Shown here: one piece after another, positions 1 to 64,000 of the stretch
Numbering within the stretch: the first letter of the stretch is position 1
How the letters are laid out: each line of letters opens with the position of its first letter
Assembly: GCF_024521635.1 (NCBI RefSeq)
Contig: NW_026250405.1
Span: 744,001-808,000 of the forward strand
Origin: Tricharina praecox
Taxonomy: Eukaryota
Direction: 5' to 3'
DNA length: 64,000 bases
Notes under the pieces: generated by a model
The model's database searches: none
The model's input: the letters and a program-made list of their open reading frames with translations, nothing else
Told to the model about the DNA's origin: nothing
Position numbers and translations under genes: made by a program

Positions 1-230
1 GGCCGTGCAGCTGTTGAACGAGCGAGTCCCACAGTAGTTACCGGTGTGCCACTTTTCGGTCCGAGACCCTAACTTCACTCCACCTTGTAACCCTGGTAGA
101 TAGTGCAAGATAGCCGATCTTATGCTACTCGATGCCGATCCTGCTCGATACCGAAGTCAACGGGCTGTCCATCTGCGTCTCTGCATCCCGAGTCCGCTGG
201 GTACGTAGCAAAATGACAAAAAGAAATCAT

Positions 231-302
231 TGACCACGGCAGGGATCGAACCTGCAATCTCTTGATTCGTAGTCAAGCGCCTTGCCATTGGGCCACGCGG
301 CC
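231..302 (-). tRNA. tRNA-Arg(ACG): tRNA-Arg(ACG), intronless, copy 1
   Basis: Reverse complement reads GGCCGCGTGGCCCAATGGCAAGGCGCTTGACTACGAATCAAGAGATTGCAGGTTCGATCCCTGCCGTGGTCA. Anticodon arm CTTGA-CT-ACG-AA-TCAAG, T-loop GGTTCGATCC, downstream T-run. Confidence 0.96.
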
Positions 303-1047
303 GGATTCATGTCTCGTTTCAGCGACACACAATTTGTCTAGCTTTGCTGGATTTCAGTTTATTTCGTGGGGACCGAATCAACCGGTAGTGCGGCAGTGTC
401 TGCGCTGGGAGACGGCGTTGGAGGTTGGTGGGCGATGAGCACGAGCTGGTATATCCGGGGGCACCATGATAGGATGTGCCGTAGAAACCGTGCTGCTCAC
501 GGTCAACGTCAGGATGACTTTGAGAGGAGACGGTTGAGGAGAGCTAGCTAGAGGATTGAAGTACATCGGGCCAGTTTTCCCAAGAGACCCCGCCGGCAAT
601 AGCGAGCGTGCCACATTATAACCTGATCAGCGGCGGCGGTGGAAACATCGATCTGATACTGACCTAAGAAGGCACTGTAAAATCGATAGGTGCATGGATA
701 GAATGATATATGACGGCCTATACAATAAATACTCGTGTACCGGTGCTTGAGGAGGGAGCGGGTGAAGTGGACTCAGTGGACGTGTGATTTGAAACCTCGA
801 ATGGAATGGTGTCCAATGGGGAAAAGTACTTATGCCATTGAAATTTACATATTTTCTATCTAATGATATTGGAGGAAGAAACGCCAGCAACGGAAGTCTA
901 TGTAAGATATCAACGAGCACAATAGACCAGGGAACCAGCAGATGATGACCCAACAAAGCCAATGAAAATGAAAAGGAAAAAGAGAAAATGGTATATTGAC
1001 GAACTGGAAGAAAAAAAGAAAAAAAAGGTGAGGGGTTTTCCCGAGAT

Positions 1048-1089
1048 CACCACCTATTCATCAGGCTGGCGAAGTACGGACAGCGCTCC

Positions 1090-1136
<47 letters not shown>

Positions 1137-1351
1137 CCATTAATGATGGTAAACAGCAAGAGGTTCTTGAAGAAGCTGGTAAGGGAATTCTGGTCAGCTC
1201 TCCGGGAGACTGAGGATGATGGCGGGTGTGATTCTTACTCGGCTTCGAACTCCGGGCCTTTCATGGTCGGCCGCGGCTGCCGTGGCTGCCGCTTCTTTGA
1301 AATGTTGGATGACTACTTGGGAATCTTGGGAGCTTTCTCTGCGCGAGGCAT
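1048..1351 (-). pseudogene. BTB/POZ-domain pseudogene fragment (N-terminal part) in repeat copy A
   Basis: ATG 1351 MPRAEKAPKIPK*(TAG 1313-1315)..MKGPEFEA, intron 1238-1176 (GTAAGA..GCTGAC..CAG), then FFKNLLLFTIING-[poly-G]-ERCPYFASL, resembling the BTB N-terminal 'hk.lL...spyF..l' motif. The sequence then jumps directly into the shared 3' tail. Confidence 0.65.
1091..1135. repeat. Poly-C tract (45 nt)
   Basis: Directly visible homopolymer inside the BTB fragment of copy A. Confidence 0.95.
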
Positions 1352-4300
1352 CCTGACGGTGTGTTGGTCGAATGGAAGGTTTGTGGAGAAGAGATAGTGT
1401 GTGCGTAGGCTTGCGGAGGGAGAGAGATTGTCTGTGTGTGTAGATGAATGAGAAGTTGCGGTTCAATTCAACTTCTCGAGCCATAATCTCAGCTCTCAAC
1501 CTCCGGTTCCAACTCCTGACTGATGAACAAGCCGGTATCTTCCGTGATGAAAGAGTTTATGGGGTGCCGTTGACGACGCGGATGTCTATATATATGGAAT
1601 CAGCTCCACCAGCTTCTTGCCCTCTAGGCTCTGAAAGCAGTACCCAGATGTGCCAAAGGCAGCGTACCCAGGTGCCGCGGGCAAAACATTTGTACAAACC
1701 GATGTGCAATTCGTCGCAGCCGCGCCGCGTTGCTCAGTCGCCATCAGTTCTTCATACAGGGTCCGCTTTACGATTGACAATCGTAGCTACTGCCACAGGC
1801 TATGATACCTCCACTGTTCGGGACCACTCAATCCGGCTAGTGTGGCTATGATCCGACTACATAGCCACTCCTCGTAGGTATCGTATCTGATTCATATATC
1901 TATCCTGCATATCGTTCCTCTCATGGTGGTGGTAGACAGACGATGGACCCTGGAGGGCTTCAGCCAATAACCGATTCAGGCCTCTTCAGCAATAGGTAGT
2001 TAGCTATGATGGGAAAGAACAAAAAATTGCCGACGGCCTCTGGTCGCCCAGGAACACGGTTGGCAGAGGCTGCCGCACCAATCACCTACCTCATAATCTA
2101 CCGTAGAAGAGTATATACTGGCGTCATCCTTCTTTATAGTGGAGTAAGTTTCATTCTGGACGTCCGGCCGGCACATACCTCCTACCTACTAGTATGTTCT
2201 AGCCTAGAAATCGACCCGACGGCGGATCGCTACCGGTAGTCCAGCGGCCAGCCTTATCATCGGCCAGCCTTGCCACCGGTAGACCAGTCACTAAACCTGG
2301 AACCTTCTCCAGCCCACCACACGGCGCACGGGGGTGGGGGTCCATGGACAAATTACATTCAAACCGTTTGTCTCCGTGAACGTTCCTCTAACCAAAGCCA
2401 CCTCCAGCCGGCTGCCAGCTGCTAGCCCAGCCCAGTTTCAAGTTTCAAGTTTCCGATACCAGCTGGAGCCTGGTACTGCGATCCCCGCTGGTAGTAAGTA
2501 TGCATATGTTCCCATTCCCGTTGCTGCTTTCGTATCATGCGAGGGGAAGGGGGGCGGGTGATTAGTGATTGGTGCGCCCTACCTAGAGTATTGCGGGCTG
2601 TTCAAGGACGCTGAGTGGTTCCCGTGGTTCCGTGATCTCCGGATCCGTTATGTGGGATATGTACCTGATGTATGGACGGAGATTTATACACAGGGTTTTG
2701 AAATGATCGTTACGTATGGACTGGTACGTAGCTGAACTTCAACCTGTCGTAATGGTTGCCGGTGGAATACCGGTAGCGGGAACGAAACGGGAAACGGGAT
2801 TGCGTCTCAGTGATATTCTCGAATCTCGAGTGCACATTCTGGATGGAGAGAGGGAGGGATCTTCAATTTATTTTGTATGCAGTCTATCTAGACTATGGCA
2901 AATAGTCGCACTCTATTCTCGTCCACTCTGGCCAGCCGGGGTGGAGACCCCGCTACCGACCAGCACGAAGTGGCGCCGTGCACATTCTGGAGTTTTGGAG
3001 CTGCCCGTTAGGTGGTTGGTTACAGTACGAGTGAGCGAACACACCAGCACCGTCCGATCAGCGACAGGACTTCACTCGATCATATCATTGCGAAGGCGAC
3101 TCCCCAAGGCTGCCTTTGCCTTTGCCTTTGCCTCTGCCATTCCGGCGCGTCAGGCGTATGTAGGGGGGCTGGCATCGCATTAAAGTGCATTTCCACATTT
3201 CCGCACGTACGTCGTGGGTACGTAAATACTGCAGACACAGACGCAGAGGAAATCGAGGTTTCGAACTTTGATCCCCTTACTTTTGTAACTATGTGTCAAG
3301 ATTCCTCCGCCGGGGGCCACGCACGCAAGCAGGCAGGCAGGCAGGCAGGCAAGCGGATGCAAGACATAGGTATCTGCTCCCCTTGAATCCAGGATTTTAA
3401 CGCCTGCGAGATGTGCTATTGGTGGCCGGCGCCATCTATGAGGCGCAGTCGGAATCACGTGGGGACGTGTACACTCCGCGCGTATGGCTCAGGGGGTTGT
3501 TGATTTTTTTCTCCTCGTTCCACGGATGTGAAAGGTTGACGTTGGTCAATGCCGGTTGCGTCCATAATCTCCATTCGGACGGTCGGAGTTGGCGCGGCCG
3601 TGAAGGATTCTCTCCTCGCCCACAGAAGCCTCACCGCAAAGTATTCCCTCGTCGCCACAAAAGCCTCATCAGAGTGCAATTGGGACTTGCACTCTCTGCT
3701 CCGAATCTGCGCCGCAAGCAGCCATCGCCGCTGGCAGCCAGTTCCAGTATGCGCCGTAGACACGGCGTAGAGTGCGTACGGTAGTTGAATTGTAAAAAAC
3801 ACGCCATGCATATAGTACGTGCAGAAAAGGCGGCGGATCGATGCACGCCCCCGTCGCAATGCTGCTTGCAATACTGCTTGCAATGCATCGACGGCGATGA
3901 AACGCGGTTTGGCGAGCAGCGTCGTCGTGAATCGTCGCCTCGAGTCCGCGACATCCATAGTAGCGACGTCAGAACGAAGATCATGCCTGCCAAAAATAAG
4001 TCAATCGGAACTTGCAGTCTTGAAGACATGGACAGGGCGAGGACGAGGGCAACTTGCAAGGTGGGGAATCCATCGCCAAGAAGGTGCTAGAACGGCTGGC
4101 CTGTGCTTCCGGCTTCGGTGCCTAACGGTGTCGGGACTCGACGAGTCACGACGGCTTTTATTAGATGCCCGGTATCGAATAGCCGCCTGCCTTACTTGCG
4201 CCAGCCAACCAGACGCCCGTGTGGGGACCGAATCCGCACAACGCGTCCCAACCCGGCCACACGAAACCAACAGCTGCTCGCTGGCAGCTCCTGGCCTCAT

Positions 4301-5127
4301 CCCCATGCCCATCCCCCTCCTCATCCTCCAGGGCGAAACGCTGGAACGCGGACGGCAGACTGATGGGCGGTGTGATGTGATTCCTGCAGGTACAGACCCG
4401 GCCCATGCTGGGATCCATTGGCGGTTTCGCCGCCCTTTCTTCTCGCTCGACGTCTCGATGCTGGATGTTCCTCACCCCCTCGATTATTGGCCGCAGACGG
4501 GTGGCTGTATATATTGCTTAATCTCCGCTGTTTGCTGCATGTTTCCTTCCTCCTCCTCATAAGCCAGACATACCACCGCACTGTGCAGCGAAGTTCTTTT
4601 TTTCCTTTCCTTTCTTTTCCGTTTCCGTCTTGTTTTTTTCCTTGCCTTCTTTCTTTACGCACAATCGTTCTTTCAGCTCGGGAAGCTACAGACTTTTTCG
4701 TACACTCAGAGCCGGGCTCATTTCAACATTCCATTTTATTTCCTCCCCCAGTTGATGTGCATTTCCACATCGTCCATTCCTAAGCCATCACGAGAGATAC
4801 GCTCGCTCATACACACACATACCTGACGAAAGAAAAAGAGAAAGACACAAAACCCTTCCCCCCGCCGCCGCTCCCCACCAATACCATTCTTCTTCCTCTC
4901 CCTCCGCTGTGCAGGATCGCCAAAACACAATCGCTCTTCTTCTACTACTACCCAGACTCTCATTAACGTCTGTTTCTTCGTCTCCATCCCTAGTTCTGGT
5001 TCGATACCATCAACAACCAACACGCTACGCTCTATAATACCCGTTTTGATACCAGGCCCCGTTCGGTGTTTTCATATTCGACTCGCCCGCAAAAAATAAA
5101 AGTTCAATCCAAAACACACACAAAAAA

Positions 5128-5934
5128 ATGCATCACATCCACCTCTCAGACGTAAGTCACCATGTCCCCTTCAAGCCCTTGCACACACACCCGCTAACAC
5201 ACAAGTAGGCCGCACTGGCACTGTCCCGCATCCTCCACTTCCACCGCATCCACCACGGCTTCTTCGGCGGCTTTGCGATCCTGTCGACAACACAATCGCC
5301 CAGCCGGGAGACCAAAGACCTGGACGTGCTCGTGTCGGCAACCAAATCCACCATCACATCTCTGCTATCGCAGCGACACGGCTGGCTCGAGATCCCGCAG
5401 AACCGGGAAGACTACGTCGCATATTTCTACCGCAACCCGTACTCGAGCGGCTCCTCCGCCAGCAGCATCAGCAGCACGAGCACCGAGTCCGAACTCGAAG
5501 ACAAGCCCGCACCCATGGTTTTGGTGGAGATGTTCGTGGGCCACCAAGCGGAGCGGTTCCCCGTGAGCAAGAACTGCGTGCTGCGGGGGCGACACATGGG
5601 GACGAGCTACGTGCCGATCCTGAGCGAAGAGTACCTGTTCCGTGGAAAACTCAATGCCGCCGCCACCCGCGGGAAGAAGGGCGACGTCGATGATATCCTC
5701 TACCTCGTCGAGACGTATGCGGACGTCATAAAGGACCGCCTCGACGGCGTCGATAAGAAGGTCGTCAATGAGGCTGTCAGGAGACATCCTGAGCTTAGGC
5801 GCGCCCTGATGAAGGTCGGTATTCGCGCACCCAGAGCACCGCTCCAGTGGGGGCTGAAGAAGGAGAAGATCGTCTTCTCGGTGGTGCCCGCGAAGACGTG
5901 GGATGTTCACCGTGGGCTCGGGTGGCGCGAGTAG
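5128..5934 (+). CDS. Nucleotidyltransferase-fold protein, AbiEii/pol-beta-like; exons 5128-5151, 5209-5934 (~249 aa)
   Basis: Intron 5152-5208 (GTAAGT..GCTAAC..TAG) gives MHHIHLSDAALALSRILHFHRIHHGFFGGFAIL...SRETKDLDVLV...FRGKLNAAATRGKKGDVDDILYL. The GG, R.T.D.D and K....R....D..D motifs are typical of AbiEii-like NTases. Confidence 0.7.
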
Positions 5935-7093
5935 AGCGTGTGGTGTGCCGCATTCATTTTTTTTTTGTGTTCTTCCTTTTGCACCTTTTGTTTTTCCACA
6001 TCATAGCGAGCGGGTTCTGTTATTTTCTCCCTTTCCTTTTTTTTTGTTATGTTTTGGGTTGGGTTGGGATGGAGGCCTGGGTTTTGTTTCTCATCATTTT
6101 CTTGCGTTTTGGTTTTCCAGCGTTGCATCGACTCCCCTCAGATGGGGATGTTTGGAATTGTGCTTTTTTGGTTTTGTTTGGATTATTTACTCTACATTCG
6201 ATTAATCTTGTTATCTAGACCTTTGCTCACTTCTACTATGTAACGGTATTTGAAAAGGACGGTATGGCTGGCTGTGTTACGTGTGTACTCTACTACGACT
6301 TGGAGGATGGCGGTGGGATGGGAGGAGGGGTGGGGTGGGGTGGGGTGGGCAGGGCAGGGCAGGGAAGGAATGGAGGAATGCAATTGTGACGGTTTCTTGA
6401 AGTTGCCTCTTGGTGATCTACTACAACAGTATCTACTCCGATCGCGAAAATGTTGGTGTTGGTGATGTTGACAATGTTGGTGCTGTGATACCTACCTGTG
6501 AGATGAACGGGGGAACGAGTGGAGATGCCATATGCCATGCTACAATATGCTACCCACAATCAAACAAACGCATGGACCAGGTTGTGGGCGCCTACGGGTA
6601 CTTGGGTAGGGTAGGTAGGATCCGTGCATAACCTGTTAGAGTAGGGTAGAGTAGAGTAGAGTAAACACAAACGAGGCGATCAAACAGTTGATGCAGGAGC
6701 CATGAGCGAGAGCGACGAGCAGGGAGTAGGGAGGGGCTTACACCGGGAGGCGGCTACTAAAGCGCTGCGTTATGCACTACAGGTAGCGGTATGTGGATAT
6801 CGATACTTGGGTGTCGATATTGTCCCGGCGCATAACAGCTCAAATCAAATCAGATCATGGTTATCCCGCAATGTCCTCCGCAGTCTATTATTCTGTCCGT
6901 ATCTACACTATCTAGGTAGTCCACAAACCTACCCGCCGCCGCCAGCTACATAGCTACAACCGCGCCTTCCCCTAGGTATTGCCCCACCGCACAACAGATC
7001 AGATCATGGTTATTCCGCAATGTCCTCCGCAGTCTACTATTCTGGCCGTATCTACACCGGTCCACCAACACCACCACCGGCACAGCTCTGTAC

Positions 7094-7849
7094 CTACAAC
7101 CGTGCCTTCCCCCTCCCCTTCTCCCAAAGCCCCCAATTCCCCCCCTCCTTCTCCTCCCTTAACAGCACCCTCACCCCCCCACCTTCCCCGTTCCTCCCAC
7201 CATCCTCTTTCCCTTTGCCCTCCCCACCCTCCCCTTCAATCAGCACCTCCTCACAATCCACCGCCGTCCCATTCTCCGCAACAACAACCACGAAATCCAC
7301 CCTCCCCCCAAGCACAACCATAGGCGCATGCCACGTGCCGGCGCTATACGTCACCGCCTGCCCTCTTTCCGCCCTGAACGCCCGCACCCCCTCGAGAACG
7401 GGCCAGCCATCGGCGGCTGTGGGCGCTACGATTACTACATAGGCCGCCGCCTCCGCCTCTGGGGTGTCGGAGGAGGCTGCGTCGGAGAAGGCTAAAGGAA
7501 TAAACGTCTGCGTGGTGCACGGATGGCGCTCGAGGATGCGGACGGCGAACTCGCCGGACGGCGGGAGTGCGCGTGGAGAGCACGAGAAGAGGTGGAGGTT
7601 GTGTGTTGCCTCTGGGGTGCTGGGGGTAGGTGGGGGGTAGGTGTGGACTATGGAAGAGATGTGGGGGTATTTTAGGGCTGTGCCTTGGTTCGCGTTTATT
7701 GCCGGGGGGAAAGAGGTGTTGGTGGGGGAGGTGCTGGCGCGAGGTGTCTCGATACACACGCCGAATGGCGCGAAGGCGGCGGGGGTGAAGGGCTCGAGAC
7801 GGAGCACGGGGAGCGACGGCGGCGCGGTGAGAGTTTTGAGGATTGCCAT
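7094..7849 (-). CDS. DAL3: Ureidoglycolate lyase/hydrolase
   Basis: Single-exon 251 aa ORF with EPFTPAAFAPFG, ANQGTALK, LERHPCTTQTFIP and GQAVTYSAGTWHAPM, characteristic of the ureidoglycolate lyase family. Confidence 0.9.
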   Translation of the reverse strand: MAILKTLTAPPSLPVLRLEPFTPAAFAPFGVCIETPRASTSPTNTSFPPAINANQGTALKYPHISSIVHTYPPPTPSTPEATHNLHLFSCSPRALPPSGEFAVRILERHPCTTQTFIPLAFSDAASSDTPEAEAAAYVVIVAPTAADGWPVLEGVRAFRAERGQAVTYSAGTWHAPMVVLGGRVDFVVVVAENGTAVDCEEVLIEGEGGEGKGKEDGGRNGEGGGVRVLLREEKEGGNWGLWEKGRGKARL

Positions 7850-7922
7850 TGCCTCTTGTTGTTTCTCGGTAGTGTTGCGCGTTGTTGTCTTTGTGCGTTG
7901 TGGTGTGGGGGAGAGGAGGAGA

Positions 7923-7976
7923 GGTGGTGGTGGTGGTGGTGGTGGTGGTGGTGGTGGTGGTGGTGGCGGCGGTGGT
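7923..7976. repeat. (GGT)n microsatellite upstream of DAL3
   Basis: Directly visible trinucleotide run. Confidence 0.9.
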
Positions 7977-8743
7977 ATTTACTCTACTCTAGGTGGCCAC
8001 TCGGCGCTCGCTCCGGACTTCGCATTCGGAATTCGGAATTCGGAATTCGCCTGTTGACGGTAACTACGGTATCAATGCATCTGTGTAGAGTATCGATATC
8101 CGTGGTGATGATAGATAATCGGCATAGGCACTAGCAGCCGGTACTCTACAGGATAGCTCCTTGTTAAGGCACCTAACTACATCACACTAACTATAGTAGT
8201 CAGGGCTGTGATAACGCGCTCTCTCGCCATCCACCGAAGCCATCCATCGTGAGCGAATCGAATCGAACTTCAACTTCCAAGACTCAACTCTCAGGCTCAA
8301 CTCCAAGGCTCCAACTCAAGCTACCCCATCTCATTCCATTACATCAAGTACTTTAGGTATATAGTAGAGTATATGTAGCGAGCCGTCTATCAAAAACCGA
8401 TGATACCCTAAATTCCAATACCCCAGAAATGTCGGGAAACCAAAAGGGAGACAAGAAAAACAAACATAACTCCGTCTTTTGCCCGCACTCCCTTTGCCGC
8501 ACTCACTCACAAGCCTCCCCATTTCTACCCCATGAGTCCCAAAAAACCCCCAAAAAACCCCCAGAAACAAGACATGCCACGACAAGATAAACCAAAACCA
8601 AAAAAAAAAACCACACACAGCGCCAAAATATTGCCTATCCATTCCGCCCAAAAAAGAGAAATAACAAACCAAAAAACCAAAAGAACCAAAAAGATAAACC
8701 CCCGCTCCGCCCGCTAAAATCACGAAAGAAAGTCCCCGCTCAA

Positions 8744-11700
8744 TCAATACCTTCCCCCCGGCTTCAACGCCTTGAGATCAATATCACCGCCCTCGCCTTT
8801 GACCCACTTCCTCCAGGCCTCTTCATACGCGTCTTCCAGGTCGCTCACCCAGCGCTTAGTATTAAACAGCTCGCTGGTCCATCGGTTCGTGAACAGGACT
8901 TTCCGGATATCGCCCAGCTCGCCGGCATATTCCCCCTCGCCGCCGATGCGGTACGCCATTCCCGCCGCCAGCTCGATCGCACGGCGCTCATAGTCGTCTT
9001 CGCTTGTTGCCACCAAGCCGTTTGCGATGGCCCTCCCCTCGTCCGTTTGCGGCACTGCGGCTCGGAGAATACTCGCCGCGATGCGAGAGCACATCTTGTG
9101 TTTGTGCCGTGGCAGCGTCAGTAGAGGCGTGCCGCTCCAGAGGACGTCGGCGGCTGTGGTGTGCGCATTACATTCCGGCGTGTCCAGGAAGAGGTCGCAC
9201 ACCTGCGCACGCGAGATGTGCAGAGGTTTCGGCGCGACATCGGTGAATATGATTCGTGACGCAACCTCTTTGGATGCCCATGACTCGGCCAAGGAGAGAA
9301 GATTGGCTTCGCCGATGTCCGGAAAGCGAAGCAGCCATAACACGGCCTTCGGAACCGCCGCCAGAATACGCAACCAGGTCCGGAACGTTGTTGGCTCGAC
9401 CTACAACATATTAATACAATCCATACCGAGTGACAGGAATGGAGACTTACCTTGTACAGCTGGTTGAAGTTCCCCAGGATGATCCGATCATCCTCGAGCT
9501 GTGGAAAAATATCTTTCCTCATCTTCCACCGCCTCTTGACTTCATCATCCCAGCCAAGCCGTTGCAACTGCGAATCCGGAGCACTCTGTCGATGATCGCA
9601 ACAGAAAAACGTGTAGCGAGCGAATATAATATTCTCGGAGTATACCCAGTCGTTATCCGCGTCCTCGCTGATGCCCTGGATAGCATCGTCGACGTCCACG
9701 TTCCGCCTGCTCTTCCGCAGCATCCCGGGTGGTACAGCCGTCGTGTCGGCGTACAAGTAGTCGCACCATTCCGCGCCGAGTGTGCCCGCGAATCCCATGA
9801 ATCCCATTTGTATCGGCGCCGGCCTAGCAGCAAACACCTCGTTGCGGGCACCTCGTGTGAACCCGTTGAGATTGATCAGGATATGTATGCCGTCCTCCAC
9901 GATCTTTTGAACCAGGCGATCAGGTCCCCATGTGTGTGCGTCGTAAAACACGGGGGACTCGGCCTCGATCTGTTTCCGATGCTCGGAATTGTCGCTCACA
10001 GAAGTGGCATAGCAATACGCCTTGACACGGGTCTGGTCGTGCAGACCGAATACCGACTGCATGAGGTGAGCAAGAGGGTGGTTGTTGAAGTCCGAAGACA
10101 CATATCCCACACGTAGATACGGCGCTGGAGGCGCGGGCGGGGGGTAGATGTGTGGTGCCAGCCAGGCCGACCGTAATGTCGAGCAAGATATTCTGAGTCC
10201 GTTCCGCTCGGATATGAGCCTGACCTCCTTTGCCGATAGCGGACAGGTGAAAGTATGGAACGGCAGCACCGTCGGAGCACTCGGCGTGGTCAACGTCGGG
10301 GGAACCATTGGCCGGCGATATGCTGTGCGAGGCTTGTTGATGCCTTTCACGTACTTGTCCTGGTACCATCTCCACACGGCCTGCCGACTAGCCCGCTCGA
10401 TCAACCGGATGACCTTCGCGCCTTCATACGCTCGGCCAGCCCACCCTGCCACAATCCTTTGCAGCGACGTGTTCCTGTTATCATCCAGATACCCATGCTC
10501 GGCATATGCGATGTCCCTAACGAAGTGACTGAGCATGTCTCCAGGCAGAGAATTTTTCCCCCACGATTCTCCCTGGAGCAACTGCTTCTCGACAATCCCC
10601 ACAACTCTGTCCATCCACCCGCTGCTGACTGCTCCCACCGCCTTGGCGTCCCTCAACATTCCGCCGTCGTCGACATGCCACCTGTCCCTATTCCCTCCAT
10701 CCCTGACCACTCCGCCTCTTCCCTTCCAATCGCAAACACTATTGAGGGCGGTCGCCAGCCCACACACAGCCTCTGCAAAGTCCGGGTTTGCCTTGACGGC
10801 CCGACGGTAGTACTCAATGGCCTCCTTGATGCGTCCTTGATCCTTGACAGCGTTTGCAAGGTTTGCCAGAGCGATATCAAATGAAGGATCGCAAGCAACA
10901 GCTTGCTCGTACATCTTGATGGCTGTCGGTAGATGGTTGATGTCCTTGAGCAAGCTCCCCAAGTTGGTATACAGATGCGCGTGCCGATTATCCAGGTTGA
11001 GTCCATAATAGTAATACAGGAGAGCCAACCCGACACCATTGCTGTGTCCACCATGGGGGTTTTTACCTGGCAACACTGGGGCTGAAGAACCCTGTTGTAG
11101 ACTGGCGAGGAGGATGCCCACATTGTTGGCGGTCGAGGGGCTTGCGTGGAGCGAAAGCGAAAGATAGTAAAGAGCGAGAATGTCCTTAACATTAGCACCC
11201 GGCCGCCCAGCTGTTGCCCCACCTGACGACATCCCATCCTGGAAAATCTTCGCGAGTGACAGCAGTGAGTTACTGGTGGTCGAAATGGCCGCCTTCAACG
11301 CCGCAGTGTTGGAGATATCTCGCAGGCCCGGTAGGCTGCCATCGGGAGGGAAAACAAGCCTGGCGGTCTGTATCGCCTTATCCGGTGGTAATAACACGGG
11401 CGTTTGTGGCGGGTTAGGCGAAAGTTCGGATAGATTGACACGTTCGGTTGCTGCCTTGAGGACCACAAGGATCTTGTTGATGAGGGATTGAATGCCACCA
11501 CTCTGAATCCCAGCCGACAGAAGAACAGCGTCCTCGAACGCTTTGGCAGCACCAACGTTGTCGCCCAACGTGTAGAGCATATTCCCCTTGGCATGGATGA
11601 GAGCTATAATTCGACCATTGTCGGAACCGGGGATCATGAAACCGTTTGTGCAAGGAGCGGTCCTTGTGACCTCCTGCCGCTTACCACCAAAGATGTACTC

Positions 11701-13863
11701 ATGGTCCATATCTTCGTAGTCAAACTTCATGTCCGGAGCTACGGCAGCCACCGAACCGTCGCTGGAGCTGCTGCTCAAACTCAGGTTTCGTTCCGTCGGA
11801 TGGTCCGGCCTGCGAAGCGCCATCTCGACGTAATTTATGATTTCGACGGCGTCTTTTGCGCGATGGTCCCCGCACAGAAGCCCCACCAGGTGTTCGACCG
11901 CCTGGAAGAAACTGGGCTGTTTCTCAATGGCTCGCCGCCAATACCGTTCCGCCTCATCCTTCCGATAGAGGGAAAGTAAAGTAGCCGCGCAGTTCGACAA
12001 TGCCTCAACGTGTCTACTCGGATGGTCAGAACCCAAAAATTCGATACAGGATCGCACCAATAGAAAACCTACCCCTCGTCGACGTCCAACACACGGCGAT
12101 ACCACGCTAGCGCTCGATTCAAGTCGCCCAGACCCTAAACTCTAACGTTAGCAACAGCCGAGACCGGAAGGACGAGAAAGCCGCACATATGCTAAGCAGC
12201 CGGCCAGTAACATTCCATCAACCCAATTCCAGTCCGAATCGCCGCACATCTTCTCGATCGCCTCCGATGCTGCGACTGCTTGTGTTGAGGCACTTGAGAC
12301 ATTCACACCTCCGAGTGAAACCGGACTACTGCCAGAGCTATTCATCGCAAGTGGTGAGCTATTCGAAATCCCGTTAGACAATCTGCGTTCATGACCCGTG
12401 CGAGAGCAAGCGGCGGCATATTTTCTTGCCCCTGAAACATGGAACTGTTCGGCAGATCCCTTGATCTGGGCATTTCCGTGATGCGCTTGAAGAACATTAT
12501 GGTTCGAGAAAGGATATGCGCTGCCCATGGGGACGGAATGCGACGACGAAGTTCCAATGTTTGGATAACCGGCGTTGCCTCCGATGCTCGCCCGCAATCT
12601 CTTCCGTCGGTCGGTGCCATCGACATTGACTTGGTTAGTGTACCGCGGTGAGCTGACGCTTGACTGAATACGAGGCCTCGAAGAGCTTCTCAAGCCACTC
12701 AATCTCGGCGGCCGCGGATACATCCCGTTCTTTGCTACGGAGGCGGCCGGGTGTCCTTGATCGGCTTGGCGTTGTTGGGAATGGATGGAAGCTAACAGAT
12801 CCACATATGCCTTGTGCGCCCATGCCGCGACTTTCTCACGGCTCGGACCGGGTATGGTGTTACGTTGTGGCAGTCTTGTAGGAAAGTGATCCAGGGCAGC
12901 GGAGTGAAGGTGTGATTCGTGCGATAGTGGTGCAGGATAAAATCCCTGGGATGCCGAAACCGGGGCTGGCGAAAACTGATCCAACCAGGTGTTGGAGGAA
13001 GAATTCAAAATGCCAGCACTGCTGTCGTATTGCGCGTTGAGGTTCATGTTGTCCACCGCTTGCGGGAGTTGTGCCGTCGGGGTTGTCTGGCCATTTCCCC
13101 AGGCCGGCTGCTGCTGCTGACCATACCAAATCTGGTCGTGAGGAATATAGTTTCCCCCCATGATGAACGCATTCACCTCATCGCACGAGGCCGTAGGTGG
13201 TTGTATCGGGTTGTACATTGGCTGGAATCCTGAGAACTGACTGTTCATCCACAAAGAATCGGGAAAAGGCGGAACCGTCTGTTGCTGCTGCTGTTGCTGT
13301 AGGAGTAGCTGCCGCACATACGGATCCAGATTGTCGTCCAACGAAATCTGTCCATTGTGCTGTGACGGCCATTCGTTGGAGAACATACCCGCATTCCCGT
13401 TGCCCATATCCATCCCTGTTTGGTGTAGAGGATTCGAAGCCTGCCCCATCGTTTTGTCCGCCCAGTTCATCCCCTGACCCATCCCCTGGCGCATCCCCTG
13501 ACCTCCATGATTCCCAGGTTGAGACTCCTCCCCATGATATGGCACAAGAATCTGCTTGGTCGGGCGCGACACATAGTCCACCCCATCGTATGCTGCCGGT
13601 AACGTTCCGGAGGGCGTTTTCCGTCGGAGCATGTTTTCGTGTAACGAGTGCTGAGTCGGTACCAGTGATGAGGTGGAGTGATTTCGAAACAATGGTCGGT
13701 TCGAATGCGTAAGGCCCTGCCTATGTGGAATCTGTTGGTCAAGTGGATACGGCGAATTCCCGTATATTGGTGTATTGGGAAGGGAGTTGTAGATGAGCTG
13801 CGGTGCACCTGTCTGAACGGCCGGCAGCTCCTGCTGCTGCCTCAATGGATAAGGCATCATCAT
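8744..13863 (-). CDS. OGT: UDP-GlcNAc:protein O-GlcNAc transferase (GT41); exons 13863-12187, 12134-12073, 12013-9451, 9400-8744 (~1650 aa)
   Basis: TPR repeats (HAHLYTNLGSLLKD, FDIALANLANAVKD) and catalytic motifs [50 protein letters not shown]|VEP and DLFLDTPECNAHTTAADVLWSGTP. Three canonical introns restore one frame. Long Q/S-rich N-terminus; the start codon is less certain. Confidence 0.92.
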
Positions 13864-16798
13864 TTCGGGAATGACGATCACCAACTGCCCTTGAAAGCCA
13901 ACGCGCGGTGGTGTATGTGGGAAAAACGGCCGTGGACGACGATGTTCGTGAATGGATGGTAGAGAGAGAGGAAGAAATTGTAATAATAAAGGTGCGAATG
14001 GCAGATTTCAAGACATTCACATTCGGCGCTGTGGTGTCACATGCATCAGTCCAAGTTCTCAAGGTTCGGTTGGCAGCTTCAATTTCTGCATAGCTTCCAA
14101 CAAGATTAGGATTACCGTAGTCTGGCCCGTTTCCAACAGCAAAGGTTCCTGGTTGGGGCGTCGTTGAAACGTGTGCGTTCGGTGGCGAGGAATTAAGGGC
14201 CAGGGTTTCGCGGAATGACGATGCTCGAGGGCGCGTTAAGAGGTGCACGGGGGTGTTGGATCGAAAGCGAGAGCACGAGCGGTTCAGCGGGCCAGCCCAC
14301 CCTGAAGACGTCTTCTTGAATGAATCCAGATATGCTCGTTTCCCTTCTTTCCTTCCTTCCTTTCTTCAGTCTCCACCTCCCCTCTCCCTTGGCCTTTCCT
14401 GCTCCCGCGCTATTGCTGGCGGGCGTTGTCGCTGGTTGGGCCGAGGACACGGACAACTCAAGTACCGTACGCACCACCGCACCACTTCCCGCTGTGTCTA
14501 GCCGCGTTGCCGTCTGCTCGTGGCCGATTTCCAGAAAGCGGTAGATGACAGATCCCTTGCGTGTCTCTCTGTCTCTGTCTCTCTGTGTCTCTTCCTTAGA
14601 TCCTGCCTTTCGTTCCGTTCCGGTGCTTCCTTTCTCTCTTTCCTTACTCTTCTATTCCGTTTTTCCCACGTTATCTTTCTCTCTCTCTTTTTCCTGCTGA
14701 TTCGCACCGGATTCCTTCCCGTCGACGCTGTTGGAAGCCGCAACCGCTAGTAATTGGGATAATTCGTCGAGGAAGAGAGAGTGACCTCGATATGTGATCG
14801 AGAGCGAGCGAGCGAGCGAGGGCGTCGGGTCTGGGGGGGCAGGTATAGGTAGTTTTTCTTCCTTCTGAGTGTGGAGGAGGGGGAGAAGGTAGTTGAGGAT
14901 CGGAAGCTTTCTTCTTTTTGGTCTTCCAGTTTGACGTACCTACTCTATGTCTGCGGCGCGCGAGCTAGAGTAAAAAGCAGGGAAGCTGATCTGGGAGCGA
15001 GGGGCGCGGCGCTGTTAGAAAAGTTCTGGTGTCCCGCCTGACACGGCAGGGATCAATACATAGGCAGGCCAGGAGTGCTGCTAGGTTGACTGCCGATCTC
15101 GGTCGCGTTTACGGGGCAGAGGGGGTGGAGGTGGGTGGGTGGATGGATTTCAGCCCAGGCTCGCTTTGAAAAACGGACGATGCTGGCTGCCAACCCTCAC
15201 GAATCCGAGTCCAGGCTAGCTAGGACGCAACCGCGAACGATACGATGTTGTACGGCTGCACTGCTGCACTGCTGCTGCGCTGCGCTGCCTGCGAATCAAG
15301 TGAGAAGCGAGCGGGGGGCGGAGTCTCGGGATAAGGACAATAAGGATGACGGTGATGATGGCGGGGACGAGGATGAGGACAGGGACGGGGGCGGGGATGG
15401 AGACGCGGGCCAAGAAGACGAAGCAGAAGCAGACGCAGAAGCAGAAGCAGACGCGAAGAGAAGAAGAAGAAGAGCAGCAGCAGCAGCAGCATCCATAGGT
15501 GCCCATCAGTCATCGGCACCGCATCAATACCGATATCGTCAGAGCATCAACGAGCACAACAAGCACAAAACACACAACAAGCACAAAAGCACACTCACAG
15601 ACAAACAACGTGCCCGCAGCCGATGGCAGTGGCCGTATGTGCCGTACTGGGAGATGGAGGAAAAGGAAAAGAAATTTCAGTACGCAGACGATCGCTCAGT
15701 TGCATCCTCTTGTATGTATGGCCGCAGCGTGTGGATGTGGGGGGGAGGGGGCCAAGTCCGTATGAGGGCCAAGTGAGGGCCAAGTGAGGGCCAAGTCCGG
15801 GTCAGGGCCAAGTCCGCCTGAGGGCTGAAAGCAGAAAGGAGTGTCTAGCGCTTGCGTGTGTGAGCGTCGAGCTACCAATAATGCAAGTCCCGCCGGGAGG
15901 TGCAAGGAAGGAAAGGCTTTCGCCCCATGCAGGCCTGCTGGAAGACGTTCCGTTTGTGTTGTGCGCTATGGATGGATGACAAGAGAGTGACTCGAAGCCA
16001 GCAACGCCGCAGCGGGGAGAGCACTCAAACACAGTCGATGATGGGGCATCGTCGCATGGAGATATAGAAGCAGATGGTCTGGTTGTTTGTGAGTGGATGA
16101 TGTCGTCTTCTTCTTCACGCTCCATTGCCCAAAGATTTCAACGTATGTACTCTACACGCGGACTAGTACTGTCGGCGGAGAAGTCAGACAAGCATTGACG
16201 GTCCATAGTCCGACAGGAGGGGAGGGGTGAAGGGCCGGACCAGCGTTGATGTTCGCGGAGTGCAGTGGTCACTGATCAGCGGCGGTGGAGTGAGATCTCT
16301 CCGTTGGCGCTTCGGGCATCACAGCCAAGTACTCTGCATACCGACTTACTTACCTAAGGCATCTACCGCACTCCACAGTGCGAAGTTCAAGCTCAACCCT
16401 GGGCTGCCGAAGCCGGCGATTGCGGTTGTCTCCGCCCTTCTTCTTCCACAGCCCTGGCATGTTCGCTGTTGCACTGCTCTCAATGCAGCCTGCCGTCCGG
16501 AGAGGCAAGTCCCCGCCCAACGGGCTGTACTAGCAACAGGCAAGTATGTACTCTACATACTCTACTCTTATATGTGCCTCTGTTGCACTTTCCTCCTCCC
16601 TTCCATTTCGAGTCTTGGCTGCTGCCGGCCTGCTGCGGCCAGTGGTGATACCTACTCGAACCCCCCGTAGGCAGGCGGCTGCAACAAACAACGGGCCCGA
16701 TGCATTCGTGTCTTTCCGCGACAATCTTCATATACTCTAGATACTATGCCGGCCGGCCCGGAAAGCTTCGTGTACATACGGCACTAGTTATACTGTAC

Positions 16799-16827
16799 TC
16801 ATCATCATCATCATCATCATCATCATC
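16799..16827. repeat. (TCA)n microsatellite
   Basis: Directly visible. Confidence 0.85.
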
Positions 16828-17112
16828 GTGATCATCATCATTCATGTACAAGTGCCGATCTCTCCAGTTCCACGCCGTACTCCGACGAATACGTTTAGAG
16901 TACGTATCATGTGTATCTACTCTAGAGTACCGTACATACATACATCACAATACCTGGCGCACTCGGCAGCTCTTTCAGATGCCTACTTCCTCTACCGTAC
17001 TATGCCCTCTTCTGCCTACCCCAGCCCGGATACAGCAGCTCACCATGCCGAAGGCTGAAGCTGTTGCACTGTTGCACTGAACGTTGCAGCACCTCCGTGA
17101 CTCCGTCCATAG

Positions 17113-17177
17113 AGAGCCCGCCAGAGCCCGCCAGAGCCCGCCAGAGCCCGCCAGAGCCCGCCAGAGCCCGCCAGAGC
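17113..17177. repeat. 10-bp minisatellite (CCAGAGCCCG)x5 plus partial copies
   Basis: Five perfect copies at 17121-17170 with partial flanking copies. Confidence 0.95.
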
Positions 17178-19876
17178 AAGCGGAGTCAGATGGGATATGC
17201 ATGGTATGCGGGCGTTGTGGCGCAACCCCAAGCACTGGACTGGGATGAGCGGACGAGGATGGTCGGAGGCGGTTGACACTGGTGATTGGCGGTGCGGGGT
17301 GTCTATCTACAGGATTCGGTTGGTCCCCCCACTGAGGGCCAACACCCAACACAAGACTTTGAACGTGCACGGAAGGCGATCATCAACTTCGTTCATCATT
17401 TGATGACAGTCGGTCGGCCATATCATATCATATACGGTACGTTTATGGCCTCAAACGCTGCGCTGTTCTCCCTCCCTCAGCCTAGGAATCGGCGGATGTG
17501 GCGCGTTCGATAAGCACTAAACCCCGACAAGATCGGCGCTGAAGAATAGAATACGGCCCTTCAAACAAACAGCTCCGAGTCGGCGGCTTCACCGAACCTA
17601 TGATACCAAGATACCAACCATGATAACTTGTATCCATCGCCACTCTTCACTACTATCTAGTACATACCCGTCTTGCGTGTGATCTTAGCCGCTATGCATG
17701 CATATCTGTATATCTGCATATCTAGGCTGTGATTACACCAGCTCGCTCCCAAGTCCCGATTGCAACGGTCTTTGTACTCTATGTATGCAACTGCCGTCAA
17801 CGGCCACGGAGGAAGGCCGCAGGTACAATATACCCAGTACAAAGCGAACGGCGTGGGCATCGGCGTGGGCGGGTCTTGGCTCAATCACTCTATCTGCTGG
17901 CACTGGGCAGATGCGCCTGCCCATACATCTCTCGGACGCAACTTGAGTCACCTTCCGAGTTGTATCTGTACCGAGATTCTCCTCTAGAGCGCCGATATTG
18001 TGCTACTATATAGCAGTTAATAGTTGTGGTCGTTGCGCCCCCCCACACGAAGAGGCTAACTGCTATGTGTACGCCGTTGGGCGGCCCTATGCGTTGAGAG
18101 ATACGGTATGTACAGATTTCTCGAGCCTCCCGCCACTCAGGTCTACCAATGTAGAGTACTCTACATGGTACACGATGGATGGGATGAAGGGATACCTACG
18201 GTATTAGCCGGATGCAAAGATGACTTACCTACTGTCCAGTGCGCGCGCCGTCCACCATATGTAGGTAACTCTTGTCGGAGGAGAGTTCGAGCCGGTCGTA
18301 TGTAATGTTTCCCTTCACCTCAAAGTTCAAACCGTGGTTCAAGGCATGCGGAAGGCATAAGGTGGGTGGGCACTGGGAACTTGACACTGGGCACTGGAAG
18401 CAGTGGGAGGAGCAGGGTCTTCCCCGGCTCAATCGATGCCCCACTGCCAGGTCCCCATCCCCAGCAGCCCAGCTCCCGTAATTATTTTTGGACCACTAGC
18501 GGCACCATGACTCCATGGAAGCATTTCATACGAATCCTCGAACGAAAGAGAAAGAAAAAGTAAGAACAGTCAGTTTCGTTGTGTAGGCGTCTCCGGAGTC
18601 CAGACGCCAGAACTTCACAGAAGTTCTGTTCGAATGCATCGGGGGCCGGGGCAGGAGTTTTCCGGAGTTTGGAAGCCTAACTCGGGATCTACATATCTAG
18701 CCTCCGGGTGTTTATTAGTTAGGTGCTGATCCTACCTACCCACCTCTCCAGATCGAACGATCACAATTGCTAAGTGGGTAGCTTTAAGGCTCGGACTCTC
18801 TGCCGGCAATTATCCATGGTCCATGGATTCGTTGCTGGATCCTTGCTGACTCACCCGCCGGCGCTCACTCGGTGGTGTCGACGAAGTACCTAGCAATTTC
18901 TACATACCTCAACTACCCATCCGCTCCCTCCAACTACAGGAAGGAATAATCTCTACTACGCAACTACAAGTTCCCTGATCTAGCAGGGCCCCAACGTCAC
19001 GTCTGTGACCATGGAAAGTCACTCGCCCTATGCCGGCCGGCCGCCAAGGTTATATATAATACGTTAATATAGCTATATTACAGTGGCTAGTAGCGACCGC
19101 CGACCAGGCCGTCTTGAGAACTGATCTCCGCTCTTGGCCGGCCAGTGACGGCGCCGAAAGTTGAAACCACTCTACAGGCACGGAAGCCGGATCGGATACT
19201 GTTCTGCCGATGGAACTTTTGTATTATTGCTGCTGGATGCGCTAGAGTTTAACGGTGCCCGTGTCTTCAAATGTAAGCCACACTTAAGGTAGGGAAGCAA
19301 TGCGAGTGACGGTCCGTGAGCAGGCAGACATCGTCTTACACCCAACATCCCTGGATCCAGGGCGAGCAGCAGCACCCCACGCTCCGGGGTGGTGGCAGCA
19401 ACGCCACACCAGGGCGGCCTGATACCGCACCGCACATACATATAGTAGATTGTTCCTTCGATCCGAGTCATCAGCAAGGACCCAGAGGAGGCAAGACGGT
19501 TATGCCGGGTAGTAGAGTTGACGGTATGATAGCCAACCCCCATTAGCAGGAAGAGTTTAATTCCGGGAGGTTTTTTTTGGCCGCGCGGCCTGTTTGATTG
19601 CGGTGTGGCTCGAACTATCTAGGTGGGTATGCGCAAGGAGACGAGTGATTATGTATCATGTACATAGCACGGTTGGCTCGGCTAGCATATGTGCGGGTAG
19701 GTAGGAAGAATCTCTCTCTGGATCTTGACGTTCGATATATAGCGTAATAGCGGGAGTGGAATGTGTGCTGCCGAGTGCTGGAACATGACACCGTACTACT
19801 ATGCGCGGGTAGATTGCCTTATTCTCATTCAAAATTAAGCTCAACAAGCATTACCTGTGATGAAATACATATAACT

Positions 19877-19948
19877 GGCCGCGTGGCCCAATGGCAAGGC
19901 GCTTGACTACGAATCAAGAGATTGCAGGTTCGATCCCTGCCGTGGTCA
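19877..19948 (+). tRNA. tRNA-Arg(ACG): tRNA-Arg(ACG), copy 2
   Basis: Identical 72-nt sequence to copy 1, followed by a T-rich Pol III terminator. Confidence 0.96.
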
Positions 19949-20784
19949 CTTCATTCTTTTTTTCCTCTTTTATCCTTCTTTTTGCGCGGCTGTAGGGAGG
20001 CGCTGGCGCCTGAGGTTACCAGTTAGTGCTGGTGTTGGTGATGGTTATGCGTTGTGCATAAATATGGTGTCCGGTTTGCTGTTATGCTTCAGGATGACGG
20101 AAATCGTCAACCGCCAACAGCACCAGTATCTATCGCTGAGACGAAGGTCTGATGAGGGTGGGATGAGACGAGCGAGGTGAACTGCCATCGAAAAGACTAC
20201 CATAAGATGCCGTCAACAAACTATGTGGGTCTAGATACATGTGCGTAGGACCAACAGAACTCAATTTACGAGAGTTGACAGTGCTTGACATACTGTTCAT
20301 ACTGTATCATACTTCCACTTCCCTCGAGCCTTTCGCTTGCGTCTTTGACGACTCCATCCCCTCCTCTCGCCGACAACAATCACAGCTCCGCCACTACTCC
20401 TTCGGGTTGTACCCGACGCATGTGGTACATCTCCACCGTTGACACTATGACAGGAACTTGGAAAGGACTATGGACATCGACAGCATCCCGCGACAGATAC
20501 CGGTATACAGTGCGTTTGCTCATCTGTTAGCGGCCGTCTCCATGGAGAGAAAGGTCGAAAGCCGGTGAGTTTCAACTTTCAAGCACCCAGACCGAGTCCT
20601 TATGGCTGGCTGGCTGGCGGTCCGACTTTCTGGATCACACGGAGCGTGCCGAGACTGATCCGTTTCATCTATGCCGAACCTACCCTTCCGCCGACCTGGT
20701 GACGGAGGCTGCCCGAGTAAATTGCGAGTTGAGTTGAGTCAGACTGTGCCACAGCTGTCACCGAGTGACAGGACACATATAACT

Positions 20785-20856
20785 GGCCGCGTGGCCCAAT
20801 GGCAAGGCGCTTGACTACGAATCAAGAGATTGCAGGTTCGATCCCTGCCGTGGTCA
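20785..20856 (+). tRNA. tRNA-Arg(ACG): tRNA-Arg(ACG), copy 3
   Basis: Identical 72-nt sequence. Shares the ACATATAACT leader and CTTCA trailer with copy 2, with T-runs downstream. Confidence 0.96.
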
Positions 20857-21056
20857 CTTCAATCTATTCTTTTGTTTTTCTTTTGTATCCCCGGGAAGGG
20901 CGGGTTTGAGTCTCGCAGTCTGCTGGCGGATCGGAAGATTCGTTTTGTTTGGTGGGACTGGTTCTTCTGTACCCATCGAGTGACAAGAACTACATATACG
21001 CATACATAGGGGTTCGTTCCTCAGGCGTGGGTTGCTCAAGGAAAGACATCTCTTTT

Positions 21057-22240
21057 TGATCATATGATGCATGCCGATACAATAAATACTCGTGTACCGG
21101 TGCTTGAAGAGGAAGTGGGTGAAGTAGACTCATTATATAGGCGCGAGATTGGAACCCTCGAATAGAATGGTGTTCGATGGGAAAAAGTACTCATGCCACC
21201 GACATTTGTATGTAAATTTTCTATCTATTTAATCATTCTTTTGGGCCGCAACAAAATACCAAATAGATATTGGAGGAAGAATTAGAAACGCCAACAATGG
21301 AAGTCATGTAGGTAAGATACTAACGAGCACAGTAGCCCAAGGAATCAGCAGATGAAATATGAACCAATAAAGTCAATGAAAAGGAAAATAACAAAATGAT
21401 ATATAGACGAACTATGGAACTGAAAGAGAAAAAAAAAGGTGAGGTGGTTTCCCTCGATCACCACCCATTTACCCATGTAGCCACAAAATCAGTATAACGC
21501 ACACCGGGGGTTTTCGTTTCAGCTCACTCGGCATCTAAGTCATCTTCACGAAGCATTTTCGCCTACCACAACAGAAGAGTGTGCGCCAACTCCCCAAACC
21601 TCTTGACGGTGCATTTCAACAATGCAGCCATGTTCATGGCGCAGTTCACCGTGAAAATGTCCCGGAGACTGGCCTTGCGGCTTGGCCACGCTTCTCCATC
21701 GGCGTACTCGTCTTCGGTCATCCCGTAGACCCAGGCCAACAGCGAAACAATCTCGTCCTCCCAATCAGCTCCCCAGGCATGGCGGCGAAGCGCTGAAGGT
21801 AGGTTCCTCGTTGCAGCGTCCTTGAGCTCGGCCACGCGCATCTTGTCCGCAAACATGGCTAGCTCCGCGTGCAACAGGAGCTGATTGGCGGCGTCTTGAG
21901 GAAACGTCTAGGTTCCGGTATATAGGAACCCCGCGAATGCCTCGAAGACTTCGCACGAGACGGGATCGCGACAGAATTCGCGGAGGCTTCCTCGCCATCC
22001 GAAAGTTTGGCTGCGTGAGGCATCGTGACGGTTTGTCGGTCGGATGTAAGGTTTGTGGAGAAGAGATAGTGTTTGTAGGCTTGCGGAGGGAGAGAGAGAT
22101 TGTGTGTGTGTGTTGGTTGGTGGAGAGAAAGAGAGAGAGAGAGGAAGAGAAAGAGAGAAGATAACGTGGTCCAGTAAAGGATCGGCGAAAAAGAAGATGA
22201 ATGAGAATTTGGGGTTCTATCCAACTTCAAAGAGCCATCT
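21057..22240 (-). mobile_element. Dispersed repeat family copy B, carrying the C-terminal part of the BTB/POZ gene
   Basis: 21073-21470 aligns with 718-1060, and 22020-22240 aligns with 1349-1483 and with copy C. The internal cargo differs. Confidence 0.7.
21524..22023 (-). pseudogene. BTB/POZ-domain pseudogene fragment (C-terminal part) in repeat copy B
   Basis: ATG 22023 is in the same leader context as copy A, then the frame shifts into DPVSCEVFEAFAGFLYTGT*(TAG 21908-21910)TFPQDAANQLLLHAELAMFADKMRVAELKDAA...EIVSLLAWVYGMT. This matches the fungal BTB 'F..FLYTG.Y...HA.l..fAdKy.i..Lk..A' pattern. Confidence 0.75.
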
Positions 22241-22487
22241 GGCAAGTTCTCCCCGACTTCTTTGAACCATACATCTTTGAGGCATGTACAAGGGCGAGTG
22301 ATAGATGAGCATCTGGAGTACTGACCGCAGCGATGGGAAAATTATACATCCTGTATATTGTGCGAGCGGGAGGTTTCCCATATGATTTTTCTGTATTCAT
22401 TCGGCACTACATAGCCCTCTTCTAACCCTTTGTATGTAGATATGATGCAGGTTCTATCTATTCTAGGTATATGTGCAAACCTCTCCA

Positions 22488-23839
22488 CTACTGGAAATCA
22501 GTGAGATCTCTCTTCATCCACCCGGACACACCCAAAACACCGCCCTTCTGCTCGGGACCCCTTTCGCCCGGATCTTCACACTCAACAGAATTATCCAGAC
22601 TCCACCTCCGAATCGGCAACACCCCCAAATCAGTGTGCCACCCAGCCTTCCACAACTCCAATCCCGCCCACGCAATCATGGCCGCATTGTCAGTGCAATA
22701 CTTCACTGGCGGACACACCAGCTGCACATGCTCGAATCCAGCCTGATCCAGATACCTCCTGATTAAGTATCTCAAGAAGCGGTTGCTCGCAACCCCACCA
22801 CTTATGACCAAACTCTTTATTCCCTCGGCCTGCGGTGACTTGAGCGTTGCCACGGCCCTATCAGCAACATGTTCGAACGCCATCATCATTGCCTCTCTCC
22901 CCAACTCCTTCGTCTCCTCCACTTCAATCGCTGGGTTTGCATCTATATACCTCTCGAGTGCGCTTCCTAATCCCGAAAACGAGAACGCATCCGGCCGTGG
23001 GTGCAACTGTAGTGGTGGAACCATCTTCCAACCCCCCCATCTTTCGTGCTTCGTTCTATTCTCCGCCTTTCTCTCCGTAGTCCCCGGCGGGGAGTAACGC
23101 CAATCCTCCTCTCCTCGTGGAAAACAAAACTCCTCTAGCACCTTGCCATAAGCCACGGCCTCACCCTGCATCTCCAGCACATCAGGCGGCAGTATGCGCC
23201 TGGCAACTTTATCCACCATATCCCCGACGGCGATATCTATACTCCCCGCGATGACGGTATGTTCCGTCAACGCGTGCGAGTGCAACAGCATCGTATGTCC
23301 GCCGCTCACCAGCAGCGTCAAGAACGGAAACTCCGCACCGCTTCCCTCTCCCAGCCGCTCGATCAACCGTGGCGTAAGCGCGTGCGCTAGCATGTGGTTA
23401 ACGCCGATCAGCGGCCGGCCCCAGGCCACGGCGAGTCCCTTCGCCATGTCCAAACCTACCGCCAGCGAGGAAACCATTCCGGGGCCGCGCGTGACGGCGA
23501 TCAGGTCCGGTTTGTCGACGCCGGCCGGGAGCGCGGATACGGCGCGTTGGACGAGCGCGGCGAGGTGCCGCCGGTGCGAGGTCAGAGAGAGAATCGGATG
23601 GATTCCGCCGGTGGCCCGGTTGGCTGACGTGATCGTCTCATGGAAGCAGAGACTGGCCTGTGTCGACGAATGGTGGGGTGTGTGTAGGATTGCCACGGAG
23701 GTGTCATCGCTTTGGGGAGGGTTAGCCGGTCAATCGTCGGTAAGAGAAGGGAGACCAACCAGGAGGATTCGATCGCAAGTGTCGTGAAACGCCGCCGGGA
23801 AAGGCATTGTGTCCCGCGGAGGGGAAGTCGGAGAAGCAT
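22488..23839 (-). CDS. QRI7: tRNA N6-adenosine threonylcarbamoyltransferase, mitochondrial type (Kae1/TsaD family); exons 23839-23760, 23709-22488
   Basis: Spliced LAIESSC|DDTSVA; IAVTRGPGM, GVNHMLAHAL, LLVSGGHT, DIAVGDMVDK, FSFSGL, SGGVASN and YCTDNAAMIAWAG. Arg-rich presequence-like N-terminus. Confidence 0.92.
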
Positions 23840-24071
23840 TGGGAGGGGCGCGTTAAACTAGGAATTCGACCTGCAGAAAATGTTTGCATCGGAGCCGCTG
23901 ACGTAGTTAGTACGGTCATGTATGGTCACTCGCGTAACACGACAGCAGAGCAGTTCTACAGGAACAAAGCCATCGTTTTGGTTCTGTTTTTGATCACCAC
24001 GCATGCGGCCGTTTGTAGAAAATGGTACTCACAGCTCAAGATCTATTGCCCCCTATTTCCAACGACTACCA

Positions 24072-24938
24072 CTACCACCACTTCTCGCAAAACACCCTCT
24101 CCTTCTGAACAGCTACGTCTCGCACCAGAGCGTCAACACAGAAGTCGGTGAACCCCTTCGGCCCACAGACAAACGCCAGGACCTTCTTGCCGTCCACTGC
24201 CCTCTCTAGATCTTTCACATTCAGTCTCCTCGTATTCACCTCCCATCCCTTCAAATCCGTCGTTTCTCCCACAACTTCACCGGTCTCGAACAGTTCCACA
24301 CTCTCCCTCCCACACGCCCGTTCAATCCTGTCCAGATACGCCCACTGTCCCTTTCTCCCACTCCATAGAAACTTCATCTCAACGTTTTCCCACTCCTTCG
24401 GCGCCTCCTTGCCCCTAACCCACGCTATCATCGACAGGAATGGATTGACGCCTACTCCGCCAGCCACAAAGACCACCCGTTCGACATCCTCCCGCCGTAC
24501 TCCAGCCGGCGGGAACACGAACTCGCCGCCGACCCGCACTTCAACCTCTTGTCTCAGTGTCTCCGCGGGCTCGCGCCATAGCCACGCCGCAGCGGTATTT
24601 TGCGGCGCGTGGCCGATTGACAGCTCAAACGAGGTGGATTCGCGTGAAGGAGGAGTGATGATCGTGAAGCCGCCTGGTTGTCGGATAGACGGCAGGTGCA
24701 GATCGATCCACTGGCCGGGCTTGAAAACGAGTGGAGACGCGAGTGCGAGGGTTATCTGACGCAGATGTGGAGTTGGCGTGTGGATGGCTGTTATCGTTGC
24801 CGGGAGGAGCGCTGGCGAACGTGCGTGTGTGGCCGTACGGACGGAATGGGGCCGATACGGTTCAAACGACGACGTGGACATTCTCAAGACCGACCGCAGG
24901 ATCGTTGGACTAAGGCGCTGGACTCGGCGTGGGTTCAT
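24072..24938 (-). CDS. FAD/NAD-binding oxidoreductase (ferredoxin-reductase-like, OXNAD1-like)
   Basis: FKPGQWIDL, PGGFTI, VRVGGEF, FVAGGVGVNPFLSM, FVCGP and C-terminal CEKWW. Confidence 0.85.
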   Translation of the reverse strand: MNPRRVQRLSPTILRSVLRMSTSSFEPYRPHSVRTATHARSPALLPATITAIHTPTPHLRQITLALASPLVFKPGQWIDLHLPSIRQPGGFTIITPPSRESTSFELSIGHAPQNTAAAWLWREPAETLRQEVEVRVGGEFVFPPAGVRREDVERVVFVAGGVGVNPFLSMIAWVRGKEAPKEWENVEMKFLWSGRKGQWAYLDRIERACGRESVELFETGEVVGETTDLKGWEVNTRRLNVKDLERAVDGKKVLAFVCGPKGFTDFCVDALVRDVAVQKERVFCEKWW

Positions 24939-27222
24939 GATAAGGTACCTCGCGTTTCGCTTGCATCCTTTGACACGGTCGCTGTGCAGTGTGCATCCAC
25001 AAACTACATAGGCGAGGTTATTCTATGTCCGATGACGATCATCCTGGCTGCATGGATTGCATCACAGTAACCTACATGCCTGGGTAGATACTACTCGTGC
25101 ATTCAAGCAGGAACCACAAATGTTGATCGGGATAAATCGGATATGGACTCTCAGCGCCAATTGACAGATGACTCGGATGACTGACGGCGGGGAAGATCAC
25201 CATCAGCGAAACAACCCAGAGTACTCACACGAGACATCTACATACATTCCCCACAGCTCTCAAGATAGGGCGCACTTGGGGATACGCCACCTTATCACCC
25301 TCCCCCCACTTAGTCGCCAGCTTTGGGGGCCGAATCGCCGGATCTCAAGGAACTTAACTTCGCTACAACAGAACATTCAAACTGGCGCGTATCCGTGTTT
25401 TATGTATCCCCATCCGCGGTCCAGCTCCTTGGAAATCCCACACCTTGGCGCCGTTTCGAATAGAAGCTTCTGACCGTTCCGTGCCACAAACGAAGGTGGG
25501 AATTTATTAGCGATCGCCCGGTTGTCGGAAAGCGACGTTAGTTACTTCTAGTCATGGGCCGGAGGTGACAGATTGAGTGCCCGAGTGCGCGCTTGTGAGG
25601 AATGCCATTCGGATTGTGTGCCGATAGGTTCGCAGCACTCGGGATATATCAATCGGCGACAGCTCCAGGGAAAAGCTGGGAAATGATACTCAACTTGCGA
25701 GAGGACGAAGAACCATCCATCGCACCTAGCTCTCGTGACGCGTCCCGTCGTCGGCGCCCCGCTTTTTGGATATCCAGCGTATATTTTGATAATGTGTCGT
25801 TGCTGATATCAGGTTTAATGCCAGCAGGCCAACAACCAACGAGCAGAGAGATAGGGTGCGATGGGGATCAAAGCTCGTACACGGAGATGTTTAGGCACAT
25901 ACTGTGAAGACAAAGAGCTATGTATATACGAGGCAGCAACATTCCGCACAATCAGCATACCTGCCGTCGTCGGTCCACGAGCTTACTGCACTGGTTTCAA
26001 TTAGCCTAGGTGTTGCAGGCCGCGTCAATAGTCATGTGAGAAGATCACGTTGAGCAGGTCCCTATTTTTGCCCTGTGCTGACAACGACAAGATCCATACG
26101 CTTGAAGCGGGGAAACACTTTCTTCAGAAGGGACTTCTTCCGAGGCTCCTTGACCTTCACTGTTCAGCCGTGGGACTTCGGTTCTAATTTTGGAGTAACA
26201 CAATATTCAGGTTTAACTATTCCGCATACCGAATGTCGAAAGCCGCGTGGCTCCATCGGGATGTGCTGCAGCTTCCTTCTCTGTCTACGGCCATCGGAAT
26301 TTCCTGGAAATCGCTTCCCATGTGTCCTGGTGCAGCTCTCGCTTCAGATCCGCCCCCTACCACCGCCGTATGTAGTTATCCCGATCACAGGTATTCGTGC
26401 CTGAGTGGGTAAACGGAGGTCCAGACGAAAAGGCCGCGGCGACGCAAACCGAGTACGGTAACAAGTGAACTCTCTGATAGGTCGAGTGACAAGCTGCTCC
26501 GGCGCACGGACTTGGCGGCTGTGGCTTTCGATCTCTTCTGTCGCTGGCGGTTTCAGTCCTCCTTTCGGGGATAGTTACGGCTCAGGAGGCGTAGCAAACA
26601 TGGCGCACGCGCCTAAGGGATGGATGGAGTCGTACCTGGCATAGAGTCGCACGATGAGGCGAGAACAGCACTTCTCTTCCCCTCAGGCTTCAGCGCGAGG
26701 ATAATTACCTGCGCAGTTGGAACTGTGGCGCTGGTCCACTGAGCAAAAAGCCGTTTGAAAACGGTCCAATTCGGATTTGTAACGGCGATCGGTATCCATC
26801 ATCCATCTCTGTCAACTTTATTATTTTCGGGCTGCGCAGTGCGGACACCATAACCCCTGTTGGTGGTCTCTCAGGCTCCTGAATCTGGGCACCTTCCTGG
26901 TCGGTAATACCCGTATACAACATGTGCAAGAACCGAACCGCTGTGGGGGGTGCGCCGCGCTGTAGGAGTCTGATGTCTATAGGGGGTCTTAATTAACTGC
27001 GTACATTGTTGGGTGTCAGTCTTTATTATCCCAGTGTTCCCACGCCCTTTTCCTTGTGTTTCCGTCAACCTGCCCTCGCCGCCTTACTCTACGATATCGC
27101 TGTTGCTGCCCCACTGCGTGTGCTGTTAACTATTCTGTGGCATCACTTCGACGGCCTTCGCTTGGATCATGCAGTGGACGTCGACTCGGCGACCATAACA
27201 CTGCCCCCCCCCCTCGTGGACG

Positions 27223-28646
27223 ATGATAGCCCGGAACTGTGGGAACCGTGGAGGATGTCGCGATATTGAGGAGCATGCGCATCGACGACGGCGACGGGAA
27301 GCAACAGCAAAACATTCATTTCGACCTATACGACACTCTTTAACGTCCACTCTTCGCCTTTATCTGGTGCTGGTGGTTTTGGCGACCTTTGTTCTGGGCG
27401 TCGTGGCAGGGGATGGGACGGGCGAGGCGGAAATTGGTCTCGGGCGGTGGAGAGATGCGGACACCCGGGCACATCTCAAAGTCGAACGGTTGGTTCGACG
27501 AGCAGATACCCTGCACCACACATCCGTCGATCTCCCGTTCTCGACGACGACCACCGTCACTACGACAACTACAACGACACCGACGAAGACGAGTACAGAC
27601 ATGAGTCTGAGTGGACGCACCAGCATCATCTCGACCACGACTACGGCTATCCCCACGACTACGGCTGGCTCCACAACCAAGGCTGACACCACGACCACTG
27701 AAATTTCCACTGCAGTTGTAACCGATGCCGCCGGTCCAACTGAGATTCCGGTACCTTTCGACAGTATCTCACTCACTCCACTCAATATGACGGCCGATTG
27801 CGCGGAATTCCTCACATATGTCCTTTCGGATCCCAATTTCCAGGGCTGCATACCGCTCTCCGGTCTCCTACGGGTATGTCCTCCCACCTCACGGCTTTTC
27901 GTGTCTTTCCCATAACTAAATCCTATAGGATTCTCTCGGTTTCTTCGACATCATGTCAAAGGGCGCTTTCGCCACAACCGCACTCATGGACCGAGTCTGC
28001 AACGTGGATCTCAATGCATGTACCGCGGTGATGGAAACCTATGGTGGCCAACTGCGCAAAGAGAGCTTTTGCAAAGACGATTTCAACAAGGGAAACCCGG
28101 TGGTTGTGAACGTCTTCACCGCACTGGTAGCGTACAGACCACTGTATTCAGCGGGCTGCCTGAAGGCTAAGGATGGGGACTACTGTTTTGTGGATGCTGT
28201 CACGAACACGTCGAGTCCCGAGGATCTGTTTATCTACTCGCTGCCGCTTGGGACCAGATTACCCGGTGGTGCCCGGCCAACGTGAGTTATCTCCGGATGA
28301 GGGAGTGAGGTGTAAACGGAGTCGTCAGTCACTGACGAAATGCAGATGCTCCGAGTGTCTAGCCGAAACGATGAAGATCTTTGGTGCATCGGCGGGAAAC
28401 ACAACCCAGCCGGTCAGCCAGACGTATATTCCGGCATCGGAACAGTTGAATATGGGTTCGTTGCCTCCATCTTACGCTCTAACTATCGATGCACCCAGCT
28501 GACAATGTGTAGCTTGCGGTCCGGGCTTCGCGAACACCTCGGTGATCACGGTGGACTCTGCGGCATCATCACGTTCTCCCCGAGACCATGTCGCCGGAGT
28601 CGCTGTGGCAGCAACAGCAGCGGCGGCGGCTTTGCTCTTTCTGTGA
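27223..28646 (+). CDS. Putative GPI-anchored/cell-surface protein with Thr-rich stalk and Cys-rich domain; exons 27223-27873, 27929-28281, 28346-28455, 28513-28646
   Basis: Hydrophobic signal segment, Thr-rich run, PVPFDS..CAEFL..FQGCIPLSGLL..C..AYRPLYSAGCLK..YCFVDA..PTCSECL..CGPGF and a hydrophobic C-terminal tail. Three GT-AG introns keep the frame. Start codon uncertain. Confidence 0.78.
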
Positions 28647-28829
28647 ACAGTGCTACGATGGGATACGATACTTACGCAGCGGGATTCTGGGGGACATTTG
28701 CTTCGACACACTCATTTTTTATGGACGGTTTGGAAGGCGTACTTGTTTTGGTGTATGGGTTTCTTTTTCTTCGTCCAAACCAGGTGGGCTTATAAAGAGC
28801 GGTAGTTGTAATCCTGCGAGATGGTAGAG

Positions 28830-28863
<34 letters not shown>

Positions 28864-28900
28864 GGGGAGATAGAGAAGAGTGCTGTAAATAAGAGACATG

Positions 28901-29031
28901 GAAGGGTTACATTCAGTGCCTAGGAAGCTTTACATACTTTCTACCGATTGAGTGGATCGAGTCATCTGGATCTCGGCCGGTATGTAGTACGTACCAGTGC
29001 ATAGGGCCCTCGTTGTGAACTTACATACAGG
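28901..29031 (+). repeat. Diverged direct repeat, left copy (pairs with 30115-30251)
   Basis: GAAGGG.TACATTCAGTGC..GAAGCTTTACA..GAGT.ATCTGGATCTCGGCCGGTA..CTCGT.GTG.ACT..TACATACAGG is shared by both copies. Confidence 0.85.
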
Positions 29032-29158
29032 ATAGATCTATATGGTGATCAGATAACATAGGAGGAGTGGCTAGTCGGATCATGGCCACACTAGCTGGAT
29101 TGGGTTGCATAGAACGTTGGATGTATCATGCAGAGAGCTCATTGAAGTTGAATAGAAC

Positions 29159-29252
29159 CTCAACTTCTCAATGTCTCAACTTCTCAATGTCTCAACTTCT
29201 CAATGTCTCAACTTCTCAATGTCTCAACTTCTCAACGTCTCAAATTCTCATC
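29159..29252. repeat. 16-bp tandem repeat (CTCAACTTCTCAATGT)x5 plus a partial copy
   Basis: Directly visible. It expands a motif seen only once in copies A and B. Confidence 0.93.
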
Positions 29253-29431
29253 CAATCTTCATTTTCGCCGATCCTTTGCCGCGATACATTTATCTTCTCT
29301 CTCTCTCTTCCTCCCTCCCTCTCTCTCTCCACCAACCGACACACAGACAATCTCTCTCTGGTCCTCCGCAAGCCTACGCACACACTCTACCTCTCTCTCC
29401 ACCAACCATACACTTCCAACACACCTTCAAG

Positions 29432-29760
29432 ATGTCTCGAGCAGAGAAAGCTCCCAAGATTCCCAAGCAGCCGTCCAATGCCTCAAAGAAGCGGTAGCCA
29501 CGGCAGCCACGGGCAACCATGAAAGGCCCAGAGTTCAAGGCCGAGTAAGAATCACACCCCGCCCTCATGCTCAGACTCGGCTAACCGGAATTCCCTTACC
29601 AGCGTCTTCAAGAACCCCGTGCTGTTTGCCATCAGTAATGGTCAGGGGTGTTATGAAGAAATCTACCATCTCCGTAGGGAGCTTCTCGTAGAGCGTTGCC
29701 CATACGTCGTCGACCTGCTGTCTCCCGGTGGTGAGGGCGCCTGCGCGACTTCGACGAGAC
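29432..29760 (+). pseudogene. BTB/POZ-domain pseudogene fragment (N-terminal part) in repeat copy C
   Basis: MSRAEKAPKIPKQPSNASKKR*(TAG 29495-29497)PRQPRATMKGPEFKA, intron 29545-29602, then DVFKNPVLFAISNGQGCYEEIYHLRRELLVERCPYVVDLL, followed by a jump to the shared 3' tail. Confidence 0.7.
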
Positions 29761-30114
29761 TTGGTCTACTGTTTTCATTGATATCTTACCATGTAGACTT
29801 CCATTGCTGGCGTTTTTTCCTCGATATCTGTTTGTTATTTTGTTGCGACCCATAAGAATGATTAGATAGAAAAAAATATGTAACTTTCATTAGCACAAGC
29901 ACGTTTTCCCCATCGGACACGATTCAATTCGAGGTTACCAACCTCATGCCTAATGAGAGTCTAGGTACTTCACCCGCTCCCTCCTCAAGCACAGGTATAG
30001 AGTACACGAGTATTCATTGTATCGGCCGCCATGTGTCATTCTCCCTCGTGCACCCACAGATTTTACCGTGAGTGTCGGATCGGTGTTTCCACCGCCGCCG
30101 CCAACTAGGTGTTA

Positions 30115-30251
30115 GAAGGGGTACATTCAGTGCATACTTACGAAGCTTTACAGACCGTTTGAGGGGACCGAGTGATCTGGATCTCGGCCGGTAGTACCAG
30201 TAGGTACCTACGTACATAGCGCACTCGTCGTGGACTCACTCTACATACAGG
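30115..30251 (+). repeat. Diverged direct repeat, right copy (pairs with 28901-29031)
   Basis: See left copy. Confidence 0.85.
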
Positions 30252-30861
30252 CAGTCCGGACTCCGAAAAAGCAGGGTCCAGAATCCAAGGCCCATTGAAT
30301 TTCGTCTTAGTAGGTATGCATTTTCCACGCATGTCGCGTCTCCACCTGGGAGGGAGAGGGGAGGGAGAGGGGAGTGGGGCGGAGGTGGGGTGATGAGGAG
30401 ATGGGATTCTGCGCCATGACATCGCAGAATTCCATCTCGGCGTTCGAGCTTCGAAAGGGTTCTCTGATGAGCTTTCGCGGATCATCATAATGCAGGTTCC
30501 GGTTTTTTTTTTGTGTGTGGGAAGTACCTGCCGTACCGAGTGTTCGTATGTGGAGTACCAGTAGTACCGGATGATCACGATTCACGAATCACGATCGACG
30601 GCGCTATGATGGTCACGCTTGGCAGGGCCCACCCTGTTCAGGTTTTTATGACATCATCGTCTGGCGAAGCCCACGAACGAACGAACGGCCTGACGAGATC
30701 CATGGAGTGGACACTGGACACGGGACGACGGCGTACCTACGTACTCCACTCTACACTACAAGAGCAGGATGATCTCCCACTTTTAATGAAGGATAACCAC
30801 ATAAACTATATTCCGAAGATCCATCACATCCCCCAGATTCCATTCCCACCTACAGCCCACC

Positions 30862-31858
30862 ATGACGACTCCCACACCACTACTCCAGATCGACTCCGTC
30901 AAAGCCACGCAGCTGATCGGCACCTCACGTCTGCCACTCTGCACGGGGATGCTCACGCTGCTGCCGCCGCCGACGTCCAACTGCCGGCTGTTGCTAACCG
31001 TCGGGGCGACGCTCGCGCTGCCTCTCGACCACGCCTCAACGGTGGGCACCTCCGTGGCCAACCCGCAGACCTACCTGTTCACATGCATCTTGCCGGCTCC
31101 GTCCGCGCTGGAGCCATCCAACTCCGTCGCGGCAATCGAGATCGCGATTCCGCCGGGCGCGGAGAACGATGCGCTCGCTCTGCGGCTCGAGGAGCTGCTG
31201 GTCCAGTACGGATACCTCACTACGGGGCTCGAGGCGGATGCGGACGATGTGGCGGGCGCGCTGAGGGATTCCGCCACGGGGGTGGCGGAAAGGGTTAAGG
31301 GATATGCGCAGGAACGGGTTGAACAGCGTGAGCAGGTAGAGCCTGGAGAGGAGACAAAGGTCTCCGAGACGACGGGGAAGGTCGCCAAGGGCATGGTGGC
31401 GGGGACCGCGAAGGCTGCGGAGGTCACGGGGATGGTCGGGAGGGCTATCAGTGGTGCCGCCGAGAGCGTTGGTGAGTGGGTCGGCGGCATGATGCCGGAG
31501 AAGAAGAAGGGGGAGGAAAACGGGATTGTCGCAGAGAGTGCTAAGGGTGCTGCTGAGGGCGTGGTTGTTGTCGCCGAGAGCGTTACGGATAGGTTGGCTC
31601 CCTCCTGGTTGTAGAACAGGTCGAAGCATAGTACTGACGGTGAATAGTGTGGCCCGCGTCTCTTCGGCGGTGGGGAAGGGCACGAGCACGGTCGTCGAGC
31701 ACGAACACGGACAGGAAGCGAAGAAGCTGGTGGATCAGGGGAGGGAGGCTACGGGGAATGTCGGTGCGGTAGCAGCCGATGTGGTTTTGGGAACAAGCGT
31801 TGTGTGGAATGCTGGGGAAGCGGGGGTAGCAGCTGTGAGGGGGAAGGACTCAGAGTAA
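30862..31858 (+). CDS. Senescence/spartin-associated-domain-like protein; exons 30862-31592, 31648-31858
   Basis: Intron GTTGGC..ACTGAC..TAG joins two ORFs. The Ala/Gly/Thr-rich amphipathic C-terminal half (GTAKAAEVTGMVGRAI..TSTVVEHEHGQEA) resembles the senescence domain; the family call is tentative. Confidence 0.65.
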
Positions 31859-34800
31859 ATTGTAATGGGAAGTGAAGGTTTTGGTGTTCGGAGCGAATGT
31901 TGTGAGTTTCTGTATCTAGCTGTAGGTATGATCAATCGAACAAATCAGTGAATCTCAATAACGGTCGAAGAGCAGAAGCACCTATGCCCATAGGGTGCAA
32001 GTAGAAATCTGGCAACGATAACTAACCACTATCACGGCCGCAAACTCGCCACAACCCGTCTCGAATCATCAGCAAAACGTCGAAGTGGCCAGAGGGGGGG
32101 GACTCGGGGAGTGCCGAAGGGAAGAGTAGGCAGAGACAAGCGGTGCAGTAGGTATGTAGCAATAAGGAGATGAATGTAGAGGCTTTTTTCTCTTGTTTTT
32201 TTTTTCTCTTCGTGAATCCTATCAGCGTGCTGGGGGCAACTGGCGAGATGGCGATGAAAAGAAGAGAGCGAGAGCGAACTCCTGGAGAGATCCCCGAGAT
32301 CCCCAACACTTCGCCCTCCCCTGAACCCGACGAACCAAGACTTGAGCAATTTGCCACCCCGCCCTTTCGAGCCGAGAATACCCATCCTGGTGCAATTCAT
32401 CAGACGAGGGCATCAACATGACACTGGACAGCTAAGCAAGAGCAACATCCAGCCGTGCGCACTACGCTAGACTAGTAATGTTGAGGGTTACCGAGAGGAT
32501 CATCAGAGTTAGCTACCGAGTGGGAAGAAGGTTAACTAAAGTACGGGGTGGCGGTAACTAGAGTAGGTACTCGACAGGGCTACATAACTACGGAGACCAT
32601 CACTAGTAAAACGCCTCAACAACAAACCCAACCTCCTTTTCAAAATACCAAGTATTTATTGCGAGGTTGAAGGATTTCAGAGTCATTTGTGTTTCTCTGT
32701 TTAGATGTGGGGTATTGTGGAGCTTCACCAAAGCTTTATTGTGCCATGGATACCTCTGGATACCTCCAGAGACCGGCTGTAAGTTGCGGGCTCCATAGCG
32801 AACGAATTGGCCATCGGCCAACCTGCAACTACCGTCATAGGTCACATGTAGAGTATCTATCACACCGCACTGTTCAACACTCACCAACATCCCCACCGTT
32901 AAAGCGGCACTGATCTACCCAACAAGGCCGCATGCGACAATACACTAATTGCAAAGACACTTTACGGATCTCCATTCTCTTGGGAGGTGCGCCCGGACCG
33001 CCGCCGCCCAAACATCACACCCCCGCCGCCGCATCCCTCCAATGGTCACGTGGCGGCGCCGGCGGCGGACCCCAACACTCGTGCGCTGTCACTCGGAAAG
33101 ATCCCCCACTGGCTTGAAGCGGCAACCGACCTCAGCTGGCGATACGATATCGGTACAGGTCCTCGGCGCTAGCAAATGGACTCATGTCCGGCTGACGGGC
33201 TGAAAAGGCGCCCGGCATCATAAAAGGGGGAGGGATATCGTTCAGGCGGCCGTTGCTGCTTTGTATGCAGGTAAACCGCGCAGGCCGACTGTATGCCGCT
33301 CAATGGAAGCCACGAACCCACGTCCATGTGCAGTGGCCAACGCTTCAGGGCTGAATGGGGCTGAAGTGGAGGTGGAGAGAGGCGGAACCTATGAGGCTCC
33401 TTAGTAACTGTCCTCCGGTACCAACACGTCTTTGCCCTTTCGGACCGGTGGTCTCGTGGCTACTCGCACTTCTCCACTTCTTCGTCAATCAGTCACTGTC
33501 CCGCTATAGTACCAGCACTTTCTTCCAACTCCCGAGTCCCGAGCAGCATCTAGAGTACTTGGCTAAAAATACTTGGAGATATTGATAGCCAAACCAGCAG
33601 TTGAGTACCTACCTACTCTAGGTAGAGTACTCGGCATCGTGGAGCCAAGAGGGAGCTGAAACGCCGGAGAACGGAATCCAAGGAGTACCGAAATCAAAGG
33701 AATTGCCGCTGCCCTCGGCACGGAGAGCACTGCGGAGTTATATGCAGATACACCTCGCGAAAGACCTTCGGTTCGACATGAATCAGTACACACGAGCAGT
33801 TAACCAACTAGTTTTCCTCAAAAGAGTTGCAGTTATGTATGACTCGAGTGTGTTGGTCCTTCGAATCCCTAGAGGACTCACTATGCGCTACTTACGGCAC
33901 GAGGACGCTACGGGAATGCTATGCTTAGCGGGAGTGGTGATGATCTGATCGCGAGTGACTCTTCGCGCCTTCGCCATCGCCCCGTGGAAATGCCTTTGCA
34001 TGAACTGCCCGGCACCCGTTTTCAGCTCAACATATCCGACCGGGTTCCGAGGGCTTGTCCGCCAATGTACTGGCACTGTACTCTATGTAGCCAAACATAG
34101 GTGCGGTCTTCCTGCGTGGCGTTTCAAGAGGATCTATTCGTCGAATGCTCTGGGAAGAGGCATATCTACCGTATTCCTTGAACGACAACATTCAAGTGAA
34201 AAAAACATCACTGCTTCTCAACCAGTTCGTATCCGATTGACGTGAACAAGGACTTGTATCGATACTCGGTCGTACGGAGCCCATCTATCTCCCTCAACCC
34301 GAAGCTCTCCCAGCCTCCCGCGATCTCACAAAAGGAAAAGAAAAAAGAAAAAATCCTCAAAAGAAGGAAGTGCAATGGCCCCCAAAATGAACCCCTGAAG
34401 CATTGGCCAGGACGTCGGCATTCATACGATTTGCGCATTATTCTCGAGTGACACCGTACGGCGTCCGCCCTCTCTACTCTATTCTGGGAGCGCGCGCACA
34501 GAGCATGATCCTACCAGCACACACGGTGGTGATTTTTACGGCATTCCATTCGCACCGTATGGCCATTGCTTCTCCGCAAATAGGCGAGCACGAAGAGTCG
34601 CGCTCGTTCTCCCCCCATAAGCATACCCGAGTCTGAAGAAGTCTAACAACACTGGCATTGGTACTGGCACCGAGTCTAATTGCAGATTGCTGGGTCATGA
34701 TTGGCTCGCTCGCTTCTCCGCGAATCAAGCGTCGCTGTGGGGGAAATTGGTCCAACAGACAAGCTCTTCCTGCATGGAGCGGCCCGATCACCCCCACCCT

Positions 34801-35195
34801 TGCCCATGCGGGAAAAAGGTACCAGAGCCACTCGTAGCGGTTATTAATGGCACAGGGCTGAAATCCGCACCTATGAACGTTCACGATCGTCAGCTAGGCC
34901 GAGAAACCTTAGAATTGGGATCCTCAAATCCCTTGATCCTGCATGCGGCCTCCCCCTTTTCTTTTCGGCCATGGGCTTCACTATGCACGCTGGCGGGAAA
35001 AGAAAAAAAGAAATGCCGATTCGGCCAGCGAGGCGCTCGCCTTCCCAACGAGACCTCAGCCTTCGCTTGAATACTCCACTCTTTGGTCAATCCGCTGTGT
35101 CATGCGATCTCGCATGGCGGCCTGACTACCGACTGCGGGCAACAATCGAGATCCCCTGGGACGGGCTTCATGGAAAGGGCCCGCAGTGGGGTTGG

Positions 35196-35202
35196 TATAT
35201 AA
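35196..35202 (+). promoter_or_regulatory. Probable TATA box of the TYVAPKK-repeat gene
   Basis: TATATAA ~160 nt upstream of the ATG, followed by a CT/CA-rich leader and an ATCAAAATG start context. Confidence 0.55.
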
Positions 35203-35358
35203 GGACTCTGCCAGTCCACCTCAATCAAACCTCATCAACTCAATCGTTCATCATCATCTTCCTACAGCATCTCAGCATCTTTCCTCATCTTCATATCTTA
35301 ATACCTTCATCCTCCAATAATCCCTAATCACCAAACCAGCCACCACACAACCATCAAA

Positions 35359-36372
35359 ATGCGCACTTCTACCATTCTCTTCCTGACCTCCGCGGCCGTC
35401 GGATTCGTCGCCGCCAACCCCGTTGCCCACAACGACTACTACGAGAAGCCCAAGGCCGTCGAGCACAAGTACGAGGCTCCCAAGAAGACCTACGTTGCTC
35501 CCAAGAAGGACGACCACTACTACGACGATAACAAGCACACCTACGTCGCTCCCAAGAAGACCTACGTTGCCCCCAAGAAGGACGACCACTACTACGACGA
35601 TTCCAAGAACACCTACGTCGCCCCCAAGAAGGACCACTACTACGAGGCTCCCAAGAAGACTTACGTCGCTCCCAAGAAGACCTACGTTGCCCCCAAGAAG
35701 GACGACCACTACTACGACGATTCCAAGAACACCTACGTCACCCCCAAGAAGGACCACTACTACGAGGCTCCCAAGAAGACTTACGTCGCTCCCAAGAAGA
35801 CCTACGTTGCCCCCAAGAAGGACGACCACTACTACGACGATAACAAGCACACCTACGTCGCCCCCAAGAAGACCTACGTCGCCCCCAGCAAGAACAGCTA
35901 CTATGAGGCGCCCAAGAAGACTTACGTCGCCCCCAAGAAGGACCACTACTACGAGGCTCCCAAGAAGACCTACGTCGCCCCCAAGAAGGATCACTACTAC
36001 GAGGCCCCCAAGAAGACTTACGTCGCTCCCAAGAAGACCTACGTTGCGCCCAAGAAGGACGACCACTACTACGACGACTCCCGCAACACCTACGTCGCGC
36101 CCAGCAAGAACGGCCACTACGAGGCTCCCAAGAAGGCCTACGTCGAGCCCAAGAAGACCTCGTACACTCCCCAGTACAAGGACACCAAGACCTACGTCGC
36201 TCCTAAGAAGACCTACGTCGAGCCCAAGAAGACCTACGTTGCCCCTAAGCACGACGACGAGTACGAGCACGACCACGACGACCACTCCGATGACGAGTAC
36301 GAGCACGAGCACGAGAACGGCTCCAAGCACGATCACTCCGATGACAGCTACAAGCACGGCGCCACCTACTAA
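35359..36372 (+). CDS. Secreted Tyr/Lys/Pro/His-rich tandem-repeat protein (337 aa)
   Basis: Signal peptide MRTSTILFLTSAAVGFVAA, 14 exact TYVAPKK plus variants, DHYYEAPKK and DDHYYDDxKx spacers, and an acidic His-rich tail. Strong C-ending/AAG codon bias identifies this as the real frame. Confidence 0.88.
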   Translation: MRTSTILFLTSAAVGFVAANPVAHNDYYEKPKAVEHKYEAPKKTYVAPKKDDHYYDDNKHTYVAPKKTYVAPKKDDHYYDDSKNTYVAPKKDHYYEAPKKTYVAPKKTYVAPKKDDHYYDDSKNTYVTPKKDHYYEAPKKTYVAPKKTYVAPKKDDHYYDDNKHTYVAPKKTYVAPSKNSYYEAPKKTYVAPKKDHYYEAPKKTYVAPKKDHYYEAPKKTYVAPKKTYVAPKKDDHYYDDSRNTYVAPSKNGHYEAPKKAYVEPKKTSYTPQYKDTKTYVAPKKTYVEPKKTYVAPKHDDEYEHDHDDHSDDEYEHEHENGSKHDHSDDSYKHGATY

Positions 36373-37683
36373 GCGGTTGGCACGCATGAGACGGTCCGGA
36401 TTGGCTGGCTGGGAATTTGTACTTCTAGTGAAAAGTCTGGCATGAGTTGACGGAGAGAGAGAGGGGTGCGGCCTGTAATGTGTATTGAGAGATGCTTTTC
36501 GTTGCATTCGGGATGGAAAGCAGTTGGCGGATGGTTACTAGCGGAGGATTTAATGATAATATAAACTTTTTCTTCTGGATTTGATTGCATCGATTTGGGC
36601 CGGCGGTGGCTTACAAGTGATCAAATTATATGCAGAGAGCGTAGTCAGCAACTCGAGTGTATCGATAACCAGATAATAGGTAGAAAACTACCTCTTCCAA
36701 AAGCGTGAGCGCCTCTCGGTACTCTAGCGAGTGACTCGGGGATATTGCTCCATAACTTAGACCGCAGGAGTCAGATAGAGGTGCAAGCATAGATATCCCG
36801 GTAATTACACTTATGTGGGGAACCGCAGTGATCCCGCTGTCCGAAGAGGACGTGGTAACGGGGGGAAGTTTTTCTCCCGGAAGGTAAATTACGAGGTACG
36901 TACCAGTTCTTCAAGCGATATTTATCCTACGTACATAGCAGCCAGTGCTAGCCACAGGCGTATACCTACGGCACTGCCATCATCGCCCATGGTTGTGTGG
37001 TGTATACCGGATCGCACACAGCCCAGTCCAGCCCGGCATACCTAGATCCTTAAAAAAATCTGTACATACATAATTATGGATCTTTGCATGTCTCCGAGCT
37101 GGAACAATTAACCAGCTTCCCAATCCATTGTCAACCACTTGCAAGGCCCAAGATATGACTGCACAGACGGCTCGTCCGAACGCAACGGAACCGAGTGCTG
37201 CCTAGGATCATACAATCGCACTGGATTATCTCGTATATCACCCCACGCCTTTTAAAACAGAGGTACCACCCTGTTGTTTCTATCTAGTCCTTGTCCAGTG
37301 CTGCAGACCCTAAGGCGAGACTCGTTAATGAGGCTTGAGATGTCTCGTGGTTTCTGCAACATCACCCGATCGGATTTGAGAAGGTCTTGTACTAGTCAAC
37401 CTACCAAACATCATGATCTAATGATGCGGTGACATAACCACCCCGCAGCCACGATTTTCTTCAAACTTTAGCTACGTAAGAATCTTTATATCAGTATACA
37501 TCGTAAATTTGCGTCTCAGAGCTGCAATTGAATGCAGACGGGTTAAGTTATCAGAGACCTCACGGTCGATCACTCGCGCCAAACTATTCGTCAGATAGGG
37601 CTACTAGTAGCCAAAGATTCAGCGCCTTAGCTTTCGCGTAACCGATATCTACTCTATGTACTCCCTGATAGCACACGCTCCCA

Positions 37684-38562
37684 TCACCGCTGCGGCTTCA
37701 CCAACATTTTCTCGCCCGCATCCTCACGGTACATTGCCCTCCGCTGCCACTGCCGTCCAAAATACCAGCCGATAGCACCAACGGCCATGACGGCCATCGT
37801 CACACCCACACCCACGCCCACGACCGCCGCCTTCGACATTCCCCCGCTGCTCCGTCCCACCACAGCCGTTTCGACCGGCACCGCCGCACCTGTCCCAGTC
37901 CCACCAGTCGCGGTCCCACCAGTCGCACCGGCCGTCCCAGTCCCAGTCCCGCTAATCCTCCCCGTCCCCGTCCCCGTCCCAGTCGCGGTCGCGGTCGCAG
38001 CCCCAGCCCCATTCCCGGTCTCCGTAATCGTAGCCGTCTCTATCCCAGTCTCTGTCGCCAGCGCGCCAACGCCCACCGTGAAAGCGCTAGTAAACGCGCT
38101 CTTAGGCGCGCCGTCCACGAGCGGATTCGCAAAGACCTCTGGGTTGGGCAGGCATATGCCGTTCTTTGTGTCGCAGTACTCGAGCTGCGCGTCGCAGCAC
38201 CACGAGTAGTCGTCGCGCTTGCACTGCTTTTGGTTCTGGGTTTGTGAAGTGCAGGATGAGGAGGCGGCGCCGTAGCGCCAGCAGGTTGTACTAGGTGCCC
38301 GAGAGTTAGTAGGGGTGGTGAGAGGGGGGCGGGGGAAGGGGGGGAAGTACTGGTTCGCGGGGCAGCACCACACAATCCCCGTCGTGTTCACGACGGCGCA
38401 CCCGCCATACGTTGCGGGGTAGCCGGAGTGGCAGGGGAGGCTGGAGCACTCGTAGGCGAGGCCGCGGTTGGCGGGGTTGTAGGTGAAGTCTATCCCTGTG
38501 TCTGCCGCCAGCACGACGGCCGCCGGAACCACCAGTAGGAAGAGTGTGGGTGTGAACCGCAT
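37684..38562 (-). CDS. Secreted Cys-rich, Thr/Gly-rich single-pass membrane protein; probable 60-bp intron 38350-38291
   Basis: Signal peptide, Cys-rich ectodomain (WCCP..C..C..WCC..YC..CLP), TG-rich stalk, TM segment AAVVGVGVGVTMAVMAVGAIGWYF and a basic tail. In-frame GTACTT..ACTAAC..TAG intron. Confidence 0.8.
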   Translation of the reverse strand: MRFTPTLFLLVVPAAVVLAADTGIDFTYNPANRGLAYECSSLPCHSGYPATYGGCAVVNTTGIVWCCPANQYFPPFPRPPLTTPTNSRAPSTTCWRYGAASSSCTSQTQNQKQCKRDDYSWCCDAQLEYCDTKNGICLPNPEVFANPLVDGAPKSAFTSAFTVGVGALATETGIETATITETGNGAGAATATATGTGTGTGRISGTGTGTAGATGGTATGGTGTGAAVPVETAVVGRSSGGMSKAAVVGVGVGVTMAVMAVGAIGWYFGRQWQRRAMYREDAGEKMLVKPQR

Positions 38563-39521
38563 TGTTTTGGAGAAACGAGTGATGCCGCGTGCCGCGTGAC
38601 GTGTGATCAGCTGGCTCGGTGAATCGGGATGCGGTACTTACGCATCTACAGGACTTAAGGGTCTTTATACATACCCGCCGATCGGGGGAAGACGCGCAGC
38701 CCCGCCAGCCAGCCAACCAACAGTGCCACGTCGACAAGATGGGCCTTCTTCTTCTTGGTTCCCCAGTGAGACACCCTGGCTGCTGGGACTAGCGGGCGAA
38801 AGAGCGAATCTGAAAAAAGCAAATATGCACGGCGAGAAGACCATCGGTGCGCAGATCCAGCCGCAGCGAACGCGGTATGTTCGTAGAGTACCTGCCGAGT
38901 TGTCTCAACCCTCGCGAGAAAACAAATAGGACGGAATAATTCTACTTCTATGTGAATAGTAGATTGAAAGAGCTCGCTTTCGTCTCCGGGCGGAATTTGC
39001 CAGCTACGAGAATCGAACTTGAATCGCGTTGTCGGTCGGCCCTTTGCCTTTATGTAGTATCAAGAGTAAACTAGTTAGGTACGCAGCATCCGGCATCATC
39101 ACTCGCCCAAGAGAGGCGGGATAATGGATTTCTAACTGTCAAAAGAACTCCAAGTCGCCGACAATCTCTTCCCCGTTTATGGGAGTATTTGTGAGGATTC
39201 TTCACAAAAGCTTTATTGCCATCTACCGGCAATAACTTGCGGGCTCTACTAATGCCATATGGATTATGTATCAATCAATGTTTTCACCCACTTCGTGATA
39301 TACCGGTAATCAGCGAGGTTGGTTTGGATATTTTATCTGCTACTAAATAGTATTACTTCCGTAGTTTGTTTGTTTGCTTGTCAACCGATGGGTACAGCGG
39401 GGTGAACTTGCTGAAATGGATTTTTATGCGCCTCTGGACCATGGCATGGTAACTGGTATGTATTTCGGAATCGTCGGCATAGTTATTGATGGGCTACCTA
39501 CATAATTGCGATACATTCTAA

Positions 39522-39635
39522 GACGAGCTATTGATTCCAAGAAGAGCCATTCATTCTGAGGCGAGCCATTCATTCTCAGACAAGCCATTCATTCTCAGAC
39601 AAGCCATTCATTACAAGACGAGCCATTCGTTCTAG
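39522..39635. repeat. 19-bp minisatellite (GAC[A/G]AGCCATTCATTCTCA)x6, degenerate
   Basis: Six consecutive 19-nt units with point differences. Confidence 0.88.
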
Positions 39636-40134
39636 AACGTATGTAGAAGTATGTGCTATTGTACTGCTATTGTCACCACTTCCACCTGGCTGAATAGGTA
39701 CCTATGAGCAGTAGACAGTCAAGCTACGGCCTTGCCCATAGTGTATCATTCACTTGTAAATACAATTCCCGCTCACCCCTCCGATCTCAGCCATAGATGA
39801 GTAGAGTTTCTCTTCCTTTCCCCCTAACTATCCACGCTGAGCAATGAAAAACAAACAAACATGTAAAGCGTCTATCTGCGGTATGAATTACAGATATAGC
39901 AGAAAGACCCATCAGAACAATGAATCATGGTATACGCAACCCCCCCCCCCCCCCCCCAGAAAAAGTCAAAACACCACCGTGACTTAAGAAATAGCAAGGC
40001 AAGACAAGACAAGACAAGACAAGACAAACAACGCCACCGCCCCACCCCCCTCCCCCCCCCCGGGCTCCAGAACACCGTCTAGATCCACAAAAGAAACCGC
40101 AGCCCGCATGCGTCTCAAGAAGACAATCCCCCCT

Positions 40135-41760
40135 CTAGCACGCAATCATGCCCATATTCATCCTCAGTAAATTCACAATATTCAGCTTCTGGAACGACCA
40201 GGCAACAGCCAGCGCATTCTCGCCACGCTTGTCCATCGCTTTGGCGCTGGCCCCGGCCTTGAGCAGCCGCCTAACCACCTCCTCATGTCCCTCTCTGCAG
40301 GCATGATGCAGCGGCGTCATTCCATCTTCATCCTTGCTCCTCACATCCGCACCATTCTCTATCAACAGTTGAACCATGTCGACATTTATATGAACCGCGC
40401 ACTGTGCGCACGCACGGCTGAGCGGGGACATGCCGACCCTGTCCTTGATGTTGATGTCGGCGCCGTGTTCGAGGAGCTTGCGGACTACATCCTCCTGGCC
40501 ATGCTCAACGGCGTAGTAGAGTGGTGTTTGCTTCTCGCGGTCTTTGGCGTCGACCGAGGCGAAGTTTTTAATGAGCATCTCGATCGCAGGGATCCGGCCG
40601 GAGGAGGCGGCCTCGTGGAGGGCGGTCGCTTTGCAGAAGTCTGTTGCGTTCACGTTTGCTCCTTTCTCGATGAAGAGGGCCAATGCGTCTGTGGTTCTAG
40701 CGGCGGCGGCACGAAAGAGGGGGGTTTGGCCGTTGTTATAGGAGGCGTAATTGATGTCGGCGCCGTGCTCGATGAGCATTGACAGGAGTGACACTGGTGG
40801 GGATTTGCGGGAGTCGAAGGCATAAGTTAGAAGTGGTTGTCCGGCGCCGCATAGCGTTTTGTTCAGGAGGCCTCTTGTGTCTTTTGCGAGAAAGAGTCTG
40901 ACGACTGATTCGCGCGTGTACCGTACTGCGCGGTGGATTGGGGCCTCGCCGTGGATGTTGTGTTGGTACAGGGGGGCGCCAGCTGCGAGGAGGAGCTCTG
41001 CTACTCGATGATGACCTCGTGCTGCCGCACCGTGGAGCGGTGAATTACCATCCGGGCTGCCGATTAGGGACACCCCAGCGTCGTAGCTGATCAGGTACTT
41101 GCAAGTATCGTGATGGCCTTCCTTAGCAGCTAGGTGAAGCGGTGTGATGCCTTGCGAATCCGCAGCATCATGGTCGGCACCGAGGGAGATCAAGAAGCGG
41201 ATGACGGCGTCATGTCCATTCTGGGCAGCACAGTGCAAGAGGGTTCTCTGAGAAGGGACGATTTTCTGCTCAATAGCCGACGGCAGTCTCGATAGGATGT
41301 ATTTCACGACGTCTTCCTGGCCCATCGCACAAGCAACATGAAGTGGCATCCTGCCCCGGTCATCGCGCGTCATGGCCAAGTACGAGCGATACATGAATTC
41401 GGTAAGCTCTAAGTGACCACAAGCTGCGGCTCGGTGAAAGGGCGTCTGACCATCGAAAGGTCTTGGGTCAGACAGATTGGCACCGCAGGAAATCAGCCGG
41501 CGCGCGGTGTTCAATTGATCGAACTCGGCAGCCCAGTGCAGGGGGGTTCCAGTGTTGGTATAAAGTTTAGCTCCAACTTTGTAGAGTTCAGTGGTGAGAA
41601 GGGCGTGCAGGTAGCGGCCCGTCCGGACGATTGAAGCGAGGTCCTTAATGGGAAGATTTGAGGCAATCATCAAGAGAAGCTCATTCGGAAACGACAGTAG
41701 GGGCAACGCCTGCGGGGTGGTGGGGGGTTTTGAGCTCATTGTTGGGGGTTCGGAACTCAT
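40135..41760 (-). CDS. F-box-like plus ankyrin-repeat protein
   Basis: N-terminal LLSFPNELLLMIASNLPIKDLASIVRTGRYLHALL (F-box-like), followed by more than 10 G.TPLH.AA..G ankyrin repeats. First in-frame ATG at 41760; possible 5' UTR introns upstream. Confidence 0.85.
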   Translation of the reverse strand: MSSEPPTMSSKPPTTPQALPLLSFPNELLLMIASNLPIKDLASIVRTGRYLHALLTTELYKVGAKLYTNTGTPLHWAAEFDQLNTARRLISCGANLSDPRPFDGQTPFHRAAACGHLELTEFMYRSYLAMTRDDRGRMPLHVACAMGQEDVVKYILSRLPSAIEQKIVPSQRTLLHCAAQNGHDAVIRFLISLGADHDAADSQGITPLHLAAKEGHHDTCKYLISYDAGVSLIGSPDGNSPLHGAAARGHHRVAELLLAAGAPLYQHNIHGEAPIHRAVRYTRESVVRLFLAKDTRGLLNKTLCGAGQPLLTYAFDSRKSPPVSLLSMLIEHGADINYASYNNGQTPLFRAAAARTTDALALFIEKGANVNATDFCKATALHEAASSGRIPAIEMLIKNFASVDAKDREKQTPLYYAVEHGQEDVVRKLLEHGADINIKDRVGMSPLSRACAQCAVHINVDMVQLLIENGADVRSKDEDGMTPLHHACREGHEEVVRRLLKAGASAKAMDKRGENALAVAWSFQKLNIVNLLRMNMGMIAC

Positions 41761-43996
41761 GGCGATAGCGGTCGGAGCTTCGTGTGTGGGTGCTCCGGTC
41801 GACAACGTTCTAGAAAGCTTGAAAGCAAATGAGTTTCCTGGAGGATTCTTTTATAATGAAGATATTGTACCTGATTGCGGGGGAAACAATTCGGGGCCGA
41901 CACAAACGACTGTAGGGCGGGTATTTCGGCAAACTGGGAGCCGTGAACCGGGAGCCGATTCGACCTATCAGACTATTCTTACCGGAAGTGCAGAACTTGT
42001 GCGGCAGCGAAACGAAGGAGGCCTCTGAAGCTCCGATAGGTATTGAGATGTGGTGATGTGTGATGGCGATGGAGGGATGGAATGGTAGTGTGAAGGTGTT
42101 GAGGTGTGGAGATGTTGAGGAGTGGAGGTGTTGAAGAGTGGAGGTGTTGCGGTGTTACGGTGTCTCGGGGGGGAGTTAGCAAATAACGGAAGGAGAGGTT
42201 AGACGAGGATAAGAGAGCTCGGGGTTGATAAGAGCTAGGGAATGGGAGCGAAGTGTGTCCGCCGTAACATAGTGGGACAGCACGGTGGGACGATAGAGGA
42301 TGGCGCTAGTGACAGGACAAGTAATTGAACCGCAGCAAGGTCCACCCACCAAACTACATATTCTGCAAGGATCCCCCGCATCGGAACAAGAGGCGACCAG
42401 TTGGAGCGATTTTCTGGCACCGTTGAAGGGGCCCCACTCCTGCGAACCGATTAGCCGCTCCCTGCGATGATCAGAAGTCTTCAAACTCTACATAATTGTG
42501 GTCCGCAGTCCGTGAGAGGTGTTGCTCAACGCAGAGCCCGAGCCCGCGCTGGAATTGGGCTCGCACCGTGGGAGGTAGCGGTAGGGGTTCGACCCTGCGT
42601 GGACCCTTCATGCCCCCTTCATGCCGATAACTAGCTAACGACAGTATCAGGTCCAAGTTGAAGGCCCGGAACGTAGTAACTGCGTGCATGCCACCCTCAG
42701 TGTCCCTCACAACTGCATCTCGAGAATCAATAGAGGAGCCGTCGAATGCAGAAAACCACGTCTCTGTCCTCCTCTACGTTGACGATCGCTCCCATACCAC
42801 CCCCGCTCAGCAAATGCCCACTCGGACCACTCGGGAGTCCTCCCTACATGGACTGGGGTGTGTATGTAGGATCGTACCGGCGCATCACGGAGAGGGCCAT
42901 CTCACTGGCGGTCTCAAACTGCCGACATCCCAAATTATCTCGCCTACATCAAATAACGCCCGTCACCTCTACTTTACTTTATTCTGAAGTTCAAGGAAAG
43001 CATACTCGATAAACCCCTCAGGGTTGTTCTTCGGAATTCTTCAGTGTTTCGAACCATCCATTCAATGGCAGTTCGCTGTACACACAGAGTGGAGTGGGAT
43101 GGATACTTAGGCGTGCATACTATAATCCGCTACTTTGTTGCGCCGTCCGCCATCATGTGCACCTATGTAGCATAAGAACCCCGCATTATAGTTTCTATTT
43201 TTCCCCCGATAGCAGTTGGCAGTTGGTAGTTGGCAGTTGCAGCTCGATTCTCAGGCCTCGACGTTATTTCCCTGCTATGTGTGGATACATATAACCAAAG
43301 CTACCGACGGACCAACAGACGACTGAGGACCGACCGTCGACCTTGGCTTGACATCCGCAGCCCGAAGCGGGAGTGTACCCATCGTACCCAGCGTACCCAC
43401 CGTGGCATTGCGAGGAGAGCAGATGACAGAGCTCTTGCTAACGGAAACTCAATCCCCCAAAACGTCACTAATAAGTTTGATGCTACAGAAAACACCGCAT
43501 CCGTCGTCTCGTTCTCGCCGGTATCATGCATGAAAGCGCACTCTGTCACGTAGTATCACTCGTCTCACCAAAAAAAGAGTGCGCCCTCGAACGTCACTAT
43601 TCCATGCCGAGGGTTGCAGTGGTGAAATAGTAATGTTGATAATGTAGATCAGCGCAATGATGTCGTTGTCACTAGGATCACTACATAGGAAAGCAACTCT
43701 CCAGCACGCTCAGTTCGTCCTGTCCCGCAAACCACGAACCACGAACTACAACTACAGAAGTAACCAAGCCGCTTTCAGCTCACCGTATATACTTTCTAAG
43801 AGCCCAGTCATGACGGAGCCGAACTGGAGTATATGTAGGATCATTCCCTCGCCCCGCTACCAAAGTGCTGGTCGCAACCCTTTGCGCCCTACTTAGAGCG
43901 ACCAAAGCCGCATCGTCGTATCTCCACGTGCACACAGCGGAGCGGGGCGGGACGAGCAAGGCTCGAGAGGACGGCACCGCTCACTGACTACGGTAC

Positions 43997-44866
43997 TTAG
44001 ACGGCCCACCCGCCCCAGGCGCCCCTCAGGCCATTACTCAGCACGACCCAATCACCAGGCTTTACGTCCTCCTTCATGACCACTTCCTCTTCCGCCAGTC
44101 CCCTCTCCAACGCCCACCTCCTAGTAGTCCCTTTCTGCCCGCCACTCCCCAGCACAGGGGTAACCCACCGCCACCCCGCACCCGCACCCTCACCCTCACC
44201 CTCACCCTCCCTCTTGACATAGACATAAACACTAGTCAAGCTCCCCTCCATAACCTCACCCCGGGGATTCCACAGCAGCACCTCCCTCCTCTCCGCAAAG
44301 CCCTGTATCCCCACACGCATTCTCGCATGATCATACATCCCCCTCACGGTAGTCTTAAACGTTGTGAACTCCGACGGTTCTGTCTCTTCTTGATCAAGCA
44401 CGACCGTCCAGTCCATATCCTCGCGCCCCGCCGGCAACGGCGGCAAAGGGAGCGCTTCCGGGTACAGCTGCGACAACGACACCACCGGCGTCGGCCCCAG
44501 CTCGACCGTTAACTCCCCGGTTCGCGTCAGAATCGCTTTCGCCCTCAGTGCTCCCTCCCCCTCCCTTAGTGCCCCCTCCCCCACCCCGCCGCCCGCGCCC
44601 GCGTCGTACGCATCCACGGCGTCTTGCAGCCGCCTTGCGAACGCCGAGAGCGACTGGAGCAGCGAGGTCGCGGAAGAAGGGTACGAGAAGTTCTCCGCCG
44701 CCTGCAGCATGCGGTCCCGGTGGTGCGAGAGGAGGTAGAACGGTGTGGGATGCGGCAGTGAGGAGGCGGAGGTGTTGGCTGTGCTGGAAAGGAGCAACGG
44801 GTCGTAACGGAGGGTGGTGAAGATGGAGAAGTTACCCTCTTCGGAGGAAGACGGCGGGGAGGGCAT
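43997..44866 (-). CDS. ABZ2: 4-amino-4-deoxychorismate lyase (aminotransferase class IV)
   Basis: FTTLRYDPLL, YLLSHHRDRM, FTTFKTTVRGMYD, EVLLWNPRGEVMEGSLTSVY, TPVLGSGGQKGTTRRWAL and LSNGLRG. Confidence 0.87.
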   Translation of the reverse strand: MPSPPSSSEEGNFSIFTTLRYDPLLLSSTANTSASSLPHPTPFYLLSHHRDRMLQAAENFSYPSSATSLLQSLSAFARRLQDAVDAYDAGAGGGVGEGALREGEGALRAKAILTRTGELTVELGPTPVVSLSQLYPEALPLPPLPAGREDMDWTVVLDQEETEPSEFTTFKTTVRGMYDHARMRVGIQGFAERREVLLWNPRGEVMEGSLTSVYVYVKREGEGEGEGAGAGWRWVTPVLGSGGQKGTTRRWALERGLAEEEVVMKEDVKPGDWVVLSNGLRGAWGGWAV

Positions 44867-46415
44867 CGGGTTAGGAGAGTGTTGAAGAGTGGAGGGTTGT
44901 GGGTTATTGGTTGTGGGTTATTGGTTGTGGGTTGTGGGTTGCTGGCTACATCGCGGTGGTGATGGTGATGGCGGCCTTAGTGGGGAGTGACGCCTTGGTG
45001 GGGCTGGTTGCGTGGGGCAGGCAGGGTCGGTTAGGTTAGCGCGAAGGCCTGCTTCACGAATATCACTCGCTGATCGGGCTCGTCCGACGCATCTCTCTCT
45101 CAATGTTCGGAGTGGTCACTCGGACAGCTACTTACCTCATCATACTCAGGCCTCACTCGAACGCGAAGAACTACACTCACTCGATCGAGAAGCTGCACCC
45201 GCCTCCGGAGTGGCTACATCGTGATTCGTGACCGGGTACTCCATGCGGGCGCCTGAGACCCACCCAACCACCCGACTTCGACGTGCATTCCGATCGCCGC
45301 TCCTCCAAGTCCAACCATTCCTCCGCCAACCAGGCCCTCCGCCAACCACAGCCCAACCACAACCCAACCCGCCCATCCGACATCCCATTATGCCTCCTAT
45401 CCGTCGCTCCGCCCCTCCCCTCCCTCGCAGTCACGCCAGCGGCCAGCAGACCTCCATCCATCGAATCAGCTCCGCCTCCGGCGTCCGATCACCTCACCCA
45501 CCCGTCACTTCATCACATCACACCGCATCACACCGCATCTCGCACGCGCATCTCATGCACGTCTCCATCAATCCCAAACATCATTCCGCATCCGCATAGC
45601 AACACCCCCCCTCCGAATCCGCCCCCCCTCCATCCGCCTCCGCCTCACAGCACAGCACAAGGAGCACAAGGGAATTTCATCAATCATCTGTTTCCATTCG
45701 ATTCGTAGAGTAGTTCATAGCCCATATCATATCCCATCGCATCCCATCCCATCCCATCCCATCTGTCGTTCGAAGTCGTGATATCCCGTCCTTCCCACCC
45801 AACCCGTCCACATAAAAGACCGTCATGAACAAACAAAAGAGAGTTTCGCCCTTCGCGCCGCACAACCCCGCCCAACCTCCCAACCTCCCTAGACCACCAG
45901 ACATCATCGTCTTCAAAGGAATGTAAAAGCTTCAGCGAGCGAGAAAAAGCTGAAAGCTACAAAGTAAAAAGAAATAGAAGAAATAAAAAATAGAAAGGTA
46001 AAAAGATGCCATGATATCGCATGACAAGACAAGAGAACAAACATGTTCCGTCATGACGCTCATTGGATTCCTCGTGAGGAAACGATACGAAGGAGCAAAC
46101 CAACGGCAACGGGCAGAATCAAAAGCAAAAGACATCGCAAGAGTGAGTCCCCAGCCTAAGAAAAAGTTGAAGAGGAAAAATAAAAAGAAGAGTAAGAGAA
46201 GAAGAAAGAGAAAGAAAACACACACAAAAGGCCTCCCAATGCAAAATGAAGAATGCGAACTTGACTTGCATATCCAAACCAAACCAAACCATCAAACTTC
46301 GGACGGCCAGCCCAGCCCAGCCATTAGACACCGCGAGGCCCCATGATAATCGAAAGAAAAGAAAAGAAAAAGAAAAAGAACAGCGCTCGAAAAGCTGACA
46401 AGCAAAACCATCGGA

Positions 46416-48164
46416 TCAGACCCATACCGGCCTTTCCTCTGCGTCTGCCACTGTGTCGTCGACGATGGTCTCGACGATTGCGGCGCCTGCCACCACCTCT
46501 TCGAGTGCTCTCCTCTCCCGTTGCACCACGTTGCCTTCCACCAACATCATGCCCTGACTCTCCTCGAGCATGCCCTTGGCGACCTCCATCCACCTCTCGC
46601 TAACAACGCTGACGACGCCGAGCTCCTCCTCCATCACCACAGCCGCAACGACACTCTCGATAGCTCTGACGGCAGTTTCGATGCGTCTCGACGTGAACAG
46701 GCACTGTCGGCGCCAGTCCTCACCGAGGCCGTCGATCCAGCGTCCGCGCTTCTTGACCCATCCGCCCTGCTCGATGCCTCTCCTGGGCGACGGCGTCGAG
46801 TACCCGGCGATCCACTCTCCAAACGCGGCAGAGAGCAAGCGATGCTCGTTCTGTTGGAGCGATTCCAGCTTCTTGATCGCTTCCGAAAACGCCTGGATCT
46901 TCTCCTCGGGACTGCGCATCGTCTCCCGTCGCTTGCCAGTGATGCCCGCGGCGGGCGTTTCAACAACCGCAACGAGCCCGGCAATATCTAGCAACCGTTG
47001 TCGCCGCGCCAGCTGCTCTCGCGATTTGGAGTGCTCGCGTGCCAGCGTGTCGAAGCGCCGCTTGAGCTTTGCAGTAGCTGAAGCCGTAAGCTGCGCATAT
47101 GTAGAGTGCGAATTAGCATAGAGACAGGAGTGTTGTAGTAGTTGCGTCTGCTGATGGATGGTTGCTGGGTCGAGTGGAGGTGGGGGCATAGACCGACGCG
47201 AGGTAGGCGGAGGTGGGGGCGCGGCAAAGTTCTGTTGTAGTGTAGAGAAGGGAGGCCGGCGGGACTTGGAGACGTTGCTGGCTGTCGATGCTGAAGTCCC
47301 TGGTCGGACTGGTGGCTGCACCGCAGTCGAGGGTGTCGATTGGTTCCGTCTATGGGTCCTTGCTGGCGCTGCAGCAGGAGCAGGAGCAGGAGCAGGAGCT
47401 GCAGCTCTTCTGGGACCCGTCGAAGTGGCCGAAGTAGTGTCTGCATACATTGACAGCGGTCGACGTGAAGTAGTAGTTCCTGTGGCAGCTGCAGTGGCGG
47501 TTCCACTCCTCTCCCTCAAACTCCTAGGTGCAGCAGCGATCCTCGAGCTGGCAGCAGTCGAAGCCGTCGTCTTCCTTTCCGTCGCAGAGGAAGAAGCATT
47601 GGTGCTAGTACTGACAGTCCTCGACCTCAAATTCCGCTTCGGCAGGACAGCAGACTCCTCCTTCTTCTCCTCCCCTCGCGCAGAAATACTCGTGCGCTTC
47701 GTGCTACTCCTCAAGCTCATCGACCTCTTCGGCACAACCGTCTTCCCCTCATCGCCCTTGTCCTTATCGCTCTTCTCCTTCTCCTTCAAATCCCTCGTTC
47801 CAGCCGTCCGTCTAACAAACGTCCTCTCCTTTGTCCCCGCTGCTGCTGCTGCTGCTGTTGCTGCCACTGTCGCCGCTGCCGTCGCCGCTCGCGTAGTTCT
47901 TGCCGGCGGTGGCGGCATACGCGCGCTATCGGCAGAGCCATTATCGGAGGGGGTTCCCTCGCGACTGGTTCGAGATCTCGACGAGGTGTATTGCTGGGGC
48001 GAGGGCAGTCGCGACGAAGTCGACGAGGACGACTGCTGTTGTTCCGGCGGATCCGTGGGTGTAGTCCTTGACGGTGTAGGTAGCGAGCTCCTCACGATCT
48101 GTCGCGCCGGGGCTGATGACGACGGCGAGGGCGTGGAGGGTGAAGGCGTTGGTAGCTGCGCCAT
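46416..48164 (-). CDS. Hypothetical protein with Ser/Thr/Arg-rich disordered N-terminus and helical C-terminus (582 aa)
   Basis: Long ATG-initiated ORF with an AAGAAGATGG start context and an ordered helical C-terminal part (RPPFSTLQQNF..QTQLLQ..WIDGLGEDW). No family recognised. Confidence 0.75.
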   Translation of the reverse strand: MAQLPTPSPSTPSPSSSAPARQIVRSSLPTPSRTTPTDPPEQQQSSSSTSSRLPSPQQYTSSRSRTSREGTPSDNGSADSARMPPPPARTTRAATAAATVAATAAAAAAGTKERTFVRRTAGTRDLKEKEKSDKDKGDEGKTVVPKRSMSLRSSTKRTSISARGEEKKEESAVLPKRNLRSRTVSTSTNASSSATERKTTASTAASSRIAAAPRSLRERSGTATAAATGTTTSRRPLSMYADTTSATSTGPRRAAAPAPAPAPAAAPARTHRRNQSTPSTAVQPPVRPGTSASTASNVSKSRRPPFSTLQQNFAAPPPPPTSRRSMPPPPLDPATIHQQTQLLQHSCLYANSHSTYAQLTASATAKLKRRFDTLAREHSKSREQLARRQRLLDIAGLVAVVETPAAGITGKRRETMRSPEEKIQAFSEAIKKLESLQQNEHRLLSAAFGEWIAGYSTPSPRRGIEQGGWVKKRGRWIDGLGEDWRRQCLFTSRRIETAVRAIESVVAAVVMEEELGVVSVVSERWMEVAKGMLEESQGMMLVEGNVVQRERRALEEVVAGAAIVETIVDDTVADAEERPVWV

Positions 48165-49076
48165 CTTCTTTGTTGTTGTTGTTGTGGGTGAAGATGGGTG
48201 GGTGCGTTGCGATGATGATGGTGTCGTTGTCGTCGCCGGTTAGAGGTTGCTAGGTTGCAAGAGAGCGACAAGATGACGGGACGCAGAAGGCAGAAACGAA
48301 TGACAACAACCACAACATAGACTGGACTGGGTCTCTCTCAATTCGAAAACCCTGTGTGTGGAGGTTATCAGAGCTGCTATTCGTGTCCAGTTTGCTGTTC
48401 CTGTAATCGGTTAGTTAGTTCGCGAAAAAGTGGCCGCCCGTGTACGAATGTGTGTTGAACACAGGGTGGTGAGCGAAAGAAAGAGAAGAGAGAGAGAGCA
48501 GAACCGAGAATGGGAACGAAGAGGGGAAGGGGTACAATCAATTCAATAGCTGCTCATCCCATTTTGCCGAGCGATGACACGGCTTGGCCGGTCATCACAC
48601 AGCACTCGTCAGCCCGGGGGCCAATGACAGGGTGCTAACCGCCCACTGATCTGACGGAACCTCGAGGATTAAGGAGTGGAAATGGACGTTAATTGCTCAA
48701 ACCGCGGGATGGGCGGCCAAACAATTGCGCCTAATACACAACGGAACCCGGTAGACAGAGTACGCGGTATCTAACAGGTGGATAACGACAGGTTAATCCC
48801 CTCAGCCCGGGGAAGGATTTCCAATCTCGCCTCGCCTTATGCTTACGGCCACTCGCGCTCACATTCCTTCGGGAAGGTCTCTCCTGAATCTGGCGTCACC
48901 ACGTTTCAACCATACTATACCTACATAAGTAGGCAATGGTAGTAGAGATACTCGTAGTTACTTTGTTACATACAAGAGTGAACGGGATTCCTGCTGGACA
49001 AGCAAATCCCACCATAAACGCCAAATTGCCAGGAGAAAAAGAAAGACAGAGCAAACGAAACGAGCGCATATGATTT

Positions 49077-52000
49077 TCACATGATCTAACCGCCGTCCAT
49101 TAGCTCCTACGGCTCGATAGGGGAAGGAAGGGCACGAAAGCTTACCGCGCAATCTCCCTCGATGACTGCAGTGCCGCCCTCCATATCACCGCCAGCCCTC
49201 AACCTCTCGACAAACTGTTCAAGCATATCCCTCTGCCGCCGGATGTCAACTATTAGCCATCCGTTCTCCCAGACGCGATGCGAAGTAACTCAGTACAGCA
49301 AGCTCCTCTTATTCGAGCACCGTAGGTAGGGTATCCAAAGGACAAAAGCAACAAAACACAGACGGTCCCGAGTCAGAGATTGGAAAAGACACGGCCACAA
49401 TTACATCAAGAATCGTCCGTATATAAAGCCCACAACGTGAAGAAAGCAACAGATCTCCTTACCGTAAGAATAGTATTTGTGAGTCCAGTCACGTTGTTGT
49501 CTCGGTTCCGATCGATGATTTTCTGGCTGCGATTCAGCAATCTTCTTGAAACCGGTTCGCTGTAGTTCCGCTCGGTTTCTCCGTCATCAGCCCTTCCCCC
49601 CGACCGAGCCTTCTCGCCGAATTCTTGCTGCAACTTGGAATCCGGAGAGAAGAGCTTGACTGTATGATCGATTCCCGAGACTGCGAGGAGCGGCTCGTAT
49701 GGATGTCCGACAGCCACATTTGTCGTCTCGTCATCGCCGCGGAGAAGCTGGACCAGCTTGGTCGTCTTCTTGTCCCAAATGAACAGGTTTCCACAATCTG
49801 AGCCGGAAACAACGTACTCGTCGTTGAGCCCATAGAAGTTGACGTCCTTGACGGTTTTGATGTTACCTGAAGACGAGGCCGATCAGTAGAATTACATCCC
49901 ATGATGACTAAGGGGGCCTACAATGTCCACGGTAGACCTTTGTGTGTTCCCAAACAGGAGCGTGGACTTCCACAGGTCCCCGACTAGGGCGTCCAAATCC
50001 ATTCCAGGCATCCGTACCGCTGTCTTCGTCTTCATCGTCATCGTCATCATCCTCATCATCCTCATCATTATCACCGTCATCACTGGACTCCTTGTCATCG
50101 TCTTCGTCAGGAATATCCACATCCATATCGATATCGCCGTCATCTTCCGGGCCTTCTCCCAAAAGAGCACTGGTCTCACCAGAACCTCTCACTCGTCTAC
50201 GATTTCTTTCCGGAGTCTGTTCGCCAAAGGCATCCGCTACGTAATCATAATCCATTCCGTAAGTCTCTCTCACAAGCAAGGCCCTCGCGACCCTCTCGCC
50301 CCAAAACTTCCGTCCTGCGGCTCCGGGCATGATCGACTCTGCGGAATCGGCCAAGAGGATGGCCTTGAATGCTCTAACCATCGCGACCTCGGACTCAAAG
50401 AGCTCCTCGCTGGTTATAACATCTCGAACTGCATCCAAGCTCGCTTGGTGTTCAAGACTCTGCAGGAAGCGCTCAAGATTCTCCTGCGTGGATGGCGGCG
50501 ATCGCTCCGGAACCCACTCGTCTCCCTGCAGTTCCGCTTCCTCTTCATAATACTCATTTGCCTGTTCTCTAACACCAGCTGCTCCGGAGTTCAGGAACGC
50601 AACCACCGCTTTCAGGAACAGATATCTGAAGGACGCGACGGGCGCCAGGGGTGTCACGAAGGCTCCAGCACCCAGTCCAATCCCCTCTACGAAACCGCCG
50701 TTGGCCCGTGCCACACATCCCGCACCGATCACGAAGGCTCTGACTTTCCTCCTTTTCTCGGCTAGATTTGCTAGCCGGGGGCGTTCGATCTGCAGATATG
50801 TTGGATCACCTTCAAAATGGAGGGAATTGCAGTCCGCCTGATCCATGGCTTCGATGGAGTCATTGATCCGCTGTAGCAGCGCATGCGTTAGTGCCAGAGC
50901 TGCGTCGTAAGACCTCCGTCGCTCCGCCGCGAGATTCCCGACATCCCCTAGAAGGTTGGATGAGGCGAAGCCGAATATCTCCTCCTTTAGTTCAGTCACC
51001 AAAGCACAGATCTTCCGGGTGCTCTGTCCAGGCACGGATTCATCGGGAGAATCAGACGGGGAGCGGCTACGGCGTCTCTTGCGAGCGCGAGCGTTCCCAT
51101 CCCGTTCCCTTTTGGCCCTGCCACTGCTCCTGCGCGCCTCGGGTTCCCACGGTTCACGGCCAAGGCCTTCCTCGTTAGGCAGCGGAGATCGTTTGATATC
51201 GAAGAGATAAACCCCATCCCCAGACCACGAACCGAGCAGCTCGTTCGGGTTCGCATCCGAGATCTTACACGACGTGATATGCGAGTGATACATTATCTTA
51301 CCCCTCTTCCGCGCGGCGAAGCGACGCACACACTTTGTGGCGCCTGCGAGACTCTCCTCGTCGGGTTCGGTGATCGGAACGCGGCTATACAATTTTCCTG
51401 CCTCGGCCATACGGTCCCGTCCCAGCATGCGCCGGTCATGGAGGAAACAGTATTGGTGCGAACCTCCAACGGCAAGGTAGTGCGGCTGCGAGGTCGAGCA
51501 CGAGATGGTATTCAGATCGATTCCGTGGCGCCGATAGGATATCAACGGCGGATTCGCCTCATCTTCATCTTCGTCACGCATGTTCTGCAAGGGGGCGCGC
51601 GGCGCTGGCCTAGAAGGATCGGCATGGGGCCGGGTGTAGAACTGCGACGGCTGCCGGAGGTCAAATTGCCTCACTGTTCCATCTTCAGAGCAGGTCATGA
51701 ACAGATGTGGCGAGGACTCCGTCACGATCCGCTTGGCCCTGTCCGAGTGGCTAGTGTACACTCTCATCGGCTTATCGTGGATCTTCCCTGGGGTAGGACT
51801 CGGCTGTGAATACCCGCGATTGTACCCGCGACGAGACCTCCCCGTCGAGCTTAGGGAATCGACCACCGGCCCCGCCGTCTCCGCCAATGTCGTGTAGGTG
51901 GTAGGCGCGTACTCGATGTCGAAGATGCGGATCTGCGAGTCGCCCGCGGCAGTGATGATAGTGCGATCGGACGAATGCGGCATAAACTTGACCGAAAAGA

Positions 52001-52346
52001 TGTTCTGGCGGTGGCCCGTCTCGATCTGCGTGTTGAGCGAGAAGCCGGCGTTCGCACTGTAGATGTTGACCCGAGTATCGTCACTGCCGCTCGCGAGAAG
52101 CGATCCGTCCCGAGACCATCTGAAACTCATGTTTGTCAAAATTTCCCCCCTGCCATGATGGGAAAGATGGGCTCCCGCTTACTGCAGCGCGTTGACACAT
52201 CCGTCGTGTCCTCTTAGCTCTGCAATGATATCCAAGTCCCTGACCCATCGCCTGTCGCCATAGAGCTTGTTGATGGCCCCGACACCATGGTTGCCCTGGA
52301 GCTCCCGGTAGAGCAGCTCCTCGTTGAGATTGAGTGTTCTAGTCAT
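49077..52346 (-). CDS. WD40-repeat protein, DCAF8/DCAF6-like; exons 52346-52183, 52119-49922, 49866-49463, 49232-49146, 49085-49077
   Basis: LRGHDGCVNALQWSRDGSLLASGSDD, TGHRQNIFSVKFMPHS, TCSEDGTVRQFDLRQ, YRGHCNIKTVKDVNFYG..YVVSGSDCGNLFIWD and LAVSGIDHTVKLFSP. Canonical introns; the last two exons are less certain. Confidence 0.88.
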
Positions 52347-53738
52347 GATTGGAGCACTCCCGTAGTTGGATGATCATGCGAGGTTTGTTGCTGTCGGGGT
52401 TTGGTCGCGGAAGTTCGTTTTCGTGCTCACTTGAGGCGGGATGTGGAGATGTCGATTGTGTGGGGTGAGGCGAAGATTACTACAGTTGCAATTATGACGA
52501 CAAGAAGCTCAGCTGATCCATGCAACAAGTATAGGTAAAAGTAAGTACCGATTAGATACTCCGACTACCAGATACGATAGGTTCCTAACTCTACCATAGA
52601 AACAGCTTGCTCTACTCTCCACCACACTAGCAAATGAGTCCCCGACAGTCAATCGCGAATGATCACGTGTAGGGAACATGGGTGTACAATACAATGTATA
52701 GAAAGCCAAATAAGGTCCGCCCTCCAACCACACCGCACCAAACGAACCTGCTTTTCCGTCTCTCTACACGAAAACCCAGACCTTCCCAGGAAACAGGACA
52801 GGACAAAGAGTTCTTCGCGCTACTTCTGCCAAATGGCTGACTTGGACCAAACTCTTCCGGTCCATGTTGGTTGATCCCGCACGCATCGGGATGTTGCCTC
52901 CGCCGAGGGCATACATCTCGGATTGTCACTCGACGTCCCGCTTCACTCAAGCTCAAGACATGTATAGAAAATCCCGAAAGCTCGAGTAACGGACGCTAGG
53001 TAGGTGCTTGAATTGCATTGGAGTGCTACATCATAACATGTCGTATCGACTGGGTACATTTCGCTGCACGCCATCGGGACAGTTTCCGTAGTCGGCGGCA
53101 ACTCATTGCTGCCTATTCGTATGTAAAAAACTAGCATATCGACGTCTCATTGGTTGATGTTGATGTAGGCACCTAGTGGATGTTGTTTTATAGGGAGAAA
53201 GGTCAGCTGATGGACGTCAAAAAGCAGTCTGATACGCTGATAAGGTACCGCAGCGAGATACACGGATTTACACATGAAACGCAGGCTAATGAGAAAGTAG
53301 GTAGACTCGTTGGCGAGATATGATCACATGTAGGCCGAGACCGTCTACTAGGCAGCCGTCCCTCATAGAAACCGCAGCCCTGGAAGTCATTGGGGTTCTG
53401 TCTATACATATCAATCAAGTGGATAGCATGTGGAATCGTTACATGTAACATGTGACGTATCGTGGAAAGGGCTATGAACTGGTATTATGATGTATTGATT
53501 AGATCTACCTATCTTACGTCGAATAGCGGTACCACTGCTCGACAATGCCGGTATATGTATTTAACTAAAAATCCCACTTCTCGTTTTATTTCCCTTCCTT
53601 TGGTCGATCTAGGTGACCTGCTATACCGGCGATGCGGAGCATACCCAGCAGGTGCATGCATGTGGAAACCACACAATTTGATAGTATGTAGGGTTGTCGA
53701 GAACCAAAACCGCCTGCCTTAGATATTTACCAATACCA

Positions 53739-56088
53739 TTACCACCCCCTCTCCCTGACCAGAGCCTCAACACACCTCCCCACGCCCTCCAATTCCCCCA
53801 GCAAGCTGACATGCCCGCGATCCACCGCCACCTTGCGGACACACCTGTATCCCTCTGGCAACATAGCCGCTCTGGCAAGACATACTCCGTCGCCCGCACC
53901 GAATGCAAGTTCCTCGTATACATCGGGCCTTTTGATCCCCTCCCTTCCATCGACCTTCGCCGCTCTCACTGTCGGTGTAGTCTTCGAGTACAATACCGCC
54001 ATGGGCGGGTAGTGTTCCTCCAGCTCTGGTCGGAACTGTAGCCCCTTACGGAATGCTTTTGCGTCGGCGAGAGTGCGCTCGAGATACGGTATTGCCTGGG
54101 ATTTGGGGATGGTGGGGATATCGGCAGAAGGTGTGGAGGAGGAGGGGAAATTGAGTTGTGGCTCGACACCGGCCGTAGTTTCTTTTTCCTTTTTGGCGGC
54201 GATGTCGGAGAGGGGGTTTAGTGTGTGAAGGACTGCGGAGGCGTTGGTGAGTCTGCTGGTCGGTGGAACTGGTGGCGGCACGGGGAGGTCAGAGACGCAG
54301 GGGGAAAGACCGTATTCGCGCCAGGTGTTGATGTCGAAGAAGTCCACCGGCAGGGGCTTGCCAGTGTGTTTGTCGATAAAGCAGTGTCCGCTTTCGGGCA
54401 AAAATGTGTATGAGGAGCGGAGAGTGAAGTTTACCTGGTGGTGGTCAGCTAATTGATCAAATTACGACTTGCGGACGAGCACGCACCTGTGCTGTAAACA
54501 CCTTGGAATTGAACAGTACTGAGTCACCATTCTTCAGTGGCCCCAGAATATTGATGCACGTTTGTGGAGTGCCTGCAAAGAGCACCCCCGAGAACAACTC
54601 AGGCCGCTGGTTGATGGCATTCCGCACGATTAGTCCACCGAGCGAATGCGCTATCACCAGCGCGCCTCTTCCTTTCCGTCGGACCATTGGATCCTCGCCG
54701 TCGATTGGCTGATTACACGGCAGCGTCTCCAAGAACTCAATCAATTTCCTCGCTATGATCTTCGGCGACAGCCTCCAATCATAGCCCCAATCATGAACTC
54801 GCCGATCATGCGCATAGGTGTTCTGTCTCAGCCGTCGAAACAACCGGCGACTGATATCCACAGCCGAAATACTCTTCAGCATTCCATCGGGCCGGATCTT
54901 TTCCTCAGCACGTTCCTCATCCTCAGGGTTTAATCCCACCTCGAGGTCAACCTTCCGTAGGTTGAATCCCACCTTGAGGGGAATCCAGACACGTCTACCC
55001 AGAACCGCATCCCGGAGGACGGAACCGCGGTATCCTCCAAGGATCACCACATCTCCCCGGACGGTATCTAATGCTTCAAGATCCGACGCCCGAAGTGGCA
55101 ACGGCGGGGTCTGCGGTTCAGGGGTATCCGTGAACGGGTTCAGACTCGCCAGATGCTGATGAAGATGTGTGACTGGTGATATTTTCGGCAGCCCCGCCAG
55201 AAGATTATCCTTCATAGCTTTAAACCGAGCATTGGTTTGGTGTTGAATATGCAGAAACTTTGTGTCATCGCCGAGCGAAGATGTAGTCGATTCGGCGGTC
55301 ATTTCACGAGCGAGCGCGAGTCGAGGCAACTCGGATACCGAGGATGATCGCCGGATCATCTGTGGTGGTGGTTGCGATGCCCTCAGTGCATTGGTGTCCT
55401 CTCGGGCAACCGGTTTGCCGAAGAATACGGAACTTCTATGAGAGGAAAACACGCCAGGTGATCTAACAGTCTGCTGCATAGTCTTTGCCCTCCGCCGCCG
55501 GTACTTTTCGGTCATGGACTCCACCGTCGTCGAGTATGAAGACGACGAGGACGAGCCTCCGGACGCAAAAGACGGGAAGGTGACCCCCCGCGGCAATGAA
55601 AACGACGGCAGCGAGAACGTAAGTGATGAAGAAGCTTTGTGATGCGCCGTCGGCTTTTTATGCTGATCATAGCTAGACCATTTCAGCGACTGCGGCTGCG
55701 ACCGACGAAGCGGACTTGTATCCACAGGCGAACGTTGTATTGCCCTCACCCCTCCCTCCGGTTCATCCTCTTCTGAAGATGGCAAAACAGAACGCGGCGT
55801 GGTATGGCTCAGCGCATCGTCGTAAAGCGCAGTTGAGTGCACACGCGACAGAATTGGCGCTATGAGCGTCTCCGCATCCACTTCGCGAAGCCCCTTCTGC
55901 TGACGGATACTGGCAGCATCATGCGCCGGTAACTCCTCAAATTCGTCCGATGAAGATATCGGCGGTGGCGGCTGTGTATCACTAATTTTAGGCGGAGGAG
56001 GGCGGAATATCGGTTGGTATGTCGGGTCGTCTCCAACGTCCAACATCGACCTCGGCGGTCTCGGCGGAGAGTTCAGTACGACGGTCAT
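53739..56088 (-). CDS. Alpha/beta-hydrolase, LCAT/PDAT-like (yeast YJR098C-like); exons 56088-54487, 54434-53739
   Basis: VVILGGYRGSVLRD, WGYDWRLSP, AHSLGGL nucleophile elbow, GDGV and GHVSLL. Intron GTGCGT..GCTGAC..CAG joins TAQ|VNFTLRSS. Confidence 0.85.
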
Positions 56089-57339
56089 GTTTGCATTATT
56101 GGTTGATCGGAATCGGTAGTGCGAGGCGAAGCAAAGAGTCGTCAAAAGGCACGCGGAGGTTGCAGTGGCTGTAGGGCGGGGGGTTGTGATATCACAGCTG
56201 TGTGTATGTACACGGACAACTCAGGGAGGGAGGGAGAGGGAGGCATACAAGATGCTGTCAGCTTTCATACACCCTCCCTCTCATTTCCTGGCTCGCGGAG
56301 GAATCATGTCGTTCGTTCGTTGGCTCGGAAGTGGGAAACGTCCGGGGGGAGGGGGCGAGCGATAGATGGATGGCCTGGCCGCCGACCTCTCGTGGCAGTT
56401 TTTTGGATCAACACGAATACGGTAAACTTCTTTTGGTTAGGATGACGTTATCGACGCATTCTGCGCGTGTGTGGCTTGGGGGCCATTCCAGAACCATTGG
56501 ACGAAACGTCGAAGCTTTTGCAGCCGATCACCCGCTGATCTCTACCGCTGCAGCGCCTGAAACGAGAACACACTTCTTTGCAAAAGCGAATCGCGAAGAG
56601 ATCAATACCAACCAAAACACCGCTGTTTTAGGTAACGCACGGCTAACACAAACTGCTCACCCTATCTCACTCGTAATTCTCCGGCGATGTCATTTTTAGC
56701 AATGGAAAAACGTGGGACGGACCGTCGGAAGTAAGGTCTTTCAACTAGGTTCATAGCTCGGAGCCGGGTCCGTAGTACATACCCACATACATAGCGGTTT
56801 TCTCCTCTTTCACATGGCAGAGGCGGAAGGGCCTCCGCACTGTAGGCCCCGGTTCGGAATGAACGGATCGCCGAAATGCCGCTCCGACTTGATGATATCG
56901 ATGTCGTCTTACAACACTTGAGACACACATGCAGAGGCAGGTAAGCACTGTTGTGATGTGACCGTCGGCGACCGCGCCGGACATCGGCTAGACAGCCTCA
57001 GAGTTCGGAGATTGATTTTGCCCGAACCCCGTCTTGCCTGTCTTCACATGGAGAGTGGGGCCGGTGAACATCGGAATTGCCTTTCCCCGTATTACAGTCC
57101 TCGTATCATAGTCCCCGTATTCGTACCAAACACTGTAGCTTCTTCACATAGCAGCTATGCATGTATTTTGATGTTAGTATGGCTAAGCCACAACGCCAAA
57201 TCATGGTCTTCGACGATACGTTTAGACTGCCTCCCACAAAACGCAAGCTAGAAAAACTTCCATAGACGCCAATTACTTACCCTTCCCGCAAACAAAGCGA
57301 ACATGATGCAAAAGAACGAAACACCTTCAGCTCATCCCA

Positions 57340-58128
57340 TCACCGCATTGTCGGCGGCCTCGCCTCCTTGTTCCACATAACCCTCGTCCTCAACCATTCC
57401 ACGGCTTCCACGACACCCGTCCTGCACCTGTCAGTCCACGCACCACCACACGTAAGGGCACACGCGTGAACACTCACCCCTCCAAAGCCGACACCGGCAG
57501 CACCCGACTATCCCTCGCGCCCAGTTGCACAACAACCGGATTGATAACCTCCTTCAGCTCGGCAATCTCCAGGCTCTCATCGCGATCCTGTTTGTTTGCC
57601 AGCACCAGAACCGGAACCCCCTCAGTCTCCTCACTCTCTATGACCTCTCGTAGCGTGGCAACAACCTCGCTCTCTATCCGAGGCACGTCGGTGGAGTCGA
57701 TGACGAAGACGATCGCGTGCGCTGAGGAGTAATAGCTCTTCCATAGCTTCCGAAGCGTCGATTGACCGCCGATATCCCAAAGCTTTAGGTACACTGTGGG
57801 GTTCTGTAGGGGGATGATGGAGACGTTTTGGCCGACGGTCGGGATTGTAGAACCGATTTTGGGAGGTGCCGGGCCCGAGGGGAGGTAGATGGATTTGATC
57901 TTTTCGAGGAGGGTCTGCGGGAGAGCATGTTAGCTAGCTTCGCGGGGGAGAGGACGAGCGATCGGGGAGGCGTACGGTTTTGCCTGCATTGTCGAGGCCG
58001 AGAAGTCTGAGATGGCCGTTTCGTCAGCTACCGGACGGAGAAACTGTCGGAAGAGATCGAACACACAACACGGAGTACTCCTCTTTACTTGTCGCATAGA
58101 GGTAGAAGCCCTTTGCAAGGGTATACAT
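57340..58128 (-). CDS. ARL3: Arf-like GTPase Arl3/ARFRP1; exons 58128-58067, 58006-57976, 57914-57478, 57421-57340
   Basis: Spliced MYTLAKGFYLYATSKEEYSVLLLGLDNAGKTTLLEKIK..PTVGQN..WDIGGQ..LANKQD..SALEGTGV. The MY N-terminus is typical of Arl3/ARFRP1. Confidence 0.92.
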
Positions 58129-58578
58129 CACTGACTAGATTCTCAAGGCGAATAGGTTTCTATCGTAGTGTTGTGGGCGATTCTGCAGAACGACCGAATG
58201 ACGTTAACGATTTGGACTGTGCTTTTGCGCTGTAGATAACACGCTTCGGTCTCACTTATCCAAGTGCACGTGTTTAGAGCTGCTTGATGCTGAGGTCTGC
58301 GGTAGTTAGGTTTGCGGGGCTGGTGGCAGAGGGGACCCTTGCGGCTTTCTCGGCTTGGCTGCATTTAAATTGCACAAGAGCCGCCTTCAGTTCTCTCTAA
58401 AAATTTAACTGGAGAGAGTTTTGGAATGGCGTTTTGCCTCCAACTTGCTCATCGTCGATTGAGTCACCTTGGCCAGCGATCACCCTCATTCATTCTCGCA
58501 ACACCGACGAAGTTGCAACGTATTCGGACCACAACTGTCACTCTGCTCGAATCCCCTTCGTTTCGAACATTCACCACA

Positions 58579-60174
58579 ATGGAAACCGCCGCAGCTGTCA
58601 ATGGCACCTCCGCCGGCGCCGAACCGGCCACAAAGCGACGAAAGCTCCAAGGCCGCGAATTCTACGAATCCATCGGATCACCCCGTACAGTAGTCGCGCC
58701 GATGGTAGACCAAAGCGAGCTGGTTCGTCGTCTTGCCCCCCACGCTCCCCCGCGCTACCCCACCAGCTAAAGCATCCCACCACTACAGGCCTGGCGACTC
58801 CTCTCGCGCCGGCATTCACCGCCGAACACACTCTGCTACACGCCGATGTTCCACTCCCGTCTCTTCGCTGAGAGCCCCATATACAGGCAGCAAGCGTTCC
58901 AACCGCCGAACCTGGACGGAAACGTCGCCGACCGCCCGGTGTTTGTGCAGTTCTGCTCCAATAAGCCCGAAGATATCCTTGCCGCGGCGAAGGAAGTGCA
59001 GGAGCACTGCGACGCGGTGGATTTGAACTTGGGATGTCCGCAGGGTATTGCGAGAAAGGGCCACTATGGCGCCTTCCTGCAGGAGGACTGGGGGCTCATT
59101 CACTCATTGATCAACACGCTGCACGTGAACCTGGACGTGCCCGTAACGGCCAAGATCAGAATTCTAGAAACCAAGGAGCGCAGTCTGGAGTATGCCAAAA
59201 TGGTGGTCGATGCCGGTGCGCAGGTCCTTACGGTCCATGGAAGGACGAGGGAACAGAAGGGACATAATACAGGCCTCGCGGATTGGAGCTATATCAAGTA
59301 TATCCGCGACAACCTCCCGCGCGAGGTGGTCATGTTCGCGAACGGGAATATCATGTGGCAGGAGGATGTGGAGCGGTGTCTTGCGGCCACGGGCGTAGAC
59401 GGCATCATGTCGGCCGAGGGAAACCTCTACAATCCAGCGATATTCGAGACCTCAGAAGACTGGGACAGACGATTCCCAAGAATGGACATCGTGGGCCGGG
59501 AATACCTCGACATAATCCGCCATGAGATTCTCCCTCACCTCCCACTTCAGGAGCTCCTGGCCCAGGAACCCTCGAAGCGCTCGCGAAAGAAGCTCAATGA
59601 AATATTTAAAGACTCCAATCTCACACCGATCAAGTCCCACCTCTTCAAGCTCTGGCACGCACTTCTCCCCCGCCACACCGAGGTCAGAAACATGGTCGGC
59701 CGTGCTTCAACGAGACATATGGGGCCCGGCGGCGACCCGCTGTCGGAATACGAGGAGTGTCTTAAGTGCGTCGAGCAAATCGTTCAGGACGAGCTCCAGA
59801 AGAACCCAGAAAAAGTGGATAGTGAAGGGAAATGGGTGGGTCCTGATAGGGAGATCACGGGTGACGGGGATGAGACCACCGTGGAGGGTATCCTGGTCGA
59901 GATCAACGGGAAGAAGTTCATGAGATCCGTACCCTGGTACCGATGCCAACCCCACTACCGCCCACTACCGGAGGAGGCTATGGCGGTCGGGGCGCTGAAA
60001 CTGAAGAAGGGGGAAGTGATGCCAGCTGCTGGGACCACGAGGAAGGCGGAAGATATTTCTGCGGATGATGGACCGGAGACAAAGAAGATGAAAATGGCTG
60101 CCGAAGATGGAGATCCAAAGGCTATGGAAGAGTGGGAAAATGGTCCAGGGAAGGATATGAAGGTTGCTGGGTGA
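58579..60174 (+). CDS. DUS1: tRNA-dihydrouridine synthase 1; exons 58579-58722, 58789-60174 (possible upstream in-frame ATG at 58426)
   Basis: KLQGREFYESIGSP..VAPMVDQSEL|AWRLLSR, YTPMFHSRLF, DLNLGCPQGIARKGHYGAFL, TVHGRTREQKG, FANGNI and MSAEGNLYNP. Confidence 0.93.
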
Positions 60175-60337
60175 TCTGAATGGGACATAGAGGTTATATT
60201 ATATTTGGGCGCACTGATTTGGGAGGCGTTAGATTGTATCTCTCATCATATGTACACGCGGAGAATAGATCTCATGCACGCATGACCCGCCCATTCCAGC
60301 TTGCAAACCAACGCCCATCTAGTTGCCTGATATGCCC

Positions 60338-60946
60338 CTATCTCCCATGCACCTTCTGCTTCGCACTCCTCACCAGCAACGGCGCAACAGCACTCACATC
60401 CTTCCCCCTGGACAACCCATCGGCCAACCTCATCCTCTCATGTTTACTCGAGGTCCACTCGACGCTGACTTGCAGCCCCTTGTTCCTGGCATGCCTGTGC
60501 AGCTCCCCCACCGCGCCCCCCCACCTCTCGCTCCTGTACTTCGCCCTGCCGGCTATCGCCTCCACTACCTCCACGTTGTCACAATGCACCACCGTCGGCC
60601 CCCTAATCCCGGGCAGTCCCAGCGCGTGGCGGACCGCCGCCAGCTCGCGGAAACACTGCGCCTGTGGCGGGTTCGCCGCGAAGGGTATGAAGAACGTGGC
60701 CGAAGGCCGTAGCGAGCCTAGCGGCGCGTCGGGCGGATGGTGGAATCCGCCGACGCCGTGGCTGGAGGCGTCGACGTATAGGTGCGTGGGTTGGTAGGTG
60801 GGCTGGTGGGTGGGTGGGTGCGAGCGTCCGAGAAGGAGCGTTACGCTGGCTTGGTGCAAAGAGATGGAGGGGGGAGAGGGAGTATTGGTGCGCAGCAGGG
60901 GGGCCCTCTGCGTGCAGAGCAGGCGGTAGAGGAGACTGTGAATCAT
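60338..60946 (-). CDS. Stand-alone RNase H domain of retroelement (DIRS-like) type, 202 aa
   Basis: LYVDASSHGVGG..FRELAAVRHAL..VVHCDNVEVVEAI..VSVEWTSSK..LADGLSR, with all four acidic catalytic positions (D,E,D,D). No RT or recombinase ORF is seen nearby. Confidence 0.65.
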   Translation of the reverse strand: MIHSLLYRLLCTQRAPLLRTNTPSPPSISLHQASVTLLLGRSHPPTHQPTYQPTHLYVDASSHGVGGFHHPPDAPLGSLRPSATFFIPFAANPPQAQCFRELAAVRHALGLPGIRGPTVVHCDNVEVVEAIAGRAKYRSERWGGAVGELHRHARNKGLQVSVEWTSSKHERMRLADGLSRGKDVSAVAPLLVRSAKQKVHGR

Positions 60947-61073
60947 GGTGGCTTGGTTTGTCGAGACGAAGGTGGAGAGGTGCTGCTGCGAAGGAAGTAG
61001 ACACGCTAGATGGAGGCAGTGGATTGCATGGCCGCTGGATCATCGTGGAGAACAGATGGGACGGGTCATTTCT

Positions 61074-61163
61074 TTTCCTTTCCTTTCCTTTCCTTTCCTT
61101 TCCTTTCCTTTCCTTTCCTTTCCTTTCCTTTCCTTTCCTTTCCTTTCCTTTCCTTTCCTTTCC
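61074..61163. repeat. (TTTCC)x18 microsatellite
   Basis: Directly visible perfect pentamer run. Confidence 0.95.
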
Positions 61164-62265
61164 TTTGTGCAGGAAGCGGCTGGGTCAAACGGTAGGCTTC
61201 ATTGCTATCCATTGTACTTGTTGTCCTTTCGCACGAAGGACAAAGGCTCAAGGACAAAGGCTGGGTCAAGCAAGAACTGATTGGCCGCATCGTGAATGTT
61301 CCAGGCTGTGAGTGACATAGAGTGAATGGCCTGCAGAACCGGTGTCAGGACTTGGCTCGCTGGGAATATGTCGACAATTGACTAGAGCGATCTTGAATTG
61401 AGGCACTCCGACCATTTCTGTCTTACTTTGGGCACGTTTTCCTGGAAAGAACAGATGAAATGCAACGTTTCGGGCCACGGCCGATCGGACACCCACGGGC
61501 TATCACTCGTGGTGGACTCGGATGGGGGATCGCTTCTAGATCCGAGGCGTTTTCGCAGACGAGCGGTGCAGCTGCGCCTTCTGCTGCGCTCCCGTCGAGC
61601 GACGGACGTGAGCGTCGATCCCATGGTGTTCATCGACGCTGGGTACCTTGTATGTACATATCGTCCAGCCACAGTAGGGGTGGAAATTCCTCAGGGTACG
61701 ATGGAATCCGACATAGCCTCTGAGGGACCCCCCCACTGGTTCAAGCAGAAGAACCCGAGAAGGACACCCTCATCCGTCGGTTCTCCGAAATGCCTCACGT
61801 ACACACACATTTGGTGGAATGGCAGTGGCGATCCCGTATTGTACAACACGGCACGCAGGATTGTGGAGGGCTGGCTGATTCCACGGATGTATCACGCCCT
61901 CCATACATATACATACAACCGGAGCACACATCGCATGATCGGTTTAATATCGATGTCTGGGGGATTCGACCCGCATCTACATAGCTAAATCCTAGCAAAG
62001 AAGCACCTGGTTTTTTCAAACTTCCGGCGCCTTGTAATTGAGGATACATGTAGCGGTAGTGTCTCAAAGGCTTGAGGGCTCCGACCTCGGCCCATCCCAA
62101 GTAGTCTAAGCTATGAGAATTTCCGAAGCTGTTGCTATACCTGATCTATAAGGTACCTATGCCCCTATACACATCTCGCTCGAGTCCGCACTTGAATTGC
62201 CTGTAGAGAGGTAAAGATATTCCATTTCCCACGTATCGATGAGTATAATAGTACAGGATACACGA

Positions 62266-62267
<2 letters not shown>

Positions 62268-62307
<40 letters not shown>
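62268..62307. repeat. (AC)n microsatellite
   Basis: Directly visible. Confidence 0.95.
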
Positions 62308-62309
<2 letters not shown>

Positions 62310-62384
62310 CAGGCGACCATTCGTACCAGCCAAACAGCGCACTCGCCCCATCCAGCGTCCGCCCAACAGTTCCCAATGCACTTC

Positions 62385-62962
62385 CTACGTATTCGCGCAC
62401 ATCAAGAACGCATTTCCGCTGGCGCCATAATGGGTGATGACATCTGTGGTCCTCGTCAGCAACTGGCCATGCATCCCGTCCCCTCGCGCACTCGCGCACT
62501 CGCGTTCAACCGCAGGTCCTCAGCACAGCACTCACCACAGAACTTCGCCGAGCTTCCGCTCCTGCTGCCGATAACGACGCGGTCCGCACCCGGAGATCCG
62601 CCGGTGTACAGCGAGCTCTTGAACAGCGGGAACTCGTAGTAGGGCGGGGCGCAGCCGCTGTTGAAACTGAAGCCCTCGTAGTTGTTGTACTGGTGCGGGT
62701 AGTCGTTGTCGCCCACGGTGCTGCTCGATACGAGGTGGTCGAGGGCCTCGTTGGCCGCCGCTTGCACCGCTGCTTTGGTGAATACGTAGCCTGGGCGTGT
62801 CAGTGGGAGTAGATGGAAGGGATGATGGGAGGCGGCGGGGAGGGGGATGGGGGATGTATGTAGGTATGTACCGTTGCAGTTGGCGCCAGTCACTCCCGTT
62901 ACGGCCGCCGAGGCGGTGGAGGCGAGAAGCGTAAGGACGGCGAGGGCAGTGAGGAAGTACAT
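62385..62962 (-). CDS. Secreted guanyl-specific ribonuclease (RNase T1/N1 family); exons 62962-62872, 62790-62536, 62443-62385
   Basis: Signal peptide; YPHQYNNYEGF, YYEFP, GGSPGADRVV and spliced FCD|VITHYGASGNAFLMC, with catalytic His/Glu/Arg/His present. Confidence 0.92.
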
Positions 62963-64000
62963 TGCGGCGGAGGACTGCTGGCTGGCTGGCTGGTTGGGCT
63001 GAGGAGGGGATTTGATGGGAGCTAATGGGTGTTTATATACGGCCTGCCGTGTACAGGAGCGAGCTCATCCGCTCAGCAAACGAGAGCGAGAGAGACGAGA
63101 CTGTCCCCACGGACACTCTCGCCGGTACAGTGCTCTCCCGCGATAAACAAACACCATGGTCTAGCCATTTCCATAGATATTCTATGTACTGGCTGTGGAT
63201 TGCCGCCTCATCATCGGCCAGCTCCATTAGGAAGGAAGGCTAACGGCGAGCCGTCGTCGTCGGCGGGCTCCGAGACCGCCGATCACGTATATACATAGGC
63301 GGTTCAGGGCTCCTTGGATTAAGGGTCCTCGAAACGAGCTGGGCGCCGCCAATTGGCGGCCGGCATTCCCTGGCCGCCGATCCTAATCTCAGCTAACGAC
63401 ATTCGCTCAAGGCTGGAGGAGGAGATGTCAACGCACCCATTCATGCTGTTGTTATTTCGAAGGCAGAGGGAGGGAGGAGTGTCGTCGTCGTCGTCGCGCT
63501 CTCTTCCATTCAAAACCCGCTTCCACTGATATCAACGATGCTGCATCATGCTTCTGCGGAGATACCGAATATACATACATAGAGCATGCACGGAATCCTA
63601 ATGTAAGCTCAGGAACCACCGATATGCGATGCTATGATGCTGCCCGCGTAGAATAGTGATGCGGGGGTAACTACTCTAGCTCCCTTGTTCGGCAATCCGA
63701 GTCCCGACGAGCGCACGTGTGGCGGGGAATGCCTATCGATAGGCTGATAACAGCCGCTAGGTCCCCGCCGCGCCGGAGGTTTTGCAATCGTCGTTTCTCA
63801 AAGTGCTTGAATGCTGTAAACAGCAGGTCTGGTTGCGAGGGAAGTTGCCTTGTTCGGACGGCGGGTACGGCCGACTACTAATAACTGCACGCAGTCCATC
63901 AGCATGGGGTCTCTTTTCACAATACATATGATGGAAAAAGGAAGGCCACGGTGCATCGTCCGTCGAATTGCTACGGTTCCGCTCCAGAATCCGGGACGAG

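Follow-up and report, generated by a model that had tools for sequence, protein, structure and literature searches.

The 64,000 nucleotides of Tricharina praecox DNA analysed here (contig NW_026250405.1, positions 744,001 to 808,000; the window) contain three damaged relatives of one BTB/POZ gene, and the locus raises the question of how such copies came to be scattered. The first-pass annotation had read them as a new class of mobile cassette carrying a gene. The explanation considered probable here is short-range copying and pasting of DNA without a transposase, through template switching or break repair, followed by pseudogenisation.

Copies of the BTB/POZ gene

Self-BLAST related the three copies, A, B and C, to one another (E down to 1e-87), in the places and on the strands first assigned to them, and confirmed that they have a CT-rich leader, the context of the ATG and a tail in common. 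Searches of the 38.4-Mb genome raised the number of BTB-bearing copies from three to at least six (A to F), all within a 222-kb span of one contig (C28:689–911 kb) and five of the six on the minus strand, and added at least three gene-less fragments on other contigs (C1, C9 and C24), for a family of at least nine members. Copy and repeat counts from these searches are minimum figures: a copy that is intact, or lies far away, may have escaped them. The tail matched the six copies and 57 bp on C1 only, the C1 fragment being about 100 bp of leader fused to about 60 bp of tail.

Copy A lies on the minus strand, and its extent encloses that of the other five. It begins with an upstream leader (1945–2093) common to the gene-less fragments on C24 and C1, in which a GT-AG intron (2089–1984) is skipped in one contig of run X3. 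Two pieces of a solo LTR follow, at 1804–1941 (model positions 4–148) and 1443–1510 (nhmmer, model 143–209), split by an insert of about 290 bp (1511–1803) with a GT-AG intron (1643–1586) that is skipped in X3 and X4 contigs (joint 7585–7644 on L108); the end of the LTR is deleted, as is the beginning of the CT tract. Exon 1 (1239–1351) specifies a basic, low-complexity N-terminus and has a premature TAG at codon 13, a site identical in copy E. Next come a 63-nt GT-AG intron (1238–1176) retained in the DNA and a remnant of exon 2 (1062–1175) that includes the BTB start and is cut short by a deletion of about 555 nt (555–558 nt relative to D and E). A stretch of 45 G residues (1091–1135) occupies the place where three other copies have, by eye, 46 nt of coding sequence, and is possibly an assembly artefact; in the run contigs, reads were cut at that repeat. 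The tail (303–1061; 3' UTR and downstream DNA) is shared with C to 630 and on to 303 with D only, as far as a tRNA-Arg(ACG) gene (231–302, minus strand; ARAGORN) at which the segment common to A and D ends on its 3' side. Runs X3 and X4 were taken as RNA from their intron-skipping contigs, no run being on record as RNA; A and E are represented in a run with spliced contigs.

Copy B, also on the minus strand, extends from CT leader to tail over 21057–22161 and adjoins a solo-LTR remnant (22162–22263, model 141–245, then the 5-bp target motif TCTTC). Its ATG is at 22023. A deletion (258–271 nt relative to D and E) has removed the greater part of exon 1 together with the intron and the BTB start; the later half of the BTB domain is kept, as first described, along with the helical C-terminus as far as the original stop (21526–21524), with TAG codons at 21910 and 21565 in the remaining exon 2. 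Copy C, on the plus strand, has an LTR remnant at 29028–29292 (beginning at model position 34; a 16-bp tandem expansion lies within it, at 29159–29250) and runs from CT leader to tail over 29293–30114, with an ATG at 29432, a TAG at 29495, an intron (29545–29602), the BTB start and the tail. Its deletion at 29759/29760 amounts to 644–652 nt relative to D and E and has 3 nt of microhomology. As claimed at the outset, both A and C thus retain the GT-AG intron, with exon 1 ahead of it and the BTB start behind it. Premature TAG codons occur in all of A, B and C; neither they nor the G stretch in A or the direct repeat around C had been noticed in the first-pass annotation.

Measured against full-length D and E, the internal deletion does differ from copy to copy, and the three had been taken as complementary outlines of one ancestral BTB gene. 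The single ancestor stands; the complementarity is incidental, because the coding region is complete in D and E. No full-length intact copy was found in the genome, D and E being whole in the coding region but broken, like the other four. The coding intron is present in five of the six copies, B having lost it within its larger deletion, and the reading frame carries on from exon 1 into exon 2 in A, C and D. Exon 2 of E, used as a protein query against the genome, revealed no intact parent gene, all seven matches falling in five of the six known copies; a PF00651 search gave 10 matches, eight of them at loci without a match to the family in the exon 2 search.

Two candidates were rejected. The 959-nt contig P0001, a possible seventh copy, follows D at its beginning and E at its end and is most likely an assembly chimera of the two. 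Contigs from X2 and X3 that lack the extra base of D pointed to an intact D in other strains, but at all 37 listed sites the X3 letters are those of copy E. An X1 contig agrees with the assembly at the frameshift of D, and X1 may not be independent of that assembly.

The proteins score as BTB above the PF00651 gathering cut-off of 20.5 (E exon 2, 31.8 bits; first frame of D exon 2, 27.8 bits), with no Pfam match for the remaining three of five queries (second frame of D, and the B and C fragments). The sequence comparisons support the copies as pieces of one ancestral fungal BTB/POZ gene. Nearest among named relatives are hypothetical proteins of Trichophaea hybrida (KAF8535971.1, KAF8541077.1 and KAF8537096.1; 31–36% identity, E 2e-14 to 5e-9), and atlas matches to ascomycete BTB clusters reach 0.96–0.97. 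The best solved-structure match of the family profile was SPOP (E 4e-10), the likeness to SPOP and KLHL BTB domains being at sequence level. A search of 5.8 billion proteins returned two matches, one a D/E chimeric contig and the other at 55%, and a metagenome scan for relatives with flanking DNA matched 152 stretches, none of which was confirmed. Cullin-3 substrate adaptors bind Cul3 via the BTB domain and a 3-box and possess in addition a substrate-binding part. No MATH or Kelch domain was found in the family, whose proteins may be Cullin-3 (ubiquitin-ligase) adaptors.

The dN/dS ratio was 0.25 for the pair E-D (95% interval 0.16–0.41), 0.33 for E-B, 0.34 for E-F, 0.42 for D-B and 0.22 for D-F; the three pairs with C (0.6–0.7) and B-F (0.76) are not distinguishable from 1. 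Values of 0.22–0.42 in most long pairs indicate past selection. Among the copies, dS ranges from 0.15 to 0.69. RIP was rejected as the source of the TAG stops, C-to-T changes numbering 13/448 at CpA, 16/465 at CpT, 11/441 at CpC and 16/307 at CpG. The family appears to be mostly a small, well-preserved case of ordinary gene birth and death.

The solo LTR and the limits of the copies

The initial reading had reported no LTR. With nhmmer, the 5' part of all six copies proved to be the remnant of one solo-LTR insertion, belonging to a genome-wide family of about 245 bp with TG...CA ends. A perfect 5-bp target duplication is seen in 8 of 23 full-length rows and four of the five bases in 3 more (two identical rows among the 23 have no target-duplication match). 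In a tree of 51 rows, with the duplicate locus L067 left out and unlinked multi-hit loci represented by their best hit, the six copies and the C9 and C24 fragments formed one group (support 98/94, bootstrap not fully settled). The motif TCTTC borders the LTR on both sides at C9, on its left at C24 and, in five of the six copies, on its right; the gene therefore lies outside the LTR element, and the LTR linked to it, which at C9 shows a 5-bp target duplication of its own, is accordingly a solo LTR inserted in the leader.

Capture of the BTB gene, antisense, inside an LTR retrotransposon that kept the intron and moved the gene along is barely credible and largely refuted. The LTR remnant does abut the CT-rich leader in five of the six copies (it is split in the sixth), and the CT tract would, on the other strand, pass for a polypurine tract; against this, the LTR has a target duplication of its own, no second LTR follows any copy, the BTB gene was not found between two LTRs of one element, and the tail is not a dispersed repeat. 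No parent element of the LTR family was found; in one LTR pair 9 kb apart on C28, the enclosed ORFs look by eye like host genes.

Retrocopies made by a LINE, or transcript transductions, truncated at the 5' end, would be in keeping with the variable 5' ends, the transcribed locus and the presence in the genome of a SINE-like repeat of about 135 bp with long target duplications. The intron, however, is kept in five copies, poly-A is absent at all six ends, as originally stated, there is no short target duplication, D includes the downstream tRNA gene and the strong local clustering would be unexpected, which makes this origin very improbable.

That A and C cease to match at two similar outer points had also been taken to suggest a discrete unit. 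Those limits are merely where C ends: the homology of A continues along D to the tRNA-Arg gene at 231–302 (C28 738712–739294 against 744231–744867, 72%) and, on the other side, along the C24 locus up to about 2091. The 5' ends of the six copies fall at about five places (LTR model position 4 or further upstream, 34, 39, 63, 141 and 141) and their 3' ends at four; E and F end 3' at the identical base, and B and F start 5' at about the same point. TIR scores of 12–16 for the six copies lie at background (null median 14, 95th percentile 19), as expected from the first report of no TIRs, and the termini are not shared between copies, with no short target duplication found at them. Flanking duplication is confined to C, where direct repeats of about 130 bp at 28901–29031 and 30115–30251 (both plus strand) agree at 74% over 145 columns (score 107, null 99th percentile 28), the left one running about 4 nt into the start of the LTR (microhomology, by eye); the flank scores of the other five are background.

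Helitrons begin with TC and end in a hairpin followed by CTRR. Copy C ends a few bases past a 14-nt hairpin, with CTAG about 10 nt later, and A has a degenerate counterpart at the same spot. These ends, the nested deletions, the gene-less miniatures such as the leader-tail fusion on C1 and the 3' end shared by E and F would suit a non-autonomous DNA element, Helitron-like or of a new class, that hopped locally and gained ragged ends by truncation and read-through. Such an element is nevertheless quite unlikely. Hairpin and CTAG occur together at one of the six 3' ends and the motif is absent from the four other than C and A; a 5' TC is found at none of the six approximate starts; the homology of A passes the motif spot to the tRNA; the TIR scores match the null; and just nine members were found. 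A search for RepHel (PF14214) gave no match in the genome, nor any in control genomes. With ragged ends, background TIR scores and every BTB copy within 222 kb, the mobile cassette is not upheld, and the outcome named beforehand as speaking against it, local copies with ragged boundaries, is largely what was seen, with three fragments of the local family elsewhere too.

The tRNA-Arg neighbourhood and the origin of the copies

The genome has at least 11 hits to tRNA-Arg(ACG), 10 of them within 82 kb on both strands, and the BTB copies overlap that zone. Members of this cluster include 19877–19949 and 20785–20857 (both plus strand), the latter 200 bp from the 3' end of B and convergent with it. 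A control family, tRNA-Ala(CGC), clusters locally too: of at least 7 hits, 4 lie in 90 kb and 2 in a stretch of 5.5 kb. The flanks of the local tRNA-Arg genes are mostly unique. Tail ends lie less than 1 kb from a tRNA-Arg in 4 of 6 copies, against a background of 18%, a count in which A and D share one tRNA and C and F are 9 kb and 145 kb away; the link between BTB copies and tRNA genes is weak. Copy D, 3–5 kb before the window, interrupts a tRNA-Arg gene. On one side it is flanked by the 5' half of a tRNA-Arg of the intron type and on the other by a complete tRNA without an intron; of the nine other local tRNAs, just one, of the intron type, has the T-arm variant of that complete tRNA.

A tandem array of BTB gene and tRNA-Arg, scattered over 80–220 kb by inversions and insertions, is an unlikely source. 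It would account for A and D lying 5 kb apart in the same orientation with a shared tRNA, for the excess of minus-strand copies and for the 650-bp duplicate (67%) on both sides of E, and the accessible part of PMC4981973 reports tRNA clusters formed via tandem duplication. The flanking duplication of C and the position of D inside a tRNA gene, on the other hand, resemble insertions, unique sequence flanks most of the tRNAs, a survey of 184 kb of C28 found no reciprocal breakpoint partners, and the C1, C9 and C24 fragments would need another route.

Short-range copy-paste without a transposase remains the probable explanation. The ancestral locus would have comprised a spliced leader, the solo LTR, a CT-rich 5' UTR, a two-exon BTB gene of about 240 aa, the 3' tail and the tRNA-Arg gene. 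Replication or repair, through template switching or capture at a break and not a transposase, would have copied pieces of 0.2–2 kb as DNA into new sites, in either orientation and for the most part no further than about 200 kb away. The copies would have been under purifying selection for a time, and then have acquired stops, frameshifts and independent internal deletions. From the sequence we infer this repair or replication mechanism, A as the donor position and an entry of D into the tRNA gene by homology. Given the fragments on C1, C9 and C24, the process would not be only local. Microhomology at the internal deletions is 3 nt in two of five and 0–1 nt at the others; at 15–25% divergence, most junction detail has been lost. 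Counting against copy-paste are the flanking duplication at one copy in six, sparse microhomology, recurring ends and the Helitron-like end of C.

Two tRNA families and the BTB family have multiplied within about 100–200 kb of their source without simple tandem arrays. It is a doubtful and tentative proposal that such transposase-free copying acts genome-wide, building neighbourhoods of one tRNA isoacceptor that would serve as landing and return points and as nurseries for LTR-led ubiquitin-ligase adaptor genes. The example cited for landing and return points is copy D, which lies inside one tRNA gene and has its end within a second. If general in the lineage, local multiplication would be a measurable mode of gene duplication. 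No account of the BTB family or of such tRNA neighbourhoods in these fungi was found in the mostly open-access literature, without supplements. The BTB family itself is of modest interest and the genome-wide local clustering the more interesting lead; the lesson is that a single window can make ragged duplicates resemble a bounded element.

Comparison with known systems

Pack-MULEs and gene-capturing Helitrons carry intron-containing gene fragments and form families with internal deletions. The copies resemble them in both respects, and differ in having no TIRs, no 8–11-bp target duplications, no shared termini and very few members; moreover, a whole gene with past purifying selection is involved here, and captured fragments there. 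The 5' remnant resembles the solo LTRs of LTR retrotransposons in length (about 245 bp), TG...CA ends and 5-bp target duplication, but the LTR here is a passenger in the BTB leader and not a vehicle.

With fungal single-domain BTB/POZ proteins the family shares a BTB domain, a short helical region and a length of 200–290 aa; it differs as a narrow subfamily of which all six copies found are broken. An expansion of BTB/POZ genes in mushroom-forming fungi is described in the available portion of PMC10282164, and PMC7898904 holds no mention of BTB.

Parallels extend to duplications made by replication or repair. As far as the accessible parts of these sources go, yeast duplication breakpoints lie at tRNAs, LTRs and microsatellites (PMC2518615), and yeast templated insertions are copy-paste events with 0–20 nt of microhomology (PMC11724301). 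Like MMIR (PMC2518615), templated insertions (PMC11724301) and LTR/tRNA-flanked GAP1 CNVs (PMC11790251), as described in those parts, the BTB copies keep the donor, have ragged ends and bear no transposase signature, and their ends likewise fall within LTRs, tRNA genes and microsatellites or close to them. The yeast events are experimental, whereas those proposed here are old, deduced from sequence and biased to distances of tens to hundreds of kb from the donor.

Copies of the BTB gene and their protein

Three related copies of a BTB gene had been described in the first-pass annotation, each with a distinct internal deletion. Self-BLAST bore out the copies, and the deletions are likewise real: A lies at 630–1910 (minus strand), B at 21057–22240 (minus) and C at 29028–30114 (plus). 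Using DNA and protein searches, the Tricharina praecox genome (38.4 Mb, 104 contigs) was found to hold three more, D (739.1–740.7 kb), E (689.1–690.5 kb) and F (909.6–910.7 kb), every one on the same contig, NW_026250405.1, of which the window covers 744,001–808,000; counts from such searches being lower bounds, there are at least six. It is unlikely that they began as one tandem array which inversions then broke up. A tail-only query matched no more than the six copies and 57 bp on contig C1. The whole coding region is present in D and E. D carries one additional base within exon 2, also present in a contig of the DNA run X1; E has an exon 1 stop and an altered splice acceptor; and F has two deletions and an altered acceptor, so that, with the deletions in A, B and C, all six copies are broken. 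A 3-nt microhomology occurs at two of the five internal deletions. In A, a 45-nt C/G run (1091–1135), either an artefact or a real G tract, replaces 46 coding bases; five other C or G runs (15–38 nt) occur within the 154 kb examined.

The proposed BTB/POZ ancestry was upheld by the 206-codon open frame of E exon 2, which scores 31.8 bits against Pfam PF00651 (cut-off 20.5). Its protein was placed by Atlas in ascomycete BTB clusters (0.96–0.97), the best match of the family profile is SPOP, and the nearest named fungal relatives are those of Trichophaea hybrida. The gene structure of the window is that of a fungus, and with these relatives a Pezizomycete is probable. Close relatives are scarce (2 matches in a search of 5.8 billion proteins); a second search gave 57 matches, mostly at 25–36%. 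Five long pairs give dN/dS ratios of 0.22–0.42, the intervals all lying under 1, which indicates that the copies were selected genes during part of their history; in four short pairs the ratio is 0.6–0.76, not distinguishable from 1. CpA bias is absent among the copies, and RIP is therefore not indicated. The family is a small one, confined to its fungal lineage and decaying by gene birth and death.

The LTR and the ends of the copies

The first 100–250 bp of every copy match a dispersed repeat (73–74 candidates, 40 scored) of about 245 bp, with TG at its start and CA at its end; of the 23 full-length rows, 8 show a 5-bp target duplication without mismatch. Neither TIRs nor LTRs had been recognized earlier; the former holds, TIR and terminal-repeat scores being at background in all six copies, while a solo LTR at the 5' end overturns the latter. 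Among 51 rows a single group (support 98/94, with the bootstrap not fully settled) unites the LTRs of all six copies with those of two gene-less fragments, on contigs C9 and C24. At C9 this LTR has TCTTC on either side; at C24 the motif stands to its left, and five of the six copies have it to the right. The leader received one LTR in a single insertion, and copying of the joint LTR-gene segment followed; the BTB gene is not within a retrotransposon, and capture of the gene by an LTR is the least probable of the explanations considered. Two pairs of identical LTR copies lie on different contigs (L044/L046 on C34/C19; L048/L049 on C32/C18), being recent segmental duplicates or redundant assembly.

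The ends are ragged. On the 5' side C begins at LTR position 34, D at 39, E at 63, and B and F at about 141, and A holds the LTR start plus at least 150 bp of extra upstream sequence common to C24 and C1. At the 3' side E and F end at the same base, B further out and C further still, and A and D end at a tRNA gene. The agreement of A and C, once read as delimiting a discrete unit, marks merely the end point of C. C does terminate directly after a short hairpin and CTAG, a detail in favour of an element, Helitron-like or new and non-autonomous, but this end is missing in the other copies, and such an element is improbable. A search with the Helitron domain profile PF14214 matched neither this genome nor the control genomes. 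On C1 (154.6–154.7 kb; L109:4570–4745) a miniature without LTR body or gene joins the upstream leader of A straight to 60 bp of BTB tail; a separate repeat of about 125 bp, with five other genome sites, lies just downstream.

Contigs of runs X3 and X4 (two studies; guessed to be RNA, no run being recorded as such) match A without differences. A GT-AG intron (1643–1586) is skipped in both and 2089–1984 in one X3 contig, and an X1 DNA contig spans both introns. The intron-skipping contigs indicate that transcription of A runs from a point upstream of the LTR to exon 1, even though codon 13 is a stop. Across the coding region, one X3 contig equals copy E (37/37 listed letters). That the copies are retrocopies is very improbable. 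Between D and A, the segment at 742.7–743.4 kb (L108:4676–5404) has high contig depth in X3 and X4.

Flanking sequences and tRNA genes

A 130-bp sequence stands on each side of C; its two copies are 74% alike and have diverged about as much as C has from its sister copies. This fits a template switch returning upstream of its departure point. The start of D falls within the 5' half of a tRNA-Arg gene of the intron type, and its end in a whole intronless tRNA-Arg, which has a T-arm base common to only one of nine other local tRNAs, an intron-type gene. Insertion into the tRNA gene with return via tRNA homology, or else circle integration, would fit. Flank duplication was found in none of the other four copies. 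In the region of E, a 650-bp segment occurs once on each side of the copy (L024:3100–3743 and 7124–7753; 67% identity), and an ORF about 4 kb away (L024:259–1095) looks, by eye, like a hAT-type transposase fragment.

Ten of the eleven genome matches to tRNA-Arg(ACG) lie within 82 kb of the contig (683–765 kb). They occupy both strands, and their flanks are mostly unique; three have an intron and seven do not, and their bodies are nearly identical. Those in the window are at 231–302, 19877–19949 and 20785–20857. With the control tRNA-Ala(CGC), four of seven matches lie within 90 kb of C72 and two within 5.5 kb of C9, so that short-range multiplication is not peculiar to the BTB family. Tail ends are less than 1 kb from a tRNA-Arg in four of six copies, against a background of 18%; since A and D share one such gene and C and F are distant from any, the link is suggestive only. 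It is possible, though not probable, that short-range copying is a general process with tRNA neighbourhoods at its centre.

Another dispersed repeat, about 135 bp long, lies in the window at 2845–2978 (144 candidates, 40 scored); SINE-like or a LINE 3' end, it ends in a CT tract, has by eye 10–14-bp target duplications in several copies and recurs upstream of D. A 337-aa secreted-looking protein of Lys/Tyr/Pro-rich tandem repeats (periods 21–120 bp) is encoded at 35359–36372 (plus). Among the host genes, that at 9118–13863 (minus) we take, by eye, to be O-GlcNAc-transferase-like, and that at 22488–23477 (minus), ending about 250 bp upstream of B, is presumably Kae1/Qri7-like, again by eye.

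Mode of copying

Taken together, the copies probably arose by transposase-free copy-paste of DNA: BTB segments would have been copied by replication or repair, mostly at short range from donor to site, and would then have decayed. Related events are described in yeast. In one study, the breakpoints of duplications are at tRNAs, LTRs and microsatellites (PMC2518615); two others describe copy-paste templated insertions (PMC11724301) and several CNV routes for a gene flanked by an LTR and a tRNA (PMC11790251).
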